A stretch of DNA of 64,000 bases. Source: Patescibacteria group bacterium. Its GTDB lineage: Bacteria; Patescibacteriota; Microgenomatia; Levybacterales; GWA1-39-11. Location: assembly GCA_035549315.1 (NCBI GenBank), contig DASZRC010000026.1, positions 988 to 64,987 on the forward strand, in the 5' to 3' direction. Position 1 is the first letter of the stretch. The number at the start of each line of letters is the position of its first letter. A model generated the notes under the pieces. The model ran no database searches and had not been told where the DNA came from. It saw only the letters and a list, made by a program, of their open reading frames with translations. Position numbers and translations under genes: made by a program. Of this stretch, positions 1-64,000 are shown piece by piece.

Positions 1-753
1 CTCTATGCTTCTTGTTTTTGATAGCATTACAACATTCGGAAGTGAAATCAGCCAATTAATTGCAATTTGGGCAGGTGTAGCACTATATTTCTGAGCCATT
101 TCATCTAGGATGTGCCCCTTTTCTGTAAGTAGCACGCTTTTTTGAAGTGGTCTCCAAGCGATAAACATAACATCATTTTGTTGGCAGTATTCAAGGAGTC
201 CCCTTCTTTGTGCTTCTCTGTATTTAAGGTTAAGATGAAGTTGATTAGCGACAATTTTACTATTTGTATAAGACTGTGCCTCCTTAAGTTCTTCTACATT
301 AAAATTACTTACTCCTACATTTCTAATTAGCCCCTCGTTCATTAATGTGTCCATCGCTCTCATAGTTTCTTTAACTGGAATTTCAGGATTGTATCTATGA
401 GCAAGATATAAATCTAGGTAAGGAGTATCAATTCTTTTAAGACTTTCTTTTGCAGCATGAATCATGTCATCATATGCAAGGTGGTCAGCATGAGCTTTTG
501 AAACAATAAATAATTTAGATCTTTCATATCCCTTAATTGCTCTTCCTACTAAAGTTTCTGCATAACCTTGAGCATAACTTTCTGCCGTATCAATATGGGT
601 GATACCTAAATCTATTGCGGCTTTTATTGCTTGAATATCTGCTTCGTCATCATTATCAGGATTGCGTGTTTCTCGTCCACCCATTTGCCAAGTTCCCAGT
701 CCATAAACGGGTATTTCAAAACCACTTTTTAATTTCTTTGTGGGGATTATCAT
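1..753 (-). CDS. aldo/keto reductase family oxidoreductase. Its C-terminal end runs off the window start.
   Basis: Translating the minus strand from the ATG at 753 gives MIIPTKKLKSGFEIPVYGLGTWQMGG...HIDTAESY...LDLYLAHR...SNF..., which carries AKR signature blocks. No stop is reached before position 1. It is not in the ORF track because it is truncated at the edge. Confidence 0.75.
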   Translation of the reverse strand, partial: MIIPTKKLKSGFEIPVYGLGTWQMGGRETRNPDNDDEADIQAIKAAIDLGITHIDTAESYAQGYAETLVGRAIKGYERSKLFIVSKAHADHLAYDDMIHAAKESLKRIDTPYLDLYLAHRYNPEIPVKETMRAMDTLMNEGLIRNVGVSNFNVEELKEAQSYTNSKIVANQLHLNLKYREAQRRGLLEYCQQNDVMFIAWRPLQKSVLLTEKGHILDEMAQKYSATPAQIAINWLISLPNVVMLSKTRSIE

Positions 754-886
754 GAGGTAATTATAGCACCAAAAGTACAAAGTATAATCGAGACCTTAAA
801 AACTTTCTAAACTTTATAACTTCTCAAACTATCATTGGGAATTAGAATCCAGTTGTTAATAAATATATAAAAGCTATACTAGGGAT

Positions 887-1768
887 ATGCAACGGAAAAT
901 ACTTGATCACTATCTTGAATATGGGATGTTTACTTATCCAGGACTTTATGAAGATTATTTCAAATCTTTACCAAATAATATTAGGGAGATTGGATACCTT
1001 TTGAGATGGTCTTTTATTCATAGGACTACTTTAGATGCTGGAAATAAATTCACAAATTCTGATTTGAAGTTCGGAGATATGAAAAAAGTACCATGGCACA
1101 GACAGGCTGAGGACGATAATTTAACAACAGCAGTAGCCATAATTGCGGAACTTTTTAGAAGAGATAGTAAAGGACTTACAAAAGAGAGGTTGGTTGAAGA
1201 TAAAGTTGTATTGACTTGCCGTCATATAGCTGTTCTTTTTGCCTCCATCCTAAAAGCCAAGGGAACACCCGTAAGAGTCCGTTCTGGCTTTGCAGGATAC
1301 TGGCCATGGGCAAAAGTAAGTGGAGACCATTGGATCAGCCAATACTGGGATAAGAAAAAAGAACGATGGGTTAATGTGGATATTGATGGGAGCTTCCACG
1401 ATACGGGGTTCGATATGTATGATATTCCCGATGGAAAATTTGAGTTTTCGGCAAACGCTTGGCTTGATGTTAGACAGAATAAAGTAGACGGTAAGCATTT
1501 TTTGAATGGGGACGGAACTCATGGACTAGTTGTTATAGCTTGGGAATTATTCTACGATTTTCATTGTCTTATGAACAATGAAATAATATACCTTCATCAT
1601 CCCCAGATAGCCACATATCAAGCATTCAAAAAACTGACAGAAAGTAAGCTACAGGAAATAGATCAGCTAGCAACCCTTATGCTAAATCCTGATGATAATT
1701 TTGAAAAACTGCAAAAGATTTGGGAAACAAATAAAGAATTTAGACTTCTAAAAGGCGGTTTGTTGTAA
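887..1768 (+). CDS. transglutaminase-like domain protein (putative Cys-His-Asp core)
   Basis: LTCRHIAVLFASIL (Cys) ... GDHWISQYWD (His) ... WVNVD (Asp), with spacing typical of the transglutaminase-like superfamily. Confidence 0.5.
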   Translation: MQRKILDHYLEYGMFTYPGLYEDYFKSLPNNIREIGYLLRWSFIHRTTLDAGNKFTNSDLKFGDMKKVPWHRQAEDDNLTTAVAIIAELFRRDSKGLTKERLVEDKVVLTCRHIAVLFASILKAKGTPVRVRSGFAGYWPWAKVSGDHWISQYWDKKKERWVNVDIDGSFHDTGFDMYDIPDGKFEFSANAWLDVRQNKVDGKHFLNGDGTHGLVVIAWELFYDFHCLMNNEIIYLHHPQIATYQAFKKLTESKLQEIDQLATLMLNPDDNFEKLQKIWETNKEFRLLKGGLL

Positions 1769-1770
1769 AT

Positions 1771-1786
1771 GACCAAAAGGTATTCC
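1771..1786. repeat. degenerate third copy of the tRNA-Glu 3'-end / att-like repeat (gaccaaaaggtattcc)
   Basis: Matches gacccaaaggtattcg at 2858-2873. That segment is itself a degenerate copy of the tRNA 3' half, cgaagtgaccccaatggaattcgaat. Confidence 0.35.
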
Positions 1787-1933
1787 CCGGGCGGAGCCAA
1801 GTCGGACTCGGTGACCCATCGTGTGACAGCACGGAATTACGTAATTCCTGAACTCATAAAACTTCACCGTTTGTTTGGTGAAGATGTATCAAGGCTAGGA
1901 TTTCAATCTCCATCCCCCCAATAGGTAATAGAA

Positions 1934-2830
1934 CTATGCAGATGCTTTTCCTAGTGTTGCCCAAACGATATTAGAAGTAATTGAACCACGCGCTTCTTCT
2001 AGTTCCATTTCCTTTGTTTCAGACTCTACTACTTTAAGACCAATATCTTGAAGCATATCTGTTTTCAACCATCCTCCAGTTGCTTCAAATAGTGGATTCC
2101 TATCAATAGTTCCTAAATCATTCAACAAAATTAAACCATCTTTGCTCAATTTGCTGGAAATATTTGCTAATGCTAACATTTGTCCACTCATCGGTAAATG
2201 ATACAATACATTTGTGCAATCAACGAAATCATATTCATCATTACCAATGTCTGCAATTGCTATATCCTCCTGAATTAACTTAATGTTTCCTGAATTAACT
2301 TTTTGCCCAAAGGTATGTGGGATTTCTGCTGCATGGATACCAACTCTCATATAGTATTCTGGTGGGAAAGTAATATCAGTATATCCGAAAACCAATCCCT
2401 CTTCCCCTTCATGGAGAACCCTATCTACTTGATGTGTCCATGATAAATAATCTTCCCAACAGCTTTTAGTTGATGGCAATTCCTGCATGCTAATAGAGGT
2501 TAGGTAAAGACTTTTTCTATTTTTAACTTCGGAAATTGCCTCTTCGGAAATATCAACAACCGACATATTGTAGTTCACGCCTTGTGACTCTAGGAATCCA
2601 GAGATAACGAAAGGAGAGTAGGTGCATACTAATGGATTCTCGTCCCCACCTTTATAACCTATTCCAACGAGTAATATGTTGGGAGTTTTATTTATTGGCA
2701 ATACCCTTTCACGCAAAACATCTATTGATTTTTGAGCTCTGCCAAAATTTGTTTCAACTCTGATTGGAGTATCAGCATTTGTTTGGTATTGTTCTCTTGC
2801 TGCGACTAACCAGCCTACTTCAGGTGACAT
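1934..2830 (-). CDS. hypothetical protein, possible class I SAM-dependent methyltransferase
   Basis: NILLVGIGYKGG is glycine-rich and motif-I-like. MSVVDISEE is an acidic post-I. YDFVDCTNVLYHL...DGLILL resembles motifs II/III. Assignment is weak and by eye only. Confidence 0.4.
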   Translation of the reverse strand: MSPEVGWLVAAREQYQTNADTPIRVETNFGRAQKSIDVLRERVLPINKTPNILLVGIGYKGGDENPLVCTYSPFVISGFLESQGVNYNMSVVDISEEAISEVKNRKSLYLTSISMQELPSTKSCWEDYLSWTHQVDRVLHEGEEGLVFGYTDITFPPEYYMRVGIHAAEIPHTFGQKVNSGNIKLIQEDIAIADIGNDEYDFVDCTNVLYHLPMSGQMLALANISSKLSKDGLILLNDLGTIDRNPLFEATGGWLKTDMLQDIGLKVVESETKEMELEEARGSITSNIVWATLGKASA

Positions 2831-2853
2831 GCTGGGAATTATATCACAGGCAC

Positions 2854-2877
2854 GAAAGACCCAAAGGTATTCGAATT
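2854..2877. repeat. degenerate direct copy of the tRNA-Glu 3' half (acceptor 3' strand + T-arm)
   Basis: cgaaagacccaaaggtattcgaatt versus the tRNA region cgaagtgaccccaatggaattcgaatc. The order and orientation are the same. Confidence 0.45.
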
Positions 2878-2930
2878 AATTTAGCCTTAAAATTAGAGCA
2901 GTTTTTAGAAGAGTATAATATTTAGCTTCG

Positions 2931-2949
2931 AGTGACCCCAATGGAATTC
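2931..2949. repeat. 19-bp perfect direct repeat of the tRNA-Glu 3' end (att-like)
   Basis: agtgaccccaatggaattc at 2931-2949 is identical to 3328-3346, which covers the tRNA 3' acceptor strand, the discriminator and half of the T-stem. Confidence 0.65.
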
Positions 2950-3329
2950 CCTTCAGCTCTCCTTCGGCTGCGCTCAGAATCGTTCAGGGTAAACTCAACT
3001 ATTCAAATTTCCTAAGAGGTCTTCAGCAACTTCAGTGCATGTATTTATTCCAATTTTTCCATCAACTAACATTTGTTTCTTTGCGTGAGACCAGCCTTTA
3101 AATTGTTTTTCTCTTTTTGCAGCTTCATATTTGTTTTCATATCTCTCTGCATAAACTAGTTTGAAATCAGAAAACTTTTTAGTAGAAATATTTTGTTTGT
3201 TTTTGTGCTGCGAGAATCTTTGAGAAAGTTGATCAGTAATTCCAACATAAAATGTTTTCTGATCGCAAAGAAGCATATATACAAACCACATGTTAGTTTT
3301 ATACTGTGCTTGCACTGAGCTTGCCGAAG
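2950..3329 (-). mobile_element. small insertion carrying a free-standing GIY-YIG endonuclease gene between tRNA-Glu and a duplicate of its 3' end
   Basis: Bounded by the tRNA 3' end (3330) and the 19-bp direct repeat (2931-2949). The only gene inside is GIY-YIG. Confidence 0.4.
2995..3291 (-). CDS. GIY-YIG nuclease family protein (small UPF0213-like)
   Basis: MWFVYMLLCDQKTFYVGITDQLSQRFSQH...KLVYAERYENKYEAAKREKQFKGW carries the GIY...YIG...R...H...E motifs. The track ORF 2995..3387 extends 32 codons upstream across the tRNA, so I start the gene at Met33. Confidence 0.7.
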   Translation of the reverse strand: MWFVYMLLCDQKTFYVGITDQLSQRFSQHKNKQNISTKKFSDFKLVYAERYENKYEAAKREKQFKGWSHAKKQMLVDGKIGINTCTEVAEDLLGNLNS

Positions 3330-3401
3330 TGACCCCAATGGAATTCGAATCCATGTTTTCAGGATGAGAACCTGATGTCCTAACCACTAGACTATGGGGC
3401 C
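3330..3401 (-). tRNA. tRNA-Glu(CUC)
   Basis: Minus-strand reading: GGCCCCA-TA-GTCT-AGTGGTTA-GGAC-A-TCAGG-TTCTCAT-CCTGA-AAAC-ATGGA-TTCGAAT-TCCAT-TGGGGTC-A. This is a 72-nt cloverleaf. Acceptor is 7 bp with one G-U, D-stem 4 bp, anticodon stem 5 bp, T-stem 5 bp and T-loop TTCGAAT. Anticodon is CTC with A37. CCA is not encoded. Confidence 0.8.
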
Positions 3402-3519
3402 TTAATTAATTTTTCAATCGCCTTCCGGCTCTTTAGAGATTTTAAATAATATTCCCTCTTTTTAGCTTCAGAGTTAGTATTATACGTCTCCTTATATATT
3501 AGCTCAAATGGTCCAATAT

Positions 3520-3580
3520 TAAAATTCAAAATTTAAAATTCTAAATAAGAATTAAGAATTAGAAATTAAGAATTACTTAT
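3520..3580. repeat. AT-rich tandem heptamer-like repeat (aattaag/aagaatt units) in a divergent intergenic region
   Basis: aaaattcaaaatttaaaattctaaataagaattaagaattagaaattaagaattac lies between the tRNA-Glu (minus strand) and malQ (+). Confidence 0.4.
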
Positions 3581-3670
3581 GTATTTTACCTTAAATTGAG
3601 GCTCGAACTCAAGCTATGTCAAGATAAATAGCAACCACTCTTAATTTCTTTCCCCTCTCTTACACTCCAA

Positions 3671-5086
3671 ATGATATGCTTTTCAATATTTATGAAGACT
3701 GGTAAGAAGATTATTGGGACTTTTGTACCCATCGGTTCACTTTTAAGCAATAAGCTGCCCAAAAATAAAAGAGGAACTTTTGAAGAGGGTCTTATATTTT
3801 TAGATTGGTTAAAAAAGACTAATCAATCTGCATGGCAATTTCTTCCTCTACATGAAACATATCTTAAACCTGGCTCAACAAATAAACATTCTTCCTCTCC
3901 ATATGATGGGTATAGTATAGGGTTTGACCCTATTTATCTCCCAAAATCTTATAAAAATATTACGCCAACAGATAGAGAAAAAAGTAACTTTGTTAAAGAA
4001 AATAAATCATGGATTTTGGATTATGCATTATTCTGCGCATTAAGGGATCATTTTAAAACAGATGATTGGAAAAAGTGGAAAGACAAATTAAGAAACCGTG
4101 ATAGGAGAGAATTAAAGATATGGGAGAAAAAACTAAAAAAAGAAATTAATAAATACATTATTATGCAATGGCAATTAAATAAAGCCTTTATTGAACTAAA
4201 AGCTAAGTCAAAAAAGCTAGGAATAATATTGATCGGCGACATGCCTTTTTATGTATCTAGAAAAAGTCCGTTGGTATGGGCAAACCAAAATGTTTTTAAT
4301 TTGGAAGATGATGGTAGTCTAAATTATGTATCGGGAGTAATTTCTGATGATCCAATGTTTGGTAGACAAGTTTGGGGTCATCCTTTATACAATTGGGATG
4401 ATAAAAAAAGACACAAAGAGATTATAGGTTTTTGGAAGAACAGAGTAGAATATGCCTCAAAATATTTTGACATCGTAAGAATAGATCATGCAATTGCATT
4501 TTTTGATTATGGAAAAATGCACAAAGAAAATGAGGATAAAGATATTCAAAAAAAAGGACCAGGGGAAAAGATTTTTAGAAATATTATTAACTTTGGGCGC
4601 AAACATAACCTTTCATTCTTTGTTGAAGATCAGGGAGACAATGTAGAAGACTTACGTAAAGCAATGAAAAAGTTAAAAGTTCCCGGTATTAAGATTTTGA
4701 GGATGGGAATTTTGGAAAAAGAAAATAAATTTGATGAACAACATTTAAATCCTAAAAAGTATGGGAAAAATACAGTTGCCTATACAACAACACATGATAC
4801 GGAAACTCTTTTGGGTTTCCTATCTATTATTGATGATAAGCAAAAGAGAGCTTTGGTAGAGGCCTCTAACTTACCATACGAAAGGGATGATAATAAATTA
4901 TTAGTTCACCTTAGGAATTCTGTTATTAACTCTCCTGCAAAAACTGTAATTATTCCTATTCAAGATTTTTTAGGAATTAAGGACAGGATAAACGTTCCCG
5001 GCACTACGGAATCAAGTAATAATAAAAATTGGAAGTTTAGAATACCTCTCCCCATAGAAGAATTGCCTACCAATATTTTTAGTTAA
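3671..5086 (+). CDS. malQ: 4-alpha-glucanotransferase (amylomaltase, GH77)
   Basis: WQFLPLHET...SPYDGYSIGFDPIYL...GDMPFYVSRKSPLVWANQNVF...RIDHAIAFFDY are GH77 blocks. The true start may be Met8 at 3692. Confidence 0.75.
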   Translation: MICFSIFMKTGKKIIGTFVPIGSLLSNKLPKNKRGTFEEGLIFLDWLKKTNQSAWQFLPLHETYLKPGSTNKHSSSPYDGYSIGFDPIYLPKSYKNITPTDREKSNFVKENKSWILDYALFCALRDHFKTDDWKKWKDKLRNRDRRELKIWEKKLKKEINKYIIMQWQLNKAFIELKAKSKKLGIILIGDMPFYVSRKSPLVWANQNVFNLEDDGSLNYVSGVISDDPMFGRQVWGHPLYNWDDKKRHKEIIGFWKNRVEYASKYFDIVRIDHAIAFFDYGKMHKENEDKDIQKKGPGEKIFRNIINFGRKHNLSFFVEDQGDNVEDLRKAMKKLKVPGIKILRMGILEKENKFDEQHLNPKKYGKNTVAYTTTHDTETLLGFLSIIDDKQKRALVEASNLPYERDDNKLLVHLRNSVINSPAKTVIIPIQDFLGIKDRINVPGTTESSNNKNWKFRIPLPIEELPTNIFS

Positions 5087-5847
5087 GTATTTCCTAACAA
5101 ATTTTGACATACCTTGCAGTAGAAGCTTTTTCTTTTAAACTTTCCGGTAGTTTCCCATGTAACTTTCCCACCACAATTTGGGCAAATACTTTTTCTATAG
5201 ATTTTTAAGTTCTTTTTTAATTCATATTTTTTTCTCAGTTCGCAGAACAGTTTTGAAAAATTTACAGACGTATTAATTAGCTCTTTTATTTTTGCATCCT
5301 CCAGGTTTGAGATTTTTTCCTTAGGGTTTAGTCTTGTTAAAAAAAGAACTTCATTCTTTATTATGTTTCCCACACCTGCAAATATTGTCTGGTCAAGCAA
5401 AACATCATCAATTTCTTCATCCTCCTGATCCTTAATTTGTTGAAACGCTTTGTCCGGATCAAATTTTTTAGACATGATGCTTATTGAATAGTCGTAGTCC
5501 CTTTTCAGATTACTGGTTTCAAATATCTTTATGGAGCAATTAAAAAAAGTTATGTCACCATTATCAAATTCAAATTTAAGCCGGGGAGTTTGAGATTTCT
5601 TATAGTCCCCCGTTATTGACGAGCCGTTAATATTTGCTTCAAATGTTCCGTAGAGTAAGAAATGTATACGCATAGCAAAATCATCAAATTGGAAGACTAG
5701 GTGTTTTCCCCAAGAAAATATATCAATAACTATTTTGTTAGTAAACCTTTCTTTTCCAACTTTTGTGTTTCCGCTAACTATTTTTATTTTCTTACCCTTA
5801 AAAAGGATTAATTGTTCTTCTGCTAAAAATAATGAGGGACCTTCCAT
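5083..5847 (-). CDS. Fpg/Nei family DNA glycosylase (formamidopyrimidine-DNA glycosylase / endonuclease VIII-like)
   Basis: N-terminal MEGPSLFLAEEQL is a PE(L/G)PE-type catalytic N-terminus. The C-terminal zinc finger is CPNCGGKV...FYCKVCQ. Confidence 0.7.
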   Translation of the reverse strand: MEGPSLFLAEEQLILFKGKKIKIVSGNTKVGKERFTNKIVIDIFSWGKHLVFQFDDFAMRIHFLLYGTFEANINGSSITGDYKKSQTPRLKFEFDNGDITFFNCSIKIFETSNLKRDYDYSISIMSKKFDPDKAFQQIKDQEDEEIDDVLLDQTIFAGVGNIIKNEVLFLTRLNPKEKISNLEDAKIKELINTSVNFSKLFCELRKKYELKKNLKIYRKSICPNCGGKVTWETTGKFKRKSFYCKVCQNLLGNT

Positions 5848-5848
5848 T

Positions 5849-6571
5849 TTAAAACATGTTTTTTAGTTCCAGTGCATTTTTTGTTGCGTACCCTCCATTA
5901 TCATTATTGAAAAATGCGAAAACTTCTTTATCTTTGGAATACTTATTTATTTTTTTTGACCAATTCAAAAGTTCTGACTTTGAATAGCCGGAAGAGTATA
6001 AACCTTTTGGTCCATGAAATCTTATGTAGACTAATTTATTCCCCGGGAGTTCTATTTCCGGAAATTTAGATGATTGGGAAATAACAAGTGTCGAATTGTT
6101 TTTGCCGAGTAGTTTTTCTACTTTTTCTACAAACCATCCCTTTTCTCTAAATTCAAAAGCATGTTTTATGTTTTGGGGTAAGATCTCTAAAAAGTATTTT
6201 AGACGTTCAAAGTGCTCCACACTATAAGAGAAGTTAGCTGGAAATTGCCACAAAACAACTTTTAACTTTTCTTGTAGAGGCTTGGCATTTTCAAAAAATA
6301 AACTTACCGAGTCTTCTATGTTTTTAAGTTTTTTGAGCTGTGTTATATATCTATGCCCCTTAATTACAAAGTTAAAATCTTTTGGTGTTTCCAGATACCA
6401 ATTTTGGTAAGTTTTAGGTTTTACTGTAACGTAGAAGCTGTTATTTATTTCAACCGTATTAAAAATGCCAGAATAGTAGGGCAACCATTTTTTTTGAGGT
6501 AAGTCGTCAGGATAAAAGCTACCCTTCCATTCACGGTAGTTATATCCAGATGTGCCAATGTATATTTTCAT
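5849..6571 (-). CDS. DUF72 (UPF0759/YecE-like) family protein
   Basis: MKIYIGTSGYNYREWKGSFYP...YSGIFNTVEINNSFY is the DUF72 signature. Start is set at Met10 so the gene abuts the upstream one. Confidence 0.7.
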   Translation of the reverse strand: MKIYIGTSGYNYREWKGSFYPDDLPQKKWLPYYSGIFNTVEINNSFYVTVKPKTYQNWYLETPKDFNFVIKGHRYITQLKKLKNIEDSVSLFFENAKPLQEKLKVVLWQFPANFSYSVEHFERLKYFLEILPQNIKHAFEFREKGWFVEKVEKLLGKNNSTLVISQSSKFPEIELPGNKLVYIRFHGPKGLYSSGYSKSELLNWSKKINKYSKDKEVFAFFNNDNGGYATKNALELKNMF

Positions 6572-6572
6572 G

Positions 6573-7415
6573 TCATCCATTAACAGGATGGCCACCATTT
6601 ATATGTATAGTTTGTCCTGTGATATAGGAGGAATCACTTGATGCTAAAAACAAAAAGCCGGTTGCTACTTCATAGGGCTGGCCGGGTCTACCAAGTGGAG
6701 TATCTTTCCCAAAATCTTTAAGTTTGTCTTGCGGAAAAGTTGAATAAACAAGTGGGGTCCATATAGGTCCTGGAGCAACTGCATTTACTCTTATACCCTT
6801 TTTTGCTAGATTTTGAGATAGCGACCTTGTAAAGCTAACTATTGCCCCCTTGGTAGAAGAATAATCTATAAGTTGTTCCCGCCCTTGGTATGCAACAACA
6901 GAAGCAGTATTTATTATTGAGCTACCGGGTTTTAAATATTTTAATGCTGCTTGAGTCATAAAAAACATAGAAAAAATGTTTGTCCTAAAAGTTTTGATAA
7001 GTTGTTCTTCTGATATCTCTTCTATGTTTTCCTTTGAGTGTTGTTCGCCGGCATTATTAACTACAATATCTAGAGCTTTAAATTTATCAACAGTTTTGCT
7101 AATTGCATCATCGCAGAAATCCTTATTCCCAACATCCCCCTTTATTAAGATGCAGTCAACACCAAGCTTTTCAATTGTTTTTTTTGTTTCCTCCGCATCT
7201 TCATCTGACTCGTTATAAACTATGGAAATTTTTGCTCCTTCTTTTGCAAATAAGATGGCTGTAGCCTTTCCTATTCCGCTATCTCCGCCTGTAACAATCG
7301 CAACTTTACCCAACAACTTTTTTATTTCACGGTAATCAGGATCAACACTAATTGGTTTGGGATTCATATCCAATTCTTTTCCGGGAGATTTTTGTGGTGG
7401 ATTATCTTGATTCAT
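6573..7415 (-). CDS. SDR family NAD(P)-dependent oxidoreductase (YghA-like)
   Basis: VAIVTGGDSGIGKA (TGxxxGxG), NNAG, and YSSTKGA (YxxxK). Start is set at Met16 so it does not overlap the DUF3072 gene. Confidence 0.75.
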   Translation of the reverse strand: MNQDNPPQKSPGKELDMNPKPISVDPDYREIKKLLGKVAIVTGGDSGIGKATAILFAKEGAKISIVYNESDEDAEETKKTIEKLGVDCILIKGDVGNKDFCDDAISKTVDKFKALDIVVNNAGEQHSKENIEEISEEQLIKTFRTNIFSMFFMTQAALKYLKPGSSIINTASVVAYQGREQLIDYSSTKGAIVSFTRSLSQNLAKKGIRVNAVAPGPIWTPLVYSTFPQDKLKDFGKDTPLGRPGQPYEVATGFLFLASSDSSYITGQTIHINGGHPVNG

Positions 7416-7416
7416 A

Positions 7417-7635
7417 TTAATTGGTTTGTCCACGTCCGGTAATTTTCTGAAGCTCTTCAATTTTTTCTGCAGCTTGCGCTTTAGTCATACCCTTCACGTC
7501 TGTCTCTACCCCTGCCTCTTGACTCATAGTTTCGATATATGAGATTTGTGCGCCTGTTGCACGCTCTTCGCCTGTTTTCCAATCTTCAGGGTCCTTTCTG
7601 GTATTATCCGGTAATTTATTTGATTGATTTAACAT
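7417..7635 (-). CDS. DUF3072 domain protein
   Basis: DPEDWKTGEERATGAQISYIETMSQEAG matches the DUF3072 pattern. Confidence 0.55.
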   Translation of the reverse strand: MLNQSNKLPDNTRKDPEDWKTGEERATGAQISYIETMSQEAGVETDVKGMTKAQAAEKIEELQKITGRGQTN

Positions 7636-7749
7636 AAGTCTAATTTAGACCAACCAAATAATATATTGGTAAAACTTAGGTAAGAATATGACAAAAATGA
7701 ACGAAAGTTATTGTAATAGTAATTAAATTTACCTATACTTGTGATAGAT

Positions 7750-8520
7750 ATGAGGGCAATTTGGTCAGGTTCAATAAATTTTGGATTAGTCAATATTCCG
7801 GTTAGGTTATTTCCGGCTACAGAAGACAAAAATATAGACTTTGACTATTTACATAAAAAAGATTTATCAAGAATTCGTTATGCAAAGTTTTGTGAAAAAG
7901 AAGATAAGGAAGTTGAATACAAGGATATAGTTCGGGGTTTTGAATATCGTGAAGGTGACTATGTAGTTGTAACAGATGAAGATATTAAAAGAGCAAGTCC
8001 GGAAAAAACAGACTCAATCCAAATTTTAAGTTTTGCTAAGGTAGATCAGATTGATACTCAATATTTTGACACGCCATATTATATTGAGCCGGTTAAATCC
8101 GCGCAAAAGGCCTACTATTTATTGTATGAGTCACTTAAAGAGACTAAGACAGTTGGAGTTGCAAGTTTTATCTTAAGAACTCGTGAATCCCTTGCTGTTT
8201 TAAAACCACATTCCAATATGATTATTCTTAACAAGATAAGGTTTAGTGAAGAGATAAGAAGTCATAAGGAATTATCAATTCCTGACAATGAAAGGGTTTC
8301 AAAAGCAGAAATAGAAATGGCAACTTCATTAATTGAGAAATTAACAAAACCTTTTGATCCGGAAGACTACAAGGATACCTATAGAGATAAATTGGAGAAG
8401 TTAATACTTAAGAAAGCAAAGGGAGAAAAACTTCCCGAGCTTAAAAAAGCAAAGCCGCCAGCAGATGTTAAGGATCTTATGTCACTTCTAAAAGAGAGCC
8501 TTAATAATCCATCCGCATAA
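7750..8520 (+). CDS. ku: Ku protein (NHEJ DNA end-binding)
   Basis: MRAIWSGSINFGLVNIPVRLFPA is the canonical bacterial Ku N-terminus. The track ORF begins at GTG 7741. Confidence 0.8.
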   Translation: MRAIWSGSINFGLVNIPVRLFPATEDKNIDFDYLHKKDLSRIRYAKFCEKEDKEVEYKDIVRGFEYREGDYVVVTDEDIKRASPEKTDSIQILSFAKVDQIDTQYFDTPYYIEPVKSAQKAYYLLYESLKETKTVGVASFILRTRESLAVLKPHSNMIILNKIRFSEEIRSHKELSIPDNERVSKAEIEMATSLIEKLTKPFDPEDYKDTYRDKLEKLILKKAKGEKLPELKKAKPPADVKDLMSLLKESLNNPSA

Positions 8521-8526
8521 GACCTG

Positions 8527-10986
8527 ATGACACTTTCAAAATATAACGAAAAAAGGAGATTTAACAAAACTCCGGAACCCGTAGGTAAAGAAAAAAAACA
8601 CAAGGGGAAGCTGGAATTTGTAATTCAAAAGCACCACGCTACGCAACTTCACTATGACTTTAGGTTAGAAGCGGGCGGAGTTCTAAAAAGCTGGGCTGTG
8701 CCAAAAGGACCATCTCTGGATCCTGCTACTAAGCGGTTGGCAATGATGGTTGAAGATCATCCCTATGATTACAGAAATTTTGAAGGGGTAATACCGGAAG
8801 GCAATTATGGCGCGGGTAATGTAATCATTTGGGATCAGGGTACATACGAATCGGTAGTTGATCCTCAAAATTCGGAGAAAGAAATTTTAAAAGAACTTAA
8901 TCAGGGCAGTATTAAATTTAGATTGTTTGGAAAAAAACTCCATGGCTTATGGGCGTTAGTCAAACTAAAAAATGCAGAGGAAAATGCTTGGTTATTAATA
9001 AAAGATAGGGACGAATATGCATCGGATAAGGATATTACGGAAAACGACAAGTCAATTATCTCCGGGGCAAGGGTAGATGAAATAAATAAAAAACAAAACA
9101 AAAATTTTAAGAAAATGTTGGAATCTCTTCCAAAAGAAAAGCCACCGGAATTTATTAAACCAATGCTTGCAACACTAATAGATAAACCATTTGATAATAA
9201 GGATTTTATTTTTGAAATAAAATGGGATGGATATCGGGCAATTGCTGATACTGTTGGTAAAAAAGTAAGACTTTATTCAAGAAATAAAATTTCCTTTAAT
9301 GATCATTATCCAGAGATTGTTGAAGCATTAGGAAATTCAAAAATAAATGCTGTATTGGATGGGGAAATTGTGGTTGTAGATGATAATGGAAAGCCGGATT
9401 TTCAAGCATTACAAAATTACAGAAAAGTAAAAACCGGGAATTTGCTTTATTACGTTTTTGATATTCTTTTTCTTGATGGAAGAAATTTAATGGGCCTTCC
9501 TCTGATAGATAGAAAAAAGATTTTGGAAAAAGTTATTCCGGAAAATAGCCAAATTAAATTGGGAACCCACATCGAAGAAAAAGGCGTAAGGTTTTTTGAA
9601 GCGGCAAAAAAAGAAGGTATAGAGGGTGTGGTTGCAAAACGTGGTGATAGTAGTTATTCCCCCGGAATACGCGGAAACAATTGGTTAAAAATTAAAACTC
9701 ATGCCAGACAAGAAGTTATTATTTGTGGTTTTACAAAACCCAAAGGAGGAAGGAAATATTTTGGGGCGTTAATTCTTGGAGTTTATAAAGATAATGAGCT
9801 TACATATGTTGGCCACACGGGAAGTGGTTTTGATGAGCAAAGCCTAAAGGATATGGATGGCATTTTGCAAAAACTAATCGTTGAAAAATCACCTTTCAAA
9901 AAAGTACCAAAGACTAATACTCCGGCAACTTGGGTTAAGCCAAAGCTTATATGCGAAGTGGAATTTTCTGAATGGACAGAAGGCGGTAATATGAGACAAC
10001 CAATTTTTAAGGGTCTTAGAACAGATAAGGATATAAAAGAAGTTACAACTGAAAAAGCAAAAGAAGAAGAAAAAGTTCTAGAGGATAGTGGGATTGAATT
10101 GTCTAATCCGGACAAGATTTTTTGGCCAAGAGAAAAATATACCAAGGGAGATCTGGCAAATTATTACAAAAGTATTTCAAAATTTATTTTGCCTTATCTT
10201 AAAAATAGACCGGAATCTCTAAAGCGTTACCCTAATGGAATTGAAGGAGATTTTTTCTTCCAGAAAGACTTTACTTATGAGTTGCCAAAGTTTGCGGACT
10301 CTATTAAGATTCATTCCGATAGCGAGGACAAAGAGATAAATTATCTTGTTTGTAACAATGAAGAAACACTTTTGTACATGGTTAACTTAGGCTGTATTGA
10401 TATTAATCCTTGGAATAGCAGAGTGGATAACCTTGAGAAGCCGGACTACCTAATTGTTGATTTGGATCCGGAAGAGATAGGTTTTGATAAAGTTATTGAT
10501 GCAGCGCTTGAGGTGAGAAAAGTTTTGGATGAGCTAGAAGTTAAAAGTTATCCTAAGACTTCGGGTGCAACCGGGATTCATATTTATATACCAACCGGTG
10601 GCGAATACACACATGAACAAGGCAGAAGGCTTTGTGAAGTTATAGTAAATATTGTTAACAGCAGAGTACCGGAGTACACAAGTATTACAAGGAGTCCATC
10701 AAAAAGAAAAGGAAAAGTTTATTTGGATTTTCTTCAAAATAGGGTAGGTCAAACGCTTGCTTCACCATATTCTGTTAGGCCAAGGCCGCATGCTACAGTT
10801 TCAGCGCCTCTTAAATGGAGTGAGGTTAAAAAAGGTTTAACTCCGGATGATTTTACTATTAAAAATATTTTGAAAAGGGTAGAAAAAGAAGGTGATTTAT
10901 TTAAAGAAGTATTAAGTGAAGAGCTAAATATGAAAAAGACGCTAAAAAATCTTGAAGATAAATTTGCAGATATAATTAGCTCCTAA
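8527..10986 (+). CDS. ligD: ATP-dependent DNA ligase LigD, three-domain (phosphoesterase - ligase - polymerase/primase)
   Basis: PE domain: HYDFRLEAGGVLKSWAVPKGPS. Ligase motif I: EIKWDGYR. C-terminal LigD Pol domain: IFWPREKYTKGDLANYY...PNGIEGDFFFQKD. Confidence 0.85.
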   Translation: MTLSKYNEKRRFNKTPEPVGKEKKHKGKLEFVIQKHHATQLHYDFRLEAGGVLKSWAVPKGPSLDPATKRLAMMVEDHPYDYRNFEGVIPEGNYGAGNVIIWDQGTYESVVDPQNSEKEILKELNQGSIKFRLFGKKLHGLWALVKLKNAEENAWLLIKDRDEYASDKDITENDKSIISGARVDEINKKQNKNFKKMLESLPKEKPPEFIKPMLATLIDKPFDNKDFIFEIKWDGYRAIADTVGKKVRLYSRNKISFNDHYPEIVEALGNSKINAVLDGEIVVVDDNGKPDFQALQNYRKVKTGNLLYYVFDILFLDGRNLMGLPLIDRKKILEKVIPENSQIKLGTHIEEKGVRFFEAAKKEGIEGVVAKRGDSSYSPGIRGNNWLKIKTHARQEVIICGFTKPKGGRKYFGALILGVYKDNELTYVGHTGSGFDEQSLKDMDGILQKLIVEKSPFKKVPKTNTPATWVKPKLICEVEFSEWTEGGNMRQPIFKGLRTDKDIKEVTTEKAKEEEKVLEDSGIELSNPDKIFWPREKYTKGDLANYYKSISKFILPYLKNRPESLKRYPNGIEGDFFFQKDFTYELPKFADSIKIHSDSEDKEINYLVCNNEETLLYMVNLGCIDINPWNSRVDNLEKPDYLIVDLDPEEIGFDKVIDAALEVRKVLDELEVKSYPKTSGATGIHIYIPTGGEYTHEQGRRLCEVIVNIVNSRVPEYTSITRSPSKRKGKVYLDFLQNRVGQTLASPYSVRPRPHATVSAPLKWSEVKKGLTPDDFTIKNILKRVEKEGDLFKEVLSEELNMKKTLKNLEDKFADIISS

Positions 10987-11000
10987 CATCCATATCCGGC

Positions 11001-11534
11001 CTAACGGAACAAGGGTAGGTAATAAAGAATAATTCCCAACACACTTGCTGCTGCAAAACTTAGAAATCCATTCAGCTTTATAACTTTGGTTAGAATAACA
11101 CATGTCAAAAATACTATCCAAGGGATTACCCCTGTTAAAACATCCTTACCTATACTTGCAGTTGCAGATAATATTAGTCCAATCGATGCAACAGTGATCC
11201 CTTTGGTTAAGTGGCCAACTACACCAATATCTTTTACTTTTTGATATCCATGCATGGCCGGAATCATAATAACTCCAGGAAGAATAATGGTAATGAGAGC
11301 AAGGATCGCGCCTATAAATCCACCAACAAAAAATCCTATAGCCGAAATATAAAGGTTTACTTGTCCCGGCGTAACACGCCCTATTGCGTATGCATAAAGA
11401 AGTTGATCATTTGCAATGTAGTGTTGGTTTTGAACCAATGACTGGCTAAGTAACGGGAGCATTATTGGTCCATTACCAAATGTGATAATGGTTTGGAATA
11501 ATAAAATTCCAAGAAAGTTAATAAGGGAGATCAT
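11001..11534 (-). CDS. chromate transporter family protein (short-chain CHR, half-size)
   Basis: Multi-TM protein. ANDQLLYAYAIGRVTPGQVNLYISAIGF matches ChrA-half repeats. Confidence 0.65.
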   Translation of the reverse strand: MISLINFLGILLFQTIITFGNGPIMLPLLSQSLVQNQHYIANDQLLYAYAIGRVTPGQVNLYISAIGFFVGGFIGAILALITIILPGVIMIPAMHGYQKVKDIGVVGHLTKGITVASIGLILSATASIGKDVLTGVIPWIVFLTCVILTKVIKLNGFLSFAAASVLGIILYYLPLFR

Positions 11535-12081
11535 GACCCTCCTTTACTTTGGAAAAGATTATTATTCCCAAAATTCCACCGGCAAATAGAACTAAAGCCG
11601 CATTAATGCCTATAAAAAAAGTTGCAACAAACGATGCAGCAGCAAAAGCTATTAATAAAGGTGAGTGCACTACGTCCTTTCCCATATTGAGTGCCGATAT
11701 AAAAATTAACCCTACTGCAGATGGCATAATTGAAATATTAACAAGATCAAAAAGTTTATTCTCTTTAAGAACCGCATACATAGCCGCAAGAATTATCGTT
11801 AGGGTAAAACCAGGTAGGGTTACGCCAAGTAGTGCTACAAATACTCCGGGAATTTTTTTATATTTATAACCAATACCCAAGGCAAGATTGGAAACTCCTC
11901 CAGCAGGGACAATTCTTGCCAGTGCAAAAAGATCCATAAATTCTTTTTTTTCCATAAGCCTATGTTTTCTAACAAGCTCTTCTTCCATGGCAAGGATAAC
12001 GGCAAGCCCACCTCCAAAAGCTAATCCGGCTTTTAGAAAAATCAAAAACAACTTCTTATACGTCATATCATGCTTATTCAT
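11518..12081 (-). CDS. chromate transporter family protein (short-chain CHR, half-size)
   Basis: LKAGLAFGGGLAVILAMEEELVRKHRLMEKKEFMDLFALARIVPAGGVSNLALGIGY matches the ChrA N-terminal repeat. It is paired with the adjacent half-size gene. Confidence 0.7.
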   Translation of the reverse strand: MNKHDMTYKKLFLIFLKAGLAFGGGLAVILAMEEELVRKHRLMEKKEFMDLFALARIVPAGGVSNLALGIGYKYKKIPGVFVALLGVTLPGFTLTIILAAMYAVLKENKLFDLVNISIMPSAVGLIFISALNMGKDVVHSPLLIAFAAASFVATFFIGINAALVLFAGGILGIIIFSKVKEGHDLPY

Positions 12082-12134
12082 AGATAAAAGACCAAACGAA
12101 GAACTTTAAGAGGATCTCTACGGTCGAGTTTTAA

Positions 12135-12767
12135 TTATAACAGATTAATTAACTCGGAAATATTTTTAATTGTCTTAACGTTTCTATTGCTAAACTCTTC
12201 CTTTGGAGTGGTTCTATCCGCCACTCCGTAAAAAGAAATTCCAGCGCCATTTGCTGCAAGGAAATCAGATATGGTATCTCCAACGTACAATACCTCTTCC
12301 TTTTCAATCCCTTTGCTGTTTAATTCTTGAAGTGCAAAGTCAAAAACCTTTGGGTCTGGTTTGTGTGCTCTATTTTCTTCTTCTGTTTGGATTAAAAAAA
12401 ATAAGTCGTTTGAGATCCCTGCTAAATCTAAATCATTTTTTATATAACGTTTAGATTTATTGGTTATCATTCCAAGTATATATTTTTTAGACAATTGATT
12501 AAGTGTGGGAAGAGTATCTTCATAAGCAATTGTTGGGTAGTTCTCCCTTTCAATAACATATCGTTCAAATCCTTCTTCAAGGTCTTTTAGGTCTTTGTAG
12601 AGGATTGGCAAGAGATCTTTTATTGGTTTACCCCAGTGTGGTCTTATATCCTCATCTGTTAGTACGGTATTGTAGAATTTCCTGCCCATATCTTTTAATG
12701 CTTCCTTTTTTGTTTCAAAGGTTTTTATAAGCGTATCGTCAATGTCAAACAGTATGGCTTTTACCAT
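12135..12767 (-). CDS. HAD family hydrolase
   Basis: LFDIDDTL (DxDxT motif I) ... YVGDTISDFLAANGAG (motif IV). Confidence 0.7.
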   Translation of the reverse strand: MVKAILFDIDDTLIKTFETKKEALKDMGRKFYNTVLTDEDIRPHWGKPIKDLLPILYKDLKDLEEGFERYVIERENYPTIAYEDTLPTLNQLSKKYILGMITNKSKRYIKNDLDLAGISNDLFFLIQTEEENRAHKPDPKVFDFALQELNSKGIEKEEVLYVGDTISDFLAANGAGISFYGVADRTTPKEEFSNRNVKTIKNISELINLL

Positions 12768-12798
12768 AGTATATGCTGATTATATACCCAGAGTGTCT

Positions 12799-13725
12799 TT
12801 AATTTGTAAGAGGTTGAATAGAAGATAGTTTATTCTCTCTTTCTATCCTTTGTGTTTTCCAATTATTTTTGCAATCACTGTTGCAAAAAGCAAAACCCGT
12901 TTCATCATCAAGACAATCATGACAACTTATAAAGTGTTTGTGGCAATAATCCAATTCACAATTTACATAATTTTCACTTTTAACTTGGCAGAAGCTGCAT
13001 CTGGCAATAACTTCATGCTCCGGTTTATCAGTGTTAAAACCCAAGGTCATTCTGTTATCAAATACATAAAGTTTACCTTTGAAATATTTGTTGGGGTAGG
13101 TTTCCATAAAAGTTTGGATACCATCTTTTAGTTGGTAAACATCTTTAAAACCATTTTGCAGTAAGAATCCGGAAGCTTTTTCACATCTTACGCCTCCGGT
13201 GCAAACGGTTACAATAGTTTTATCTTTCATATCCAGTAGTTTTTCGGCGACTTTTCCTAATTCAAAAAAATTCTTCATTCCGGACGCAATTGATCCTTCA
13301 AAATGTCCGGATAGGAATTCATAATCATTTCTCATATCAACAATATAGAATTCTTTTTTGTTTTCAAACCAACTATATAACTCTTCAGAGGATATGTATT
13401 TACCTGTAATTTTATTTGGATTGAGGTTCTTAACGCCAGAAGTTACAATCTCCGGTCTGACTCTTACTCGAAGTTTTGGGAAAGCATTTCCTGTACCTTC
13501 GCTTTTTTTGTAAGTAATACCGCTAAGTAGTTTATCTTTATTCATTGAGGAGATATATTTTTCTGTATCCTCAAGTTTTCCCTCAAGGGTTCCGTTTATG
13601 CCTTCATTTGACACAATAATTCGTCCCTTAAGATTTAATTTTTGACAAAGTTCAATTTGAGCTTCTTTTAGCTCTTCGGGATTTGGTAGATCAACATATT
13701 TATAATATAGTAGTATCTGATACAT
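12799..13725 (-). CDS. trhO: rhodanese-domain tRNA uridine(34) hydroxylase TrhO (YceA/UPF0176)
   Basis: MYQILLYYKYVDLPNPEEL...GRIIVSNEGINGT...CTGGVRCEKASGFL has the rhodanese active Cys plus a C-terminal Cys cluster. Start is set at the internal Met of track ORF 12799..13785. Confidence 0.65.
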   Translation of the reverse strand: MYQILLYYKYVDLPNPEELKEAQIELCQKLNLKGRIIVSNEGINGTLEGKLEDTEKYISSMNKDKLLSGITYKKSEGTGNAFPKLRVRVRPEIVTSGVKNLNPNKITGKYISSEELYSWFENKKEFYIVDMRNDYEFLSGHFEGSIASGMKNFFELGKVAEKLLDMKDKTIVTVCTGGVRCEKASGFLLQNGFKDVYQLKDGIQTFMETYPNKYFKGKLYVFDNRMTLGFNTDKPEHEVIARCSFCQVKSENYVNCELDYCHKHFISCHDCLDDETGFAFCNSDCKNNWKTQRIERENKLSSIQPLTN

Positions 13726-13771
13726 ATGGCCTATAAGTATACCAAATTTAAAGCTAAATTTAAAAAATTTG

Positions 13772-13777
13772 TATAAT
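13772..13777 (+). promoter_or_regulatory. TATAAT -10-like box 6 nt upstream of the AlkZ-like ATG (probable leaderless transcript)
   Basis: gtataatgagcacATG. Spacing to the ATG is too short for a 5'UTR or SD. Confidence 0.3.
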
Positions 13778-13783
13778 GAGCAC

Positions 13784-14851
13784 ATGACAATAGATGATTT
13801 AATTAGAGCAAGGTTAACAAATCAGCAATTAACGAACAGGAGTATCAAAAACGTTGCCGATTTGGTTTCTTGGTTTGGAGCGGTTCAGGCTCAGGACTAT
13901 GCTGGTGCAAAATGGGGATTGGGTCAAAGGTTGGGTATTAATGATAAAGAAATAGAAGAAGCATTCAATAGTGGCGAAATTTTAAGGACACATATAATGC
14001 GTCCAACATGGCATTTTGTTTATCGCAATGATATTAAATGGATGCAAAAACTCACCTCACCCCGTGTGAATCAGATAATGTCCTATTATAATAGGTTGCT
14101 CAGCCTCGATAAAACTTTTTTTGACAAAACAAACCGTATTATTTCCAGCTCCCTTAAAGGGGGTAAATTTCTTACTCGTTTAGAGATTGCAAAAATTCTT
14201 GAGGAAAATAATATATCAATAAGAAGTCAAAAACTAGCTCATGTGGTATCTCAAGCTGAGTTAGATGGAATAATTTGCAGCGGTCCAAGAACAGGGAAAC
14301 AGTTTACGTATGCTTTGTTAGCAGAAAGAGCTCCGGAAGCAAAAGATTTAAATAAAAAAGAATCACTTAAGGAACTTGCAGAAAGGTTTTTCCAAAGTCA
14401 CGGTCCTGCAACGGCCAAGGATTTTGTTTGGTGGTCTGGCTTGACCATGGTAGACGCAAAAGAGGCTATTGGTTTAGCAAAGCTAGAGAACGAAGATATT
14501 GGTGGTAAAAAATATTGGTATGTAAAACCTTTAGAAAAAGTAACAAGGAGCAATCTTTTTCTACTACCAAATTATGATGAATATACCATAGCATATAAAG
14601 ACAGAGATGCATTTTTAGCTCCGGAAGTGGTTAGGTATTTTAAAGCCCAAGGGAATGCATCTTTTTGGAATGCTATTATTTTTGACGGGAAGATAATTGG
14701 TATGTGGAAAAGAACAATACAAAAAGATTCAGTCATCATAAGTATAAAATTATTTAATGGTGTTGGTTCTGAAGTTAAAAAGGATTTGGAAAAAGCTTGT
14801 TCAGGATATGGTAGGTTTTGGAATCTTAAACCGGTTATTAATATTCACTGA
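13784..14851 (+). CDS. winged-helix DNA glycosylase, AlkZ/YcaQ-like (crosslink repair)
   Basis: LVSWFGAVQAQDYAGAKWGLGQRL...ILRTHIMRPTWHFV matches the YcaQ/AlkZ family QAQD and (R)xTxH blocks. The track start is TTG at 13769. Confidence 0.55.
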   Translation: MTIDDLIRARLTNQQLTNRSIKNVADLVSWFGAVQAQDYAGAKWGLGQRLGINDKEIEEAFNSGEILRTHIMRPTWHFVYRNDIKWMQKLTSPRVNQIMSYYNRLLSLDKTFFDKTNRIISSSLKGGKFLTRLEIAKILEENNISIRSQKLAHVVSQAELDGIICSGPRTGKQFTYALLAERAPEAKDLNKKESLKELAERFFQSHGPATAKDFVWWSGLTMVDAKEAIGLAKLENEDIGGKKYWYVKPLEKVTRSNLFLLPNYDEYTIAYKDRDAFLAPEVVRYFKAQGNASFWNAIIFDGKIIGMWKRTIQKDSVIISIKLFNGVGSEVKKDLEKACSGYGRFWNLKPVINIH

Positions 14852-15230
14852 TATATAGCTTAGCAAAGTTATCTGCCTCTTCTTCTTGTTTTCTAATTTC
14901 TTCTTTAGTTTGCTTGATGAGAGTTGAATTTCTATGTCCCAAAATTACATGGCCAATTTCATGGGCTATTGTATATCTTATTTGGTAAACATGTTCATTT
15001 AATAAATGGTCACTTAGAAATATTAGGTGTTGGTTTTTTAAATCGTTGCCCGTAAAAGTAAATGCCCAGGCGTCTTCAAATGAGGATACAAACCAGCAGG
15101 TTTTGGTTACTTTATCTATTATATTCTCCGGCATTAATGAAAGGGTTTGGGAGACAAGGTTCTTCATTCTTTTATTTCCTACTAACTTACCTTCAAAAGA
15201 ATAAATAATTTCTTTTATATCGTCTTTCAC
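14838..15230 (-). CDS. ImmA/IrrE-like zinc metallopeptidase domain protein (DUF955)
   Basis: TIAHEIGHVILGH is an HExxH motif. Small size. No adjacent HTH partner was seen. Confidence 0.45.
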   Translation of the reverse strand: MKDDIKEIIYSFEGKLVGNKRMKNLVSQTLSLMPENIIDKVTKTCWFVSSFEDAWAFTFTGNDLKNQHLIFLSDHLLNEHVYQIRYTIAHEIGHVILGHRNSTLIKQTKEEIRKQEEEADNFAKLYISEY

Positions 15231-15270
15231 AAAAAGATTATATCAGTTTTAAAAATGCCCATCTCTTATG

Positions 15271-15276
15271 TATAAT
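15271..15276 (+). promoter_or_regulatory. TG-TATAAT extended -10-like box 10 nt upstream of the first gene of the glycosylation array
   Basis: tcttatgTATAATagttctacttATG. Implies a very short leader or a leaderless transcript. Confidence 0.3.
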
Positions 15277-15286
15277 AGTTCTACTT

Positions 15287-16042
15287 ATGAAAAATTTTTC
15301 CCTCTCAATCGTAATCCCATCCTACAATGAAATGACTAATTTGAGAAAAGGGGTTTTAAACAAAGTGGAGTATTATCTTAAAAAAAATAAGTATAATTTT
15401 GAGGTAATTATTGTTGATGATGGGTCAAATGATGGAAGCCGCGAGTTTGTAAAATCTTTTATAAAGGACAATAAGGGTTTTAAATTAATAGAAAATCCAC
15501 ATACGGGTAAAGCGGGCGCTGTAACGGCGGGGGTTCTGGCAGCCAAGGGTGACTATGTTTTATTTACAGATATGGATCAGGCTGTCCCAATTGATGAGCT
15601 TGAAAAGCTTTTGCCATTTGTGGAGAATGGGTATGATATTGTGATTGGCTCACGTAGTGGTTCAAGACGTGGTGCTCCCTTGACCAGAAGAATAATGTCT
15701 AAAAGCATGATGATTCTTAGGGCCGGACTGGTTGGGCTTTCCGAGATACACGATACCCAATGCGGTTTTAAGCTTTTCAATAAAAAATCGGCGCATGACA
15801 TTTTTGAAAAAATTAAATTTCTACATAAGGGTTATCATTCAATCAAAAATTCTTCAGTGACAGCAGGTTTTGATGTTGAGCTTCTTTACATAGGTAGCAA
15901 AATGGGATACAAGATAAAAGAGGTACCTATAGATTGGTTGTATGTAGAAACAAGAAGAGTAAGCCCTATTAAAGACTCCATAGATGGACTCTTGGATTTA
16001 CTTAGGATTAAAGGCAACATATCAAAGAAGGCTTACGAATAG
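15287..16042 (+). CDS. GT2 polyprenyl-phosphate sugar synthase (DPM1/CsbB/GtrB/ArnC-like)
   Basis: SIVIPSYNE...IIVDDGSNDGS...DYVLFTDMDQ...DIVIGSR, then a C-terminal amphipathic segment. This is the classic Dpm1-like architecture. Confidence 0.75.
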   Translation: MKNFSLSIVIPSYNEMTNLRKGVLNKVEYYLKKNKYNFEVIIVDDGSNDGSREFVKSFIKDNKGFKLIENPHTGKAGAVTAGVLAAKGDYVLFTDMDQAVPIDELEKLLPFVENGYDIVIGSRSGSRRGAPLTRRIMSKSMMILRAGLVGLSEIHDTQCGFKLFNKKSAHDIFEKIKFLHKGYHSIKNSSVTAGFDVELLYIGSKMGYKIKEVPIDWLYVETRRVSPIKDSIDGLLDLLRIKGNISKKAYE

Positions 16043-16044
16043 TT

Positions 16045-17196
16045 ATGAAAAAAATAATAGTTCCCCTGTGGGCAATTGGAGCATTAGCTCTATTTTTATA
16101 CTCTTTTACCCAAATTGATTTATCTTTAACATTTTCAAGAGTTTCTATTTGGCAAGGAATACAAAAAGCATTTCAATACGTTGGATATTTTAATAGACCA
16201 TTATCTACATATCTATTCATTGGTATTGTTTTGTTTTTATTCTTCCTTTATATAACTACCCTTAGATTAGTAAAACAAAATAAGTTAAAAGCAAAAACTG
16301 TTTGGATCATAATAATTGGTCTTTGTTTTGCTCTATTTCTTTCTTATAACGCTTTTTCATACGATATTTTTAATTACATTTTTGATGCAAAGATTTTGGT
16401 CCACTATGGGCAGAGTCCATATCTACATAAGGCTTTGGATTATCCTGGGGATCCAATGCTTTCCTTCATGCGCTGGACACATAGAACTTATCCCTACGGT
16501 CCTTTTTGGCTGGTCTTGACCGTACCACTATATTTCATTGGACTTGGTTACTTTATTATTACGTTTTATCTATTTAAGCTGCTTATGCTGGCAAACTATA
16601 TTGGAAGCGGATTTCTAATTGAAAAAATTGCCAAAAAATTAAATGTAGATCCATTACTTAGCCTGGCAGCATTTGTTCTTAATCCCTTAGTAATAATTGA
16701 ATCTTTGGTATCTGCTCACAATGATATTGTTATGATATTCTTTTCGCTGTTGGGACTTCTTTTCTTCTTGGAAGGAAAATATTTCAAGTCGGCAGTTGGA
16801 ATGATTATTTCTATTGCGATAAAATTTGCAACAGTTCTTATGATTCCTGCATTCTTGGCAAAGATTGTTTTTAAGGTAAAAAATGACACATTTATCTACA
16901 TACTTATAATTGGCATGTCTATAGGAGTGTTTCTTGCTTCTTATAGAACAACTTTTCAACCCTGGTATTTGGTTTTGGTTATTCCATTTGCCTCACTTGC
17001 GATTAAGAAAAAATTTGTAGCAATTCCAACTGTAATTATTTCCATCTTTGCCTTGTTTCAATATGCTCCGTACCTATATTTGGGTAATTGGGATCCTCCG
17101 GTTCCAATATATTTGTCCTATATGCTTTATGGATCAATAATTGCTTCAATAATATTGTTTTTATTCTTTACTTTTGCAAAGAGTAGGAAAAAATAA
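16045..17196 (+). CDS. polytopic membrane protein, GT-C-like (DUF2029/GT87-like?). Paralog of 53112..54242.
   Basis: About 10 TM segments. Shares SYD(I/V)FNY...AK and (V)S(A/G)HNDIVM(I/M)F blocks with the 53112 paralog. Confidence 0.4.
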   Translation: MKKIIVPLWAIGALALFLYSFTQIDLSLTFSRVSIWQGIQKAFQYVGYFNRPLSTYLFIGIVLFLFFLYITTLRLVKQNKLKAKTVWIIIIGLCFALFLSYNAFSYDIFNYIFDAKILVHYGQSPYLHKALDYPGDPMLSFMRWTHRTYPYGPFWLVLTVPLYFIGLGYFIITFYLFKLLMLANYIGSGFLIEKIAKKLNVDPLLSLAAFVLNPLVIIESLVSAHNDIVMIFFSLLGLLFFLEGKYFKSAVGMIISIAIKFATVLMIPAFLAKIVFKVKNDTFIYILIIGMSIGVFLASYRTTFQPWYLVLVIPFASLAIKKKFVAIPTVIISIFALFQYAPYLYLGNWDPPVPIYLSYMLYGSIIASIILFLFFTFAKSRKK

Positions 17197-17277
17197 TCTA
17201 AATACTTTTGTGTTAACAAAAGTATCAAAAATAACTCGCCCATTTTTACTCAAGCTTTTGATATTCATTCGTTCAAC

Positions 17278-17385
17278 GGGGGAATGTTTGCCCCCTCCGC
17301 GATCCAAGTCGATGCTTGGCCGCTGGACCTCCCCCTGTTTCACTCATTCATCTCTCAAGATTTCGTAAAAGGGGCGAGATGGATA
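17278..17385 (+). ncRNA. candidate conserved structured RNA element, copy A (5' leader of the downstream glycosyltransferase gene)
   Basis: GGGGGAATGTTTGCCCCCTCCGCGATCCAAGTCGATGCTTGGCCGCTGGACCTCCCCCTG is about 90% identical to 33782-33840. The differences fall in hairpin loops while the stems (GGGGG/CCCCC; GCGATCCAAG/CTTGGCCGC) are preserved. The downstream shared segment is ATCTCAAGA..AAAAG.GCGA. Confidence 0.4.
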
Positions 17386-17442
17386 TGAATCACTCACACT
17401 GCTTTATTCACAACTAGTTATTGGTTATAATTGATTAGTAAT

Positions 17443-19008
17443 ATGCGGATAACCCGTAATCATTTTCTGTTTTTAGGTGTAGCACTGGCAATATTAGCTT
17501 TGTACATAGTTCTTCGTTTGCTTAACATTCTAAATCTTCCTTTATTTACAGATGAGGCAATCTACATAAGGTGGGCTCAAATTGCAAAACAGGACGCTTC
17601 ATGGCGATTTATTGCTTTGGTTGACGGGAAAGGCCCCTCTTTTGTATGGGCAGAAATGCTAACTCTCAAACTGTTTAAGGATCCACTTTTTGCAGGCAGA
17701 ATGGTTTCCGTAATAACGGGTATATTTACTACAATCGGATTATTCTTTTTGGGCAACGAGGTGTTTCGTGAAAAACAAAAAGGAAAAGAATACAAAGTAT
17801 TTTCATTTACAAAAGAAACAGTGCCTTACGGTCTTCTTTCAAGTTTAATCTACGTTCTTTATCCGTTTGGATTGGTATATGACAGAATGGCTCTCTATGA
17901 CAGCATGGTTGGTATGTTTGCAGTTTGGTCTTTGTACTTGCTATTTTTATTGGTTAGAACCTTAAGGCTTGATGTAGCTTTAATAACCGGTATAGTTGCC
18001 GGAGGAGGTTTATTAACAAAAGTTAATGCAACGTTTTCTCTCTATTCAATTCCATTTTTACTTCTTATTTTTGATTGGAAACAAAAAAATGTTAAATCAC
18101 GTCTGGCAAAGTTTGTAGGCTTGTCTTTGGTAATAGTTATCCTTGCATATGGCATATATTCAATCCTTCGTCTATCGCCGTTTTACCACATAATTGGTGA
18201 GAAGACGACCCTTTTTGTGTATCCCTTTGGAGAATGGATACATCACCCCTTTACCTATTTTTATAGTAACGCCAGAGCGCTTCTTAATTGGTTCTTTATA
18301 TACATGTCTGTCCCTTCAATTATTCTTATAATAGCTTCATTTTTTGTAAATAAGAAAAACTTTATGGAAAAAGCGGTTCTATTTTTATGGTTTATTTTTC
18401 CAATTACAGCACTTGCCCTTTTTGGAAAATTAATCTACCCAAGGTTTATTTTATTTATGACATTATCATTAATACCTCTAATTTCATATTCAATTATTAA
18501 TTTGGTTGATAAATACAAAAGTCCTTTGATAAGAGCTCTAATTATTCTTTTCGCTTTTGTAATGTATATTTATGCTGATTATTTTATAATCTTTAACTTT
18601 GCTTATGCTCCAATCCCCGGAGCAGATCTTGGACAATATATTAACGGATGGAGTGCCGGGAATGGTGTTAAACAATCCGTTGCTTACTTCAACGAGCAAG
18701 CCAAAGATAAAAAAATATATATTGTTACGGAAGGTACATTCGGGCTTATGCCTTATGGGTTGGAAATGTACTTAGTTAATAACCCAAATATTAAAATTCA
18801 AGCTTTATGGCCAATAAATGATAATACTCCAAAAGATATTTTGGATAAAGCCAAGGTAATGCCAACATATGCCGTCTTTTATCAGCCATGCCCATCTTGC
18901 GGGAATGAAGGCGGAAAGATGCCTCCATTATGGAAGGGTGAAAAAGTTTTATCCGAGCAGCAAGGTATAGGTAACTCTTTCTACAGCGTTTATAGAATTC
19001 TTCCATGA
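17443..19008 (+). CDS. GT-C glycosyltransferase, PMT_2/GT39 (ArnT/Pmt-like) family
   Basis: The first loop has PLFTDEAIYIRWAQ, a DE motif. GPSFVW...DPLFAGRMVSVITG resembles the PMT_2 HPPL..RLPSAL.G region. Many TM segments. The track ORF starts at TTG 17431. Confidence 0.55.
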   Translation: MRITRNHFLFLGVALAILALYIVLRLLNILNLPLFTDEAIYIRWAQIAKQDASWRFIALVDGKGPSFVWAEMLTLKLFKDPLFAGRMVSVITGIFTTIGLFFLGNEVFREKQKGKEYKVFSFTKETVPYGLLSSLIYVLYPFGLVYDRMALYDSMVGMFAVWSLYLLFLLVRTLRLDVALITGIVAGGGLLTKVNATFSLYSIPFLLLIFDWKQKNVKSRLAKFVGLSLVIVILAYGIYSILRLSPFYHIIGEKTTLFVYPFGEWIHHPFTYFYSNARALLNWFFIYMSVPSIILIIASFFVNKKNFMEKAVLFLWFIFPITALALFGKLIYPRFILFMTLSLIPLISYSIINLVDKYKSPLIRALIILFAFVMYIYADYFIIFNFAYAPIPGADLGQYINGWSAGNGVKQSVAYFNEQAKDKKIYIVTEGTFGLMPYGLEMYLVNNPNIKIQALWPINDNTPKDILDKAKVMPTYAVFYQPCPSCGNEGGKMPPLWKGEKVLSEQQGIGNSFYSVYRILP

Positions 19009-21404
19009 AGAGTAAATTAATCTTGGTTTTATTGTTTGCTGGAATAATATCCATTGTATTTTTTCATCAAATTCTTAAAGGGTGGATGCCTTTCCCCGGA
19101 GATTTATTAGTTGGTAATCAAGAGCCATACAAATCTTATTCATACCAAGGGTTTGCCCCCGGCGCAGTTCCTAATAAAGCACAAGGTCCGGATGTAATAA
19201 AACAACTTGTTCCCTGGAAGAAATTTGCCATAGATAGTTTTAAAAAAAATCAAATTCCCTTTTGGGACCCCTATAATTTTTCAGGCAATCCTTTAATGGC
19301 AAATTTTCAAAGCGGAGTTTTTTATCCGCTAAATGTCATTTTCTTGACGTTGTCATTTCCAAGTGCTTGGACTATCTATATAGTTCTTACTCCAATTCTT
19401 TCAATATTTTTTATGTATTTATTCCTGGACAGGTTAAAGCTCAAGCCTGCTGCAAGTTTACTTGGTGGAATAAGCTTTTCTTTCTGTCTATACATGGGGG
19501 TGTGGATGGAATATGGAAATATAGGGCACACGCTTTTGTGGTTGCCGTTAATTTTATTTTTAGTTGATAGGTTTATAGATAAGCCTACGCGCTTAGATTT
19601 TTTGGGAATAGTAATTTCTTGTTTGTTGTCTATTCTTGCCGGTTATATTCAGGGAGTATTTTATATTTATGCAGTAGTTGTAATTTATTATTTTGCAAAA
19701 AGTATAAGTCTTAAAAAGATAGATAGAAAAAAGTCTTTATTTTTCTTACTAGCGCTTTTATTTCCGGTACTAATCGCGCTTCCGCAAATTTTACCAACTC
19801 TCGGGCTTTTTGTATATTCCACAAGGGGTAATTATACTTTGGATCAAATTCAAAAAAATCTTAATCCTATTTATTATTTAATAACAACTATTATCCCGGA
19901 CTTTTTTGGTAACCCGGCATCTAGAAATTTTTGGTTTAACGGTACGTATATTGAAAGGGTTTCTTATTTTGGTTTGATTCCTTTTGTCTTTGCAATTTTT
20001 GCTATTTCAACTTTATATAAAAAAATTGAAGTAAGAATATTTTCAATACTATTTGTTTTTACTTTGTTAATATCAACCGACATTTTTGTTACCAGATTTT
20101 TTTATCTAATTCCTATTCCGGTAATCTCAACAACAGTTGCAACAAGAATTCTTTCTATATTTAGTTTTTCGGGAGCAGTTCTTGCGGCTTATGGATTTAA
20201 TCATTTATTGGATCTAAAAGATAAAAAGAAGTTTTATATTATTTCTTCAATTGCCTTTATTTTTATTGCAGGGCTTTTTGTTTATGTAAATATCTATCCC
20301 AAAATCTCCAACAATGCTAATTTGATTAATGATTTTCAAACTTCAAAACGAAACATTATTATTCCAATGGCCACTATAATTTTGTTAATGCTTTCAACTT
20401 TTGCGCTTTTTCTAAAAAACTTTTCCAAGAGAAACTATAAATCATATTTATATATAATTTTAATATTAGTTATTTCATCTTTTGAGCTTTTTTATTATTT
20501 TCAAAAGATCACGCCATTTTCTCCAAAAGAATTTTTATATCCTCAAACTCCAGTTACCAAATTTTTAAAGGAAGAAGCGGGTATAAATAGAGCATGGGGA
20601 TACGGGTCTGCCTATATGGAGAGTAATTTCCAAACATTTGATAATACTTATTCAACAGAGGGTAATGATCCGCTTCACATAAAAAGTTACACAGAATTAC
20701 TTGCTGCAAGCAAGGATGGTAAGATCCCCAATATGTTGCCAAGGCCGGATGCAAATATTGCACCGGGATTTGGTAAGAGTGATTTAGTCTCTAATCTGTA
20801 TAGGAAAAAAGTGTTAGATATTACTGGCGTAAAATATATAATCAATAAAGATGAGAGTATTAATGGTAAATTTAACCCTGACTACACAACTTTTCCTGAA
20901 GATAAATATAAATTAGTCTGGCAGGAAGGTTATTGGCAGGCCTATGAAAATCTTAATGCTACGCCACGTTTTTTTGTTACAAATAATTACCAAGTAATAG
21001 ACGGTAATAAGGTTCTAGAGAAAATATTTGATAAAACTTTTGATGAAAAAAGGCAAATAGTTTTATCATCTAATCCGGGTATTAAGTCAGGGGTTTCATC
21101 AGGGAGTGCAAGACTTGTCTTCTATTCACCCAACAAAATTATAATAGATACAAATTCCAAAGTTCCTGCCCTTCTTTTTCTATCTGATAATTTCTATCCG
21201 GATTGGTCAGCAAGCGTTAATGGAAAAGAGGCTAAAGTTTTTCTGGCTGATTATACATTTAGAGCAGTTCCAGTCTCCAAAGGAAGCAGTAGGGTTATTT
21301 TTGAATTTAAAGCTAAAAAATTCTACTATGGATTATATATATCAATTGCCTCCATATTTATGCTGTTAGTTACATTGTTGGCAATGAATAAATATGAAAA
21401 ATAA
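19005..21404 (+). CDS. YfhO family membrane glycosyltransferase (GT-C)
   Basis: PFWDPYNFSGNPLMANFQSGVFYPLN is the YfhO signature. About 800 aa with an N-terminal TM bundle plus a C-terminal extracytoplasmic domain (YPDW...NG...G). Confidence 0.7.
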   Translation: MKSKLILVLLFAGIISIVFFHQILKGWMPFPGDLLVGNQEPYKSYSYQGFAPGAVPNKAQGPDVIKQLVPWKKFAIDSFKKNQIPFWDPYNFSGNPLMANFQSGVFYPLNVIFLTLSFPSAWTIYIVLTPILSIFFMYLFLDRLKLKPAASLLGGISFSFCLYMGVWMEYGNIGHTLLWLPLILFLVDRFIDKPTRLDFLGIVISCLLSILAGYIQGVFYIYAVVVIYYFAKSISLKKIDRKKSLFFLLALLFPVLIALPQILPTLGLFVYSTRGNYTLDQIQKNLNPIYYLITTIIPDFFGNPASRNFWFNGTYIERVSYFGLIPFVFAIFAISTLYKKIEVRIFSILFVFTLLISTDIFVTRFFYLIPIPVISTTVATRILSIFSFSGAVLAAYGFNHLLDLKDKKKFYIISSIAFIFIAGLFVYVNIYPKISNNANLINDFQTSKRNIIIPMATIILLMLSTFALFLKNFSKRNYKSYLYIILILVISSFELFYYFQKITPFSPKEFLYPQTPVTKFLKEEAGINRAWGYGSAYMESNFQTFDNTYSTEGNDPLHIKSYTELLAASKDGKIPNMLPRPDANIAPGFGKSDLVSNLYRKKVLDITGVKYIINKDESINGKFNPDYTTFPEDKYKLVWQEGYWQAYENLNATPRFFVTNNYQVIDGNKVLEKIFDKTFDEKRQIVLSSNPGIKSGVSSGSARLVFYSPNKIIIDTNSKVPALLFLSDNFYPDWSASVNGKEAKVFLADYTFRAVPVSKGSSRVIFEFKAKKFYYGLYISIASIFMLLVTLLAMNKYEK

Positions 21405-22941
21405 ATACATAATACTTGGTCTACTTATTTTATTGCTAATTCCATCTGTATGGTTTCTAGCAAAAAGCGGATTCGTTCTAACAGATGATGGAAACTGGAT
21501 GATAATTCGTTTCTCAGCATTTTACCAGGCTTTACGGGATGGACAATTTCCCGTTAGGTTTCTATCCAGGCTTAACTTTTCTTATGGATATCCTGTTGCT
21601 AATTTTTTGTATCCGGGCTTTATGTATATTGGTGTTCCAATAAAGCTTGCCGGTTTTAGTTTTGAACAGACAATAAAGGCAATTATTGCTGCCTCTTTTA
21701 TAGGTGGGGGAGTTTTTACATATTTTTGGCTTAAGAAGATTTTTGATGATATAAGTTCTTTTTTCGGGGCGATTTTATATACCTACGCTCCTTATCATTT
21801 GTTCGATGCATACAAGAGAGGGTCAGTTGGAGAAGTATTGTCTCTTGCGGTTTTGCCATTTGTTCTTTGGCAAATAGAGAGGGGCAGTATTTTCTGGATG
21901 GCAATTGGTATTGCTGCTTTAATAATTTCCCACAATACATTGGCGATACTCTTCTTGGGGTTTGTTATTGTTTACGTTTTTGCCAAAAGTTATGGTGTAA
22001 AGAAAAACAAAAAAAACATAGAAAACTATATTTTGGCTTTGGTTATGGGGCTTACCTTATCTGCTTTCTTTTGGCTTCCGGCAGTTTTTGAGCTAGGCTA
22101 TACGGTATTTTCATCAACTAAAATATCTGATTATTCCAAATATTTTGCAGACATAAGCCTTATTGGTATACCAACGTTTATCGTAATGGTAGCTGCATTG
22201 ATTTTGTTTGTTGTAAATAAATTAAAGCCCCAGAAAAATCTGCTCACAATTGCGGTATTTTTAATGGGTATTCTATCTATATATATGTCATCACAATTCT
22301 CATCATTTATTTGGGCTTATTTGCCTGTATCTTTTATTCAATTTCCGTTTAGGGTTTTATCGGTTACAATAATTTGCTTTGCTTATCTTTCTGCTTTTGC
22401 CCTAAATCAAACAAGAAATATCTACAAAATTGTATTTGGCTCAATTCTTCTAGTAGGTTGTTTATACATATCTATGAATACTATCTTTTATCCTAAACTT
22501 GTTAATAATGATGATTCTTTCTACTCTACAAATGAGGCAACTACAACGGTTATGGATGAATATATGCCGACTTGGGTTAAGGTAAAGCCCACTTCCCATC
22601 CGGATGATAGGATATTTATATTAAAGGGGCAGGGGGATGTTCAGAATATTATTAATGATTCCAATACTATTACTTTTGATTACTTGTCAAAGTCGCCATC
22701 TGTTGTGAGGATAAATACAATTTATTATCCCGGTTGGAAAGCATATTCAGGAAATAATGAAAAGGCCATTTTCTATGACAATAATCAAGGCTTAATGGAC
22801 CTAAAGTTAGAAGGCGGAAATCAAAAAATAAAGCTTATATTTGGTGAGACTCCAATTAGGGTTCTGGCAGATTTTGTGTCACTAATTACTTTATTGGTTT
22901 TAATAGCATCGGAAATTAAAAAATTTGACTTCAATAAATAA
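21394..22941 (+). CDS. polytopic membrane protein, PTPS-related-domain (PF10131-like) family, GT-C-like
   Basis: Family blocks: DDGNW..RF..F.QALRDGQFPVRF, YKRGSVGEV, ISHN, and C-terminal YYPGWK. Confidence 0.5.
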   Translation: MKNKYIILGLLILLLIPSVWFLAKSGFVLTDDGNWMIIRFSAFYQALRDGQFPVRFLSRLNFSYGYPVANFLYPGFMYIGVPIKLAGFSFEQTIKAIIAASFIGGGVFTYFWLKKIFDDISSFFGAILYTYAPYHLFDAYKRGSVGEVLSLAVLPFVLWQIERGSIFWMAIGIAALIISHNTLAILFLGFVIVYVFAKSYGVKKNKKNIENYILALVMGLTLSAFFWLPAVFELGYTVFSSTKISDYSKYFADISLIGIPTFIVMVAALILFVVNKLKPQKNLLTIAVFLMGILSIYMSSQFSSFIWAYLPVSFIQFPFRVLSVTIICFAYLSAFALNQTRNIYKIVFGSILLVGCLYISMNTIFYPKLVNNDDSFYSTNEATTTVMDEYMPTWVKVKPTSHPDDRIFILKGQGDVQNIINDSNTITFDYLSKSPSVVRINTIYYPGWKAYSGNNEKAIFYDNNQGLMDLKLEGGNQKIKLIFGETPIRVLADFVSLITLLVLIASEIKKFDFNK

Positions 22942-22942
22942 A

Positions 22943-24664
22943 ATGAAAATTAAGAAATATTTACCAGACATTGTGTATTTAGCTGTTTATTTTATCCTGG
23001 GCTTATTAACAATTCTTCCTTTCTTTAAGCCGGGCTTTTTTGCATTCCATGACGACGTTCAGGTTTCAAGATTCTATGAGATGGGGCAAGCTTTGATATC
23101 TGGACAATTTCCAGTGAGATGGGTTGGGGATTTGGGTTATGGATTTGGTTATCCAATATTTAATTTTTACTCTGTGCTCCCATATTATATAGGTGGTTTT
23201 ATAAATGTATTTGGCGCGGACGCTTTAATTGCAGCAAAAACGGTTTTTGTAATTGGAATTTTGCTTTCTGGATTATCCATGTTTTTTCTAATCAAAGAAT
23301 TTTTTGGTAGACTACCTGCTTTGGTGGCATCAATTGCGTATTTATACTTTCCATATCATGCTGTGAATATCTATGTCAGGGGAGATCTTGCTGAGCTTTT
23401 TGCTTATGCTATCCTTCCTTTGGTTTTTTTGGGACTTTTAAAAATTCATTACTCAAAGGCTAACTTGATTCCTAAGGCGGCAATCATTATTTTGTCTTTG
23501 TCTCTTTTTGCTTTAATAATCTCCCACAATCTATCGGCCTTAATGATGGGAATTTTTATAACTATTTTTGTAGTTGTTTCATTAGTTGCTACAAAAAATA
23601 AAGAAATATATAAATGGTATTTAATTTCATTCTTAATCGCCTTTTTGCTATCTGCTTTTTATACAATACCGGTTCTTTTTGAAATGAAATATACAAATGT
23701 ACTATCACAAGTTGGAATAGGTGGGGGATCAAACTATAAGGACCATTTTCTTTGCATTAACCAATTGTGGAATAGTCCTTGGGGATTTGGTGGATCAACC
23801 AAAGGGTGTATTGCTGATGGGCTTAGTTTTAGATTGGGGAAGATTTATATTTTACTAACTCTTATATCAATTGCCCTGGCAGGATTTTATTTTAAAAAAA
23901 TTAAAGACAAGGCAATGATTTTATTTATTTCAATTGCCTTCCTTCTATTCAGTATATTTATGACTTTGGAGGTCTCGGGCATTATATGGTCTATCCCATA
24001 TATGAATTTTTTGCAGTTCCCATGGAGATTTTTAAATTTTGCGGGATTGTTTATGGCAACTTTAATTGGAATTTCTGTTTATTTAATAGAAAAGGTTTCT
24101 AAAAAAGAAATCTATACTATTGTTGCAGGTCTTATGGTGATAGGAATAATATTCTTTAATGCTAAGTTATTTGCGCCACAGGAGTATCTTAATAGGGAAG
24201 CATCATATTATACAAATAAATATTATCTCAATTGGACTGCATCAAAAATATCGGATGAATATCTCCCTAAAAATTTTAAAAAGCCCACCAATTCTCATGA
24301 CGTGTGGAATTATCCCTTTGAGGCTATACTGCCAAATGGCAACTTGCCCTTACCAAATAAGTTAGTTACAAAAACTCCAACAGATTTGGTTGCTACAACA
24401 AATTTGGCAAATAATTTTGGAGTTGTGGCAAAAACTCCCTATTTTCCTGCATGGAATATTTATATAGATGGTAAAAAAGTGAATTATAAGATTAAAAATG
24501 GAGAAATGTATTTTTCGTTGCCTGCAGGACCCCATAAGATAGAAATTCGTTTTGAACAGACAAGAATTGAGCTTTTGGGTGATTTATTAACTGTTATTGG
24601 AGTTGTAGCTATTTCTATTGTTATAATAAATAAGTCCAAATTTTATGGCAGAAAAACTTCCTGA
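22943..24664 (+). CDS. polytopic membrane protein, PTPS-related-domain-like family (paralog)
   Basis: FHDDVQVSRFYEMGQALISGQFPVRWVGDLGYGFGYPIFNFY, YVRGDLAE, ISHN, YFPAWNIYIDG...GPHKIEIRF. The track ORF starts at 22925. Confidence 0.5.
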   Translation: MKIKKYLPDIVYLAVYFILGLLTILPFFKPGFFAFHDDVQVSRFYEMGQALISGQFPVRWVGDLGYGFGYPIFNFYSVLPYYIGGFINVFGADALIAAKTVFVIGILLSGLSMFFLIKEFFGRLPALVASIAYLYFPYHAVNIYVRGDLAELFAYAILPLVFLGLLKIHYSKANLIPKAAIIILSLSLFALIISHNLSALMMGIFITIFVVVSLVATKNKEIYKWYLISFLIAFLLSAFYTIPVLFEMKYTNVLSQVGIGGGSNYKDHFLCINQLWNSPWGFGGSTKGCIADGLSFRLGKIYILLTLISIALAGFYFKKIKDKAMILFISIAFLLFSIFMTLEVSGIIWSIPYMNFLQFPWRFLNFAGLFMATLIGISVYLIEKVSKKEIYTIVAGLMVIGIIFFNAKLFAPQEYLNREASYYTNKYYLNWTASKISDEYLPKNFKKPTNSHDVWNYPFEAILPNGNLPLPNKLVTKTPTDLVATTNLANNFGVVAKTPYFPAWNIYIDGKKVNYKIKNGEMYFSLPAGPHKIEIRFEQTRIELLGDLLTVIGVVAISIVIINKSKFYGRKTS

Positions 24665-25358
24665 ATTATCCGTCTTCTTTCCTTTTTGGAACGAAGAGAA
24701 AAATATTGAAAAAGTTGTTGGCTCAGCTGTTGAGGTTGCAAGCCGTGTAGCTTCAAAGTGGGAGATAATAATAGTTGATGACGGATCAAAAGATTCAACG
24801 CTCGAGAAGGCTAAGAAGTTGGCTTCAAGTAATCCGAATATAAAGATAATTTCTCATAATCCAAATAGAGGATATGGAGCAGCACTCAAAGAAGGGCTTA
24901 TCAATTCAAAATATGAATACGTTGCGTTTACAGACGGTGACGGGCAATTTGACTTTAATGAAATTGACAAATTTATAGCAGAAATAAAGGACGCAGATAT
25001 GGTAATTGGTTATAAGGTTAAAAGAAATGACCCATTCGGTAGATTAGTATTAATGAATATGTTAAAGGCTTGGGATTATATGTTTTTCTCTCTTTGGTTC
25101 AGAGATATTGATTGTGGATTCAAAATGTTTAGAAAAAAAGCGTTAGATGAAATCATGCCATTAAGATCAGAAGGCGCTATGATCACTACGGAAATCCTGG
25201 CAAAAGCTATAAGGAAGAAGTTAGTTATAAAAGAAGTACCGGTTAATCATTATCCAAGGCAATTTGGTGAACAGTCTGGAGCAAATATTCCGGTAGTTAT
25301 TAGAGCAGTTCTCGAAAGTTTAATTTTATGGTGGGATATAAAGAATAGGAGAGTGTAA
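24645..25358 (+). CDS. GT2 polyprenyl-phosphate sugar synthase (DPM1-like)
   Basis: SVFFPFWNEEKNI...IIVDDGSKDST...YVAFTDGDGQ...VIGYKVKRND. Confidence 0.75.
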   Translation: MAEKLPELSVFFPFWNEEKNIEKVVGSAVEVASRVASKWEIIIVDDGSKDSTLEKAKKLASSNPNIKIISHNPNRGYGAALKEGLINSKYEYVAFTDGDGQFDFNEIDKFIAEIKDADMVIGYKVKRNDPFGRLVLMNMLKAWDYMFFSLWFRDIDCGFKMFRKKALDEIMPLRSEGAMITTEILAKAIRKKLVIKEVPVNHYPRQFGEQSGANIPVVIRAVLESLILWWDIKNRRV

Positions 25359-25367
25359 TCATACAAT

Positions 25368-26807
25368 ATGGACTCCACGAAGGATATAGTAAAACACAGC
25401 ATTAATGGGGTAGTGGCTTTAATATCTAAGACTATAATTCTTGAGATCTTTTTTGGTACAACATCAATAATAATATTCAGCGTACTTACACAGGCTGAAG
25501 TAGGATTGTATGCCGTTGTAATATCTATTCAGAGGGTTATTAGTTTTGTTACAGATTTTGGATTTGGTGCCGCTTTGGTGCAGAAAAAGGACGAAATCAC
25601 CACAAAAGATTTACACACAACATTTACGCTACAAGCATCATTAACATTTGGTATTTTTTTATTGACGCTGATTTTAAGACCCCAGCTTATGAGTTTCTTC
25701 CATCTTGGGAATGAAGGTTACCTACTTTTACTGGTTCTAGTTTTTACAATATTTTTATCTTCCTTCAAGGTTATTCCCTCAATACTTTTGGAGCGTAAAA
25801 TTCACTTTCATAAACTTATAATTCCACAAACCGTTGAGACAATTGCATTTAACATAGTGCTTCTTTCTCTGGTTTTGAATCATTTTGGAATAAATAGTTA
25901 TACTTGGGCTTTCCTAATATCTAGTATTATAAGTATTCCCGTATACTATTTTGTTTCTCCTTGGGAGGTTGGGGTTGGTGTACACAAAGAATCATTAACC
26001 CATCTTAAGTTTGGACTGCAATTTCAGGCAAAAAACGTTTTGGCAACGATTAAAGACGATTTTATAACTGTAATACTGGCAAAGTTTTTAACTTTTACTC
26101 AAATTGGATTTATTGGATTTGCACAAAACCTAGCATTCTATCCTTATAGATATTTTGTAGATAGCGTGACTAGAGTAACCTTTTCAACTTATGCAAGAAT
26201 GCAAGGAGACTTAGATCTTCTAAAGAAGACAATAGAAAAATCCTTATTTTTTGTAAGCCTTATAATGTTTCCTGTTTTGGTGGGGCTAATGGTGACTGCT
26301 CCATATATTATAGAGTTCTTCCCAAAGTGGAATGGTAAATGGGAGCCTGCTTATCTGAGCTTAGTGTTCTTTGCTCTAAATGCGATGATCTCATCTCTTT
26401 CCGGAATTCTTGTTAACGTTTTAGATTCAAACGGCAAGGTAAAGCTCACACTGAGGCTCATGGGAATTTGGACAGCTCTTACATGGATACTAACCTTTTT
26501 GTTCATATACCTATGGGGATATAACGGTGTAGCTATAGCGTCATTTATGGTTACATTAACGATTTTCTACACTGTCTATTTGGTAAAGCAAATCGTAGAT
26601 TTTTCTATGCTCAGATCTATTTATCAACCTCTTATATCTGCTGTTATAATGGGTTTGGGAGTATATTTCCTTTGTCGTATATTTGCGACAAACCTTTTTA
26701 CTTTGGTAATTGTTAGTGGGGTTGGTGCAGCAATTTACCTAACTATAATGTACTTTATGATTGGAAAAGAAATCATCCAAGATATTAAATTAATCTTAAA
26801 AAGATGA
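25368..26807 (+). CDS. oligosaccharide/polysaccharide flippase (Wzx-like, MOP superfamily)
   Basis: About 12-14 TM segments. The polysaccharide-biosynthesis-protein N-terminal pattern is present (LISKTIILEIFFGTTSIIIFSVLTQAEVGLYAVV). Confidence 0.6.
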   Translation: MDSTKDIVKHSINGVVALISKTIILEIFFGTTSIIIFSVLTQAEVGLYAVVISIQRVISFVTDFGFGAALVQKKDEITTKDLHTTFTLQASLTFGIFLLTLILRPQLMSFFHLGNEGYLLLLVLVFTIFLSSFKVIPSILLERKIHFHKLIIPQTVETIAFNIVLLSLVLNHFGINSYTWAFLISSIISIPVYYFVSPWEVGVGVHKESLTHLKFGLQFQAKNVLATIKDDFITVILAKFLTFTQIGFIGFAQNLAFYPYRYFVDSVTRVTFSTYARMQGDLDLLKKTIEKSLFFVSLIMFPVLVGLMVTAPYIIEFFPKWNGKWEPAYLSLVFFALNAMISSLSGILVNVLDSNGKVKLTLRLMGIWTALTWILTFLFIYLWGYNGVAIASFMVTLTIFYTVYLVKQIVDFSMLRSIYQPLISAVIMGLGVYFLCRIFATNLFTLVIVSGVGAAIYLTIMYFMIGKEIIQDIKLILKR

Positions 26808-27730
26808 AACAGACTTTATCGGTTGTAATAACTGCCTACAATGAGGAGCTAAATATTAAGGCGTGTCTTGAATCTTTGGGTGATTTGGCTGATGAAATTA
26901 TTGTTGTAGATAACTCATCTGTTGATAAGACAGAGGAAATTGCAAAAAAATATACAAAAAAAGTTTATAAGCAAAAAAACGATCCAAGTAAAATAGACAT
27001 TCAAAAGAATTACGGATTTTCAAAAGCAACAGGTGATTGGATATTAAGCCTCGATGCTGATGAGCGTTTAACCCCGGATCTTTCTAAGGAAATAAAATCT
27101 GTTATTAGTGGTGATAGTTCTCTGGTTGGCTATTGGATACCAAGGAAGAATATAATATTTAAAAAATGGATTCAGAGTGAAATGTGGTGGCCAGATTATC
27201 AACTAAGGTTATTTAAAAAAGATTTTGGAAAGTATGATAAAAATTCAGTTCACAAAGTAATCACGGTAAGTGGAGAGACTGGAAAACTTACAAACCCCTT
27301 TGTACATGAAAATTATATTAGTGTTGACCAATATCTACTTAAGCTTATTAATTACACAACAATAGAAGCAGATATGTTGATTGACCAAGGATACACATTT
27401 AATTGGTTAGATTCTGTGAGATTTCCCACTAATGATTTTCTAAAGACTTTCTTTTTGCAAAAAGGTTATCAGGATGGATTGCATGGTTTGGTTTTAAGTA
27501 TACTTCAGGCTTTCTACATGGAAGTAGTATTTGTAAAAGTTTGGCAAAAGAATAAATTTATTGAAGTTAAAGGGCCAGGTTTTTTTGCTGAAACACTAAA
27601 AGAATTCAAAAACTCACTTAGGCACTCCAAATATTGGGCTACAACTGTCGAAATAGATAAGACAAAAAATCCAATTAAAAAAATTGGACTAAAAGTTTTG
27701 AGAAAAGCTGCTTCTGACTCTGCCTCTTAA
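26804..27730 (+). CDS. GT2 glycosyltransferase, KdtX/WaaE-like
   Basis: LSVVITAYNEE...IIVVDNSSVDKT...LSLDADERLTP...GYWIPRKNIIF...WWPDYQLRLFKK. Confidence 0.65.
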   Translation: MKQTLSVVITAYNEELNIKACLESLGDLADEIIVVDNSSVDKTEEIAKKYTKKVYKQKNDPSKIDIQKNYGFSKATGDWILSLDADERLTPDLSKEIKSVISGDSSLVGYWIPRKNIIFKKWIQSEMWWPDYQLRLFKKDFGKYDKNSVHKVITVSGETGKLTNPFVHENYISVDQYLLKLINYTTIEADMLIDQGYTFNWLDSVRFPTNDFLKTFFLQKGYQDGLHGLVLSILQAFYMEVVFVKVWQKNKFIEVKGPGFFAETLKEFKNSLRHSKYWATTVEIDKTKNPIKKIGLKVLRKAASDSAS

Positions 27731-27731
27731 A

Positions 27732-28640
27732 ATGAAAATATCTATAGTTATTCTAAATTATAAAAGTGCTGATATTACAATTAATTGTTTAAGATCATTA
27801 AGAAAAATAAATACCGGAAAAGAGAAAATAGAAATAATTGTTGTAGATAATAATTCGGGCGATGATATTAAAACTCAGGTTTTAAATAATTTTCCAGAAG
27901 TAATTCTATTGGAAAATTCAGTTAACTTGGGTTTTTCCGGAGGGTCAAATGAGGGCGCCCGATACGCATTAAAAAATGGTGCAGACGCTGTATTGTTTCT
28001 TAACAACGATACCATTGTAGATAAAAATTTGGTTCTAGAATTAGCAGAAGAAGTTAATAAAGACGAGGTGGGTGGGGTAGTTCCAAAAATATATTTTGAA
28101 AAAGGTTACGAATTTCATAAAGCAAGATATAAAAAAGAGGATCTGGGCAAAGTAATTTGGTACGCCGGCGGACGAATGGATTGGTCAAATTTAATTGGAC
28201 AAAATGTTGGCGTAGATGAGGTTGATAATGGACAATTTGATGATAGAAAAGAAATAAAACTTGCTACCGGTTGTTGTTTTATGGTTAGCTCTAAAACCCT
28301 TAATAGGGTTGGGCTATATGATGATAAATATTTCTTATACTATGAAGATGCAGACCTATCAGAAAGAATTAATAGGGCGGGGTTAAAAATTATTTACCAG
28401 CCAAAAGCTATCCTTTGGCACAAGAATGCAGGTTCTAGTGGTGGATCGGGTTCTGAACTTCAGGATTACTATATTTCTAGAAATAGAATGTTGTTTGGTA
28501 TGAAATATGCACCAATAAAAACTAAGACTGCACTTATTAAAGAAAGCTTAAGATTACTTACAATTGGTAGGAAATGGCAAAAAAAAGGAATAAAGGATTA
28601 TTACAGAGGGAAATTTGGAAAAGGTAGTTATAATATTTAG
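27732..28640 (+). CDS. GT2 glycosyltransferase (rhamnosyltransferase-like subfamily)
   Basis: ISIVILNYKS...IIVVDNNSGD...LFLNNDTIV...YEDADLS. Confidence 0.7.
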   Translation: MKISIVILNYKSADITINCLRSLRKINTGKEKIEIIVVDNNSGDDIKTQVLNNFPEVILLENSVNLGFSGGSNEGARYALKNGADAVLFLNNDTIVDKNLVLELAEEVNKDEVGGVVPKIYFEKGYEFHKARYKKEDLGKVIWYAGGRMDWSNLIGQNVGVDEVDNGQFDDRKEIKLATGCCFMVSSKTLNRVGLYDDKYFLYYEDADLSERINRAGLKIIYQPKAILWHKNAGSSGGSGSELQDYYISRNRMLFGMKYAPIKTKTALIKESLRLLTIGRKWQKKGIKDYYRGKFGKGSYNI

Positions 28641-28656
28641 CTTATAGATTTAAAAT

Positions 28657-30297
28657 ATGGAACTTATCAAAAAAAACTTAGGTTTAATAATAGTTATTAT
28701 TCTTGGGGCAATTCCTTTATTTAGCTTGTTGCACCCGGGTCTTCCTTTAACTCATGATGGCCAAGATCATGTTGCAAGAATTGCTAATTTCTATCAATCT
28801 CTCAGCGAAGGCAACATAATTCCTAGATGGGCTGGGAATCTTGATTGGGGATATGGGCACCCCATCTTGATGTTTTTGTATCCATTCTCGTCATACGCCG
28901 CATCTTTTTTTCACTTCTTGGGATTTAATTTTGTAGATTCTCTTAAGATCGTATTTGGTTTGGGTTTTATCGCCAGTGGCATATGTATGTATATTTGGTT
29001 AAGAGAATTCTTAGGAGAGAAGGTAGCAATTGCCGGAGCTACGCTCTATCTGTATGCTCCCTATAGATTTGTTGATCTGTATGTTAGAGGAGCAATAGGA
29101 GAGCACATGGCCTTTATTTTTCCACCTTTAATTGCATACTTCCTTATCAAAATGGTAAATAAAAAATCTTACTGGTATTTTCTTGGGGCCACATTATCCA
29201 TTGCCGGACTTATACTATCCCACAATGCATTATTAATAATGTTTCTTCCAATCATTATGATCTATGGTTTATACCTAATTCTTACTAATAAAAAACAATC
29301 CCAAAGATTAATTATTGAATATCTATTAGCTCTATTGTTAGGATTTAGTCTTTCATCATTCTTTATAATTCCGGCATTTTTAGAAGGTAAATACACCTTG
29401 CGTGATATTGTTACCGATGGGGAAGTATTAAAAAGATTTGTCCAATTTAAAAATATAATATATAGTCCGTGGGGGTATGGAGATTTCTCTGTTCAGCTAG
29501 GGATTGCGCAGTGGGCTACGATAATTTTCTTTCCTTTTGTTATTTATAAACTCAAAAAAAATACAAATAATTTAATTCTTTATTTAATATTTTTTGTATA
29601 TTTCTTGGGAAGTATAGTCATAATGCTTCCCGAGGCAAAACTAATTTGGCAAGTTATTACAACGCTTCAAAAATTCCAATTCCCTTGGAGATTTTTGTCT
29701 GCCTCTGTTTTTTCGGCAGCTCTTTTAGGAAGCTTTTTTGTTTTTGTACTTAAGAAAAATGTTCAGCTATTGGGAGTTGTATTGATTGTTGTTTTTTCAA
29801 TTATTTTGACTAAAACCTACTGGCAACCAAAGGCATATCTTATGAAGCCGGAAGCTTTTTATACAGGGATTTATAACGGGACAACAGATACCGGTGAAAG
29901 TGCTCCTATTTGGTCGGTAAGGTTTATGGAGAACCGTCCAAAAGCCAGAATTGAGGTAATCGAAGGGAAAGCCACTATTAAAAATGTTTCTAGAAATTCT
30001 ACAGAGCATGTATATACAGTTGTCTCTAATGGCAATTCAGGATTAAGAGAGAATACATTATTCTTTCCGGGATGGAAAGTTTATATAGATGGTGTTGAGT
30101 ATCAAAATGTTGAATTTCAAGATCCTCATAACCGAGGCTTGATGACTTTCAAGGTTCCCAATGGGGAACATAAAGTTGATATTAAATTTGAAAACACCAA
30201 GCTTAGGACCATATCAAATGTTATATCACTTGTTTCAATAGCTATTGTTTTTCTTGTGTATTTTGTGTGGAAGCAGAGAATTAAAAAACTAACATGA
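28657..30297 (+). CDS. polytopic membrane protein, PTPS-related-domain-like family (paralog)
   Basis: THDGQDHVARIANFYQSLSEGNIIPRWAGNLDWGYGHPILMFLYP, YVRGAIGEH, LSHN, FFPGWKVYIDG...GEHKVDIKF. Confidence 0.5.
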   Translation: MELIKKNLGLIIVIILGAIPLFSLLHPGLPLTHDGQDHVARIANFYQSLSEGNIIPRWAGNLDWGYGHPILMFLYPFSSYAASFFHFLGFNFVDSLKIVFGLGFIASGICMYIWLREFLGEKVAIAGATLYLYAPYRFVDLYVRGAIGEHMAFIFPPLIAYFLIKMVNKKSYWYFLGATLSIAGLILSHNALLIMFLPIIMIYGLYLILTNKKQSQRLIIEYLLALLLGFSLSSFFIIPAFLEGKYTLRDIVTDGEVLKRFVQFKNIIYSPWGYGDFSVQLGIAQWATIIFFPFVIYKLKKNTNNLILYLIFFVYFLGSIVIMLPEAKLIWQVITTLQKFQFPWRFLSASVFSAALLGSFFVFVLKKNVQLLGVVLIVVFSIILTKTYWQPKAYLMKPEAFYTGIYNGTTDTGESAPIWSVRFMENRPKARIEVIEGKATIKNVSRNSTEHVYTVVSNGNSGLRENTLFFPGWKVYIDGVEYQNVEFQDPHNRGLMTFKVPNGEHKVDIKFENTKLRTISNVISLVSIAIVFLVYFVWKQRIKKLT

Positions 30298-32615
30298 AAA
30301 AAATTTTAATTAGATTTTGGCCAATCATACTTATTTTTGTAATTTGGCTAGTTTTTGCCTCCCCCTACTTGGTTAAAGGAAAAGTACCCTTCCCATCAGA
30401 CTATCTTGCAGCAAACTTTGGGCCCTGGAATTCATACGGAAATTATGTGGGAGGGGTTAAAAATGGTGCGACTCCGGATGTAATAAGTCAGATATATCCA
30501 TGGAAAAAAATGGTCATAGATATTTGGAAAACCGGGAGCCTTCCGTTATGGAACCCATACAATTTTTCCGGGACGCCGCTACTCGCAAATTATCAGTCTG
30601 CTGTATTATCACCTCTCAATCTGATCTATTTTGTACTGCCTTTTATTGATGCCTGGAGTATACAAATAATACTCGCTCCGCTTCTTGCCGGAATATTTAT
30701 GTACCTTTTTACAAGATCGCTTAAGATAAGTGAATTTGGTTCTCTTACTGCATCTCTTGCTTTTATGTTTTGTGGATTTATTACCTCTTGGTTAGTTTAT
30801 GGAACCTTACCTTATGCAATTTTATTTTTACCACTTTCCTTATTTGCAATAGAAAAATTTATCTTGGATAAAAAAAGAATTTACCTTTTGATTTTGGCTT
30901 TATCTATTCCGTTCTCATTTTTCAGTGGACATTTTCAAACAAGTATCTACTTTATTCTATTTATATTAATTTACTTAATTTATGAATCTATTGTAAATAA
31001 GAGATTAATTATTCCGCTCTATATCTCTGTCCTTTCAGGGCTTTTATTATCTGCTCCTCAGCTTTTTCCATCAATTGAGTTTTATTTTGAGTCTGTAAGA
31101 AGTTCAATATTTATAAAAACGGAAGTGATACCTTGGGGTTATCTTCCTACACTTATTGCTCCGGATTTTTTTGGAAATCCGGTAACTCGAAATGATTGGT
31201 TTGGCCACTACGCTGAGTGGAATATGTATATTGGTTTAATCCCATTGTTTCTTGCTTTTTATTCCTTCTCTAAAAAAAATAAAGATACAATATTTTTTGG
31301 AATAGCAGCACTAGTTATTTTATTACTATCCTTCCAAACGCCTTTATTAGATTTATTAATTGCATTAAAGATCCCTGTTTTATCAACAAGTGCGGCATCA
31401 AGAATAGTTGTTTTGTTTAGTTTCTGTTTATCTGTTTTAGCAGGGTTTGGTTTAGATAAGGTAGTAAAAGATGTTGAAGAGGAGAAGTTTAAAAAAATAG
31501 TTCCCCTCTTTGCCATCTTCTTTTTAATTTTTGCCGCTCTATGGACAATAGTAATAACAAAAAGTATATTGCCGCTAGATAAGGCATCTATTGCTTATTC
31601 TAATCTAAGATTGCCTTCTATAATTTTTGCATGTTTTGTTGTTGTCAGCCTTATTTTATTTATCATAAAAAATAAAAAAATGAGATTTATTATCTTGGGC
31701 TTTCTTATTTTGCTTGTTTCAGTAGATTTAATTAGGTTTTCTTTAAAGTGGCAACCTTTTGAGGATAGAAGCCTAATGTATCAGAATGTTCCAATAACCA
31801 ATTTTCTTAAAAACATTAAGCCAGAGGACAGGGTTTTTGGTTCAATAAATCAAGAGGGTGCAATGTACTATGATTTTTCAATTCCGGAAGGATATGATCC
31901 ACTTTATATCGGGCGTTATGGTGAATTGATTGGCGCAGCAAAAGATGGAGAATATCATAGTCCGGAAAGATCAGTTGTTAGCTTGTCAAAAAATGGCCAG
32001 TATACAGGACAAATAATTAATCTTCTTGGGATTAAGTATATTATTCATAAAATTTCAGATGGGCAGGCAGTATGGGCATTTCCATATTGGACTTATCCAG
32101 TAGATACTTTTAGAGAAGTTTATAAAGACGACAAATATCTGGTTTTAGAAAATGATAAAGCACAACCTAGAGCCTTTTTTGTTGATAAAGCCAAAGTTGT
32201 AAAAAATAATAGAGAAATTCTAAGACAATTATTTAGAAAAGAATTGGATTTAAGAAAAAACGCTGTCTTGGAAGAAAATCCGGGAATTAGTGAGGGAAAT
32301 TCATCTGGGAGTGCTATTGTCAAAGTCTACACGCCAAATAAAGTAGAAGTAGCAACAAATAATAACAAAGCGTCTGTTCTTGTTCTTTCAGACCCTTACT
32401 ACCCGGGGTGGAGAGCTACGATTAATGGGAAACCTGCCAAAATTTATAGAGCAGATTATGCTCTCAGGGCAGTTGTCGTGCCTAAAGGAAAGAATACAGT
32501 TACATTTAGTTATAATCCCAAAAGCTTCCTTTATGGCTTAGTTTTAGCAGGAATTGGCGTGATAATGCTTATTTTGCTCATGTTTTATTCGGCTATGCCT
32601 CCCCGAAAAAAATGA
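30294..32615 (+). CDS. YfhO family membrane glycosyltransferase (GT-C), paralog
   Basis: LPLWNPYNFSGTPLLANYQSAVLSPLN. C-terminal YYPGWRATINGKPAKIYRADYALRAV. Confidence 0.7.
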   Translation: MKKILIRFWPIILIFVIWLVFASPYLVKGKVPFPSDYLAANFGPWNSYGNYVGGVKNGATPDVISQIYPWKKMVIDIWKTGSLPLWNPYNFSGTPLLANYQSAVLSPLNLIYFVLPFIDAWSIQIILAPLLAGIFMYLFTRSLKISEFGSLTASLAFMFCGFITSWLVYGTLPYAILFLPLSLFAIEKFILDKKRIYLLILALSIPFSFFSGHFQTSIYFILFILIYLIYESIVNKRLIIPLYISVLSGLLLSAPQLFPSIEFYFESVRSSIFIKTEVIPWGYLPTLIAPDFFGNPVTRNDWFGHYAEWNMYIGLIPLFLAFYSFSKKNKDTIFFGIAALVILLLSFQTPLLDLLIALKIPVLSTSAASRIVVLFSFCLSVLAGFGLDKVVKDVEEEKFKKIVPLFAIFFLIFAALWTIVITKSILPLDKASIAYSNLRLPSIIFACFVVVSLILFIIKNKKMRFIILGFLILLVSVDLIRFSLKWQPFEDRSLMYQNVPITNFLKNIKPEDRVFGSINQEGAMYYDFSIPEGYDPLYIGRYGELIGAAKDGEYHSPERSVVSLSKNGQYTGQIINLLGIKYIIHKISDGQAVWAFPYWTYPVDTFREVYKDDKYLVLENDKAQPRAFFVDKAKVVKNNREILRQLFRKELDLRKNAVLEENPGISEGNSSGSAIVKVYTPNKVEVATNNNKASVLVLSDPYYPGWRATINGKPAKIYRADYALRAVVVPKGKNTVTFSYNPKSFLYGLVLAGIGVIMLILLMFYSAMPPRKK

Positions 32616-32671
32616 TTTTTATACTTTATGTCAAATACTATATACTAAATACCATATACCAAATATAAATT

Positions 32672-33418
32672 ATGATATCTTTGTTAATAATTACAAAAAA
32701 TGAGGAAGATGTAATAGAAGACGCAATAAAATCTGCAAAGGGGTTTGCGGATGAAATAATTGTTGTTGATGACTCAACTGATAAAACTCCCGAGATAGCC
32801 AGGAAGCTTGGGGCTCGTGTAATAGAAAATAAGTTCAAAGACTTTTCAGATCAAAGAAATTTGGCAGCTTCTGCAGCAAAGCATGCATGGTTATTCTATC
32901 TAGATGCCGATGAGCGTTTAACACCGGAAATAATTAAAGAAATTAAAGATCTTTTGGATCTATATGACCTTACATTTGAAGAAATGGGGTTTTGGGTTAA
33001 GCGTAAGACATTTTATTTTGGACGAGATTGGCATTTTGAGGACAAGGTCCAAAGATTTTTTAGAAAAGACAAGTTTAAAGGCTGGCAAGGCGTAGTCCAT
33101 GAAACTCCTGAGGTTGAAGGGAAATTGGGTTTGATAAAAAACCCTATTTTGCACTACACCCATAGAAATCTGTCACAAATGATTGCCAAAACCAATGAAT
33201 GGTCTGAATATGAAGCCGAGCTTAGGTTAAAAGCGCACCATCCCAAGATGACATGGTGGCGTTTCCCAAGAGTCATGATCCCGGCTTTCTTTGGTTCGTA
33301 TTTTGGTGGCGGAGGGTATAAAAACGGTACCCCCGGATTAGTAGAGGCAATCTATCAAGCATTTTCAATGTTTATTACTTACGGAAAGCTTTGGGAAAAA
33401 CAAAAGGCTAGTAAATAG
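32672..33418 (+). CDS. GT2 glycosyltransferase, KdtX/WaaE-like
   Basis: ISLLIITKNEE...IIVVDDSTDKT...FYLDADERLTP...GFWVKRKTFYFGR. Confidence 0.65.
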   Translation: MISLLIITKNEEDVIEDAIKSAKGFADEIIVVDDSTDKTPEIARKLGARVIENKFKDFSDQRNLAASAAKHAWLFYLDADERLTPEIIKEIKDLLDLYDLTFEEMGFWVKRKTFYFGRDWHFEDKVQRFFRKDKFKGWQGVVHETPEVEGKLGLIKNPILHYTHRNLSQMIAKTNEWSEYEAELRLKAHHPKMTWWRFPRVMIPAFFGSYFGGGGYKNGTPGLVEAIYQAFSMFITYGKLWEKQKASK

Positions 33419-33421
33419 TAA

Positions 33422-33661
33422 CTATTTACTATTTTTGGGGAGCCAAGATTTTATTTCCTCGATTGTGAGTGGTTTTTTGCAGAATTTAAATAAATAGATT
33501 AGCTCAATAATTCCGGCTGTATTTATAGGTAGAATAAAAAATATAAACCAATTTCTCTGCTTGTTGTTAGCAGCCCTCCAGGTTGCAATTCCACGCCAGA
33601 TTATGCTCCATACCAAAAGCACAAACAAAACCGGAAGCGGAATAGGTGAATTTGTATTCAT
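33422..33661 (-). CDS. small two-TM membrane protein (DUF5652-like?)
   Basis: VLFVLLVWSIIWRGIATWRAANNKQRNWFIFFILPINTAGIIELIYLF. It is the only minus-strand gene inside the 49-kb array. Confidence 0.4.
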   Translation of the reverse strand: MNTNSPIPLPVLFVLLVWSIIWRGIATWRAANNKQRNWFIFFILPINTAGIIELIYLFKFCKKPLTIEEIKSWLPKNSK

Positions 33662-33781
33662 GTGACTAATTTACCACAGATTGATCCCGTAATCAACGAT
33701 TTATATTTCTTTTGTACAGACAAAAGAAACAAAAACTGCCATCGCGGTTTTGTTCATGCTTTCTATTTTAAGTCGCTTATC

Positions 33782-33885
33782 GGGGGCATTTCTTCCCCCT
33801 CCGCGATCCAAGCTTTGCTTGGCCGCTAGACCTCCCCCTGATACGCTCGTTAAAATCTCAAGAAATCACAAAAGTGCGATGTGTT
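33782..33885 (+). ncRNA. candidate conserved structured RNA element, copy B (5' leader of the second gene array)
   Basis: GGGGGCATTTCTTCCCCCTCCGCGATCCAAGCTTTGCTTGGCCGCTAGACCTCCCCCTG. See copy A. It sits about 94 nt upstream of the GT4 gene start codon. Confidence 0.4.
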
Positions 33886-33933
33886 TACTAAATGAATGTA
33901 TGTGGGAAGATAATATTTTGATACAATTATGCT

Positions 33934-35010
33934 ATGCGTATCGGAGTTTATGACCCTTATCTTGATGATATGGGAGGGGGGGAGAAATATATGGTGACAT
34001 TGGCCACGAGCCTTCTTCCCGGAAATGAAGTGGATATATTTTGGGATAACAGGGATGACCTTGATAGAGTGGCTCAAAGATTCTCCTTAGATGTGGCCAA
34101 TTTAAGAGTTGTACCAAATATTTTTTCCCAAAAGGTTGGTACTATAAAAAGACTAATAGAAACTAAAAAATATGATGCCATAATCATTCTGTCCGATGGT
34201 AGTATTCCATTAGTTTCTTCTAAGAAATTATTTTTACATGTCCAGCAACCAATTCCTAATGCAAAGAAAAATATCAAATCAAGGCTAAAACTTAAAAGGG
34301 TAAATAAAGTTTTTTGTAACTCATACTTTACAAAAAGTTTTGTAGATAAGGATTTGGGAGTAGATAGTATTGTTGTTTATCCTCCGGTTTCTCTTCATCC
34401 TAAAAATGTAAGTAAAGAAAATATAATTCTTCACGTTGGAAGATTTAGGGTTAGAAATGTTGGTGTATCAGATTACAAAAAACAAGACGTAATGGTTGAG
34501 GTGTTCAAGAAGATGGTTAAGAAAGGTCTTAAAAAATGGAAATTTGTCATAGCAGCAAGTGTTGCAAGTTCTAGTGAGGATGAGGTTAAGCTTTTTGAGG
34601 AGTTTGTTAACAAGACAAAGGATTTTCCCATTGAGTTTGAAGTTAATAAATCAAATGCCGAACTGTGGGATTTATATTCTAAAGCCAAGATTTATTGGCA
34701 TGCTTCAGGTTTTGGCGAAGATTTGGAAAAACACCCTGAATTTGCAGAACATTTTGGTATATCAACAGTAGAGGCAATGGGCGCAGGAGATGTGCCTGTT
34801 GTTATTAATGCGGGTGGACAGAAAGAAATAGTAGAAGATGAAGTAACAGGATTTCTATGGAATAACTTAGATGAATTAGCAGATAAGACTATGTTGCTAA
34901 CGCGTGAAGATAAGATCCTTGCTACAATGTCAGCGGCAGCAAAGAAAAAAGCAAAAGATTTTGCAGGAGACAGATTTGCCGATGATGTAAGAAGAATGGT
35001 ATATGCTTAG
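33934..35010 (+). CDS. GT4 glycosyltransferase
   Basis: C-terminal FGISTVEAMGAGDVPVVINAGGQKEIVEDEVTGFL is the E-x7-E-like GT4 donor-binding block. Confidence 0.75.
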   Translation: MRIGVYDPYLDDMGGGEKYMVTLATSLLPGNEVDIFWDNRDDLDRVAQRFSLDVANLRVVPNIFSQKVGTIKRLIETKKYDAIIILSDGSIPLVSSKKLFLHVQQPIPNAKKNIKSRLKLKRVNKVFCNSYFTKSFVDKDLGVDSIVVYPPVSLHPKNVSKENIILHVGRFRVRNVGVSDYKKQDVMVEVFKKMVKKGLKKWKFVIAASVASSSEDEVKLFEEFVNKTKDFPIEFEVNKSNAELWDLYSKAKIYWHASGFGEDLEKHPEFAEHFGISTVEAMGAGDVPVVINAGGQKEIVEDEVTGFLWNNLDELADKTMLLTREDKILATMSAAAKKKAKDFAGDRFADDVRRMVYA

Positions 35011-37258
35011 TTTTTTAAAGAAGAATTGTTTGATTTTATTTTTAGTTTTAATATCTGTTGTTTTTTTCTATAAAACAATTGCGGTAGGTCTGCTTCCTTT
35101 ACCCTCTGATACCATTGTTGGCCTTTATTATCCATTTCGTGATAATTATGCCAAGACCAATCCTAGAGGTGTCCCATTTAAAAACTTTTTAATAACAGAT
35201 CCGGTTAGGCAAACTTATCCATGGAAAAATTTATCAATCGAAATTGAAAAAAAAATACAATTGCCATTATGGAATCCATATAATTTTTCCGGGACTCCGC
35301 TGCTTGCTAATTTTCAGTCCGGTGTATTTTATCCATTAAATATTCTTTACTTTATTCTCCCTTTTGAATTCGGTTGGTCAATAATGATAATTCTTTCACC
35401 AATTTTGGCAGGGGTATTTATGTATCTTTTTCTTAGAAATTTAGATATTAGGAAAGAGGCAAGTTTACTGGGTGCTATTGCCCTCTCTTTTAGTGGCTTT
35501 TTTATTGCATGGATGGAATGGGGAAATATTATTCATACTGCTCTCTGGTTACCGCTAATTCTTTTATCAATAGATAAAATTTATACGGAAAAAGAACAAA
35601 AGGGGTGGGGGTTATTGCTTCTTTTTTCTCTTATCGCCTCGTTCTTTGCAGGGCATCTGCAAACGTTCTTCTATATTTTGGTTTTGGCATTTTTATACTC
35701 AGTTTTTAGATGGTTTAGTTACGGTAGGAAACTTTTGGTTCCAATCCGCCTTATTTTAATATTTATAATTTTTACAGTTTTGGCTGCGATTCAATGGGTA
35801 CCAACGCTTCAATTCATTTTACTTTCTGCAAGGAACGCGGATCTAATTGGAATAAATAATCCGGGGTGGTTTGTTCCACTCCAAAATATAGTACAGTTTT
35901 TAGTGCCTGATTTTTTTGGCAACCCCACAACCTTAAACTATTGGGGAATATGGAATTATGCAGAGTTTGTAGGTTACATAGGAGTAATTCCATTAATGAT
36001 GGCATTTATCGCCATTTTATTTAGAAGAGATAAAAACACCATATTCTTTTCATTGGTACTCTTGTTTTCATTAATTCTGGCATTTGCAACACCATTTGCA
36101 AAATTGCCCTTTATTCTTCATATCCCATTTGTTAATACATCTCAGCCTACAAGGCTATTATTTATAGTTTGCTTCAGCTTAAGTGTCTTATGTGGTTTGG
36201 GGGCAGACTATTTTATGAAGGAAAAAAAGAAAAACATTCTAGTAATAGCGATATTTGCAGTGTTTTTTGTATCCATATGGGTATTTATTGTAGGTAAAGG
36301 ATTTAATTTGGTGGAAGCTTCTAATCTTATTGTTGCAAAAAAGAATTTAATTTTACCAACCCTTATATTTTTATTGGCAAGTGTTTTATTTATTTTTAAT
36401 TATTTTATTTCCAAAAAGAAGTACGGTAATTTTTCAAACCTTGTCATATATTTATTGATATTAATTTCGGTCTTTGATTTGTTTAGATTTGGGTGGAAGT
36501 TTGAATCATTTACAAAAAGTGAGTATTTGTTTCCAAGCACAAAAGTTTTGTCATTTATTCAAAAAGACCCGGATATATTTAGAGTAATGTCGGACAACTC
36601 TGAAATTTTTCCACCAAATTTTTCTATTATGTATAAGATCCAAACCCCCGATGGTTATGATCCCTTATATATAAAAAGATATGGTGAGCTTGTGGCGGCA
36701 TATGGCAGAAAAAAACCGGATATAAGTGCACCATTTGGGTTTAATAGAATAATAACTTTACAAGACTATAAAACTAATTTAGTAGATCTTCTAGGTGTTA
36801 AATATGTGCTCTCAAAAAATCAGTTATTAGACCCAAAGCTTACAAATGTTTATACAGATGGAACAATCAATGTGTATAAAAACTCAAATGCACTTCCCAG
36901 AGCATTCTTTGTATCAACCATTGTTTCGGCTAGTAACGACCAAAACGAAATTGAAAAATTAATTGATACTAAGGATTTATTATCCAATACTGCATTTGTT
37001 GAAACAAATGATAATCTTGCTAACAAGAAGATTAACAAAGGAAACGCTAAAATTGTAACCTACTCACCAAACAGGGTTATTATAAATACGGATAATAGCG
37101 GTGATGGATTCTTGGTTTTAACAGATGCTTATTACCCTACATGGAAAGTAAAAATAGACGGAGTGGATAAAAAAATATATATTACAGATTATGCTTTTCG
37201 TGGAGTATTTATTCCAAAAGGCAAGCATACGGTAGAATTTTATAATAACTTATTATAA
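35003..37258 (+). CDS. YfhO family membrane glycosyltransferase (GT-C), paralog
   Basis: LPLWNPYNFSGTPLLANFQSGVFYPLN. C-terminal YYPTWKVKIDG...GKHTVEF. Confidence 0.7.
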   Translation: MLSFLKKNCLILFLVLISVVFFYKTIAVGLLPLPSDTIVGLYYPFRDNYAKTNPRGVPFKNFLITDPVRQTYPWKNLSIEIEKKIQLPLWNPYNFSGTPLLANFQSGVFYPLNILYFILPFEFGWSIMIILSPILAGVFMYLFLRNLDIRKEASLLGAIALSFSGFFIAWMEWGNIIHTALWLPLILLSIDKIYTEKEQKGWGLLLLFSLIASFFAGHLQTFFYILVLAFLYSVFRWFSYGRKLLVPIRLILIFIIFTVLAAIQWVPTLQFILLSARNADLIGINNPGWFVPLQNIVQFLVPDFFGNPTTLNYWGIWNYAEFVGYIGVIPLMMAFIAILFRRDKNTIFFSLVLLFSLILAFATPFAKLPFILHIPFVNTSQPTRLLFIVCFSLSVLCGLGADYFMKEKKKNILVIAIFAVFFVSIWVFIVGKGFNLVEASNLIVAKKNLILPTLIFLLASVLFIFNYFISKKKYGNFSNLVIYLLILISVFDLFRFGWKFESFTKSEYLFPSTKVLSFIQKDPDIFRVMSDNSEIFPPNFSIMYKIQTPDGYDPLYIKRYGELVAAYGRKKPDISAPFGFNRIITLQDYKTNLVDLLGVKYVLSKNQLLDPKLTNVYTDGTINVYKNSNALPRAFFVSTIVSASNDQNEIEKLIDTKDLLSNTAFVETNDNLANKKINKGNAKIVTYSPNRVIINTDNSGDGFLVLTDAYYPTWKVKIDGVDKKIYITDYAFRGVFIPKGKHTVEFYNNLL

Positions 37259-38184
37259 TGATGAAAATAGATATAGTTATTCCAAACTTTAACGGCGCAA
37301 ATCTTATAGAAAAAAATGTGCCGGTAATTTTTGACGTGGTTGAAAAATACAAAATAGGAAAAATAATAATTGTTGATGATTATTCAGATATAAATGACTA
37401 CAAGAGGTTAGAGGCTTTTGTAGAAAAGTATAAAAATAAAATAGTTTTATATAGGAATCAGAAAAACATGGGATTTTCTTCCAGTTCAAACAAGGGAGTT
37501 TCTCTCTCTGATGCAGATTTGGTAGTGCTTCTTAATTCTGATGTCATACCCTCTAAGAACTTTTTGGATCAAGCAATTGATGATATTGAAAAAAATGAAA
37601 TGATGTTTGGGGTAGGGTTTATGGATGAAAGCGTAGAGGGTAGTAATAAGGTTAGGCGTGGTAGGGGATTAGCCAGTTGGAGTAGGGGATTTTTAATACA
37701 CAGGAGAGGAGAAGTTAATCGGAAAGACACATTCTGGATATCCGGTGGGAGCTCAATAATTAGAAGAGACATGTTTATTAAACTCGGAGGTTTTGATTCT
37801 TTGTATAACCCTTTTTATTGGGAAGATATAGATCTTTCCTATAGAGCCAGAAAAGCCGGCTTTGTAATTGAGTTCAATCCGGACTGTGTTGTGGAGCATA
37901 GACATGAAGAAGGGGCAATTAAAAAACATTATTCATCTTTTCGGGTAAAGACAATTTCATTTAGAAACCAATTTATTTTCGTATGGAAAAATATAAATAA
38001 TTTTGGTTTAATTATGGCTCACATTATTTGGTTACCCTATCATTTTGTTAAGGCTTTACTAAGACTTGATTTGGCATTTTTTTGGGGATTTGGTCTTGCT
38101 GTTCTTAAACTTCCTATAATAATGGAGAGAAGGAGCAGGCAGTCAAAGTTGTATAAATTGGGTGATAGGGATTTATTAAGATGA
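37258..38184 (+). CDS. GT2 glycosyltransferase
   Basis: IDIVIPNFNGA...IIIVDDYSD...LLNSDVIP...WEDIDLSYR. Confidence 0.7.
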   Translation: MMKIDIVIPNFNGANLIEKNVPVIFDVVEKYKIGKIIIVDDYSDINDYKRLEAFVEKYKNKIVLYRNQKNMGFSSSSNKGVSLSDADLVVLLNSDVIPSKNFLDQAIDDIEKNEMMFGVGFMDESVEGSNKVRRGRGLASWSRGFLIHRRGEVNRKDTFWISGGSSIIRRDMFIKLGGFDSLYNPFYWEDIDLSYRARKAGFVIEFNPDCVVEHRHEEGAIKKHYSSFRVKTISFRNQFIFVWKNINNFGLIMAHIIWLPYHFVKALLRLDLAFFWGFGLAVLKLPIIMERRSRQSKLYKLGDRDLLR

Positions 38185-38894
38185 AATTATCCATCATTGT
38201 TCCCGTATTCAACGAAGAAAAAACTATAGGAAAAGTACTTCAGGCACTCCAGGAGATTAAGATCAAAAATGTAAAACCGGAGATAATAGTTATTGATGAT
38301 GGATCAAAAGATAAAACTTGGGAAAAAATAACAAAATCAAAACATCCCAAAATTATTGTTAAGTCTTTAAGACATGACAAGAATATGGGAAAGGGAGCTG
38401 CTGTTAGGACGGGAATAGAAAGAGCTACGGGCGACTACATTATTATTCAAGATGCAGACTTGGAATATGATCCAAAGTTTATTCAGGTTTTGGTGAGCCA
38501 AATATCCGGTAGCAGAGACGTAATTTATGGTACAAGGCTCAATAGAATGCCTAATTTTAAGAATGAAGAAAGAAGAATAAGGTTTATGGCCCATTATGTT
38601 GGCAATAGGCTTTTGAGCTTAATAACAAGCATTTTATACGGCCAATGGATAACGGATATGGAAACTTGCTATAAGCTAATGCCAGCTAAGGAAGTTAAAA
38701 AAATCAAGCTTAAGTCTCGTAGATTTGATTTTGAACCTGAAATTACCTCCAAGCTTTTAAAAAAGGGACTAGTCATAAAAGAAGTTCCAATAATAACTAA
38801 ACCCAGAGGGTATGAAGAAGGGAAAAAGTTAAATACTGTGTCTGATGGGACAGTTGCATTGTGGACATTATTTAAATACAGATTTACCGATTAA
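38181..38894 (+). CDS. GT2 polyprenyl-phosphate sugar synthase (DPM1-like)
   Basis: LSIIVPVFNEE...IIVIDDGSKDKT...YIIIQDADLEYDP. Confidence 0.75.
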   Translation: MKLSIIVPVFNEEKTIGKVLQALQEIKIKNVKPEIIVIDDGSKDKTWEKITKSKHPKIIVKSLRHDKNMGKGAAVRTGIERATGDYIIIQDADLEYDPKFIQVLVSQISGSRDVIYGTRLNRMPNFKNEERRIRFMAHYVGNRLLSLITSILYGQWITDMETCYKLMPAKEVKKIKLKSRRFDFEPEITSKLLKKGLVIKEVPIITKPRGYEEGKKLNTVSDGTVALWTLFKYRFTD

Positions 38895-38895
38895 G

Positions 38896-40530
38896 ATGTT
38901 TAAAGATAATGCAACCTTAACCAAGATATTTTTATTTTTTGTTATTGGTCTTCTTTTTCTATACCCATTGTTTACAAACAAATTTTATTTATCACACGAC
39001 GGTCAAGCTCAGGTCGCAAGATTTGGAGCTTATCTAAAAGCCTTTAATGACGGAGATATACCACTTAGATGGGCAGGTGACCTTAATTACAGGTATGGAT
39101 CGCCGGTTCTTATATTCTATTACCCATTACCCGGAATATTGTCTATTCCGCTTTATGAATTAGGAGCAACCTTTGAGTCTGCTTTTAAAATCATTGTTGG
39201 ATTTTCCTTTATTCTGTCGTTTATTTCTTTCTACTTGTGGATGGTTGAGCTTACAAAAAATAAAGATTCATCATTTCTAGCAAGTATTGTATATGGGTTA
39301 CTTCCCTATCACTTCTTAAACCTATATGTACGTGGTGATATTGCAGAGAGTCTAGCCTTGGCAATTGCCCCTTTAGTATTCTATTCAATAGAAAAACTCA
39401 ACAATACTAAAGAAATCAAATACGCGATTTATTTAAGCGTTTTATACTCTTTGTTAATTCTTTCTCACAACTCGGTAAGCCTATTGATGTCACCCATAAT
39501 ACTTATTTATTCTTTAATTAGAGCCGGGAGTAAAAAAATTTCTATTATTAGTATAGCCTCAATAATAATTGGTTTATTTCTTTCTTCTTTTTTTTGGTTG
39601 CCGGCTCTTCTAGAGGCAAAATATACAAATTCCCATCTATTTGTTGCCGATATGTATAAAAATAATTTCCCAAGTTTTGTTTCCTTAATTTATTCAAAAT
39701 GGGGATTTGGTGCAAGTGTTAATGACCAAGGAGGCTTATCGCCCCAAATTGGAATTGTCCCTTGGATATTTGTTCTAATGACCGGATTATTAATAGCTTT
39801 TAAAAAAATAAAACTAATGAATATTTTAATTTTTTGGATGATTATATTTATAGTCTGTGTATTTCTAACAATTAAACCTTCTATTTTTTTCTGGCAGCAT
39901 TTACCCTTATTATCTCTATTGCAGTTCCCATGGAGATTTGTAGGCATTGCTTCATTTGCTGCTGCTGCAATTGTGGGAATTTTTTCTCCTTATCTTAATA
40001 AAGACAAAATATATTTGCTTTCTGCTCTTATAATTATCTATTCATTTACATTTATTAAAATCCAGGGTATTAATCCTAAATCAAATCAATTTTACTTAAA
40101 CTATCCCGGAACTACTTATTACCATGGGCAAGCAAGCTCTATTTGGACAGCCGGAGACTTTGGTAGTTTTCCCAAAAAAAGTATAGATATTATTGGTGGG
40201 AAGGGGAAAATAGCCGACCTAACTAGAAAAAACAGCACTCATACATTTAGCGTAGATGCAGATACGGAGCTCAAGATATTAGACAATACGGTTTATTTTC
40301 CAGGTTGGCAGGTGTTGATTGATGGAGTAAAAAACCCTATAGAGTTTCAGGATATGTACCATAGGGGGCTAATTACATTTAATGTTCCAAAGGGTAAGCA
40401 TTCTGTAATTGTAAATTTCAAGGAATCACCGATGAGATTGCTTTCAGATATTATATCTTTATTTGGAATACTGGTTATAATTATGTTATTGATGTTTAAT
40501 GAAAAGATAGATAGGTTCTTGTCTAAATGA
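38896..40530 (+). CDS. polytopic membrane protein, PTPS-related-domain-like family (paralog)
   Basis: SHDGQAQVARFGAYLKAFNDGDIPLRWAGDLNYRYGSPVLIFYYP, YVRGDIAES, LSHN, YFPGWQVLIDG...GKHSVIVNF. The track ORF start at 38845 overlaps the previous gene, so Met18 (38896) is preferred. Confidence 0.5.
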   Translation: MFKDNATLTKIFLFFVIGLLFLYPLFTNKFYLSHDGQAQVARFGAYLKAFNDGDIPLRWAGDLNYRYGSPVLIFYYPLPGILSIPLYELGATFESAFKIIVGFSFILSFISFYLWMVELTKNKDSSFLASIVYGLLPYHFLNLYVRGDIAESLALAIAPLVFYSIEKLNNTKEIKYAIYLSVLYSLLILSHNSVSLLMSPIILIYSLIRAGSKKISIISIASIIIGLFLSSFFWLPALLEAKYTNSHLFVADMYKNNFPSFVSLIYSKWGFGASVNDQGGLSPQIGIVPWIFVLMTGLLIAFKKIKLMNILIFWMIIFIVCVFLTIKPSIFFWQHLPLLSLLQFPWRFVGIASFAAAAIVGIFSPYLNKDKIYLLSALIIIYSFTFIKIQGINPKSNQFYLNYPGTTYYHGQASSIWTAGDFGSFPKKSIDIIGGKGKIADLTRKNSTHTFSVDADTELKILDNTVYFPGWQVLIDGVKNPIEFQDMYHRGLITFNVPKGKHSVIVNFKESPMRLLSDIISLFGILVIIMLLMFNEKIDRFLSK

Positions 40531-42188
40531 AAAACGCTAAATTAATTCTTGGTATTATCATCGCTCTTGGTTTTATTCTTAGATTTTATTCATTGGGTAG
40601 TGTCCCTGTTTCATTGCATAGAGACGAGGCATTTTTAGGTTACAATGCCTATTCAATACTTAAAACGGGTAAAGATATAAGTGGTCATACGTTGCCCCTT
40701 CATTTGGAATCATTCTTTTTTAGTCCTGCTGGATATTCATACTTGTCAATCCCTTTTATTGCAATTTTTGGTCTAAATCAATTTTCTATTAGGTTTGCTT
40801 CTGCTTTGTTTGGCGTGCTAACAATACCTGTTATTTATCTTCTTGTAATTAGTTTGTTTGAGAAAAATAAAAGCAAGAAAAATATTGGACTTATTTCAGC
40901 CTTTGTATTTGCAATTTCTCCGTGGAGTATAAATCTTAGCAGGCTTTCGGTAGAGAGTAGTGCGGTACTTTTTTTCGTGACACTTGGAACACTCCTATAT
41001 ATGAGGTACGTTAGGGATAGTAAGGTATATTTTTTACTATTATCTTTCTTATCATTCTTAATAACCATTTTTACTTATCAAGCTCCCAGGGCATTTTTAC
41101 CTTTATTTATACCCCTTTTGTTTATATTGTTTAGAAATGGAAAGGTGTTCGAAAGAAAATTACCATGGATCCTGTATGTTTTATTTGTAATTCTACCGGT
41201 ACTATTTGTTGTTACGTCTCCGGATCTTTCTTGGAGAATTCAGAGTCTGAGCATTTTTAATAATCCGGGCACAAAAATTGCTGTTGATCAACAACTTATT
41301 AATGATACTGTTGAAGGAATTCCCTATGTTCTGGCCCGTACGGTACACAATAAACCAGTTGGATACGTTCTATTATTTATAAGTAATTTTTTTAAGCACC
41401 TATCTTTTGATTTTCTTTTTTCAGACGGTGGATATCCTGATAGATTTAGAATTCCGGGAACCGGCCTATTACACTTATTTGAACTTCCGTTTATTTTAAT
41501 TGGTATTTATTATTTACTCAGAAGGGAATCAAAGATAATGATCTTTATTGTCGGTTGGATTATAGCAGGTATTATAGGTACGGCAATTACTTTTGATGAT
41601 ATACCAAATCTGCAGAGGACATTAATTGTTCTTCCTGCATTTTCTATTATGAGCGGCTACGGAATTTATGCAGCTTACGAGTTTATATTCAAATCAAAGG
41701 GTAGTAGGAAATTATTTATTGCCATTACTTCACTCATAATTATAGTAAGTATTTCATATTATATTATGCAATATTACACACAGGGTAAATTATATAGAAC
41801 ATGGTATAGGCAAGATGGGTATCAAGAATTGGTTACAGACGTAAATAAGCTTCTTCCAAATTACAAATACGCTGAAGTGACAAGCAAGGAAAGCGCCCCA
41901 ACTATACTTTTTCTTTTTTATTCAAAATATGATCCGGCTGTTTTCCAGAAAGAAACAGAAAAAGTTGATATGAAAGAATCAGACCATGTTAATTTTTCTA
42001 AATATAGATTTTCAGTAGAGGATTGTCCTTTGAGAGTTGATGAGAAAGAGCCAAATAAACTAACAGGAATAAAGGGTATTCTATATGTTAACAGTAATCT
42101 TTGTAAAGATCCCGATGGCACAAAGCTTATTAAAACAATTAAAAGAGTAGATGGGTCTGACGTTTTTAAACTCCTCGAGGTTAAATAG
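40527..42188 (+). CDS. GT-C glycosyltransferase, PMT_2/GT39-like
   Basis: LHRDEAFLGYNAYSIL is the DE-loop motif. RFASALFGVLT resembles the PMT_2 block. Confidence 0.55.
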   Translation: MKNAKLILGIIIALGFILRFYSLGSVPVSLHRDEAFLGYNAYSILKTGKDISGHTLPLHLESFFFSPAGYSYLSIPFIAIFGLNQFSIRFASALFGVLTIPVIYLLVISLFEKNKSKKNIGLISAFVFAISPWSINLSRLSVESSAVLFFVTLGTLLYMRYVRDSKVYFLLLSFLSFLITIFTYQAPRAFLPLFIPLLFILFRNGKVFERKLPWILYVLFVILPVLFVVTSPDLSWRIQSLSIFNNPGTKIAVDQQLINDTVEGIPYVLARTVHNKPVGYVLLFISNFFKHLSFDFLFSDGGYPDRFRIPGTGLLHLFELPFILIGIYYLLRRESKIMIFIVGWIIAGIIGTAITFDDIPNLQRTLIVLPAFSIMSGYGIYAAYEFIFKSKGSRKLFIAITSLIIIVSISYYIMQYYTQGKLYRTWYRQDGYQELVTDVNKLLPNYKYAEVTSKESAPTILFLFYSKYDPAVFQKETEKVDMKESDHVNFSKYRFSVEDCPLRVDEKEPNKLTGIKGILYVNSNLCKDPDGTKLIKTIKRVDGSDVFKLLEVK

Positions 42189-42274
42189 ATATGATTCAAA
42201 AAAACACAACTTTAGCTCACCGGAGTAATTTTGAATTAAATTTTAATATGTATTTATCGTTATAAAGATAAATT

Positions 42275-44227
42275 ATGTTGGTTATCTATATTTTACTTTT
42301 TTTGCTTTCAATTATTACCCTGCTGTATTTACCCGGAAAATTTATTGTCAATAAATTGGGGCTAAAATTATCGTTTCTTGAAGATGTATTCATTTCTACT
42401 GTAGTAGGGATACTTTCGTTTACCATTTTATCAATGCTTTTTTCGCTAATAAAGCTTGAAATTGTCTTACTATCTATTTTGTTATTAGTTGACGTACTGA
42501 CAATAAAAACTGAATTTTGGAAGAAATATAAATTTGAGAAAAAAGACCTTGCGCCCTTGGTAGTGATAACAATACTTTCCATAATTTTTAGTATCCCAAT
42601 GATTACTAGCGGTTACTTTGGAAATTCACTAAGATTAGTTGGTGTTAATAATATAGATGGGATTTGGTATCTAGCACAAATTACAGAATTAAAAAATAAT
42701 TTTCCTCCCCAGCACCCGGGGTTTGCCGGTTATCCTTTGACTGGATACCATTTCTTATATTTTTTCTTACTCGCAAAAATTAGCAATATTTTTGGAATAC
42801 CCTCAGTCACTTTACTATTTAGCTTTGGATCGGTTTTAACCGCAGTAATGTGGGGACTAGGAGTATATTGTTTAATACTTAAATGGAGCAAGGACAGAAT
42901 AAATGCATTAATTGCAGTATTTCTGACGATGTTTGGTGGAAGCTTTGTTTTTATTTCATGGTTGCAAGGGCATAGAGCTTTGGATTTGGACAGCGGGTAT
43001 GGAATTTTGCAACCACCATTGTCCCTTCTTAACCCTCCATTTGCTATATCTGTAGTTTTTCTTACAGCTTTTCTTATAAGTTCCTATGAGTATTTTAAAT
43101 CAAATAATAAGTCTTGGATTTTTCCGCTAGTTTTAATTGCGGGCGCTGTTTCCCTTTTTAAGGTATATGCTGGAATTATTATTTTGGGTGGATTCTTGTT
43201 TATCGTGTTAGTTAATTTATTGCAAAAGAAATTCTACATAATATATGGATTAATTGGGGTTATTCTACTTTTCTTTGCCACTTATTGGCCGTTTACAGAC
43301 AAAACTGCTCACTTAATTTTCTATCCTCTTTGGGCTCCGCATAGTGTTTTGAAAGATAACATGCCTTGGTATGGATATACGGAGAAATTTTATACTTATT
43401 CACGCGAACACGTCATTAAGGGATTAATAACAATTGAATCTTACGCATTATTTATTTTCCTAATAGGAAATATAGGAAGTAGAATTATTGGTTTAGTAGT
43501 TTTACCCTTTATATATTTCAAAAAGCGCAAGCTACCCTCTCTTTTTTCTTCAATGGTTTTCTTGATGTTATTGGGATCAATTCTTACTACCCTATTTTTT
43601 ATTCAAACAGGTAAGGTATTTGAGACAATACAATTCTCTTGGTATTTTCTTTTTTTAATATCCCTTTTTTCTTCTTTTGGATTGGCATTTATATTGGAAT
43701 TAAAATATCCTAAGTTTTTAAAATATGTTTTTATAATATTATTTTTAATAATAACTTTACCTTCAGCTGTTTCTTCTATCTTAAAATATACATCTCCAAC
43801 TGGTGGTTTTATTGACCCGGCCTTTTATAGTGCATCAATATATTTAAAGAATCATGGTAGCTATAACCAGACTGTTCTTACAGTACCAAATGGAGTAGGT
43901 AGCACCTCTGCTGCCCTAAATAAATGGTATATTTCAACTAATCCAATAGTTCCTGCAATTATGAACAAAAGAAGCTTTCTAAGTTTTGAGTATTTCTATT
44001 TTAATGGTTTAAATACAAATGAAAGGCTAAATTTAATAAAATTGATTATTAATACTGAAAGTAGTGGATCAAAGGATAAGTCTTCAATAGAAGATATTAA
44101 AAAGGCATTGAAAAAGTATGATATTGTTTATATATATAGTATGAAACCGCTAAAATTTGCACAAAAAACTGATAATATAAAAGCAGTTTATAATAGATCA
44201 GGGCAGTACATTTATGAAGTTAATTAA
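42275..44227 (+). CDS. polytopic membrane protein of unknown family (possible GT-C)
   Basis: More than 12 predicted TM segments. No soluble catalytic motif was recognised. Confidence 0.35.
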   Translation: MLVIYILLFLLSIITLLYLPGKFIVNKLGLKLSFLEDVFISTVVGILSFTILSMLFSLIKLEIVLLSILLLVDVLTIKTEFWKKYKFEKKDLAPLVVITILSIIFSIPMITSGYFGNSLRLVGVNNIDGIWYLAQITELKNNFPPQHPGFAGYPLTGYHFLYFFLLAKISNIFGIPSVTLLFSFGSVLTAVMWGLGVYCLILKWSKDRINALIAVFLTMFGGSFVFISWLQGHRALDLDSGYGILQPPLSLLNPPFAISVVFLTAFLISSYEYFKSNNKSWIFPLVLIAGAVSLFKVYAGIIILGGFLFIVLVNLLQKKFYIIYGLIGVILLFFATYWPFTDKTAHLIFYPLWAPHSVLKDNMPWYGYTEKFYTYSREHVIKGLITIESYALFIFLIGNIGSRIIGLVVLPFIYFKKRKLPSLFSSMVFLMLLGSILTTLFFIQTGKVFETIQFSWYFLFLISLFSSFGLAFILELKYPKFLKYVFIILFLIITLPSAVSSILKYTSPTGGFIDPAFYSASIYLKNHGSYNQTVLTVPNGVGSTSAALNKWYISTNPIVPAIMNKRSFLSFEYFYFNGLNTNERLNLIKLIINTESSGSKDKSSIEDIKKALKKYDIVYIYSMKPLKFAQKTDNIKAVYNRSGQYIYEVN

Positions 44228-45872
44228 GCACAAATATTTTTTATTGGTAGTTATTTTTTTGATTGCTGCATTTTTAAGGCTTTACCAATTGGGAGTAAAT
44301 CCTCCATCTCTTACTTGGGATGAGGTTGCTTGGGGATACAATGCATATTCACTTGGAATTGATGGTCACGATGAATTTGGAAGATTCTTGCCTCACGATT
44401 ATCTAGAATCATTTGGGGACTTTAAACCTCCGGTTTATGCATATTTAGACATAATTCCCGTTAGGCTTTTTGGTCTTAATGCTTTTGCTACCCGTCTTCC
44501 ATCAGCAATCTTTGGTATTTTAACGGTGTTAATGTCCTACTTCCTAGTTAAAGAGATATTCCATAAGGATAAATCAGAAGGAGAGGCAATTGCATTAATT
44601 ACATCATTTTTGCTTGCAATTAGCCCTTGGCATATTATGCTTTCCAGAGCTGCTTTTGAGGCGAACGTTTCGACATTCTTTATTGTAACCGGTGTTTGGG
44701 CGTTTCTTGCATCAGTACAGGGTAAGAGATGGCTCTTAATACTATCCGCAGTATCTTTTGTTCTTTCGATGTATACCTTTAATACTGCAAGAATTGTTAG
44801 TCCGCTTCTCGTATTGATACTTGCCTTCGCATTTAGGAAAAAGTTATTAGATCAAAAAAAGGTTACGATTTCCGCTTTTGTTGTGGGTTTATTACTCATA
44901 TTGCCTACCGTCCAGTTTTTATTATCTCCTCAGGCCGGATTAAGATTTAAGGAGGTAAATATATTCTCAGATGTGAGCGTTGTAGAACGTGCAAACCAGG
45001 AAATTCTAAATAGCAAGAATAGCATATTGTCAAAAGTAGTTGATAATAGGCGCGTTTTATACGCAATTGAATATGTTAAGCACTATTTTGATAACCTAAG
45101 TCCAAGATTTTTGTTTATAAGTGGGGACGGAAATCCTAAGTTTTCTACACAAAATGTAGGGCAGATGTATATTTGGGAGGTAGTCTTCTTTATTTCCGGA
45201 ATCCTCTTTCTTATTAGAAAAAAACAAGGCAATTGGTGGCTTGTTCCTGTATGGCTTTTGGTTGGAATAATACCGGCTGCGACGGCTCGCGAAACTCCTC
45301 ATGCATTAAGGATTGAAACGACATTACCAACGTTTCAGATACTTGTTGCATATGGTTTATTCTGGATAGGCAAATATGTATTTGAATTAAAAAACAAGGT
45401 TATCGGTATAAAGTTATCTAGAGTAATTGGTGTAGCCTTTGTTTTAGTTATCTTTGCAAATTTCTTTTATTTTTGGCGTGATTATACGGTCAATTATAAA
45501 TATGACTATTCCGGCGAATGGCAGTATGGATATGAAGATTCTATAAATTATGTTAATTCAGTCAAGGAGAAATATGATTACGTTCAGGTAACTAACGCCT
45601 TGGGAAGACCATATATTTATTATCTCTTCTTTACTAAGACAAATCCCGGTGATTTTAGAAAAGAGGCAAAAATAACTCGCGATCCATTTGGTTTTGTAGA
45701 CGTAGAAGGTTTTGGGAAATATAAGTTTCCAAATAGTTTTGAAATATCAAAGGATAAAAATAAGAAAGTTCTTTACATTGCTACACCTTATAAATTGCCT
45801 GAAAATGCTAGAATCTTAAAGACATTTTGTCTTTTAGATGGTAAGCCCGTTTTAGTGGCGTATGAAATATAG
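44214..45872 (+). CDS. GT-C glycosyltransferase, PMT_2/GT39-like
   Basis: TWDEVAWGYNAYSL, FKPPVYAYL (HPPL-like), and RLPSAIFGILTV. It is a paralog of 46263. Confidence 0.65.
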   Translation: MKLIKHKYFLLVVIFLIAAFLRLYQLGVNPPSLTWDEVAWGYNAYSLGIDGHDEFGRFLPHDYLESFGDFKPPVYAYLDIIPVRLFGLNAFATRLPSAIFGILTVLMSYFLVKEIFHKDKSEGEAIALITSFLLAISPWHIMLSRAAFEANVSTFFIVTGVWAFLASVQGKRWLLILSAVSFVLSMYTFNTARIVSPLLVLILAFAFRKKLLDQKKVTISAFVVGLLLILPTVQFLLSPQAGLRFKEVNIFSDVSVVERANQEILNSKNSILSKVVDNRRVLYAIEYVKHYFDNLSPRFLFISGDGNPKFSTQNVGQMYIWEVVFFISGILFLIRKKQGNWWLVPVWLLVGIIPAATARETPHALRIETTLPTFQILVAYGLFWIGKYVFELKNKVIGIKLSRVIGVAFVLVIFANFFYFWRDYTVNYKYDYSGEWQYGYEDSINYVNSVKEKYDYVQVTNALGRPYIYYLFFTKTNPGDFRKEAKITRDPFGFVDVEGFGKYKFPNSFEISKDKNKKVLYIATPYKLPENARILKTFCLLDGKPVLVAYEI

Positions 45873-45883
45873 CTATCGAGTTT

Positions 45884-45913
45884 AAAGTTACTAAAGTGTA
45901 AAGTTAGTAAAGT
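45884..45913. repeat. two 14-bp direct repeats (aaagttactaaagt / aaagttagtaaagt), which also contain the inverted pair TTACTAA/TTAGTAA, abutting the four-helix-bundle start codon
   Basis: Read directly. The two units match at 13 of 14 positions and are separated by 2 nt. Confidence 0.5.
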
Positions 45914-46258
45914 ATGGTTATAAAATCTTTTGAAGATATTGTTTCATGGCAAAAATCAAAAGTATTTGTAGTAGATATATATAAAGCATTTAAAAATTGC
46001 AGAGATTTTGGCTTTAAAGATCAGATCTGTAGGGCTTCGATCTCCATTATGAATAATATTGCTGAGGGATTTGAGAGAAGCGGAAATAAAGAATTTAGAA
46101 ATTTTTTGTTTATTTCTAAAGGTTCGTGTGGGGAGGTTAGGTCAATGTTGTATGCCGCGTTCGATCTTAAATACATATCAGAAGATGAATATAAAAATTT
46201 GTATGAAAATTCAATTGTGATATCAAAACTAATATCTGGTTTAATTAAAACATTATAA
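45914..46258 (+). CDS. four helix bundle protein (TIGR02436-like; 23S rRNA IVS-type protein)
   Basis: FEDIVSWQKSKVFVVDIYKAFKN...FKDQICRASISIMNNIAEGFERSGNKEFRNFLFISKGSCGEV is a very characteristic family pattern. Confidence 0.8.
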   Translation: MVIKSFEDIVSWQKSKVFVVDIYKAFKNCRDFGFKDQICRASISIMNNIAEGFERSGNKEFRNFLFISKGSCGEVRSMLYAAFDLKYISEDEYKNLYENSIVISKLISGLIKTL

Positions 46259-46262
46259 TAGC

Positions 46263-47972
46263 ATGAACTTTAGGAACCTTATTAACTTTAAAAACTTTAC
46301 AACCATAACATTTTTAATCATTGTATTTGTTGCGGCAATTCTTAGATTGTGGCAATTAGGAAGTATTCCTCCAAGTCCTGATTGGGATGAAGCAGCGCTT
46401 GGATATGATGCTTATTCTATTGCAACAACGGGCCGCGACGAATTTGGTAAATTTTTGCCCCCTGTCCTGAGATCTTTCGATGATTATAAGCCCGCTTTGT
46501 ATGCATATCTTGCTATACCAACCGTTATGACTATTGGTCTAAATACGTTTGCAGTTAGACTTCCTTCGGCAATTGCCGGAATTATCGCAGTAGTGGCCGT
46601 TTATTTTATTGTACAAGAGTTATTGGCAGATCCTCGGGATGACTCGAAAAGAAATGAACAAAAAATAAAATATATAGGACTTGCAGCATCCGGATTACTT
46701 GCTATATCTCCATGGTCAATTCAATTCTCAAGGGTTGCTTTCGAATCAAACGTAGGAGTCCTCTTTAATATGTTGGTTGTTTTGTTTTTCCTAAAGGGAC
46801 TTAAAACGAATTGGCTTTTGTATTTATCCATTATTTTTGCAGGATTGAATATTTATGTATATCAGAGTGAAAAAGTTTATACTCCTCTCCTGTTTTTTAT
46901 TTTAGTAATTATTTACTTTAAGCAGTTGATAAAAATCCCAAAAATAAAACTTATTGGGCCGGTAATACTAGGCTTAATTGTTGTTTTTCCAATGGTCTTT
47001 AATATATTTACGGATAGCGGTTCTTTGTTAAGACTTCGGGGAACTAGTATCTTTACTTATCAAACTGAAGTTTTGGGGAACAGCGCCCAAAAATTTGAGA
47101 GGGATAAAAATAACCACGATTTAATAGGAGAGGTTCTTGATAATAGAAGACTTGTTTATGCAAAAACTATAGTAGATGGGTATCTTTCTCATTTTAATCC
47201 CAATTGGTTATTTATAACAGGAGACATCTCAAGACATCATGCTCCAAATATGGGCCTCCTTTATTTATTTGAGTTGCCGCTAATACTTAGTGGAATATAC
47301 GTATTAATATTTTCAAAATATGATAAAAAAACAAAGATTTTTATTTTTCTATGGTATCTAATAGCTGCTGTTCCGGCATCAATTACAACCGGTGTGCCAC
47401 ATGCGGTGAGAACTCTTAATTTTATTCCCCTATATCAAATATTTGGTGCAATAGGATTTATTTCCTTGTTGATGTGGGCAAATGAAAATAAATCAAAACT
47501 TGTTGGTATAAAAATAGGGAAAGTTCTAATTTTGCTGTACATTTTATTTGCCATTTTCAATGTCGCCTATTATTTAAATCAGTACTTTGTTCAACTTAAT
47601 TATTACGATTCGGCAGATTGGCAATATGGTTATAAGCAAGCGGTAGATGAAGTCAACTCAGTAGGTAGCAATTACAATAAGATTATTGTGTCAGATAAGC
47701 AGCCCTTAGATAAATCCTACATGTTTTTCCTATTTTATACTAAATATCCGGCAGCCCAGTATCAAAAAGAAGGAGGAGCCGGGTCCGGAAGCTTTGATTC
47801 TCACCACTCTTTTGGTAAATTCCAGTTTAGACCTATTAATTGGGATACGGATAGTAAGTTGCAAAAGACCTTGTTTATTGGTACACCAGATGAAATTCCC
47901 AATAATGCTTCGGTAATAAAAACCATCTATAATCTAAACGGAACACCGGCAATTAAAATAGCAGGAACATAA
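46263..47972 (+). CDS. GT-C glycosyltransferase, PMT_2/GT39-like
   Basis: DWDEAALGYDAYSI, YKPALYAYL, and RLPSAIAGIIAV. Confidence 0.65.
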   Translation: MNFRNLINFKNFTTITFLIIVFVAAILRLWQLGSIPPSPDWDEAALGYDAYSIATTGRDEFGKFLPPVLRSFDDYKPALYAYLAIPTVMTIGLNTFAVRLPSAIAGIIAVVAVYFIVQELLADPRDDSKRNEQKIKYIGLAASGLLAISPWSIQFSRVAFESNVGVLFNMLVVLFFLKGLKTNWLLYLSIIFAGLNIYVYQSEKVYTPLLFFILVIIYFKQLIKIPKIKLIGPVILGLIVVFPMVFNIFTDSGSLLRLRGTSIFTYQTEVLGNSAQKFERDKNNHDLIGEVLDNRRLVYAKTIVDGYLSHFNPNWLFITGDISRHHAPNMGLLYLFELPLILSGIYVLIFSKYDKKTKIFIFLWYLIAAVPASITTGVPHAVRTLNFIPLYQIFGAIGFISLLMWANENKSKLVGIKIGKVLILLYILFAIFNVAYYLNQYFVQLNYYDSADWQYGYKQAVDEVNSVGSNYNKIIVSDKQPLDKSYMFFLFYTKYPAAQYQKEGGAGSGSFDSHHSFGKFQFRPINWDTDSKLQKTLFIGTPDEIPNNASVIKTIYNLNGTPAIKIAGT

Positions 47973-49471
47973 TGAAAATTAAAATCTCAGATTTATTTAA
48001 GACTAATTACCTTATTTTATATGCAATTATTATTGTAGGAAGCTTTTTGAGAATTCAAGGTGTCTTAACTAACTCATTTGCCTTTACATATGATGTTGGC
48101 CGCGACATGCTTGCTTTGTGGGATATTGTATATTCTCATCATTTTCCATTGATTGGCGCGACAACGGGAATCCCGGGCGTTTTCTATGGGCCTTGGTGGT
48201 ATTACATGTTGTCACCTTTTTTCTTTATTTTTCAAGGAGATCCTCGTGGGATTGCAATTGTTATGGCCGTCTTTGGCATTTTATCAATAATCCTCTCTTA
48301 TTTTGTTGGGAAAAAAATTGGCGGTGATTTTGTTGGGCTAGCTTTTGCCGGGGTGGTTAGTGTTTCCCCAATTATGATTTCTTTGTCCTCTCAGATTTGG
48401 AATCCAAACATTGCTCCATTTCCGGTGCTTCTAATAATGTTTATTTTGGCGGATTTGTACTCTCAAAAAAAAGAAAAATTCATTTATTACTTTTGTCTTG
48501 GTGCACTATTATCGCTGATCCTAGATATAGAGTTGGTTTTTGGATCAATTTTCTTAATTGGAATGTTGGTTAGCATGCTTTTTGTAAAAAGAATAAAATT
48601 ATCTATTAAATCAATCTTTCTTTTTGTGCTTGGTTTTGTCTTGGTATTACTTCCTAGAATTGTCTTTGACCTAAGACATAATCTCCTAATGACAAATGCT
48701 TTTATAAGTTATTTTAAGAATGGGGCAGAGCCACAGTCACTAACATTTATGCAGTTGGTTATGAGCCGTCTTAATGTATTTTTTGGAGATTATTCATCTG
48801 CGCTTGGAGGCGGAAATAGAATAATAGGAGGAATAGTTTTGATATATACAGCGATTGTTCTAATTGTTTATTTTAGAAAAGCCCGTGAATTAGAAAAGAT
48901 ATTTATTAAAATTACCACAACCGTAATTGCTGTATTTGTTTTGGGAACGATCTTTTTCAGTCACGATATTTGGTCTCATTATTTGGTTGGTTTGCCTGTA
49001 TTTTACATCTTCTTGTTTGTAATGGGTACAAGTCTTGTGGCAATTAAAAAGAAAAATACAATACCACTAATAATAGTTTTGATAGTTTGCGTTATCAATT
49101 TTAATCCCGTGGCTTTTGTTTCCAATTTCAATAAGCCTTTGTGGGTGGGAGATGCATCTGTATATAGAAATCAAATCGGAGTTATTGATTATGTATATGC
49201 AAATGCAAAAGGACACGACTTTAAATATGTTGTGTATACTCCTCCTGTTCATGACTATACATATCAGTACCTTTTTAGATGGTATGGACCAAAAACATAT
49301 AAATATGCTCCATCCGATAAGTCAAAACTTGCATTCTTTATAATAGAGCCGGACCCATCAAATCCCGGCAGAATAACTGATTGGCTTAAGGCAAGAGTGG
49401 GGGATGGGAATATTATAAATACTAAGACGCTAAAGGGTGGAATAGTAGTCCAAACAAGAATAAACAAATGA
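47972..49471 (+). CDS. polytopic membrane protein (paralog of 49468..50796), unknown family
   Basis: FTYDVGRDMLALWDIVYSHHFPLIGATTGIPGVFYGPWWYY corresponds to FGYDQVDNAWAAKSIIIDHRYPLVGMVAKTNSGIYIGPAYYY in the next gene. Confidence 0.4.
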   Translation: MKIKISDLFKTNYLILYAIIIVGSFLRIQGVLTNSFAFTYDVGRDMLALWDIVYSHHFPLIGATTGIPGVFYGPWWYYMLSPFFFIFQGDPRGIAIVMAVFGILSIILSYFVGKKIGGDFVGLAFAGVVSVSPIMISLSSQIWNPNIAPFPVLLIMFILADLYSQKKEKFIYYFCLGALLSLILDIELVFGSIFLIGMLVSMLFVKRIKLSIKSIFLFVLGFVLVLLPRIVFDLRHNLLMTNAFISYFKNGAEPQSLTFMQLVMSRLNVFFGDYSSALGGGNRIIGGIVLIYTAIVLIVYFRKARELEKIFIKITTTVIAVFVLGTIFFSHDIWSHYLVGLPVFYIFLFVMGTSLVAIKKKNTIPLIIVLIVCVINFNPVAFVSNFNKPLWVGDASVYRNQIGVIDYVYANAKGHDFKYVVYTPPVHDYTYQYLFRWYGPKTYKYAPSDKSKLAFFIIEPDPSNPGRITDWLKARVGDGNIINTKTLKGGIVVQTRINK

Positions 49472-50796
49472 AGAAGAAAAAAACATCACCAAAAATAACT
49501 AAACATAAAGACAATTCATTAGGAGTTTTTCTTAAAAAAATTATTAAGAATAAAGTTTTAGTAGCAGTTATTGCGCTTTTTATAATTGAATTATTTTTAA
49601 GGTCTTACCAGATGGATATAAAAAATCCTTTTGGATATGACCAAGTAGATAATGCCTGGGCTGCAAAAAGCATAATTATTGACCATAGGTATCCACTGGT
49701 CGGAATGGTTGCAAAAACTAATAGTGGCATTTATATTGGTCCTGCTTATTACTACTTAATATCAATTTTTTATTTTATATTTGATCTTAATCCTGTTGCC
49801 TCAGCTATTTTTGCACTATTAACAAGTGTATTTACATTTTGGACAATATATTTTGTTTTCAAAAAATTATTCAATGAAGGAATTGCGCTAATTGGGTTAA
49901 TTATTAATACCTTCGCTTTACCGGCGATTATATTTGATAGGATACAGTGGCCGGTTGATTTTATTCCTGCAATATCACTTCTAGTGTTTTATTTTTTATA
50001 TAGAGTGTTACAGGGTAAACCAAAGAATTTAATATACCTTGCGCTGGTAACCGGTTTTTTCTTCAATATCCACTTCACTGCAATATTCGCGCCCATTGTA
50101 GTGTTACTTACTCTTCCATGGTTTCCTAGAACTAAGGAGACAGTCAAATACATATTGATATCTATCCCGCTTTTTTTTGTTTGGATAATTCCAAATATTA
50201 TTTACACTATAAATAGTAGAAGCTCTTCATCAAATGCTTCCTATATTAATACTTATTATCATGGCTTTCACCTTAGGCGAATGTTTCAAATAATTGGGGA
50301 TGCATTTATTCAGTTTGATCCATATGTATTTTTTGAATGGATCAAGAAGATAAAACCAATATTTCCTATATTATTTTTTATAATTTATCTAAAGCGAGAA
50401 ACAAATAAGGATAAGTTTAAATTTGTATATTTAGTTTTCTTATGGTTTATGGTTCCATGGATAGTATTCACAGTTTACAGTGGTGAAATAAGTGACTATT
50501 ACTTCTCCTTTAGTAGATTTATTGTCTTAATGATTATTTCCTACATACTTTATTCAATTTTTATTCAAAATTTAATAACAAAAGCTGCGATTTCCATTTT
50601 CCTTGCAGTTTTTTGTGTTATGAATATAATTAATTTCATGCCATACAAGGATGTTGGCTTAAAGAAGAGATATGAAGAAAATGTTATGCCCGCAGTTGAT
50701 AATAAAAGAAGAATAGAGTTTCAGGTTGGAGTACCGGAGTCATATCTTTACTACTACAAAATGAGAGAAAAAGGCGTTGAGGATGTCTATAAATAA
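49468..50796 (+). CDS. polytopic membrane protein (paralog of 47972..49471), unknown family
   Basis: See the previous feature. Many TM segments. Confidence 0.4.
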   Translation: MKKKKTSPKITKHKDNSLGVFLKKIIKNKVLVAVIALFIIELFLRSYQMDIKNPFGYDQVDNAWAAKSIIIDHRYPLVGMVAKTNSGIYIGPAYYYLISIFYFIFDLNPVASAIFALLTSVFTFWTIYFVFKKLFNEGIALIGLIINTFALPAIIFDRIQWPVDFIPAISLLVFYFLYRVLQGKPKNLIYLALVTGFFFNIHFTAIFAPIVVLLTLPWFPRTKETVKYILISIPLFFVWIIPNIIYTINSRSSSSNASYINTYYHGFHLRRMFQIIGDAFIQFDPYVFFEWIKKIKPIFPILFFIIYLKRETNKDKFKFVYLVFLWFMVPWIVFTVYSGEISDYYFSFSRFIVLMIISYILYSIFIQNLITKAAISIFLAVFCVMNIINFMPYKDVGLKKRYEENVMPAVDNKRRIEFQVGVPESYLYYYKMREKGVEDVYK

Positions 50797-50799
50797 TTT

Positions 50800-51588
50800 T
50801 TGAGCATGGCTAAGCAAACAATATCCGTAGTTTTGGCAACATATAATGAAGAATCAAACCTTGCCTCTTGTCTTGATTCAATTAAGAGTCTTGCAGATGA
50901 AATCGTTATCGTAGATGGTGAATCAACGGATAATACACGTGATATTGCAAAACAATTTGGCGCAAAGATTATTGTTACAAAAAATAAGCCTAATTTTCAC
51001 ATAAATAAGCAAATGGGTATAGATGCGGCCAAATCGGATTGGATTTTTCAACTCGATGCAGACGAACATGCAACTCCGGAACTAAATAAGGAAATAATAG
51101 AAAAAATAAACGAGCCAAAGTCTGATATTCAGGGTTATTGGATGCCTCGAAAAAACTATTTTTTGGGACGTTTTCTTATGAAGGGTGGCCAATACCCCGA
51201 CTATACTTTGAGAATCTATAGAAAGGGTAAGGGCAGACTGCCCATGAAAGACGTTCATGAGCAGGCGGTAGTTGAAGGTAGGGTTGGACATTTAAAACAT
51301 GCATTGCTCCATTATCCATATAGCGATTTCTCTCATTACTATAGGAAATGGAATAAGTATAATGATTTTTTCGCGCATCAAATTAAAGAACAGGTAGGGA
51401 ATAAGAACTTTTTTATTCAGCTATTTTATGCGGTTTTGTATTTATTTATAAAACCAACTCATTGGTTTTTAACAACATATTTTAGGCACAAGGGTTTTGT
51501 AGACTCTTGGCAGGGTTTTATATTTTCTTTTTTTTCTGCTTTAAGATTTCCCTGTTCTTATGTAAAATACATTGAGCTTAAAATTTAG
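50800..51588 (+). CDS. GT2 glycosyltransferase, KdtX/WaaE-like
   Basis: ISVVLATYNEE...IVIVDGESTDNT...FQLDADEHATP...GYWMPRKNYFLGR...QYPDYTLRIYRK. Confidence 0.65.
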   Translation: MSMAKQTISVVLATYNEESNLASCLDSIKSLADEIVIVDGESTDNTRDIAKQFGAKIIVTKNKPNFHINKQMGIDAAKSDWIFQLDADEHATPELNKEIIEKINEPKSDIQGYWMPRKNYFLGRFLMKGGQYPDYTLRIYRKGKGRLPMKDVHEQAVVEGRVGHLKHALLHYPYSDFSHYYRKWNKYNDFFAHQIKEQVGNKNFFIQLFYAVLYLFIKPTHWFLTTYFRHKGFVDSWQGFIFSFFSALRFPCSYVKYIELKI

Positions 51589-51596
51589 ATTAACTT

Positions 51597-52598
51597 ATGA
51601 AAATGTTGGTTACCGGTGGAGCCGGATATATAGGAAGCTTTATGACTCGTTTACTTTTAGACCGCGAGTATGAAGTTGTTGTCCTGGATAACTTAGAAAG
51701 AGGAGACAAGGCTAGAATTGATCCACGTGCGGAGTTTATTAAAGGGGATATAAGAGATCAGGCTTTTCTTAAGGATTTCTTTAAGAAATATAAGTTTGAC
51801 GCTGTTTTGCATTTTGCGGGTTATATTGCGGTTGCAGAGTCAGAATTAGATCCTAAGAGATACTACGAGAATAACGTTGAGGGATCAAAAAATTTATTTA
51901 CAGCAGCAATTGAAAGTGGGACAGATAAATTTATTTTTTCTTCTTCTGCTGCAGTGTATGGTAATCCTGAAACCTTACCTATTCCGGAGGACCATCCCAA
52001 AAATCCAACCAGTAATTACGGACAAAATAAGCTTGATGTGGAGAAGATCCTTTCAACTCTTCGAGAGTCCCATCCGGAAGTTGATTTTGTTTGTCTTAGG
52101 TATTTTAACGCTTCCGGAGCAGCATTGGATGGTAGTAATGGAGAGGCTCATGAGCCGGAAACTCACATTATACCTTTGGCTATTCGTGCCGCATTGGGTG
52201 GGTCAGATTTTAAACTATATGGTACAGATTATGATACGGAAGACGGAACCTGTGTCAGAGATTATATCCATGTTTTGGATTTGGTTCAGGCACATATCTT
52301 GGCTTTGGATAAATTGTATTATGAACCAGGAGAATATTATTATAACGTAGGCGTAGGACAAGGCTACACAAACAAGCAGGTTATTGATATGGTAAAAAAA
52401 GTTAGCGGAAAAGAGTTCAAAGTAATTGAGGAGCCAAGAAGGAGCGGCGATCCGGATAAATTAATAGCAGACCCTTCCAGAATCAATAATGAGCTCAGTT
52501 TTAGTCCAAAATATTCGGATCTGCAATCTATAGTAGAGTCTGCTTGGAAATGGCACGTGAGACAATTAGAAACTCAAAATTCAAAACTTAATGAGTAG
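51597..52598 (+). CDS. galE: UDP-glucose 4-epimerase family (GalE-like) NAD-dependent epimerase
   Basis: VTGGAGYIGS (Rossmann fold), SSSAAVYG, and YGQNK (YxxxK). Confidence 0.7.
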   Translation: MKMLVTGGAGYIGSFMTRLLLDREYEVVVLDNLERGDKARIDPRAEFIKGDIRDQAFLKDFFKKYKFDAVLHFAGYIAVAESELDPKRYYENNVEGSKNLFTAAIESGTDKFIFSSSAAVYGNPETLPIPEDHPKNPTSNYGQNKLDVEKILSTLRESHPEVDFVCLRYFNASGAALDGSNGEAHEPETHIIPLAIRAALGGSDFKLYGTDYDTEDGTCVRDYIHVLDLVQAHILALDKLYYEPGEYYYNVGVGQGYTNKQVIDMVKKVSGKEFKVIEEPRRSGDPDKLIADPSRINNELSFSPKYSDLQSIVESAWKWHVRQLETQNSKLNE

Positions 52599-53115
52599 AA
52601 TTTATCGTTTCCTCGTTATAGCGAGCTTATTTTTAACCGTTTTTTCCAAACAAGTTTTTGCTGAATCTTCATATGTTCTTCCATATCCCGGGACTATGCC
52701 AGGGAGCAAGTTATATAAGCTAGACTTAATAAAAGAAAAGTTGTCTGAGTATTGGTATTTTGGTGATTTTGCTCAGTTCGACTATAACCTTCAACTTGCA
52801 GATAAATACTTAGTTGAGGCAAAGACCCTTTTTGAGTACAAACAATATCTACTAGGCTACAATGCTTTGGAAAAATCTAATAGCTACTTTAAAAACATTC
52901 CGCCAACCTTAGTAAATGCTAAGAGAAATGGTAAGGATACCTCAGATAAAAAAGCGATACTAGACCAAGCAGCTAAAAAACACGTAGAAGAACTGATAAT
53001 CATGAAGAAAAATGTTCCCCAGGTATTTAATTGGTCTCCTGAAAAAGCTGCTCCTACAAACTTAAACCTATGGAAGTTGATAGATGATTCAATTAAGGCA
53101 AGAAACTCAATATGA
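52591..53115 (+). CDS. secreted hypothetical protein (DUF5667-like)
   Basis: Signal peptide MSRIYRFLVIASLFLTVFSKQVFA, then LPYPGTMPGSKLYKLDLIKEKL. Confidence 0.4.
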   Translation: MSRIYRFLVIASLFLTVFSKQVFAESSYVLPYPGTMPGSKLYKLDLIKEKLSEYWYFGDFAQFDYNLQLADKYLVEAKTLFEYKQYLLGYNALEKSNSYFKNIPPTLVNAKRNGKDTSDKKAILDQAAKKHVEELIIMKKNVPQVFNWSPEKAAPTNLNLWKLIDDSIKARNSI

Positions 53116-54242
53116 TAAGAAAAATATATTATTTGTATTTAGTACTTTTTTTAACTTTTTCTATATTTACATATCTTTTTGTTGATAGTAACTTTTTTTA
53201 CCTCAAAAGCCTTGTTACGGGTATTGGGCTGCATGACAGGATATTGGTTTCATTAATATACCTTTTGTATATGGTTTTATTTTTTATACTTTATTTTTTA
53301 TTGATAAAAAATATTAATAGAGTGCCTGCTGTAATAAAAAGCTCAATACTTCCAACTGTAATTGTTTTAGCTTTTTTAATTTTCTCCTATCCCACTATTA
53401 TTTCATATGATGTTTTTAATTATGCTGCTACCGCCAAGGTAACATTTGGTTATAGAGAGAATCCGTATATAATAATGCCAATAGAATTTAGGCAAGATAG
53501 TTTATTAAGGTTCACGCAGGCTGCCAATAAGATAGCCCTTTATGCTCCATTCTGGATATTAATAAGTTTTATACCTTTTGTTCTTGCGTTCGGTAATTAT
53601 TTAGTATTAATTTACCTATTCAAACTTTTAGCGGCAATATTTTTAATCGGGTGTGTTTACTTACTTTTGAAGTTAAGTGATAAACCAAATCCCGCTTTGT
53701 ATTTTGCTCTAAGCCCACTTGTTTTAGTTGAGACAATTGTTTCTGGGCACAATGATATTGTTATGATGTTTTTAGCATTAGCCGCGTTTTATTTTGCTAA
53801 GAATAAAAAGATTTTAATTTCCTTAGTATTTATTTTCCTATCAATATTAATAAAGTATTCAACAATTGTTTTATTACCTACGCTAATATACTCAATCTAT
53901 TTAATTGCAAGAAATGTAAAAATTGATTGGGATAGGATATATTTTTTAAATTTTGTATTATTATTTATAGTTTTTTTACTTTCTCCCATTCGTGCCGAAA
54001 TTTATCCTTGGTATGCAATATGGCCATTATCTTTTCTTGTACTCACTAAAAAAAGAAATTTAATTTACCTTTTTACATTCTTTTCTTTTTGTTTGATGGC
54101 TAGATATATTCCCTATATGTTAACAGGTGACAATTTTGGCTTAACCCCAAACATTAAGATGTTTATGACATTCTTTCCAACAGGAATTATAGCTTTGTAT
54201 ATGATATTCAAAAAAAAGTTGTTGGCGAATAATAGTTTATGA
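53112..54242 (+). CDS. polytopic membrane protein, GT-C-like (paralog of 16045..17196)
   Basis: ISYDVFNYAATAKV ... VSGHNDIVMMFLALAAFYF. Confidence 0.4.
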   Translation: MIRKIYYLYLVLFLTFSIFTYLFVDSNFFYLKSLVTGIGLHDRILVSLIYLLYMVLFFILYFLLIKNINRVPAVIKSSILPTVIVLAFLIFSYPTIISYDVFNYAATAKVTFGYRENPYIIMPIEFRQDSLLRFTQAANKIALYAPFWILISFIPFVLAFGNYLVLIYLFKLLAAIFLIGCVYLLLKLSDKPNPALYFALSPLVLVETIVSGHNDIVMMFLALAAFYFAKNKKILISLVFIFLSILIKYSTIVLLPTLIYSIYLIARNVKIDWDRIYFLNFVLLFIVFLLSPIRAEIYPWYAIWPLSFLVLTKKRNLIYLFTFFSFCLMARYIPYMLTGDNFGLTPNIKMFMTFFPTGIIALYMIFKKKLLANNSL

Positions 54243-55903
54243 CAGGAAAAATCCTCACGCTTATTAAAAAGAATTTAGCACTAATAATTGCTGTAGGATT
54301 TGCTTTATTAGCAGTAATTGACCTAAGTCATTTTGGTCTTCCGCCAACACATGATGCTGAGTATCACGTTATGCGTTTTCAGCAGTTTTATAAGGAAATT
54401 TCTCAAGGGATTTTTTATCCCCGTTGGGCACCAGATTTTAATAATGGTTTTGGAATTCCCTTATTTAACTATGTATATCCTCTGCCAAATTTTGTGGCAG
54501 CGTTATTTCATTCATTGGGTTTTGGCTTTATTGATTCTTTTAAGCTGAATATGGTGCTCGCAACTTTATTTGGCTCTATATTTTTCTACTTGTGGTCCAA
54601 AAAGTATTGGGGGACTCTTGGTGCAATGGTGTCTTCTATTTTTTATACCTTCTCACCATACCACTTTGTTGATATATATGTCAGGGGATCTGTTGGAGAA
54701 GTTTGGGCTTTAGCAATTTTTCCTGCTTTATTGTGGTCATATTCTGAATACTCTGAAAATAAAAAAAATGCATACATTGTTTTATCAAGTGTTTTTTTGG
54801 GTCTACTTATTTATTCGCACAACATTCTTGCTTTAATCTCTTTTATCTTTTTTACACTTTATGCATTTATTCTTATTAAGAAAAAAAGAGTTTTTACTCA
54901 AATTAAATCTTTTATTTTCATTGTTGTTATGGGCTTTGGTTTGGGTGCCCCCTTTTGGTTACCTGCGATACTAGAGACAAAGTATGTTACCGGTTTGCAG
55001 TTATTTGATGTAACGAAAAACTTTACACCTATTTATAAGTTTTTTGTTCCTACTTGGGGGTTTGGATTATCACCCGCTGATCCGCTAAATCCTATGTCGG
55101 TCCAATTGGGGTATGCAAACATTCTAGCTGTTTTGTTAAGTATTTTTGTGTGCATATTGAGTAAAAGAAAAAAGCTTTTAGTTTTCTTTATTGTTTCTTA
55201 TTTTTTAATTTTCTTTATGATGACTAGTTATTCCACAATATTTTGGAAAATTATTCCTTTAATTTCTTATTTTCAATTTCCGTGGAGATTGCTAGGCCTA
55301 GAGATTTTAATTTCATCTTTTCTTGTAGGGTCAATATTTTCACTTAAATACCTAGATAAAAAGGAAAACATTCAGATAATTATAGCCTCTGTTTTGATAG
55401 TTATTTCTGTGGGATTAAGCTTTAGATATATGAAGGCGCCATTCTATCACCAAAGATTGGATTCTCATTATTTAACCAGAAGTAACTTTACAGATGGTAC
55501 AAATAGTCCGGGAAATTCATTTAATACACTATGGCTAACCAAAGGCTTGCCTAAAAAACAAAAAGATAAGGTGAAAATAGTTAATGGTCAAGGTAGTGTT
55601 GGTATAGTCAATGCTACTGCTAATGATTATGTAATTGTTGCAAATTCCAAAAAGGGGATGGCAATTATTTTAAATGTTGCTTATTTTCCAGCATGGCAGG
55701 CAAGTATTGGGAATAAAAAAACTTTAATTTATGAAAAAGACGGAATTGTGGAGATCAAAGTACCAAAGGGCAGAAGTGTAGTTGAGGTAAAACTTACAAA
55801 TACACCAATTGAAGCTTTTGCATGTCTTTATTTTTTGATATCGCTTATTCTTCTGGTGCTGATTAGCAATAAAAGTATTGATATAATTAACCCTATTAAA
55901 TAA
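54239..55903 (+). CDS. polytopic membrane protein, PTPS-related-domain-like family (paralog)
   Basis: THDAEYHVMRFQQFYKEISQGIFYPRWAPDFNNGFGIPLFNYVYP, YVRGSVGEV, YSHN, YFPAWQASIG. Confidence 0.5.
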   Translation: MTGKILTLIKKNLALIIAVGFALLAVIDLSHFGLPPTHDAEYHVMRFQQFYKEISQGIFYPRWAPDFNNGFGIPLFNYVYPLPNFVAALFHSLGFGFIDSFKLNMVLATLFGSIFFYLWSKKYWGTLGAMVSSIFYTFSPYHFVDIYVRGSVGEVWALAIFPALLWSYSEYSENKKNAYIVLSSVFLGLLIYSHNILALISFIFFTLYAFILIKKKRVFTQIKSFIFIVVMGFGLGAPFWLPAILETKYVTGLQLFDVTKNFTPIYKFFVPTWGFGLSPADPLNPMSVQLGYANILAVLLSIFVCILSKRKKLLVFFIVSYFLIFFMMTSYSTIFWKIIPLISYFQFPWRLLGLEILISSFLVGSIFSLKYLDKKENIQIIIASVLIVISVGLSFRYMKAPFYHQRLDSHYLTRSNFTDGTNSPGNSFNTLWLTKGLPKKQKDKVKIVNGQGSVGIVNATANDYVIVANSKKGMAIILNVAYFPAWQASIGNKKTLIYEKDGIVEIKVPKGRSVVEVKLTNTPIEAFACLYFLISLILLVLISNKSIDIINPIK

Positions 55904-56177
55904 TTTTAAATCTTGGTATGTTTTATTATATATATATGTCTTAAAGTCAGACAAGGATAAAATGTTCTATACTGGTTATACTAAAGATTTAAAATTAAGA
56001 TTTAAGCAACACATGGATAAAAAGGTTCAATCTACTAAAAAGAGGGGAAGGCTTAGGCTAATTTATTACGAAGCATGCTTGAATCAACAAGATGCTACCC
56101 ATAGGGAAAAATATCTCAAAACGTATTTGGGAAAAATGTTTTTAAGGAATAGACTTAAATCTTATTTAACAGGGTAA
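55887..56177 (+). CDS. GIY-YIG nuclease family protein. No canonical start codon upstream of the conserved N-terminal strand, so it may be non-canonically initiated or N-terminally decayed.
   Basis: The track ORF 55962..56177 (MFYTGYTKDLKLRFKQH...RLIYYEACLNQQDATHREKYLK) lacks the first GIY beta-strand. The same frame upstream, back to the stop at 55884, encodes SWYVLLYIYVLKSDKDK, which supplies that strand. That stretch contains no ATG, GTG or TTG. Confidence 0.45.
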   Translation, partial: LTLLNNFKSWYVLLYIYVLKSDKDKMFYTGYTKDLKLRFKQHMDKKVQSTKKRGRLRLIYYEACLNQQDATHREKYLKTYLGKMFLRNRLKSYLTG

Positions 56178-56181
56178 AAAT

Positions 56182-57219
56182 ATGAAAGTAGGAATTGACA
56201 TATCACCATTATCTAGTGGACACAAGGTTCGCGGTGTAGGGTTTTACGTTAAGCTCTTAAAAGATAATATTGCAGAATTAGATAAAAAAAACGAATACTC
56301 TTTTTTTGAGGGAAACCCGCCGCCTAATCTTGATTTAGTCCATTATCCCTATTTTGATCCTTTTCAAATTACGCTTCCAAGTCATTTCTCAAATAAAACC
56401 ATGGTAACAGTTCATGATCTAACGCCAATTGTATTTGGGCAGCACTTTCCGGCCGGGCTTATGGGTAAACTAAGGTGGGCATTTCAAAAAAAAAGATTAA
56501 AAAGGGTAGACTCAATACTTGCGGATTCGGAATGTTCTAAGAAAGATATAGTAAAGATAACAGGAATTAGTGAAGAAAAAATAAAAGTTGTTTACCTTGC
56601 TGCAAATAAAATTTATAAAAAAATTAAATTGGGTAGCAATGCTTCACAAGTAAAAAAGAAATTCAGTTTGCCGGATGAGTTCGTTTTATATGTGGGGGAC
56701 GCCACATGGAATAAAAACTTACCAAAGCTTATCGAATCAATTAAGAAAACTTCATACAAGCTCGTTTTGGTGGGTAAGGTTTGGGAAAATACCTTTGAAA
56801 CGGTTTCCGATAATCCTTGGAATGAAGATCTTAAGAAAGTTTTGAAAGAGATTGATCAGGATGAGCAATTTATAAAATTAGGATTTGTTTCAGATGAAGA
56901 TTTGGCAATAGTTTATAATTTGGCCACTGTTTTTATAATGCCCTCAATATATGAAGGCTTTGGTCTTCCGGTTCTTGAGGCAATGAGTTGTGGTACTCCT
57001 GTTATTACTACAAGGGGCGGAAGTTTGCCGGAAGTTGCTGGTCAAGCAGGCTATTATGTTGATGTTGAAGACGTAGAGAATATAAGAGAAGGCATAAATG
57101 CTATGATGACAGACAAAAAATTACGCGATTTATTTTCAAAAAAAAGCATAGAACAATCTAAAAAATTCTCAATTAAGAAAATGATTACCGATACGGTTTC
57201 TTCTTATGCCTCTGTATGA
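56182..57219 (+). CDS. GT4 glycosyltransferase
   Basis: EGFGLPVLEAMSCGTPVITTRGGSLPEV. Confidence 0.75.
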   Translation: MKVGIDISPLSSGHKVRGVGFYVKLLKDNIAELDKKNEYSFFEGNPPPNLDLVHYPYFDPFQITLPSHFSNKTMVTVHDLTPIVFGQHFPAGLMGKLRWAFQKKRLKRVDSILADSECSKKDIVKITGISEEKIKVVYLAANKIYKKIKLGSNASQVKKKFSLPDEFVLYVGDATWNKNLPKLIESIKKTSYKLVLVGKVWENTFETVSDNPWNEDLKKVLKEIDQDEQFIKLGFVSDEDLAIVYNLATVFIMPSIYEGFGLPVLEAMSCGTPVITTRGGSLPEVAGQAGYYVDVEDVENIREGINAMMTDKKLRDLFSKKSIEQSKKFSIKKMITDTVSSYASV

Positions 57220-58484
57220 ATAAGATAAGAGAGATTATCAAAAACCCTCTAATATTTGGGAGCTCAATCATTTTAATAGGGTCATTGGCTGCTAACTTGG
57301 GTCATTATCTGTTTAATCTAATCTTGGGAAGGTGGCTTTTAACACCTTCTCAGTATGGTCTTGTAGTTTCACTAGTTTCTGTTACAGTTCTATTCTCTGT
57401 TTTTCAGCTTGCCCTTACCGGTATTTTTGCCAAATTTTCTGCCCAATTTGAAGCTTCAAAAGATAAAATTAGCCTTTCAGACCTAATTAAAAAAGGGTTT
57501 AGCTTAACCCTCTTAGTTTCCTCTCTTATCCTAGTTATTTTAATCATATTTTTTAAGTCTTTTTCAGATTTTCTGCACGTCAATAACATATTCATAGTTT
57601 TGCTAACTTTTGCATATATCTTTCTATCTATTCTCTCATCCTTGCCTATGGGAATATTGCAGGGTAGAGTAAGGGTATATGTAATATCATTTCTAAATAT
57701 TTCCAATGCAATAGTTAAGCTTATTGTGGGGGTTGGATTGGTACTTCTGGGTTATAAGGTAACCGGAGCAATGATTGGAATTGTCTTGTCTATTATCATT
57801 ATGCTTGTCATGGGCCTTTTCTTTATAAGAAAGAATGTAATTAAAAAAACTGACAAAAGAGAAAATGAACAAAAACTCTTGGTAGAAGAATTAAAAAAAT
57901 ATGGTGTTAAATTTTTCTTTGCAACTCTTGGAATAACGATGTTTACGAGCATGGATGTTATACTTGCCAGACATTTTTTCTCTCCTCTTATTGCCGGACA
58001 GTACGCAGCGCTTGCGTTAATGGGTAAGGCAATATTTTATCTAACCTTTCCAATTTATTTTGTTTTTTTCCCTCTTGTGGCACAGAAAAAAGCGAAAAAA
58101 GAAAAAGTTCACAATTTATTGATACAAGGTGCATTCCTTATACTTACCGTATCAATTCTTTCCAGTATTTTCTATTTTATTTATCCCCACATAGTGCTAA
58201 AGGTATTTTTCCCAAAGCCAGAGTACGCAGTTCTCGCAAAATATTTAGGAATATTTTCTATATTTATATTAATTTTTTCCATTGCAAATCTATTTAACAA
58301 TTTTCTTCTTTCAATCGGTAAAACAAATATCTACTTGATCAACTTGTTTTGTGCGCTTGTAATGATAATACTTGTCTATATTTTCCACTCCGCACTTATC
58401 CAAATAATTTATGCTTTAATTGGAACTTCGCTTTTACTTTTCATTTCCCTTTTTATATACTACTGGTACAATGGCCGCGATTAA
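57216..58484 (+). CDS. oligosaccharide/polysaccharide flippase (Wzx-like, MOP superfamily)
   Basis: About 12 TM segments with the polysaccharide-biosynthesis-protein-type N-terminus. Confidence 0.55.
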   Translation: MNKIREIIKNPLIFGSSIILIGSLAANLGHYLFNLILGRWLLTPSQYGLVVSLVSVTVLFSVFQLALTGIFAKFSAQFEASKDKISLSDLIKKGFSLTLLVSSLILVILIIFFKSFSDFLHVNNIFIVLLTFAYIFLSILSSLPMGILQGRVRVYVISFLNISNAIVKLIVGVGLVLLGYKVTGAMIGIVLSIIIMLVMGLFFIRKNVIKKTDKRENEQKLLVEELKKYGVKFFFATLGITMFTSMDVILARHFFSPLIAGQYAALALMGKAIFYLTFPIYFVFFPLVAQKKAKKEKVHNLLIQGAFLILTVSILSSIFYFIYPHIVLKVFFPKPEYAVLAKYLGIFSIFILIFSIANLFNNFLLSIGKTNIYLINLFCALVMIILVYIFHSALIQIIYALIGTSLLLFISLFIYYWYNGRD

Positions 58485-59223
58485 ACTATTTTCTCTGGTT
58501 CTGCCTGTTTATAAACAAAGCAATACAATTGTTAAGAATATAAATGAGTTGGAAAGTGTCCTCAAGACCTTGCCTTTCAAATCAGAACTTATTATAGTTC
58601 TCGATGGACAAGATCTGGAAACAAGCAGAAAAATTAACTCTTTAATCCAAAAAAATAAAAAAGGAAATATCAAATTTTATGAATACGAATTAAACCAAGG
58701 CAAAGGGTATGCGGTAAAGTACGGAGTCTCAAAAGCAAAAGGAGATATAATTGGTTTTATAGATGCAGGTCTTGATATCAATCCATCAGAAATAAGTTTA
58801 ATGATAAATCTTATGGAGTGGAATGATGCAGATATAATAGTTGGTAGCAAGCTTCACCCGGAATCAAAAGTTAACTACCCTTTTGCGAGAAAAGTTTTGT
58901 CTTGGGGATATAGAACCTTTACTCACCTCCTTTTTGGATTTACGGTAAGAGACACTCAAGTTGGATTAAAGATTTTTAAAGGTAAGGTTGCAAGGGATGT
59001 TTTTCCCAAAATCGTTGTAAAAAGATTTGCCTTTGATATCGAGGTTTTGGCCGTATCTTATAGGTTGGGATACAAAAAAATATTTGAAGCTCCTGTTGTT
59101 TTAGACTTCAAAAATGGTACTATTACATCTAGTAATTTTTGGAGAATAATATTTTGGATGCTTTGGGATACTATGGCTGTATTCTACAGAATCAACATCC
59201 TCCGTTATTACGATCGTAAATGA
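58471..59223 (+). CDS. GT2 polyprenyl-phosphate sugar synthase (DPM1-like)
   Basis: FSLVLPVYKQSN...LIIVLDGQD...GFIDAGLDINP...IVGSKLH...QVGLKIFK. Start is set at the ATG at 58471 rather than the track start 58420. Confidence 0.65.
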   Translation: MAAIKLFSLVLPVYKQSNTIVKNINELESVLKTLPFKSELIIVLDGQDLETSRKINSLIQKNKKGNIKFYEYELNQGKGYAVKYGVSKAKGDIIGFIDAGLDINPSEISLMINLMEWNDADIIVGSKLHPESKVNYPFARKVLSWGYRTFTHLLFGFTVRDTQVGLKIFKGKVARDVFPKIVVKRFAFDIEVLAVSYRLGYKKIFEAPVVLDFKNGTITSSNFWRIIFWMLWDTMAVFYRINILRYYDRK

Positions 59224-60326
59224 ACATATTGATACTAAATTGGCGGGATCCGGCTAATCCTAAAAGTGGTGGGGCAGAAACAGTAACAATGGAACACGCT
59301 AGTGCTTGGGTTAAGGCTGGGCACAAAGTTACCTGGTTCTCATCTATGTTTAATGGAGCAAAGCAAATTGAAATTATTCGCGGGGTCGAGGTTTTTAGGA
59401 GAGGAAATCCTCTCACTGTTTATATTCTAGCGCCACTTTTTTACCTCTTTTCTAAAAGATCATTTGATTTGGTATTAGATGAAATACATGGGTTGCCATT
59501 TCTCACTCCTCTTTATATTAAAAAACCTAAATTAGTTCTAATACATGAAGTAGCGGGTGAGATATGGTCTTATATGTTTCCTTTCCCAATTAGTATGGTA
59601 GGCAAATTCGCGGAGTCTTTATATTTTAAACTATACAAAAAAATATACTTTTGGGTCCCTAGCAAGTCTACAATGGATGACTTAATTAAGATGGGTATAA
59701 AAAAAAGATATATAAAGCTAATAAACGATGGTATAGACAACAAGCCACTTACTAAGCTTCCTATTAAAGAAAAAACCCCAACATTCATTTTTGTTAGCAG
59801 AATAGTTAAGATGAAAGGTGTTGAGGAGGTAATAAAATCATTTTTTTTCATATTAAAAGAATTAAAAGATGGGAATTTGTGGATTGTTGGTGATGGTGAC
59901 CCGGAGTATATAGAATACCTCAAGGAAGTTTTAAGGAGTTATTCAATTAGTGCAAAAGTTAAGTTTTTTGGAAGAGTATCAAATGCAGAAAAGTTCAAGC
60001 TTATGAGTAAGGCAAATTTGCTTTTACATGCATCAAGGAAAGAAGGATGGGGACTAGTGGTGATTGAGGCAGCAAGTCAGGCAACACCATCTGTAGTATA
60101 TGATGTTTCCGGTCTTAGAGATTCGGTCATTAACGGCAAAACCGGAATTGTCATTACAGAAAATAAGCCTGAAAGTATGGCAAGAGCTGCAATTGATCTG
60201 ATCAAAGATAATAGAAAGTACAATAAATACCAAAATAATTGTTTAGCGTGGGCAAAAAGATTAGAATGGGATAAGCCAATAAAAGAAAGTTTAGAGCTTA
60301 TAAAAGATGTTGAAAAGGGTATTTAG
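59220..60326 (+). CDS. GT4 glycosyltransferase (paralog of 61753..62850)
   Basis: MNILILNWRDPANPKSGGAE ... EGWGLVVIEAASQATPSVVYDVSGLRDSV. Confidence 0.75.
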   Translation: MNILILNWRDPANPKSGGAETVTMEHASAWVKAGHKVTWFSSMFNGAKQIEIIRGVEVFRRGNPLTVYILAPLFYLFSKRSFDLVLDEIHGLPFLTPLYIKKPKLVLIHEVAGEIWSYMFPFPISMVGKFAESLYFKLYKKIYFWVPSKSTMDDLIKMGIKKRYIKLINDGIDNKPLTKLPIKEKTPTFIFVSRIVKMKGVEEVIKSFFFILKELKDGNLWIVGDGDPEYIEYLKEVLRSYSISAKVKFFGRVSNAEKFKLMSKANLLLHASRKEGWGLVVIEAASQATPSVVYDVSGLRDSVINGKTGIVITENKPESMARAAIDLIKDNRKYNKYQNNCLAWAKRLEWDKPIKESLELIKDVEKGI

Positions 60327-61641
60327 TAAATCATCCAATATATTTTTGATTCTCGTTGCAATCCTCTTATTGGGGTTTTATCTAAGAGTGAATAACCTTT
60401 ATACTTGGCCTCGCCTTGGAGCTACCTTTGATGAATATGCTTGGACTTGGGAAGGTATGAATTTAATACAAAAAGGAGTTCCTGTGTCTTGGTCTCCACA
60501 CCCCCAATACAAAACAGCTAAAGATATTATTTACCAAAAAACACATTTTAGAATAGTTAAGCCGTTCTTGGAACATCCTCCGGTTTTTGGTTTAGTTGCG
60601 GGTTCATTTGCAATACTTAATGGGGCATCAGATATGTACCATTTATCAATAAATAATATCCGTCCGCTTGCTGTAATTTTGGGATTAATATCAATACTTC
60701 TTGTGTATTTACTTGTGGAAGAAGTATATGACAAAAAAACCGCATTGCTCTCCTCACTTTTATATGCAACTATTCCAACAGTTGTTGTTGGATCAAGAAT
60801 TGTACAAAATGAAAACTTTTTTATCCCTGTTTGGTTATTAAGCCTCTGGTTAATCGCAAAATATATTAAAAATAAGAAAAGCCTATATAGAAACCTAGCT
60901 GCTTTACTGTGTGTATTGTTGGTTCTTGCTAAAGTACCTTGGGTTGCTGCTTCCGGTTCGATTTTTTTAATTTTTCTTTACCTCAAGCAATATAAAAACG
61001 CCTTAATTTTCTTTTTAGGACCAATTTTGGGGTTGGCTATATACACAATATACGGATTCTACTATGATTCAAATTTATTTCTTAGCTTGTGGGGTCTTCA
61101 ATTGAATCGTTATGATTTAACATTTAATAGTATTTTTGCAATCTTTACAGAGCCATTTTTGGTTGACAGATATATGGTAGATGGATGGATATATTTTGGT
61201 TGGTTTGCATTTATCTTACTTTTGACAAAAGACATCAAGAAAAACTTTATTATTATTTTTGGGTTACTAGCTTACTTTTCAATCTTTATATTTGCAATTC
61301 CCAATGAACCCGGCCATGGATGGTATAGATATCCATTTTATCCATTTTTAGCAATTTCAATTGCAGTATTTATAATTGACTACTTTAAAAAGAATTTATT
61401 GCTAACTTTTCTTTTTATCATAATGGTAGGTACCTCTTTATTGCAATTATCTTACGGAATTAAATTTGGTTTTTCTTTTAAAGTATTTAGATTATTTCTT
61501 CTATCAACAGGAATTGTGCTAATTCCTTTATTTTTTAAAAACAAAAATATTAAAAAATTATCCTTGTTATATGCTGATGCAATGATTATATTCTTTATTC
61601 TTTTGAATATTTGGGCGGTATTGGAGTATAACGAACAGTGA
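60307..61641 (+). CDS. GT-C glycosyltransferase, PMT_2/GT39-like (short form)
   Basis: ATFDEYAWTWEGMNL is the DE motif. LEHPPVFGLVAGSFAIL is the HPPL-type block. Confidence 0.5.
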   Translation: MLKRVFSKSSNIFLILVAILLLGFYLRVNNLYTWPRLGATFDEYAWTWEGMNLIQKGVPVSWSPHPQYKTAKDIIYQKTHFRIVKPFLEHPPVFGLVAGSFAILNGASDMYHLSINNIRPLAVILGLISILLVYLLVEEVYDKKTALLSSLLYATIPTVVVGSRIVQNENFFIPVWLLSLWLIAKYIKNKKSLYRNLAALLCVLLVLAKVPWVAASGSIFLIFLYLKQYKNALIFFLGPILGLAIYTIYGFYYDSNLFLSLWGLQLNRYDLTFNSIFAIFTEPFLVDRYMVDGWIYFGWFAFILLLTKDIKKNFIIIFGLLAYFSIFIFAIPNEPGHGWYRYPFYPFLAISIAVFIIDYFKKNLLLTFLFIIMVGTSLLQLSYGIKFGFSFKVFRLFLLSTGIVLIPLFFKNKNIKKLSLLYADAMIIFFILLNIWAVLEYNEQ

Positions 61642-61752
61642 TTTGCCGGTAAGATTTTCTGCCCAAAATACTACCTTTTCTTATCCACGATTATACTGTA
61701 ATATTCATTATCTGTTAGCTATAAATGAAGCTAAAGAACAGCGAAGTTATCT

Positions 61753-62850
61753 ATGAGAATTTTGATACTGAATTGGCGGGACATAAAACACAGTTGGGCC
61801 GGAGGGAGTGAACTGTATATTCATGAGTTGGCAAAACGTTGGGTAAAGTTAGGATCTGAGGTAACTTTATTTTGTGCTCAGGATATAGTCCAACCTCTTC
61901 CGGATAAGGAAGTTATCGACGGAATTACAATTTTTAGAAAAGGAGGAAAGTTCTCTGTTTATTTTTGGGCTTTTATTTACTACTTTAAATATTTTAGAAA
62001 TAAGACAGATGTAATACTTGATGTAGAAAATGGGATTCCATTCTTTACTCCATTCTATTCTAGAAAAAAGAAAGTTTGTTTGGTTTACCACGTTCATGGA
62101 AAACAATTTTTTTATGAGCTTCCCTTTCCAATAAGTATTCTTGGATATGTTCTTGAGAAGTACGTATTTCCACTTTTGTATAGGAATATTAATATTATGG
62201 CAATCTCCAAAAGTACTAAAAGAGAGCTTGAAAGATTGGGTTTTAAATCTAAACGGATTTCTATCGTAGAGCCGGGTGTAAGTATAAATGGCTCCAAAAT
62301 ATTATCTGTAAGTAAATACAATAAGCCAACGGTAGTTTATTTGGGTAGGATTAAGAAATATAAAAGAATAGAAATACTTGTTAATATTATGCCAAAAATT
62401 TTGGAAAAAATTCCCAATGCAAGATTGTTAATTGCAGGATGGGGAAGTGAGGCACCCTTTATAATTGATTTGGCAATGAAAAGTAAAGTTAGGAAAAGAA
62501 TTGAGTTGATAGGACCAGTTAGTGAGTATGAAAAGAAAATATTGCTCTCAAAATCTTGGATTTTTGTTAATCCTTCTTTGCATGAGGGGTGGGGAATATC
62601 TGTTATTGAGACAAATCTTATGGGAACTCCTGCAATAGGATTTAATGTACCAGGTCTTTCAGATTCAATTAAAAATGGATATAATGGGTATCTCTGTGGG
62701 GATGAAGAGGCTATGATTGGGGCAATAGTCAAAGTTTTAGAGAATAAAAAATTGAGAGAAAACTTGAGTAAAAATTCAAAAAAATGGGCACATCAGTTCA
62801 ATTGGGATAATGCTGCTAAACTTAGTTTGAGAATGATAAAAAAAACATAA
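61753..62850 (+). CDS. GT4 glycosyltransferase
   Basis: MRILILNWRDIKHSWAGGSE ... EGWGISVIETNLMGTPAIGFNVPGLSDSI. Confidence 0.75.
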   Translation: MRILILNWRDIKHSWAGGSELYIHELAKRWVKLGSEVTLFCAQDIVQPLPDKEVIDGITIFRKGGKFSVYFWAFIYYFKYFRNKTDVILDVENGIPFFTPFYSRKKKVCLVYHVHGKQFFYELPFPISILGYVLEKYVFPLLYRNINIMAISKSTKRELERLGFKSKRISIVEPGVSINGSKILSVSKYNKPTVVYLGRIKKYKRIEILVNIMPKILEKIPNARLLIAGWGSEAPFIIDLAMKSKVRKRIELIGPVSEYEKKILLSKSWIFVNPSLHEGWGISVIETNLMGTPAIGFNVPGLSDSIKNGYNGYLCGDEEAMIGAIVKVLENKKLRENLSKNSKKWAHQFNWDNAAKLSLRMIKKT

Positions 62851-62856
62851 AATACC

Positions 62857-63693
62857 GTGCAAAATAAAAAAAATCTTCCTTTAGTTTCTGTATCAATACC
62901 AACTTTAAATTCGGCAAAAACTATTGCTAAAACCCTTGATTCTTTGAAGAACCAAACTTATAAGAATATAGAAATTATTATTGGTGATGGTGGTAGTAAG
63001 GATGATACTGTCAAGATTGCTAGAAAGTATGGAGCAATCATATGTTATGGTAAAGCACTAGGAAAGGCACGATTTGAAATTTTGCAAAAAGCTCGAGGTA
63101 AATATGTCATTACAATCGATTCAGATCAATACGTTGGTAAAACTCTAATAGAAAGAGCTGTTAAAAAAATGGAAAAAAATGATTATGATGGTCTTATTTT
63201 AAATGAAGAGTCGGTAATAGGTAAAAATACATTTATCGAAAAACTTTTGGCATATGATAAATGGGTAGTAGTCTCGAGTAAAGATCATAACCCACTTTTT
63301 GGTGCAGAAATACCTAGAATGTTTAAGAGAAAGAACATGCTAACTTTTAAATGGCCAAAAACCGTATCTATTCTTGATGATGCCATTTTGTTTAAAGATA
63401 ATCTAGCAAAGCTTAAAAATGTTGGATACTTGGGGGGAGATGGGATAAAACACAAGGAGGTTGATGACTTTTTTGTTTTCTTTAAAAAATTTATGAGATA
63501 TGGTAAATTGTATTCCGGAACGCTCAAGGTATCCGGTAGTACAACGCTCGCCCACAGTCTTCCAAGACGTAATTATTTTAGAATGGAAGTTATTAAAAGG
63601 CCAAACGTTTTTTTAAGCTTAATGATCTTATACCTTATTAAGGGTGTGGCCGTAACTTGTGGTATCATTTCATACAAATTAACCGGAAAATAA
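62857..63693 (+). CDS. GT2 glycosyltransferase
   Basis: VSVSIPTLNSA...IEIIIGDGGSKDDT...YVITIDSDQ. GTG start. Confidence 0.6.
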   Translation: MQNKKNLPLVSVSIPTLNSAKTIAKTLDSLKNQTYKNIEIIIGDGGSKDDTVKIARKYGAIICYGKALGKARFEILQKARGKYVITIDSDQYVGKTLIERAVKKMEKNDYDGLILNEESVIGKNTFIEKLLAYDKWVVVSSKDHNPLFGAEIPRMFKRKNMLTFKWPKTVSILDDAILFKDNLAKLKNVGYLGGDGIKHKEVDDFFVFFKKFMRYGKLYSGTLKVSGSTTLAHSLPRRNYFRMEVIKRPNVFLSLMILYLIKGVAVTCGIISYKLTGK

Positions 63694-63694
63694 A

Positions 63695-64000
63695 TGAAAC
63701 TAAAAAACAAAAAAATTCTTTTAACAGGTGGTCATGGATTTTTAGGAAGACACGTATATAAAGCACTTCTGAAAAGAGGTGTACCTAAGGAAAATATTTA
63801 TGCTCCATCTTCCAAAGACTTAGATTTAAGAAAGTGGAGTAACTCTATTAAGGCAACTAAGGGTCAAGATATTGTTATTCATTTAGCCGCAAAAGTTGGA
63901 GGAATAGGTTTAAATCGTGATAAGCCGGCCGAGCTTTTCTATGAGAATGCATTAATGGGCATACAATTAATTGAAGCTGCAAGGCTTTCAGGAGTTGAAA
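63695..64000 (+). CDS. fcl: GDP-L-fucose synthase-like NAD-dependent epimerase/reductase (partial, continues beyond the window)
   Basis: KILLTGGHGFLGRHVYKAL...DIVIHLAAKVGGIGLNRDKPAELFYENALMGIQLIEAA resembles the Fcl N-terminus. Confidence 0.55.

What the first reader, a model, noticed from the sequence alone, without database searches (positions are those of the whole stretch)
1771..3401. tRNA-Glu(CUC) followed by nested direct repeats of its own 3' end, enclosing a GIY-YIG nuclease gene and a methyltransferase-like gene
The 72-nt tRNA (3401 to 3330, minus strand) is followed on its 3' side by the GIY-YIG gene (3291-2995). Next comes a perfect 19-bp copy of the tRNA 3' end (2931-2949). A more degenerate, longer copy covering the T-loop follows at 2854-2877. 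A third degenerate copy sits at 1771-1786, immediately after the stop of the transglutaminase-like gene. The MTase-like gene (1934-2830) lies between copies 2 and 3. This is the signature of serial site-specific insertions into the tRNA 3' end (attL/attR regeneration). No integrase is present, so the elements are either decayed islands or tiny homing-endonuclease-driven cassettes.
Basis: seen in the sequence. Interest (0 to 1): 0.55.

Follow-up and report, generated by a model that had tools for sequence, protein, structure and literature searches.

The report
Tiny nuclease cassette inserted behind tRNA-Glu
A 380-bp cassette carrying only a 98-residue GIY-YIG nuclease gene sits in the tail of a tRNA-Glu gene and has duplicated the tRNA's last 19 bases, and the same layout recurs behind at least five kinds of tRNA in many uncultured (CPR) bacteria, pointing to a family of miniature tRNA-targeting mobile elements I could not find described.

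Summary
tRNA-Glu(CUC) lies at 3329-3401 (-). Its last 19 bases recur perfectly at 2931-2949, the only two matches in 64 kb. A 98-aa GIY-YIG gene lies between the copies. Two degenerate copies (2855-2877, 1768-1786) bracket a rare methyltransferase-like gene.

The GIY segment is a discrete unit. In a relative (L141) the orthologous tRNA-Glu runs straight into the sequence that follows the second repeat here, so that site is empty.

In 16 loci carrying relatives of this nuclease, the gene lies between a tRNA's 3' end and a 12-20 nt copy of that tRNA's T-loop-to-3'-end segment. Seven anticodons are involved (Glu, Asn, Gln, Tyr, His).

The units are 344-413 bp. They start with a nearly invariant 22-nt arm (CTTCGGCAAGCTCAGTGCAAGC) and end with its inverted copy against the repeat. 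None contains a recombinase. The left arm also pairs with the end of the ORF; compensatory changes and many G·U pairs indicate an RNA helix.

Best reading: a selfish mini-cassette that lodges in tRNA gene tails without breaking the tRNA and is expressed by read-through. That the nuclease drives movement is inferred.

The methyltransferase "island" is plausible cargo but weakly supported. I found no published description.

The parts
3329..3401 (-). tRNA-Glu(CUC), intact; host gene of the insertion
   Evidence: ARAGORN. Rfam RF00005, 68 bits. Orthologous tRNAs occur in L141, L146 and L040.
3328..3346 (-). Repeat copy 1 (GAATTCCATTGGGGTCACT on the minus strand): tRNA positions about 57-73 plus 2 nt, from the middle of the T-loop to just past the discriminator
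3308..3329 (-). Left arm L, CTTCGGCAAGCTCAGTGCAAGC, starting at the tRNA's last base. It is the leader of the GIY mRNA.
   Evidence: Perfect copy here, and the only near-exact copy in the window (its partner R1 matches with 5 mismatches). It has 0-1 mismatch in 15 of the 17 family loci in which one search found it, always directly after a tRNA 3' end or fragment.
2995..3291 (-). GIY-YIG nuclease gene, 98 aa, of the UPF0213 / Slx1-like standalone type
   Evidence: Pfam PF01541 at 1.6e-16. PDB 1zg2 and 1ywl. 311 homologues; the 39 aligned are 63-77% identical. Y5, Y15, G17, R25, H29 and E61 are conserved.
3021..3042 (-). Right arm R1, inside the ORF (codes TCTEVAE); pairs with L
   Evidence: 18 of 22 pairs here. 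Across 16 loci, 88.6% of cells are paired, 7 pairs show compensatory change, G·U pairs are frequent, and 0 of 500 shuffles reach these values. The minimum-free-energy fold uses this helix, z = -3.1.
2950..2994 (-). Right end R2 (GTTTACCCTGA...CTGAGCGCAGCCGAAGG...GCTGAAGG): a post-stop inverted copy of L, flush with repeat copy 2
   Evidence: The conserved right end GTTTACC..CTGAGC..GCCGAAGG directly abuts the repeat in L061, L063, L064, L067, L069, L073, L141 and L142.
2931..2949 (-). Repeat copy 2: the displaced original tRNA 3' end, followed by the original trailer
   Evidence: 19 of 19 bases match copy 1. Copy 2 plus about 95 nt downstream aligns with the L141 tRNA-Glu 3' end plus its trailer.
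2878..2930 (-). Old trailer or spacer starting CGAAGCTAAAT (possibly a decayed L-like end); shared with L141
   Evidence: Alignment. The motif AAGCTAAAT is also found after the MTase homologue in L053. Reading it as a decayed arm is my inference.
2855..2877 (-). Repeat copy 3, degenerate (ATTCGAATACCTTTGGGTC...)
   Evidence: A homologous degenerate stretch exists in L141, so this copy is old.
1934..2830 (-). Methyltransferase-like ORF, 298 aa; candidate cargo
   Evidence: Weak Pfam MTase hits below cutoff. Only 14 homologues among 5.8e9 proteins. Replaced by an unrelated ORF in L141. The 57% homologue follows tRNA-Asn plus a GIY gene in L053.
1862..1883 (-). Terminator-like hairpin after the MTase-like ORF
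   Evidence: Consensus scan only.
1787..1835 (-). G+C-rich stretch containing TGGGTCAC (1811-1818); possible relic of an older cassette end
   Evidence: GGGTCAC has 4 minus-strand hits in the window, 3 of them in this region. Only an 8-mer is shared with L140 and L141. Weak support.
1768..1786 (-). Repeat copy 4, degenerate (GAATACCTTTTGGTCATT), abutting the stop of the transglutaminase-like gene
   Evidence: 16 of 18 bases match copy 3. It is one of the four pattern hits. Not significant on its own.
3395..3529 (-). Truncated GIY-YIG pseudogene (C-terminal 45 codons) ending inside the tRNA 5' end: an older, different GIY lineage
   Evidence: Pfam 6.7e-5, 23.5 bits against a 22.6 cutoff. Its tail resembles the intact GIY gene 12 nt upstream of the orthologous tRNA-Glu in L040.
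3583..3612 (-). Promoter-like site (TTGAGT-18-TAAAAT), probably serving the tRNA and by read-through the cassette
   Evidence: Consensus scan. The -10 region is conserved with L008, where it lies 10 nt before the tRNA-Glu. Function is inferred.

Best explanation
Positions 2950-3329 are one copy of a miniature selfish cassette family that lodges in the 3' end of tRNA genes.

Shown:
- The unit is a 22-nt left arm L, a 98-aa Slx1-like GIY-YIG nuclease gene, and an inverted right end R2.
- It is bracketed by two copies of tRNA positions about 57-75 (T-loop to just past the discriminator).
- The tRNA therefore stays intact, and its displaced original 3' end plus trailer lies behind the cassette.
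- Presence or absence of the unit varies between relatives.
- The same architecture recurs behind Glu, Asn, Gln, Tyr and His tRNAs.

Inferred:
- The nuclease nicks or cuts the tRNA gene in the T-loop region. The cassette then enters either by a staggered break filled in to a 17-19-bp duplication, or, as I think more likely, by a Campbell-type crossover within the 17-19-bp tRNA segment carried on an excised copy. The second route is favoured because nuclease lineages largely track tRNA species.
- Recombination between the repeats would excise the unit precisely.
- The gene probably has no promoter of its own and is transcribed by read-through from the tRNA promoter.
- After 3' processing of the tRNA, the mRNA begins with L. 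L pairs with the end of the ORF (R1) or with R2 in a helix of about 21 bp, which probably stabilises or processes the message.

Repeated hits at the same tRNA push older units and their repeats downstream. That accounts for copies 3 and 4 and possibly the methyltransferase-like cargo.
For: Perfect 19-bp repeat, unique in 64 kb.

Empty site: the orthologous tRNA-Glu of L141 continues directly into the sequence that follows copy 2 here, alignable for about 95 nt.

Family-wide architecture:
- 24 of 80 metagenome loci with relatives have a same-strand tRNA ending within 320 nt upstream. Among loci with at least 350 nt of upstream sequence the figure is 19 of 64, against 0.28 expected.
- In 16 loci the tRNA's own T-loop-to-3' segment recurs just after the gene. 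It is perfect in the window, L063, L064, L067, L069, L072, L106, L141 and L146. It has 1-3 mismatches in L061, L065, L066, L071, L073, L081 and L142.
- Each of the loci tested beats 200 shuffles, apart from L073 (p = 0.035).

Unit boundaries and derivatives:
- Units are 344-413 bp with flush conserved ends and no recombinase.
- L is nearly invariant while the proteins are 52-79% identical.
- Derivatives exist: an ORF-less unit (L074), a unit carrying a non-GIY ORF (L062) and a pseudogenised copy (L075).

Other support:
- The RNA helix shows covariation and an MFE z-score of -3.1.
- Catalytic residues are conserved.
- Proteins cluster by tRNA species, with a five-member Glu cluster at 66-79% identity. 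There is an exception: Gln-linked L067 falls among the Asn-linked proteins.
Against: - No enzymology exists. A 98-aa nuclease domain with no separate DNA-binding domain has not been shown to cut tRNA genes or to move anything.
- Strong protein conservation and clustering by tRNA species also fit old, vertically inherited genes.
- In L064 and L141 the repeat after the cassette perfectly matches a tRNA 1.2-1.8 kb upstream. The fragment next to L does not match. This needs composite units or gene conversion to explain.
- L147 and L148 differ from L146 exactly at the left junction, so simple insertion is not the whole story.
- An ORF-less 148-bp insert without L or R2 shows the same kind of tRNA repeat in L015. 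Some other agent can therefore make such repeats.
- Insertion and precise loss cannot be told apart from the comparison between the window and L141.
Confidence: 0.65

Rival explanations
1. These are classical tRNA-targeting integrative islets. A tyrosine or serine recombinase, lost from the islet or acting in trans, integrated circular elements at an att site spanning the T-loop to the tRNA 3' end. The GIY gene and the methyltransferase-like gene would be mere cargo.
For: - The repeat (T-loop to 3' end, 17-19 bp) is exactly the identity block known for T-loop-class att sites (my knowledge: Williams 2002, Nucleic Acids Res).
- A close relative, L003, has a 6.7-kb module after the transglutaminase-like gene. 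It carries a large serine recombinase and ends at tRNA-Lys.
- L015 has an ORF-less insert with the same type of repeat but no L or R2 arms.
- Nuclease lineages largely track tRNA species.
Against: - None of about 13 complete units contains a recombinase. All are 344-413 bp with the same flush ends.
- Seven anticodons are used, which would need several site-specific recombinases in small genomes.
- No recombinase is annotated within about 6 kb to the right of the tRNA or down to the left end of the window.
- The cassette ends are inverted repeats adjoining the duplication, which is not an attP arm layout.
Confidence: 0.17
2. This is a resident, non-mobile host gene. The small nuclease is an old tRNA-linked gene, perhaps acting on tRNA or RNA, co-transcribed with tRNAs. 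The downstream tRNA-like repeat and the arms would be RNA processing or stability signals kept by selection or gene conversion.
For: - Conservation is very high; the 39 aligned homologues are 63-77% identical.
- Proteins cluster by tRNA species.
- The leader-tail helix has G·U pairs and compensatory changes, pointing to an RNA-level constraint.
- The repeat after the cassette stays perfect relative to a distant tRNA in L064 and L141.
- Published fusions and neighbourhoods link Slx1-like GIY-YIG proteins with tRNA methyltransferases (PMC1564403).
Against: - The orthologous tRNA-Glu in L141 is an empty site.
- The repeats are decaying in seven loci.
- There is a pseudogenised copy (L075), an ORF-less unit (L074) and a unit with a foreign ORF (L062).
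- Tandem chains occur, and the same family sits behind five different kinds of tRNA.
Confidence: 0.13
3. The repeat is due to chance or an assembly artefact.
For: The two degenerate copies are individually within chance expectation.
Against: - For the 19-mer, 0 of 100 shuffles give even one extra match.
- The same arrangement appears in an independent assembly.
- The same architecture appears in 15 other loci.
Confidence: 0.01

Closest known systems
Genomic islands and prophages integrated at the T-loop sublocation of tRNA genes (tyrosine-integrase att sites; Williams 2002, from my knowledge)
   Same: - The direct repeat runs from the T-loop to the tRNA 3' end.
- The tRNA is kept intact, and the displaced 3' end lies at the far border.
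- Tandem accretion at one tRNA is seen.
   Different: - No recombinase gene is present.
- The unit is only about 0.38 kb.
- Inverted arms lie flush with the repeats.
- One element family uses at least seven anticodons.
Free-standing GIY-YIG homing endonuclease genes of T4-like phages (Seg proteins; SegB lies in the T4 tRNA gene cluster; PMC2988022 and PMC13096335 appeared; the details are from my knowledge)
   Same: A GIY-YIG nuclease gene lies lodged between or behind tRNA genes, behaves as a selfish insertion, and relies on host repair.
   Different: - Seg proteins are more than 200 aa and have DNA-binding domains.
- They belong to the I-TevI/UvrC branch, not the Slx1/UPF0213 branch.
- They have no target duplication and no inverted arms.
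- They are phage-borne. This family has essentially no presence in viral contigs.
Casposons (PMC4046053, seen; details from my knowledge)
   Same: Terminal inverted repeats plus an unusually long target duplication, with frequent insertion at tRNA gene 3' ends.
   Different: - They are 8-20 kb and encode a Cas1 integrase and a DNA polymerase.
- They are archaeal or occasionally bacterial elements.
- No GIY-YIG nuclease is involved.
REP/RAYT (REPIN) systems (from my knowledge)
   Same: A small nuclease gene is flanked by short G+C-rich inverted repeats, and these also occur as ORF-less derivatives.
   Different: - They use an HUH tyrosine transposase.
- They have no tRNA targeting and no tRNA-end duplication.
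UPF0213 / Slx1-like standalone GIY-YIG proteins (E. coli YhbQ, B. subtilis YazA, PDB 1zg2 and 1ywl; PMC1564403, PMC7017083)
   Same: Same protein family by sequence. The published phylogenomic analysis also noted methyltransferase neighbours and tRNA-methyltransferase fusions.
   Different: - That analysis regarded the family as vertically inherited repair or structure-specific nucleases.
- I found no report of tRNA-gene linkage, flanking tRNA-end repeats or inverted arms.

Membership tests
GIY-YIG nuclease superfamily, Slx1-like / UPF0213 branch | GIY-YIG domain profile match above the curated cutoff | tested here: met
   PF01541 at 60.8 bits against a 22.6 cutoff, covering profile positions 1-76 of 78.
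GIY-YIG nuclease superfamily, Slx1-like / UPF0213 branch | Conserved catalytic residues (two Tyr, Arg, His, Glu) and closest solved relatives in UPF0213 | tested here: met
   Y15, G17, R25, H29, R60 and E61 are invariant and Y5 is nearly invariant in 40 sequences. The profile hits 1zg2 (E 2e-10) and 1ywl (E 2e-8) and nothing else.
GIY-YIG nuclease superfamily, Slx1-like / UPF0213 branch | Nuclease activity | not testable with these tools
   Needs biochemistry.
Group I intron-encoded or free-standing GIY-YIG homing endonuclease (I-TevI/Seg type) | C-terminal DNA-binding module (NUMOD, helix-turn-helix or zinc finger) and membership of the NCBIfam intron-endonuclease family | tested here: not met
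   The protein is 98 aa and consists of the nuclease domain plus a 25-aa tail. TIGR01453 scores only 21.9 bits against a 56 cutoff.
Group I intron-encoded or free-standing GIY-YIG homing endonuclease (I-TevI/Seg type) | Residence in a self-splicing intron | tested here: not met
   No Intron_gpI match at 1-8000 at E<=1. Group I introns do occur inside the tRNAs of L063 and L066 but are separate from the cassette.
Integrase-type tRNA-targeted integrative element | Direct repeats made of the tRNA 3' segment at both borders | tested here: met
   19 of 19 bases here, and 15 further loci.
Integrase-type tRNA-targeted integrative element | A tyrosine or serine recombinase gene within the element | tested here: not met
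   The only ORF in the 380-bp unit is the GIY gene. No recombinase domain is annotated in the neighbourhood. The same holds for the other units.
DNA transposon / insertion sequence (terminal inverted repeats plus target-site duplication) | Inverted terminal repeats flush with a target duplication | tested here: met
   L (CTTCGGCAAGCTCAG...) and R2 (...CTGAGC..GCCGAAGG) directly adjoin the two repeat copies here and in at least 8 other loci.
DNA transposon / insertion sequence (terminal inverted repeats plus target-site duplication) | A recognised transposase (DDE, HUH, serine, tyrosine or Cas1) | tested here: not met
   Only a GIY-YIG domain is present.
DNA transposon / insertion sequence (terminal inverted repeats plus target-site duplication) | Multiple near-identical copies at different sites in one genome | not tested
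Class I SAM-dependent methyltransferase (for ORF 1934-2830) | Profile match above the curated cutoff | tested here: inconclusive
   The best match, Methyltransf_23, scores 23.2 bits against a 27 cutoff. There is no NCBIfam hit. PDB profile hits have E 0.06-0.4 and cover only the motif region.

The most novel reading that the evidence does not exclude
These cassettes are a previously unrecognised class of minimal autonomous mobile element. Its only protein would be a roughly 95-aa Slx1-like GIY-YIG nuclease. That enzyme would recognise tRNA genes through the conserved T-arm, or through the tRNA-like fold of the displaced DNA strand. It would cut at the T-loop and at the gene's 3' end. The cassette would then insert with a 17-19-bp duplication that preserves the tRNA, and would take its expression from the tRNA promoter. 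Cargo-carrying and ORF-less derivatives would be mobilised in trans, building small variable-gene hot spots behind tRNAs in CPR bacteria.
Probability: 0.3. Interest if true: 0.9.

Novelty: new variant of a known kind. Interest (0 to 1): 0.7.

Why it matters
- It would be among the smallest protein-coding mobile units known, about 380 bp. It would also give a first genomic role to the widespread but uncharacterised UPF0213/YhbQ-type nucleases.
- It shows how tRNA gene tails in tiny CPR genomes collect variable genes. Seen here or in relatives: a methyltransferase-like gene, a toxin-antitoxin pair, and two ORFs (in L147 and L141) with Rx4H motifs that look HEPN-like to me but were not profile-tested. 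No integrase is involved.
- The nearly invariant 22-nt arm and the tRNA-end duplication are easy search keys for a genome-wide census.
- A nuclease that recognises tRNA genes by shape would be an interesting specificity principle.
- Gene callers are also affected. They read through the tRNA and the arm, producing spurious N-terminal extensions such as "GHFGKLSAS" and "LRQAQCK".

Tried and rejected
- **Synteny through the transglutaminase-like gene.** 44 genome loci and three direct look-ups showed poorly conserved neighbourhoods. Only L008/L010 has the gene followed by tRNA-Glu(CUC). That tRNA differs in sequence and the contig ends there, so it is not a clean empty site.
- **tRNA-end repeats around the transglutaminase-like gene in 9 tRNA-adjacent loci.** None found.
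- **Rfam on the G+C-rich stretch 1769-1930 and on L008, L019 and L040.** Only tRNAs matched.
- **A group I intron around the GIY gene in the window.** None.
- **Homology between the window's MTase-like protein and L141 ORF307, which holds the same position.** None: BLASTP E 0.07 and hhalign probability 0.6%.
- **Reading 1787-1835 as the relic of an L141-type cassette.** Only the 8-mer TGGGTCAC is shared. I keep this as speculation.
- **A tRNA-end repeat in L053 (tRNA-Asn, GIY, MTase) and L019 (tRNA-Phe, GIY, tRNA-Gly).** None. That second GIY lineage has different flanks.
- **Viral contigs.** No exact L arm, and one distant protein hit.
- **Defence-system profiles.** Only marginal hits for the GIY protein.
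- **Literature.** Six full-text searches, including the arm sequence and its spurious peptide translations, found no description.
- **Correction of an early count.** My note of about 29 tRNA-adjacent loci was corrected to 24 of 80.
Full report

The window is contig CAZPDH010000007.1 of MAG GCA_964585445.1, a Patescibacteria (CPR) genome. Homologues of its genes are named Levybacteria or Roizmanbacteria.

- ARAGORN finds a single tRNA in 64 kb, tRNA-Glu(CUC) at 3329-3401 on the minus strand. Rfam agrees with 68 bits.
- Downstream on that strand lies a 98-aa ORF (3291-2995) with a strong GIY-YIG match, PF01541 at 1.6e-16.
- The 19-mer AGTGACCCCAATGGAATTC is present at 3328-3346 and 2931-2949 and nowhere else, even with three mismatches. 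None is expected by chance.
- On the tRNA strand the repeat is GAATTCCATTGGGGTCACT. It covers the second half of the T-loop, the 3' strands of the T and acceptor stems, the discriminator and two more bases.
- An independent assembly has the same arrangement (L002).

The two degenerate copies are individually no better than chance. A pattern describing all four copies hits only these four places in both strands of the window, all on the tRNA strand, against 0.04 hits in shuffles. I wrote the pattern after seeing the copies, so I treat copies 3 and 4 as probable but not proven relics.

**2. What lies around it**

- The transglutaminase-like gene (887-1768) has a weak but above-cutoff Transglut_core match.
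- The "methyltransferase" (1934-2830) is only methyltransferase-like. It has just 14 homologues in 5.8 billion clustered proteins.
It is the C-terminal 45 codons of a second, different GIY-YIG gene (3395-3529), and its reading frame ends inside the tRNA.
- An intact relative of this remnant sits 12 nt upstream of the orthologous tRNA-Glu in a Woesebacteria contig (L040).
- No recombinase is annotated within about 6 kb to the right of the tRNA or down to the left end of the window.

**3. The GIY segment is a discrete unit present in some relatives and absent in others**

L141 is the locus of a 75%-identical GIY protein. Its orthologous tRNA-Glu(CUC) differs from the window's by compensatory T-stem changes. 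It is followed directly by ACGAAGCTAAATTTATT.... In the window the same sequence (CGAAGCTAAATATTAT...) follows the second repeat, and the two align for about 95 nt.

So 2931-2949 is the original tRNA end with its original trailer, and 2950-3327 plus one repeat is extra DNA. Insertion here and precise loss there cannot be distinguished. Either way the unit is bounded by the repeats.

**4. The architecture is family-wide**

- The protein belongs to a tightly conserved subfamily. There are 311 hits at E<1e-5, and the 39 aligned are 63-77% identical.
- Many database gene calls carry spurious N-terminal extensions that are translations of a tRNA T-arm and of the motif that follows it.
- A metagenome scan with the alignment returned 80 loci.
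- Of these, 24 have a tRNA ending within 320 nt upstream on the same strand. Among loci with enough upstream sequence the figure is 19 of 64, against 0.28 expected. Only one locus has a tRNA just downstream.
- In every close homologue next to a tRNA, that tRNA's own T-loop-to-3' segment is repeated up to about 85 bp after the stop codon; in one locus the copy overlaps the stop.

Repeat quality by locus:

| Repeat | Loci (tRNA) |
|---|---|
| Perfect | window (Glu-CUC), L063 (Asn-like, by its 3' end), L064 (Asn), L067 (Gln-CUG), L069 (Asn), L072 (His), L106 (Gln-UUG), L141 (Glu-CUC), L146 (Glu-CUC, 12 nt only) |
| 1-3 mismatches | L061 (Asn), L065 (Tyr), L066 (Asn-like, by its 3' end), L071 (Tyr), L073 (Gln-CUG), L081 (Asn), L142 (Glu-UUC) |

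ARAGORN missed the tRNAs of L063 and L066 because they contain group I introns.

**5. Anatomy of the unit**

- Directly after the tRNA's end comes CTTCGGCAAGCTCAGTGCAAGC (arm L). It has 0-1 mismatch in 15 of the 17 family loci in which one search found it, although the proteins are only 52-79% identical.
- The unit ends with GTTTACC..CTGAGC..GCCGAAGG (R2), an inverted copy of L flush with the downstream repeat.
- From L to R2 the units measure 344-413 bp; this one is 380 bp.
- A further inverted copy (R1) lies inside the ORF and encodes the conserved tail ..CTExAE.

L and R1 form a helix of about 21 bp:
- 88.6% of cells are paired in 16 loci.
- Seven pairs show changes on both sides. For example, L073 has AAGC changed to TTTC opposite GCTT changed to GAAA.
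- No shuffle reaches these values, and slid registers give only 28-43% paired.
- Many pairs are G·U in the sense orientation. That argues for an RNA helix rather than only DNA inverted repeats.
- I picked the R1 register by maximal complementarity, which inflates the percentage paired but not the compensatory changes.
- The window's 408-nt transcript folds with this helix closing the ORF, z = -3.1.

**6. Derivatives and chains**

- L074 has an ORF-less L...R unit in tandem with a full unit, separated by the same 16-nt tRNA-like repeat.
- L062 has a second L...R2 unit carrying an unrelated 130-aa ORF. The whole pair is flanked by a repeat of about 30 bp.
- L075 is a pseudogenised copy.
- In L064 and L141 the perfect downstream repeat matches a tRNA 1.8 and 1.2 kb upstream. 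Cargo lies between them: a Phd/ParE pair in L064 and an ORF of unknown function in L141. A non-matching tRNA-like fragment lies next to L.
- L146 and L147/L148 are 95-96% identical from L rightwards. To the left they have tRNA-Glu and unrelated DNA respectively, with the breakpoint at GGGTCAC|L.

The tRNA/L junction is therefore a recombination hot spot, and serial accretion is common. That is what copies 2-4 in the window look like.

**7. The methyltransferase segment**

- It lies between copies 3 and 4, which resemble each other more than they resemble the tRNA.
- The spacer and copy 3 are shared with L141, so they are old.
- The ORF that follows differs. L141 has an unrelated 307-aa protein there.
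- The closest context-bearing homologue of the window's protein examined (57%) follows tRNA-Asn plus a GIY gene of the other lineage in L053. More distant homologues sit in ordinary operons.

I read it as replaceable cargo at a tRNA-tail hot spot. It is possibly the remains of a cargo-carrying unit like that of L062, but the ends are too decayed to show this. I put the probability at about 0.4.

**8. Mechanism**

Shown: a repeat-bounded, arm-bounded unit with presence/absence variation, recurring behind seven anticodons, with an intact conserved nuclease and an RNA helix.

Inferred:
- The nuclease attacks the tRNA gene near the T-loop.
- The unit enters by a crossover within the 17-19-bp tRNA segment it carries. 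I favour this because nuclease lineages mostly follow tRNA species. The alternative is a staggered cut with fill-in.
- Expression is by read-through from the tRNA promoter, since only 37 nt separate the tRNA and the ATG.
- The helix stabilises or processes the mRNA.

The protein is of the Slx1/UPF0213 type (PDB 1zg2, 1ywl). The eukaryotic members of that family are structure-specific nucleases (PMC7017083). This makes recognition of a tRNA-shaped DNA structure conceivable but untested. The genome encodes Ku and LigD nearby, which could seal breaks. That is only a remark.

**9. Rivals**

- **Integrase in trans.** It fits the type of repeat and the existence of recombinase-bearing islands in a close relative (L003). 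It does not fit the uniform 0.38-kb units, the flush inverted ends or the number of tRNA targets.
- **Resident host gene with RNA signals.** It fits the conservation and the RNA helix. It does not fit the empty site, the decaying repeats, the pseudogene, the ORF-less unit or the chains.
- **Chance or artefact.** Excluded for the 19-bp repeat.

**10. Novelty**

Six full-text searches, including the arm sequence and its peptide translations, found no description.

The 2006 phylogenomic study of GIY-YIG nucleases treated the prokaryotic Slx1-like proteins as vertically inherited. It noted methyltransferase neighbours and tRNA-methyltransferase fusions, but the passages my term search retrieved from it report no linkage to tRNA genes or flanking repeats (PMC1564403).

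The library is incomplete, so prior description cannot be excluded. I file it as a new variant of known kinds: free-standing homing-endonuclease cassettes and tRNA-targeted integrative elements. There is a real chance that it is a distinct class.

Noticed in passing
window 3395-3529 (-): A truncated GIY-YIG pseudogene (last 45 codons) abuts the 5' end of the tRNA, with its stop codon inside the tRNA. Its N-terminal half is replaced by AT-rich low-complexity DNA (3530-3580). An intact relative precedes the orthologous tRNA-Glu in L040.
   Followed up: partly
window about 55920-56177 (+): A third GIY-YIG gene of the 'REKYLK' lineage is not next to any tRNA. Its N-terminus has no ordinary start codon in frame, so it may use an alternative start or be frameshifted.
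   Followed up: no
window 7741-8520 and 8527-10986 (+): Ku and a full-length LigD (phosphoesterase, ligase and primase-polymerase domains) form a complete end-joining pair about 4 kb from the tRNA.
   Followed up: partly
L063 3503-3881; L066 3698-3892: Group I introns (Rfam, 75-87 bits) interrupt the very tRNA genes that carry GIY cassettes at their 3' ends. That puts two kinds of selfish element in one tRNA gene.
   Followed up: partly
L015 5571-5736: A 148-bp ORF-less, hairpin-rich insert after tRNA-Gln(UUG) is flanked by a perfect 18-bp repeat of the tRNA's T-loop-to-CCA end. It lacks the L and R2 arms, so another element type leaves the same footprint.
   Followed up: partly
L003 1141-7817 (also L004): In the closest relative (transglutaminase-like protein 86% identical), that gene is followed by a module of about 6.7 kb. 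It carries Replic_Relax, a TraG/VirD4-like ATPase and a large serine recombinase (6250-7806), and ends at tRNA-Lys(UUU).
   Followed up: partly
L014, L015, L016, L019, L027, L030, L040, L043, L050: The transglutaminase-like gene lies directly downstream of a same-strand tRNA of varying identity (Asp, Gln, Gly, Leu, Glu, Ser) in 9 of 44 genome loci. No tRNA-end repeat flanks it.
   Followed up: partly
L146 3954 vs L147 859 / L148: These contigs are 95-96% identical from the L arm rightwards but have different left flanks. L146 has tRNA-Glu(CUC). L147 and L148 have unrelated DNA with an ORF carrying an Rx4H motif that looks HEPN-like to me (not profile-tested). The copy number of a 20-nt leader repeat (ACTTGTCATCCTTTGCAAGC) also differs.
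   Followed up: partly
L053 1592-3130: The 57% homologue of the methyltransferase-like protein follows tRNA-Asn and a GIY gene of the other lineage. After its stop come CTTCGATTCCCAAGCTAAAT and a fragment (AAATCGTCCCATCGAGCGAGCA) nearly identical to the fragment next to the L arm in L064.
   Followed up: partly
L019 9108-9482: A GIY gene of the second lineage between tRNA-Phe and tRNA-Gly is flanked on both sides by short G+C-rich palindromes of the type GCGTTAAACGC / GCCGCGTAAAACGCGGC.
   Followed up: no
L008 8883-9036: The spacer between the transglutaminase-like gene and tRNA-Glu(CUC) in this relative is a 115-nt G+C-rich, hairpin-rich stretch in an AT-rich genome. It has no Rfam match and may be another cassette relic.
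   Followed up: partly
window 1835-1850: A perfect 16-bp palindrome, GGAATTACGTAATTCC, lies just downstream of the terminator-like hairpin of the methyltransferase-like gene.
   Followed up: no

Follow-up and report, generated by a model that had tools for sequence, protein, structure and literature searches.

An uncultivated groundwater bacterium of the Levybacteria type (Patescibacteria/CPR), with a tiny genome, carries a gene array of at least 49 kb, conserved among its relatives, that encodes 18 membrane enzymes. Most likely these attach lipid-carried sugars to the cell surface. We are fairly confident that this array is a conserved locus for cell-envelope glycan assembly, in which the logic of known multi-component transmembrane glycosylation systems has been multiplied and gathered in one place. 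On the best reading, the array builds at least one complex envelope glycan, and perhaps several. The original prediction, made from the sequence alone, proposed an undescribed, multi-branch extracytoplasmic glycosylation machinery. Those parts of this proposal that can be tested in silico all held, and a literature search found no published description of the locus or of one of such scale.

Layout and conservation of the array

The array extends from position 15287 to the end of the window, by which we mean the whole 64,000-nucleotide stretch analyzed (Table 1; genes are named by their first position). The ORF listing and junction table give 40 genes, fewer than the approximately 45 anticipated: 38 complete genes with products of 100 aa or longer (the 79-aa DUF5652 gene being counted among them), the 71-aa GIY-YIG ORF, and the gene truncated by the window end. 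As had been claimed, all genes but one (39 of 40) lie on the + strand, with DUF5652 the sole exception, and packing is tight, with 21 of 38 junctions overlapping and 10 more having gaps of 0-20 nt. Coding density is approximately 0.98 and GC content is uniform (0.31-0.37) across the array, which comprises several co-directional gene runs that are probably operons.

The left edge is sharp. Upstream neighbors use both strands and are unrelated, encoding an M48/M78-like peptidase, AlkZ, a rhodanese, a HAD protein, a chromate transporter, LigD and Ku. The right edge lies beyond the window, and the source contig stops 1.7 kb after it, so the length of the array is a lower bound; this remainder holds the rest of the Fcl-like gene and then a methyltransferase. 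Passengers or accessories additional to the genes originally listed are the 23S_rRNA_IVP gene, the GIY-YIG ORF and the DUF5667 gene. The first has no counterpart in three related loci (L002, L003, L005), whereas the pairing of the DUF5667-like gene with 53112 recurs in L002 and L037. The position of the DUF5652 gene is kept in L003, L005, L016, L018, L020 and L038.

At least 10 independent assemblies share the gene order, with proteins 43-69% identical to those encoded here. Colinear relatives include a 375-kb contig, a 650-kb contig (15 genes colinear) and the closed 0.76-Mb genome CP066685.1, and Chisholmbacteria retain part of the order. The named relatives are Levybacteria plus other Patescibacteria, in agreement with the CPR-like host foreseen. 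In 53 of 65 cases, the ortholog score is at least 1.5 times higher for one paralog than for the next. Each paralog therefore has its own orthologs, indicating that the expansion is old and that each copy has been retained. The GT-C set does differ among relatives: PMT_2 genes vary in number, and a DUF2079 gene or a fourth subfamily of YfhO is added.

Table 1. Features of the array, with positions counted from the first nucleotide of the window
Position	Strand	Feature	Evidence or remark
15287..16042	+	GT2, DPM1/GtrB/ArnC-like putative polyprenyl-phosphate sugar synthase, no TM helix	PF00535 1e-32
16045..17196	+	MptB/GT87-like GT-C mannosyltransferase-type membrane protein	NCBIfam MptB NF038066 44.6 bits (cutoff 40); partial MptA match; PF09594 weak; SYDIFNY motif after early TM helix
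17271..17343	+	GC-rich structured leader element, copy 1	ends 88 nt before start codon of 17431
17431..19008	+	PMT_2-type GT-C	PF13231 9.6e-8; TDEA motif after TM1
19005..21404	+	YfhO-family GT-C, 799 aa	PF09586 5.5e-25; 34% identical to 30294 and 35003
21394..22941	+	PTPS_related GT-C	PF10131 4e-10; own L038 ortholog 58% identical
22925..24664	+	PTPS_related GT-C	PF10131 3e-14; L038 ortholog 48% identical
24645..25358	+	GT2, DPM1-like putative polyprenyl-phosphate sugar synthase	PF00535 9e-29; L038 ortholog 69% identical
25368..26807	+	MOP/Wzx-type flippase	PF13440 2.8e-45; NCBIfam MOP flippase 1.3e-32
26804..27730	+	GT2, GmaR/SunS-like subfamily	PF00535; best PDB match GmaR 4.8e-17
27732..28640	+	GT2, rhamnosyltransferase/GlfT1-like	PF00535; TIGR01556 1.8e-16
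28657..30297	+	PTPS_related GT-C, C-terminal beta-sandwich and final TM helix	PF10131 1.5e-15; AlphaFold model
30294..32615	+	YfhO-family GT-C, 773 aa	PF09586 7e-35; orthologs 42-59% identical
32672..33418	+	GT2, GmaR/SunS-like subfamily	PF00535 2.6e-18
33422..33661	-	DUF5652 small 2-TM protein	PF18893 8e-21
33775..33846	+	GC-rich structured leader element, copy 2	ends 88 nt before start codon of 33934
33934..35010	+	GT4 (GT-B) glycosyltransferase	PF00534 9.5e-19
35003..37258	+	YfhO-family GT-C, 751 aa	PF09586 8e-36; orthologs 40-62% identical
37258..38184	+	GT2, C-terminal TM helix	PF00535 and PF13641
38181..38894	+	GT2, DPM1/AglJ-like putative polyprenyl-phosphate sugar synthase	PF00535 1e-32; AglJ TIGR04182 3e-32
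38845..40530	+	PTPS_related GT-C	PF10131 1.8e-16
40527..42188	+	PMT_2/PMT-type GT-C	PF13231 and PF02366; RDEA motif
42275..44227	+	650-aa GT-C (F650), OST-like fold	family without Pfam model
44214..45872	+	PMT_2/PMT-type GT-C	PF13231 4e-12; PF02366 1.5e-11
45914..46258	+	23S_rRNA_IVP four-helix-bundle protein, passenger	PF05635 4e-34
46263..47972	+	PMT_2-type GT-C	PF13231 2.4e-6; 36% identical to 44214
47972..49471	+	polytopic protein, 49468 paralog, putative GT-C	no Pfam match; TYDVGRD motif after TM1
49468..50796	+	PMT_2-type GT-C	PF13231 3e-8
50800..51588	+	GT2, GmaR/SunS-like subfamily	PF00535 1.7e-24; 36% identical to 26804
51597..52598	+	UDP-glucose 4-epimerase GalE	TIGR01179 395 bits (cutoff 262)
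52591..53115	+	secreted DUF5667-like protein, signal peptide	PF18915 weak
53112..54242	+	MptA_B/GT87-like GT-C	PF26314 (precomputed Pfam); PF09594 weak; SYDVFNY motif
54239..55903	+	PTPS_related GT-C	PF10131 1.7e-16
55962..56177	+	stand-alone GIY-YIG ORF, 71 aa, passenger	PF01541 6e-10; gene call in source record
56182..57219	+	GT4 glycosyltransferase	PF00534 5.7e-34
57216..58484	+	MOP/Wzx-type flippase	PF01943 3e-13; weak MatE match, PF01554 1.5e-6
58420..59223	+	GT2, DPM1-like putative polyprenyl-phosphate sugar synthase	PF00535 4e-17; start in source record 58471
59220..60326	+	GT4 glycosyltransferase	PF00534 7e-35
60307..61641	+	PMT_2/PMT-type GT-C	PF13231 2.3e-13; FDEYAW motif
61753..62850	+	GT4 glycosyltransferase	PF00534 3e-33
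62857..63693	+	GT2, C-terminal TM helix, TuaG-like	PF00535 2.8e-28
63694..64000	+	GDP-L-fucose synthase (Fcl)-like epimerase/reductase, cut by window end	PF01370

Cytoplasmic and membrane enzymes

Four small GT2 proteins without TM helices (15287, 24645, 38181 and 58420) belong to the DPM1/GtrB/ArnC-like family, as expected, according to Pfam and PDB profile matches. Specifically, a profile of these paralogs spans the whole catalytic domain of its best PDB match, PfDPMS 5mlz (7.6e-32), and also matches GtrB and ArnC. These full-length matches to solved structures support the view that the four look like polyprenyl-phosphate sugar synthases. Two of them adjoin MOP flippase genes (24645-25368 and 57216-58420), and the 15287-16045 gene pair is retained in L007 and L011. 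The further GT2 enzymes number six rather than about five, although their family was correctly called. They comprise a subfamily of three (26804, 32672, 50800), a pair (27732, 37258) and 62857. The three had been described as KdtX-like; they do form a subfamily, but its nearest structure is GmaR. No NCBIfam match to a named GT2 enzyme comes near its equivalog cutoff, which prevents any assignment of the donor sugars. The other cytoplasmic and flipping components are as predicted, with PF00534 matches in all four GT4 enzymes, Polysacc_synt/MOP matches in both Wzx-like flippases, a GalE above its NCBIfam cutoff, and a partial Fcl-like gene. When completed from the contig, the Fcl-like protein has 312 aa and aligns along its whole length with NF047922 Fcl (8e-81), with a score under the curated cutoff.

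At least 18 polytopic membrane proteins had been proposed, and 18 were counted, each with roughly 8-16 hydrophobic segments. They comprise three YfhO, five PTPS_related, seven PMT_2-like and two MptB/GT87-like proteins and the 650-aa protein, and Pfam and NCBIfam profile searches confirm almost every family call. Fifteen of the 18 fall to YfhO, PTPS_related or PMT_2, and paralogs within a family are 27-36% identical at the protein level. A D/E motif directly follows an early TM helix in every one of the 18. The YfhO and PTPS_related counts agree with the original prediction, as does the DUF2029/GT87-like pair 16045 and 53112 (29% identical), whose Pfam GT87 scores are under the gathering threshold while 16045 exceeds the NCBIfam cutoff for MptB. 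The PMT_2-like family was rightly recognized, but it has six or seven members instead of five. PMT_2 matches occur in 17431, 40527, 44214, 46263, 49468 and 60307, and the seventh gene, 47972, is assigned as a paralog of 49468 (28% identical; weakly similar to 44214), such that its putative GT-C identity comes through weak paralogy alone.

Neither Pfam nor NCBIfam gives a match for the 650-aa singleton (42275), whose predicted fold is most similar to the structures of STT3B, ALG12 and AglB, with an AglB-S2-like C-terminal domain. For the AlphaFold model of PTPS_related protein 28657 (pLDDT 88), the significant Foldseek matches, top 28 included, are all GT-C enzymes. As modeled, both proteins have GT-C folds and are not transporters, and both match GT-Cs that depend on polyprenyl-phosphate- or pyrophosphate-linked sugars. 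The YfhO and PTPS_related profiles are themselves homologous (hhalign probability 99.1%, E 7.8e-19). Some relatives carry the 650-aa gene away from the array, and thus linkage to the locus does not extend to every member.

A proposed pathway and its alternatives

Family and fold assignments, conserved acidic residues and conservation are observed, and from these we infer a series of reactions. GalE and the Fcl-like enzyme, judged by family, would provide nucleotide sugars, and on the cytoplasmic face the four GT4 and six other GT2 enzymes could assemble a lipid-linked or glycolipid-anchored oligosaccharide. The four soluble DPM1/GtrB/ArnC-like enzymes would load single sugars onto polyprenyl phosphate, and the two MOP/Wzx-type proteins may then move lipid-linked species across. 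Outside, the 18 GT-Cs, each with an acidic residue after an early TM helix and each an old, separately conserved orthologous group, would transfer sugars to elongate, branch and decorate envelope glycans. Given four donors for 18 transferases, each donor is probably shared by several GT-Cs, an arrangement that by analogy probably resembles mycobacterial lipomannan/LAM/arabinogalactan assembly and the ER-lumenal ALG pathway. Profile searches within the window found no priming phosphoglycosyltransferase (WecA/MraY-type or WbaP/PglC-type), Wzy polymerase, chain-length regulator, LCP ligase or GtrA-type flippase, so the start and end of a polymer pathway are either missing or beyond the contig end.

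Among acceptors, we judge a secondary wall polysaccharide or lipoglycan the likeliest, because an MptB-like enzyme is paired with a DPM1-like synthase and because YfhO and PTPS_related proteins bear beta-sandwich ectodomains. Protein glycosylation by some members, notably the 650-aa enzyme with its OST fold, is possible. A broader proposal, which we consider tenable but rather unlikely, is that most of the GT-Cs are protein O- or N-glycosyltransferases that differ in the proteins or sequons they recognize, in the manner of PMT1-7, TMTC, TMEM260, DPY19 and STT3, and whose targets would be S-layer proteins, pilins and adhesins. The 650-aa enzyme would then serve as an oligosaccharyltransferase, transferring a flipped lipid-linked glycan as one block, and indeed a 650-aa domain is fused to a Wzx-type flippase domain in the natural protein P0319. 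PMT (PF02366) matches in 40527, 44214 and 60307 fit this proposal, as do the resemblance of YfhO C-termini to PgfM1/PgfM2 of streptococcal adhesin glycosylation and the matches of the small GT2s to PgfS and AglJ. The best matches of the 26804 subfamily are the protein/peptide glycosyltransferases GmaR and SunS, and these three GT2s, together with the OST-like 650-aa fold, indicate protein acceptors at least as much as polysaccharide. However, the 650-aa family consensus lacks a WWDYG-type motif, the small secreted DUF5667 protein is the only candidate acceptor protein in the locus, and the MptB-type pair and beta-sandwich ectodomains suit glycan acceptors.

We give little credence to an ordinary Wzx/Wzy-dependent capsule, EPS or O-antigen-like locus, in which most of the polytopic proteins would act as Wzy-type polymerases or ligases, or would belong to redundant serotype-variable cassettes, in place of GT-Cs that use polyprenyl-P-sugars. 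Two Wzx-like flippases, GT2 and GT4 enzymes and nucleotide-sugar genes are typical of such loci, and the GT-C complement does vary between relatives. Yet Pfam searches gave no Wzy_C/O-antigen ligase, Wzz or export-family match, the family and structural matches of the membrane proteins point to GT-Cs, a pure Wzy pathway has no use for four DPM1-like synthases, and the paralogs form old one-to-one orthologous groups rather than recent cassettes. Finally, that the contig is a chimera of several glycosylation loci, or of paralogous repeats from different community genomes, has almost no chance of being correct, since, even though the source is a metagenome-assembled genome and repeated gene families can mislead assemblers, composition is uniform, the paralogs are far too diverged to produce mis-joins, a second deposited assembly contains a near-identical contig of 65.5 kb, and the gene order recurs in independent samples, including the long contigs and the closed genome; the idea is effectively refuted.

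Relation to known glycosylation systems

The envelope glycan assembly locus proposed here shares components with several characterized systems. The Pgf system of Streptococcus mutans (PgfS, PgfM1, PgfE, PgfM2; NF047588-90) likewise clusters a GT2 synthase, an epimerase and two YfhO-like GT-Cs, and the Levybacteria GT2s and YfhO C-termini match PgfS and PgfM1/PgfM2, respectively. However, all scores are far under the equivalog cutoffs, and Pgf consists of four genes and modifies specific adhesins.

N-glycosylation in the ER and in archaea (Agl) combines GT4 enzymes (ALG1/2/11), DPM1/ALG5 or AglJ/AglD, a MOP-type flippase (RFT1/AglR), GT-Cs (ALG3/9/12/6/8/10 or AglS) and STT3/AglB. Step for step, the Levybacteria locus follows this logic with the same fold classes; 38181 resembles AglJ most closely, and the 650-aa enzyme is structurally nearest to enzymes of these pathways. 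In contrast, its proteins lack sequence-level membership in the STT3 or ALG families, and the locus has neither the WWDYG motif nor an ALG7/WecA-type priming enzyme. We know of no evidence for N-glycoproteins in CPR bacteria.

Mycobacteria and corynebacteria assemble lipomannan, LAM and arabinogalactan with Ppm1 and with PimE, MptA, MptB, MptC, EmbA-C and AftA-D. Cytoplasmic GT4 steps are followed by extracytoplasmic polymer building, in which a dozen or more GT-Cs use few polyprenyl-phosphate-sugar donors from a TM-less DPM1-like synthase. The Levybacteria locus has the same combination of GT4 enzymes, many GT-Cs and TM-less DPM1-like synthases, and its MptB-like gene, 16045, adjoins one of the latter. 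Structures of these enzymes are also among the matches of the two modeled GT-Cs. Mycobacteria scatter their genes over 4 Mb of genome, whereas those of the Levybacteria locus lie side by side in one of about 0.8 Mb. Emb- and Aft-type sequence families are also lacking, and the window contains no UbiA/DPPR synthase; in L024, such a gene is located close to the ortholog of the 650-aa enzyme.

The closest precedent is the known module formed by a GT-A C55-P-sugar synthase, a GtrA- or Wzx-type flippase and a YfhO/PMT_2 GT-C (PMC8035078, PMC5836110), exemplified by CsbB-GtcA-YfhO, GtlA-GtlB, GacI/J-GacK-GacL, GtrB-GtrA-GtrC and ArnC-ArnE/F-ArnT (PMC8035078, PMC5836110, PMC7389260, PMC11127046). The same trio is present here, a synthase gene adjoins a GT-C or flippase gene, and a Wzx/MATE-type flippase has precedents in GacK and in the MATE-family flippase for undP-ribofuranose that partners a GT-C (PMC11127046). 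Unlike these systems, the window has no GtrA-type flippase, the synthases have no C-terminal TM helices like those in GtrB, CsbB and ArnC, and the PTPS_related proteins and 650-aa family have no characterized member. Moreover, in known organisms such sets number one to three, are dispersed through the genome and each attach one decorating sugar to a polymer that already exists, whereas the Levybacteria locus unites four synthases with 18 GT-Cs of at least six sequence families in one conserved array.

Layout and gene content of the array

From 15287 to the end of the window, the ORF listing and junction table give 40 genes (named here by their start coordinates), somewhat fewer than the roughly 45 first proposed, and 39 of these lie on the + strand, which agrees with the proposal that all but one would. 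The close packing claimed for most neighbours is also apparent, with 21 of 38 junctions overlapping and 10 more leaving 0-20 nt between genes. The genes fill the array at a coding density of about 0.98, and its GC content varies little (0.31-0.37). The preceding 15 kb carries housekeeping genes unrelated to the array on mixed strands, and 15287 is therefore taken as the true left border. Within this flank, Ku is adjacent to a three-domain LigD (phosphoesterase, ligase and primase-polymerase), which gives this Patescibacterium of reduced genome a complete NHEJ pair. The right border is beyond reach, since contig CAZPDH010000007.1 (GCA_964585445.1, 66,370 bp) stops 1.7 kb past the window, adding the remainder of the Fcl-like gene and a methyltransferase.

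Coordinates of the features discussed (window positions, except where a related locus is named)
Feature	Position	Strand	Content
Pre-array genes	first 15 kb	mixed	GH77, Fpg-like, DUF72, SDR, Ku, LigD, split chromate transporter, HAD, rhodanese, AlkZ, small metallopeptidase-like gene
Fpg/H2TH-like gene	5083-5847		
Ku and LigD	7741-10986		
AlkZ-like glycosylase	13769-14851		
Leader element, first copy	17271-17343	+	
Longest gene run	17431-33418		
DUF5652 gene	33422-33661	-	79 aa; sole minus-strand gene of the array
Leader element, second copy	33775-33846	+	
Longest gene run	33934-55903		
650-aa protein gene (42275)	42275-44227	+	
23S_rRNA_IVP gene	45914-46258		four-helix-bundle product
DUF5667-like gene	52591-53115		small secreted protein
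MptA_B/GT87-like GT-C gene	53112-54242		
GIY-YIG ORF	55962-56177		71 aa, stand-alone
GIY-YIG gene of related locus L002	L002 1-133		85 aa
650-aa gene and neighbours in related locus L024	L024 3790-9915 (CAZFRF010000001.1, 935,984 bp)		650-aa gene divergent, beside TatD and 497-aa membrane GT2; unassigned 492-aa protein; WecA/MraY-type transferase; UbiA-type prenyltransferase

Pfam, NCBIfam and PDB sequence searches uphold the family calls of the original prediction almost one by one. The cytoplasmic enzymes comprise four GT4 and ten GT2 glycosyltransferases, GalE (51597; 395 bits vs an NCBIfam cutoff of 262) and the Fcl-like product of the last gene, which at full length matches GDP-L-fucose synthase end to end (8e-81), under the strict equivalog cutoff. 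Genes 25368 and 57216 encode MOP/Wzx-type flippases. Four GT4s, two Wzx-like flippases, GalE and a partial Fcl-like gene had all been anticipated, as had four DPM1-like GT2s; the count of about five further GT2s was too low, given the total of ten. No GT2 or GT4 enzyme exceeds any NCBIfam equivalog cutoff, and thus their sugar specificities are not assignable. Pfam searches of the window found no priming phosphoglycosyltransferase, Wzy, Wzz, LCP ligase or GtrA. Specifically, of the components of a Wzx/Wzy locus only the MOP flippases are present, with no match to PF04932, PF02706, PF02397 or PF00953.

The four DPM1-like GT2s (15287, 24645, 38181 and 58420) are 237-267 aa in length and contain no hydrophobic segment. 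A profile of these paralogs aligns with PfDPMS, the Pyrococcus dolichol-phosphate mannose synthase (7.6e-32, 8-243), with GtrB (1.5e-27, 7-206) and with ArnC (6e-25, 5-229), covering the whole length of the catalytic domain, whereas ordinary GT2s match it in the N-terminal half only. PfDPMS, GtrB and ArnC all charge polyprenyl phosphate with a sugar. The C-terminal TM helices of GtrB, CsbB, ArnC and PfDPMS are absent from all four window proteins. Because TM-less DPM1-type enzymes exist, such as human DPM1 and the catalytic domain of mycobacterial Ppm1, this absence excludes the GtrB/CsbB subtype and not the activity. Two of these candidate donor synthase genes sit next to a MOP flippase gene (24645-25368 and 57216-58420), and 15287 adjoins the MptB-like 16045, a pair that recurs in related loci L007 and L011.

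A GC-rich element of about 73 nt occurs in two copies in this genome of 33% GC. The copies occupy two of the three large intergenic gaps, each ending 88 nt 5′ of the start codon that opens one of the longest gene runs. The 18-mer CCCCCTCCGCGATCCAAG has exactly two occurrences in the window, vs 0.02 expected, and both copies adopt a common nested hairpin fold of 22 pairs with 2 compensatory changes and 0 broken pairs. The element may be an operon-leader RNA, either of an antitermination type like EAR or JUMPstart or a riboswitch, or else a genome-specific repeat. Rfam yields no credible match in the two leader regions and only tRNA-Glu in the whole window. No further copies occur in 38 fetched related loci, and the 10 matches from a single metagenome pattern scan lie in high-GC coding DNA and are attributed to chance. 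Scanned for promoters and terminators, the three large gaps gave nothing above shuffled expectation.

Several small genes are interspersed among the larger ones. The 23S_rRNA_IVP gene lies between two PMT_2 paralogs and looks like a recent insertion, because it is missing there in all related loci examined. The GIY-YIG ORF fills the gap ahead of the last gene run, and its counterpart in L002 directly precedes the GT4 gene opening the fetched array stretch; both could be small mobile or selfish genes located where operons meet. The DUF5667-like protein has a clear signal peptide, and its gene, which overlaps the downstream one, is always directly 5′ of an MptA_B/GT87-like GT-C gene (window, L002 and L037), making its product a candidate accessory subunit or acceptor. 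Finally, the DUF5652 protein has 2 TM helices, is encoded between a GT2 and a GT4 gene, and keeps its minus-strand position in at least six relatives. Possible roles are that of a small activator comparable to GacJ or of a flippase component.

Polytopic proteins and the 650-aa family

Eighteen array genes encode polytopic products with about 8-16 hydrophobic segments each. Three exceed the gathering threshold for YfhO (PF09586, cutoff 28.5), with 88 bits for 19005, 121 for 30294 and 124 for 35003, and five paralogs (21394, 22925, 28657, 38845 and 54239) exceed that for PTPS_related (PF10131, cutoff 26.4) at 39-60 bits. These numbers and the 650-aa singleton are as first described, and the total agrees with the at least 18 given there. 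The five PMT_2-like proteins of that description become six hits (17431, 40527, 44214, 46263, 49468 and 60307, all above the PF13231 cutoff of 26.1 at 28-51 bits) plus 47972, which has no PF13231 match and is counted as a 28% identical paralog of 49468. For the remaining pair, 16045 reaches 44.6 against the NCBIfam MptB cutoff of 40 and falls below that of Pfam GT87 (20.3 vs 25), and 53112 has PF26314 in the precomputed table only, plus weak GT87.

The GT-C fold was modelled for the two least certain cases, 42275 and 28657, with the other 16 proteins assigned by Pfam, NCBIfam or paralogy. The model of the PTPS_related protein 28657, built from 33 sequences (pLDDT 88), has GT-C proteins as its top 28 Foldseek hits and, at its C-terminus, shows a beta-sandwich with one last TM helix after it. 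The profiles of YfhO and PTPS_related are clearly related by homology (hhalign probability 99.1%, E 7.8e-19, 340 columns) and have a C-terminal module in common. PDB sequence searches with these two profiles gave no match, and a PMT_2 trio gave only a marginal match to ArnT (E 0.07). All 18 proteins retain an acidic motif shortly behind one of the first TM helices. It reads DE in the PMT_2 type, (H/D)D in PTPS_related (loop Asp D34 in 28657), P(S/G)D in YfhO and SYD(I/V)FNY in the MptB-like pair, and in the 650-aa family D128 is invariant. These residues probably lie in the first extracytoplasmic loop, given its presumed sidedness. We know of no characterised member of either the PTPS_related proteins or the 650-aa family.

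The product of 42275, the 650-aa protein, has no Pfam or NCBIfam match even at E = 1. Its model, based on a 51-sequence alignment, has pLDDT 92 and pTM 0.93, and every significant Foldseek match among PDB structures, 18 in number, is a GT-C protein (AglB, STT3, PglB, DPY19, AftA and ArnT), vs transporters only at E > 0.03 and with TM-scores near 0.1. Unrelated transporters, raised in the original prediction as an identity that these membrane proteins might prove to have, are thus rejected by direct fold comparison for two families and by profile assignment for the rest. As modelled, the 650-aa protein resembles STT3 and AglB in architecture, with a membrane core and a C-terminal globular domain like that of AglB. 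It differs from these GT66 enzymes in its failure to match PF02516 and in the absence of a WWDYG-like motif from the 51-sequence consensus.

Homologs of 42275 fall into more than 120 clusters at 39-54% identity, and the few with a source name belong to Patescibacteria, most often Levybacteria. A scan of one genome per species found 19 loci, mostly in Levybacteria/Levyibacteriota, plus a distant match in Chisholmbacteria. The family numbers at least 1,708 representatives (50% identity) at E <= 1e-3, and 654 at 1e-30. Shorter members do not have the first three TM helices. Relatives of 42275 (P0288, P0308, P0319 and others) include, in other lineages, fusion proteins about 1,030-1,160 aa long, 14 among the top 150, in which an N-terminal extracytoplasmic domain of about 490 aa, absent from the window, precedes the 650-aa domain; this extra domain has no Pfam match and no significant PDB match (marginal 3lm3, E 0.025). 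The natural fusion P0319 (1,639 aa) joins an N-terminal Wzx-type domain and an unassigned ectodomain to the 650-aa domain, and thereby ties the enzyme to lipid-linked substrates that have been flipped. Some Levybacteria have the 650-aa gene apart from the array, and in one case (L024) its neighbours include UbiA- and WecA/MraY-type genes, a set reminiscent of polyprenyl-phosphoribose and priming enzymes.

Conservation and age of the array

Gene neighbourhoods, combined with best-hit mapping of all locus ORFs onto window genes, bear out the comparative synteny that had been proposed as a check. Independent samples keep an order that includes YfhO (30294), DUF5652 on the minus strand, GT4 (33934), YfhO (35003), GT2 (37258) and GT2 (38181), followed by a GT-C gene, the 650-aa gene and the PMT_2 genes 44214 and 46263, with 43-64% protein identity across syntenic loci. 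A 650-kb contig follows the order of the 15 window genes from 19005 to 38181 barring a three-gene insertion, and in the closed genome CP066685.1 (762,565 bp) 16 genes in a row are of the kinds found in the array. The more distant loci L021-L023 share the order in part, reading PTPS, Wzx, GT2 and, further on, GT2, GT2, 650-aa, GT2, GT4, YfhO, GT2 and PMT_2. A second deposited assembly contains a near-identical 65.5-kb contig. The synteny in independent samples, including the 650-kb contig and the closed genome, rules out an assembly chimera, the other way in which the original prediction could have failed. Content does vary between genomes, and relatives have a fourth YfhO subfamily, a DUF2079 GT-C or differing numbers of PMT_2 genes. 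The TPA_asm MAG records of nine of the related loci (L006, L008, L011, L013, L014, L016, L018, L021 and L024) are titled 'uncultured Gammaproteobacteria bacterium', which looks like a deposit placeholder or mislabel because of their Levybacteria-type gene content and GC of roughly 30-48%.

Paralogs within the window are 27-36% identical, vs 45-69% between orthologs elsewhere and their own window copy, which rules out recent tandem amplification. In 53 of 65 cases, the score of an ortholog against its best paralog is at least 1.5 times that against the second-best. Since each paralog has its own closer orthologs, the duplications predate the divergence of these lineages, with every copy retained. 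This retention argues for distinct, non-redundant activities. The best paralog pairs join the second and third gene runs (24645/38181, 27732/37258, 28657/38845, 30294/35003 and 26804/50800), which suggests an ancient duplication of a five-gene unit in which a donor synthase and two GT2s were accompanied by one PTPS_related and one YfhO gene.

A proposed assembly route and its known counterparts

The array most likely encodes a glycan assembly machine that combines build-up in the cytoplasm, flipping and elongation outside. GT4 and GT2 enzymes, with GalE and Fcl, would make a lipid- or glycolipid-anchored glycan in the cytoplasm. This glycan would be flipped across the membrane, as would polyprenyl-phosphate sugars, with the MOP proteins as putative flippases. 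On the outside, the GT-Cs would lengthen, branch and decorate it. The ratio of donor synthases to GT-Cs is 4 : 18, with polyprenyl-(pyro)phosphate-linked sugars as the putative donors of the latter.

The MptB-like member and the ectodomains of beta-sandwich type lead us to favour a wall polysaccharide or lipoglycan as the acceptor. Glycosylation of proteins is a serious rival, if a somewhat unlikely one, to which the OST-like fold of the 650-aa enzyme, the PMT matches, the resemblances to Pgf and AglJ and the GT2s like GmaR/SunS all point. We consider it quite improbable that the array is, in all of the following steps together, a bacterial counterpart of the eukaryotic/archaeal lipid-linked-oligosaccharide pathway. 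Here, GT4 and GT2 enzymes would assemble the glycan on a polyprenyl carrier at the cytoplasmic side, an RFT1-like MOP protein would flip it, and GT-Cs using four polyprenyl-phosphate sugars would elongate and branch it outside like ALG3/9/12/6/8/10. The 650-aa enzyme, through its STT3/AglB-like core and AglB-like C-terminal domain, would then transfer the product en bloc to surface proteins as a new family of oligosaccharyltransferases that lack WWDYG and occur largely in Patescibacteria, and a new structured leader RNA would control both long gene runs.

Patescibacteria, with genomes of about 0.7-1 Mb and most biosynthetic capacity missing, are believed to live attached to host cells. The array, at 49 kb or more, equals about 6% of the genome of a closed 0.76-Mb relative. 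That so much DNA is devoted to extracytoplasmic glycosylation suggests that surface glycans are central to these organisms, with host attachment, phage evasion and envelope stability without self-made lipids among the plausible uses. The 18 GT-Cs, spread over six or more families and forming old orthologous groups, each conserved in its own right, next to candidate donor synthases, are compact experimental targets. A reconstitutable system of this kind could show how few lipid-linked donors serve many transferases acting outside the cell.

Searches of 8 million full texts for glycosyltransferases in CPR, Patescibacteria or Levybacteria found no description of the array. Glycans go unmentioned in a 2024 perspective on the biology of Patescibacteria, and all that a genetics paper (Cell 2023) records is an EPS cluster of three genes in a saccharibacterium. 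In known multi-component transmembrane glycosylation, a GT-A enzyme forms a C55-P-sugar, which is moved by a flippase of the GtrA or Wzx type, and a GT-C of the YfhO or PMT_2 type adds the sugar to a wall polymer (PMC8035078, PMC5836110, PMC7389260); the version using undP-ribofuranose has a MATE-family flippase (PMC11127046). Characterised Firmicutes have at most three such sets in dispersed locations, whereas the window has four synthases and 18 GT-Cs in one array. To our knowledge, only mycobacterial LM/LAM/arabinogalactan assembly and the ER ALG/GPI/PMT network otherwise run a dozen or more GT-Cs on few lipid-linked donors. The parts of the array are of known kinds, and what is new is their scale and consolidation, with 18 GT-Cs in at least 49 kb, together with the fact that a CPR lineage has conserved them and the existence of a sizeable GT-C family that no Pfam model covers.

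Follow-up and report, generated by a model that had tools for sequence, protein, structure and literature searches.

A repeated, structured noncoding element at transcription-unit boundaries of glycosyltransferase arrays in a Patescibacteria genome

Results

Two copies of a 145-nucleotide module head glycosyltransferase arrays

We analyzed a 64,000-nucleotide stretch of contig DASZRC010000026.1 of a groundwater Patescibacteria group bacterium, hereafter the window, which carries long arrays of glycosyltransferase (GT) genes. Two copies of a 60-nucleotide repeat had been predicted on its + strand at 17278-17337 (copy A) and 33782-33840 (copy B), and both the coordinates and the letters proved correct. 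The GT39/PMT_2 gene (ATG 17443) starts 106 nt beyond the core of copy A and the GT4/GT1 gene (ATG 33934) 94 nt beyond that of copy B, as originally measured. Both copies head very long co-directional arrays (16 and 22 kb), at transcription-unit boundaries within the GT arrays, and copy B sits amid divergent promoters. The two sites had been described as the only sizeable gaps of the arrays. They are indeed the two largest ORF-free stretches of these arrays, but the gap of copy B also holds a DUF5652 gene (79 aa, 33422-33661, − strand).

Similarity between the copies was found to reach well beyond the 60-mer, spanning 17205-17371 and 33709-33874 and taking in an AU-rich hairpin upstream (CTTTTGT-N4-ACAAAAG, then CAAAA) together with a linker. 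The repeat is thus a module of about 145 nt on the + strand (17202-17343 and 33706-33846), present twice in 64 kb with a mutual identity of 72% (107 of 149 aligned positions). The window contains exactly two occurrences of an 18-mer common to both copies, CCCCCTCCGCGATCCAAG, against 0.02 expected from shuffled sequences. Runs of G5 or C5 are depleted in the window (39 observed, 79 expected), so that the three such runs in each copy stand out. Substitutions between the copies had been placed in the two hairpin loops; they do lie there, with one further G>A change beyond the loops (CTGGACC/CTAGACC). No third, diverged copy was found in the gap at 55903-56182, where an ORF resembling the GIY-YIG type was noted by eye.

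The module consists of an AU-rich hairpin, a linker and a GC-rich domain

The module begins with the AU-rich hairpin P1. A linker (about 45 nt) separates it from a GC-rich domain, which spans about 73 nt and is made up of a closing helix (outer P2), the hairpin P3 and invariant C-rich strands. In copy A, P1 (ATACTTTTGT-GTTA-ACAAAAGTAT, then CAAAAA; 17202-17225) starts 6 nt past the stop codon of an MptA_B-family gene. Its counterpart in copy B reads TTTCTTTTGT-ACAG-ACAAAAGAAA, again followed by CAAAAA (33706-33729). Five sequences share an invariant inner stem, CUUUUG/CAAAAG; the outer pairs vary with complementarity kept, giving stems of 10-13 bp, and CAAAA(G/A) comes next. The linkers (17226-17270 in copy A; 33730-33774 in copy B) are about 60% identical and have no conserved pairing, that of copy A being G-poor and U-rich.

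The GC-rich core extends from 17271 to 17343 in copy A, including the 60-mer, and from 33775 to 33846 in copy B, again with outer P2 and a G5 run. Outer P2 closes the core (GT.CAAC.../...GTT.AC), and at columns 74/146, 75/145 and 79/141 both sides have changed and the pairing is kept. Within the core, the first C-rich strand, CCCCCTCC (17290-17298; 33794-33802 in copy B), is invariant; the base just before it varies between G and T. P3 (17299-17323; 33803-33826 in copy B) has, in copy A, a GCG/CGC base, an AU internal loop and a distal stem CCAAG/CTTGG. Among four copies, this distal stem takes three different, unrelated, self-complementary sequences. The second C-rich strand, CCTCCCCC (17328-17335; 33831-33838 in copy B), is invariant as well.

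The suspicion that the G5 run has alternative pairing partners was borne out, as either C5 run can pair with it. When G5 pairs with the 3' C-run, the first C-rich strand is unpaired; when G5 pairs locally, the second strand, otherwise the 3' strand of P2, is free. As a single G5 run is shared by two competing C-rich octamers, CCCCCUCC and CCUCCCCC, one of them is predicted to be always exposed.

The further block of similarity behind the core (TCAAGA..AAAAG) is real, but it turned out to be a separable piece. It is loosely conserved in copy A (TTCACTCATTC..TCAAGATTTCGTAAAAGGGGCGAG; 17344-17385), and the copy B version (CGCTCGTTAAAATCTCAAGAAATCACAAAAGTGCG; 33847-33885) is kept at site B of the sister genome, which has neither P1 nor core there. 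The block does not recur as a motif ahead of other operons in the window, where 8 loose matches compare with 4.8 expected.

Compensatory changes in homologues support the fold on the + strand

A search of relatives, as the original prediction had proposed, recovered two further copies, one in the sister genome (L006) and one on a groundwater contig (L027), so that four core-containing copies from three organisms are known. The prediction of a conserved, structured element was upheld by compensatory changes over these four copies in P1, outer P2 and P3. In the alignment, 95.6% of cells are paired, nine pairs are changed on both sides (at most 2 in slid controls), and the covariation score is 0.348 (at most 0.078 in slid controls); with only four core-containing copies, this covariation is suggestive and statistically not secure. 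The 13 G·U cells would turn into A·C mismatches on the minus strand, which indicates that the + strand is the folding strand.

The four copies are 62-72% identical to one another overall and roughly equidistant, yet the invariant blocks are common to all. For comparison, coding DNA is about 75% identical between the same two genomes, and the intergenic DNA adjoining the element is unalignable. The module is a real repeat and is under selection.

Consistent with the original prediction, the element matched no known RNA family: in Rfam 15, which includes EAR and put-like RNAs, no hit to it reached a gathering threshold, and none of those up to E = 10 was credible. Over the whole window, only a tRNA at 3330-3401 passed the gathering thresholds. 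Permissive searches with both copies returned weak matches (E 0.4-7.7), far below threshold and either on the opposite strand or outside the core, and the L027 and L006 copies returned nothing. HDV-like and other small ribozyme folds were considered by inspection and dropped. Resemblance to tRNA-like att sites, integron attC and IS200/IS605 ends was also inspected, and no conserved core sites, matching end hairpins or associated genes were seen. A literature search on noncoding RNAs or leaderless translation in Patescibacteria found nothing relevant.

The element is patchily distributed among relatives

At the operon junction of copy A (site A), the element is absent from related loci L008/L009, L010, L032/L033, L069 and L073. 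In L071/L072 and L034-L036 it is present at the same junction without its core; other sequence replaces the core in L071 and L034, and the core-less relative retains P1 and the linker. In three genomes the site A module begins 6, 7 and 16 nt beyond the upstream stop codon. At the site of copy B (site B), L067/L068 and L070 lack the element, P1 and core being missing from L067. The L027 copy lies about 200 nt past a canonical terminator and is followed by a convergent gene, with no co-directional gene downstream.

A covariance model run over the related loci (about 250 kb) found no extra copies and did detect the core-less L071/L072. An exact-pattern scan of GTDB species genomes gave a single chance match, in a GC-rich coding region of Pseudomonadales. 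Scanning metagenomes turned up one true copy, L027, besides 20 chance matches, which fell in GC-rich contigs. Viral contigs scanned with three patterns yielded chance matches only, and blastn against plasmids and phages yielded nothing. Translations of the spurious ORFs of the element, used as a route to more copies in protein databases, found nothing either. In the genomes and collections searched, the element is rare and lineage-restricted, and most relatives lack it at the orthologous sites.

Conserved promoters lie between the element and the downstream genes

The headline claim of the original prediction was one of cis-regulation, with the element serving the downstream GT gene as a leader or riboswitch. 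This did not hold: each ATG is separated from the element by a conserved −10 block, and orthologous junctions exist without the element. Upstream of the GT39/PMT_2 gene, a TATAAT box (17426-17431, + strand) lies downstream of the element within ATTGGTTATAAT, a block that is conserved in the sister genome and lies 11 nt ahead of the ATG. Upstream of the GT4/GT1 gene, an extended −10 box, TGATACAAT (33919-33927, + strand), belongs to a 16-nt block conserved in the sister genome; this block, AATATTTTGATACAAT, lies 6 nt ahead of the ATG. With its −10 box only 6 nt from the ATG, the GT4/GT1 mRNA is probably leaderless. More generally, −10-like boxes adjoin the start codons of 11 of 38 genes (1.6 expected), and Shine-Dalgarno-like motifs precede 2 of 38, so that these genes do not appear to use Shine-Dalgarno sequences. 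Judged from the −10 positions, the element falls outside the predicted 5' untranslated region of the GT genes, at distances to the −10 box that vary (about 85, 77 and 190 nt). The sequence between core and gene offered no expression platform, as the terminator scan found no terminator-like site there and there is no ribosome-binding site to hide. Nor is an association of the element with a gene family that it might regulate conserved across genomes. Since it lies upstream of the genes' own promoters and is missing in most relatives, we regard it as a lineage-specific structured element and not a riboswitch.

A leader function would require transcription from a promoter upstream of P1, with the element acting in cis on a long GT operon as a riboswitch or a processive-antitermination RNA. 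Both window copies do precede long co-directional arrays, polysaccharide operons elsewhere have EAR, ops/JUMPstart and LoaP leaders, two C5 partners competing for G5 could make a switch, and the copy B loop can pair with early codons of the gene that follows. Against these points, the conserved −10 boxes stand 6-11 nt from the start codons with the element on their far side, and the element would have neither a Shine-Dalgarno sequence to sequester nor a terminator on which to act. The element is also absent from orthologous operons, the sister genome lacking it at site B with the promoter retained, the L027 copy has no co-directional gene to lead, and the spacing between element and gene varies. 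We consider a leader of this kind distinctly unlikely.

The known leaders of sugar-polymer clusters (EAR RNA of Bacillales, ops/JUMPstart for RfaH, and LoaP leaders) resemble the element in being noncoding and in lying at the head of or inside such clusters. They differ from it in that it has no Rfam match, has a conserved promoter downstream, is dispensed with by orthologous clusters and in one case has no co-directional gene downstream. Riboswitches share with it a compact GC-rich domain, invariant junction nucleotides, variable stems and two exclusive pairings. Unlike riboswitches, it has no expression platform, is predicted to lie outside the gene's transcript and is not conserved with the gene family that it would regulate.

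One G-rich coding site is complementary to the C-rich strand of copy B

The C-rich strand is invariant and single-stranded in one or the other fold. We found a candidate pairing site for it, GGGAGGGGGGGAGAAAT (33971-33989, + strand), in codons 13-18 of the GT4/GT1 gene beside copy B, complementary to the single-stranded 33787-33802 of that copy. This duplex is the best of 21,324 + strand windows in the 64 kb (−23.6 versus −18.3 kcal/mol, z about −6), as a single post-hoc case. The G-run of the site is made of synonymous Gly codons and is absent in L067 and L070; the sister genome has neither copy B nor this G-run. The neighbor gene of copy A has no such G-rich site, and no comparable target was found in 30 kb of sister-genome loci. 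We also rejected the possibility that the core is the 5' end of the neighboring GT gene copied in inverted orientation, as the complementarity ends at 16 nt.

Discussion

The observations to be explained are the window copies and their homologues, the helices and their strand, a position upstream of the promoters of the next genes, and a patchy distribution. We tentatively favor, at less than even confidence, a regulatory RNA that is confined to the lineage, is made as a small RNA and presents a C-rich strand. A small RNA was the third possibility named in the original prediction, and it is still viable. The element is modular and noncoding, folds on its + strand and sits at transcription-unit boundaries. 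It lies upstream of the next gene's promoter and outside the predicted leaderless or very-short-leader transcript of that gene, and would be made either as a free-standing small RNA or as one derived from the upstream transcript at its 3' end. The exposed C-rich strand may pair with rare G-rich mRNA sites, codons 13-18 of the GT4/GT1 gene beside copy B being the sole candidate target. Transcription of the element, its action in trans or as an antisense RNA, and its targets are inferred. No conserved sigma-70-like box was found upstream of P1 in five upstream sequences, the promoter grammar of the lineage being known only from −10 boxes that adjoin genes, and no U-tract terminator was recognizable after the core. 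The gain and loss of sub-modules in L071, L034 and L067 fits a decaying or selfish repeat too and counts against a small RNA.

Regulatory small RNAs with C-rich seeds are exemplified by RsaE/RoxS of Firmicutes. The element resembles RNAs of this type in being a hairpin scaffold with invariant C-rich single strands that is accessory and lineage-specific. Unlike them, it has no sequence or Rfam match and no recognizable promoter or terminator, and its one candidate target lies inside a coding region. As the genes here have no Shine-Dalgarno sequences, the usual class of targets of C-rich-seed small RNAs is missing.

Rather unlikely, in our estimate, is a selfish or decaying intergenic repeat of the REP/BIME or MITE kind, with no host function and with hairpins recognized by a mobilizing enzyme. 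Presence and absence at orthologous sites of close relatives, clean cuts at module borders (the core replaced in L071; P1 and core absent in L067), the variable context and orientation to neighbors seen in L027, and a P2 closing helix that resembles short terminal inverted repeats would all suit such a repeat, as would the several Logan contigs that end in or beside the element (L007, L034-L036), as contigs do at repeats. However, the copies are old and equidistant, with invariant unpaired nucleotides and compensatory stem changes, a pattern of neither near-identity nor random decay. Comparison of filled and empty sites revealed no target-site duplication, and no transposase or RAYT was seen among the window proteins (Pfam) or the Pfam-labelled genes of the loci examined. 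Only two copies occur in 64 kb, and phage, plasmid and viral collections had no matches. The same balance emerges beside REP/BIME, ERIC, Correia and RUP elements. These are likewise short, extragenic, capable of forming hairpins, located at operon boundaries, patchy in relatives and present more than once per genome, but the present element differs by its very low copy number, old and diverged copies, compensatory changes, invariant unpaired bases, folding on one strand with G·U pairs, and the absence of a visible associated transposase. An RNA that marks operon boundaries and blocks read-through into the next unit, whether as a non-canonical terminator, as an insulator or by protecting the upstream transcript at its 3' end, is also unlikely, somewhat more so than a selfish repeat. 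It would account for a location that is always between transcription units, for starts so close behind the upstream stop codon at site A, and for a long GC-rich hairpin within an AT-rich genome in which canonical hairpin-plus-U-tract terminators are not enriched (14 versus 14.9 expected). The linker and the replacement cassette contain more C than G, resembling Rho loading sites, and an accessory boundary signal could be dispensable in relatives, as the element is. Yet neither P1 nor the core is backed by a U-tract (the sequence is A-rich after P1 and mixed after the core), the terminator scan found no intrinsic terminator at either copy, and a simple terminator needs no 8-9 invariant unpaired bases or invariant junction nucleotides. 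Moreover, copy B is preceded by the promoter of a divergent gene and not by a co-directional stop codon, and a canonical terminator already stands upstream of the L027 copy.

The element might instead work as double-stranded DNA, P1 serving as a palindromic protein site (CTTTTG-N6-CAAAAG; an operator or a recombination site) and the GC-rich blocks as further sites. P1 is a perfect Watson-Crick palindrome with the N6 spacing fixed in five sequences and a third half-site CAAAA(G/A), and the invariant blocks, at 14-19 nt, have the size of protein-binding sites. The core helices nevertheless contain G·U cells, and these, together with a P3 tip that changes in sequence with pairing kept, point to a single-stranded fold. 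In addition, the outer pairs of P1 vary yet stay complementary, and the distance to flanking promoters is not fixed. We consider a DNA site very unlikely. Least credible, and largely refuted, is a small protein gene starting at an ATG within GGGGGAATG and reading M[FS][AS]PSAI....LDLPL. This frame is open in copy A (34 aa), L006 (43 aa) and L027 (a 65-aa ORF), and the variable P3 region measures 18 nt in all three. But in copy B, which keeps the same nucleotide blocks, the ATG is missing and the frame is broken by a 1-nt deletion and a TAG stop codon. Third codon positions are invariant in the conserved blocks, against a DNA identity of only 75% for the flanking genes. The peptide tails bear no relation to one another, and the ATG has no adjoining promoter box. 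A search of 5.8 billion sequences with the peptide alignment found nothing.

The regulatory RNA that we favor could be cast in a more specific form, which we consider speculative and improbable as it stands. The element would define a new class of regulatory RNAs among Patescibacteria (Levybacteria-like Microgenomates). As a two-state scaffold, it would expose either of the mirror-image octamers CCCCCUCC and CCUCCCCC for pairing with rare G-rich codon runs near the 5' end of leaderless GT mRNAs, an example being GGAGGGGGGGAG in codons 13-18 of the GT4/GT1 gene. On such a scheme, the variable loop and the synonymous codons of the target would co-evolve, and cell-surface glycosylation could be tuned without control based on Shine-Dalgarno sequences.

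In practical terms, the outcome is negative for the headline claim of a riboswitch or leader serving the GT genes, and what is left is a modest candidate motif. If it is a functional RNA, it would join a very short list of candidate regulatory RNAs from the candidate phyla radiation, and would offer an entry point to the regulation of surface-glycosylation arrays in tiny genomes with apparently leaderless mRNAs.

RESULTS

A conserved repeat with a strand-specific fold

The element is a module of ~145 nt in two + strand copies, A (17202-17343) and B (33706-33846), each with an AU-rich hairpin (P1), a linker and a GC-rich core of ~73 nt (outer P2, P3 and C-rich strands); a separable 3′ block follows the module. 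For the two 60-mers of the original prediction, coordinates and letters were both verified, and the 18-mer CCCCCTCCGCGATCCAAG common to both copies occurs exactly twice in 64 kb against an expectation of 0.02. Runs of G5 or C5 are depleted elsewhere in the window (39 versus 79 expected). The repeat is real, but its extent had been underestimated: the actual alignment pairs 17205-17371 with 33709-33874. The hairpin CTTTTGT-N4-ACAAAAG lies 5′ of the GC-rich 60-mer, followed by CAAAA and the linker of ~45 nt; the shared downstream block is present 3′ of the 60-mer as predicted, with looser conservation.

The four copies that contain the core, namely A, B, L006 (the sister genome at site A) and L027 (a groundwater contig), were aligned, and the resulting consensus has four helices. 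P1 comprises 10-13 bp, with an invariant inner stem (CUUUUG/CAAAAG) and outer pairs that differ in each sequence yet stay complementary, including in a fifth sequence, L071. The outer P2 helix (GC.UUAWC with GWU.GC), which closes the GC-rich domain, has three positions changed on both sides and still paired, and one-sided changes in the short P2b helix (GUYU/RGAC) are consistent with it. P3 has an invariant GCG/CGC base, an AU internal loop and a variable tip (CCAAG/CUUGG in A and B, CACGCC/GGCGAUG in L006, GCCAC/GUGGU in L027) that keeps one outline in all four folds. Over all pairs of the four copies, 95.6% of cells were paired, nine pairs were changed on both sides and the covariation score was 0.348. 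Sliding the structure by 1-3 columns as a control left no more than two double-changed pairs and kept the score at 0.078 or below. With four sequences, this covariation is good support, not proof, that compensatory changes maintain the helices. Thirteen cells hold G·U pairs that would become A·C mismatches on the opposite strand, indicating that folding takes place on the + strand. The alternative G5 pairing proposed originally was also recovered: G5 can pair with the neighbouring C5, the arrangement drawn originally (7 bp in L006 and L027), or instead with the 3′ C5, at close energies and with covarying pairs that fit either. In both pairings one invariant C-rich octamer, CCCCCUCC or CCUCCCCC, remains single-stranded.

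Overall identity among the four copies is 62-72%, with roughly equal distances between all of them, which means that copy B did not arise recently from A. Between the sister genomes, flanking genes are ~75% identical in DNA and the intergenic DNA beside the element is unalignable; across that divergence the blocks CCCCCTCCGCGATC and CGCT(G/A)GACCTCCCCCTG are invariant, one G/A position being the sole exception. In three copies the frame of a small ORF, M[FS][AS]PSAI..LDLPL, stays open; in copy B it is broken (missing ATG, 1-nt deletion, TAG stop). Third codon positions within the conserved blocks are invariant as well, and no such protein was present in the searched database. These observations indicate that constraint acts on the nucleotides and not on a peptide.

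Distribution among relatives

Neither copy matched an Rfam family at any useful threshold, in line with the original prediction. Scanning GTDB species genomes for the exact pattern gave a chance match only, a looser metagenome scan yielded a single true copy (L027, from a Hainich groundwater contig of 1.1 kb), and the viral, phage and plasmid collections searched contained no copy. More informative than these scans was a site-by-site survey, in which related loci were reached through orthologues of both downstream glycosyltransferases; the closest named relatives of the MAG are Levybacteria. At site A, between an MptA_B-family gene and the GT39/PMT_2 gene, the sister genome GCA_035545675.1 (L006; 87% protein identity to the window) has the complete element. 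L071/L072 (65%) keep P1 and the linker, with a 44-nt pyrimidine-rich cassette replacing the core; L034-L036 (68%) have the same cassette, where their contigs stop; and L008/L009, L010, L032/L033, L069 and L073 (60-67%) lack the element, with gaps of just 8-45 nt. At site B, between the DUF5652 gene and the GT4/GT1 gene, the sister genome (L067/L068; 78%) lacks P1, linker and core and retains the 3′ block and promoter, and L070 (69%) lacks the element. Carriers are interleaved with non-carriers in a rough neighbour-joining tree of GT39 proteins.

Exchangeable modules seem to make up the site A spacer. In the regions L071:5385-5470 and L034:1-120, the cassette (..TTCACT..CACTTTCCTCTTTT..) occupies the core's place in the same operon junction, and 3′ of it both loci have a common region terminating in TTCCGGTGCAA(T/C)GGCG. 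The longer spacer of the sister genome (L006:9816-9885) carries a local duplication of the 3′ block motif CTTACGAAAAAGGG, the two occurrences being ~50 nt apart. Several independent Logan assemblies break in or right beside the element at site A (L007:1-39 and the starts of L034, L035 and L036), which may reflect additional copies or strain differences in the samples concerned. Gaps in the glycosyltransferase array also contain two other small insertions: a gene for '23S rRNA intervening sequence protein' (PF05635; 45914-46258, +) and, judged by eye, a putative GIY-YIG-type small ORF (~55940-56180, +). This small Patescibacteria genome also has a complete non-homologous end-joining pair at 7741-10986 (+), where a Ku gene precedes full-length LigD with its phosphoesterase, ligase and primase-polymerase domains.

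Promoter position and the downstream genes

Shine-Dalgarno-like motifs were found for 2 of 38 + strand genes against 4.6 expected at random positions, and -10-like boxes (TAYAMT) lie at most 25 nt from the start codon in 11 of the 38 against 1.6 expected, which suggests that leaderless or very-short-leader transcripts are common in this Patescibacteria lineage. Such boxes, often 3-18 nt from the start, occur for example at 874-879, 15270-15275, 17426-17431 and 33922-33927. The GT39/PMT_2 gene has ATTGGTTATAAT 11 nt 5′ of its ATG at 17443, and the GT4/GT1 gene has AATATTTTGATACAAT 6 nt 5′ of its ATG at 33934; both blocks are conserved in the sister genome amid diverged DNA. Because these conserved -10 blocks directly precede both ATGs, the element would lie upstream of the promoter. 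The 79-aa DUF5652 membrane protein gene (33422-33661, -) is transcribed away from copy B. It has a -10-like block of its own (TAATTTACCACAGATT in + strand letters) that the sister genome conserves.

A cis leader or riboswitch, one of the options originally proposed, is not borne out. Besides the downstream position of the promoter, spacing from element to promoter varies (about 85, 77 and 190 nt), and a scan of the core-to-gene interval revealed no terminator-like site. A convergent GT-C-like ORF has its stop codon 19 nt after the L027 copy, and a canonical terminator lies ~200 nt upstream of that copy. Cumulatively, promoter position, L027 context and the absences in relatives indicate, on sequence grounds, that the element is neither required by the downstream gene nor placed to control it in cis. 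The ~700 nt 5′ of the L027 copy contain no convincing ORF; at L027:354-378 and 468-500 are a G4/C5 hairpin (GATGGGGAAACTTAATCCCCCATC) like the element's first hairpin and a canonical terminator, ATCCGCC-CCT-GGCGGAT, then a T-run.

DISCUSSION

The strand-specific fold, invariant unpaired nucleotides, variable hairpin tip, context independence and narrow, patchy distribution point to a folded + strand that is recognised specifically by RNA or protein, not to a generic hairpin. We tentatively prefer, as one possible reading, a small regulatory RNA acting through the exposed C-rich strand. It would be produced free-standing or from the 3′ end of the upstream transcript. Sequence 5′ of P1 showed no conserved promoter and sequence 3′ of the core no terminator. 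One observation supports it: a run of 16 single-stranded nucleotides in copy B, CAUUUCUUCCCCCUCC (33787-33802), made up of the loop and the C-rich strand, has its best + strand duplex among 21,324 windows at 33971-33989 (-23.6 kcal/mol; runner-up -18.3), within the GT4/GT1 gene directly 3′ of copy B, at codons 13-18. This complementarity ends at 16 nt and is one post-hoc case; copy A and the sister genome's loci showed no comparable target. The target G-run consists of the Gly codons GGA GGG GGG, which are GGT GGA GGA in the sister genome and GGT GGC GGA in L070, so its synonymous codons are unused in orthologues from genomes without copy B. Outside the elements, GGAGGGGG occurs once on the + strand of the window, at these codons.

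A selfish or decaying palindromic repeat would account for modules being cleanly gained and lost and for the contig breaks. We consider it unlikely nonetheless, as the copies are old and equidistant and carry compensatory changes and invariant loops, with no target duplication seen and no transposase among the proteins examined in the window and related loci. Less likely again is a boundary terminator or insulator: at site A the element starts directly behind a stop codon, and canonical terminators are not enriched in this genome, but sequence invariance is left unexplained and neither copy B nor L027 has a fitting context. The leader originally proposed, or an antitermination element, needs promoters upstream that are unseen, which makes it distinctly improbable. 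A site read as double-stranded DNA is hardly to be expected, given the G·U pairs, and a small protein gene, largely refuted by the nucleotide-level constraint, is scarcely credible.

C-rich-seed small RNAs and REP-type boundary elements would be the nearest to the element in working, but their defining tests do not place it in either, and it fails those for riboswitches, intrinsic terminators and all Rfam families. A riboswitch for glycosylation genes would be the most exciting reading but is unsupported. With four copies in three organisms, a small data set, the element is a candidate lineage-specific structured noncoding element, a real and uncatalogued feature in a poorly understood phylum.
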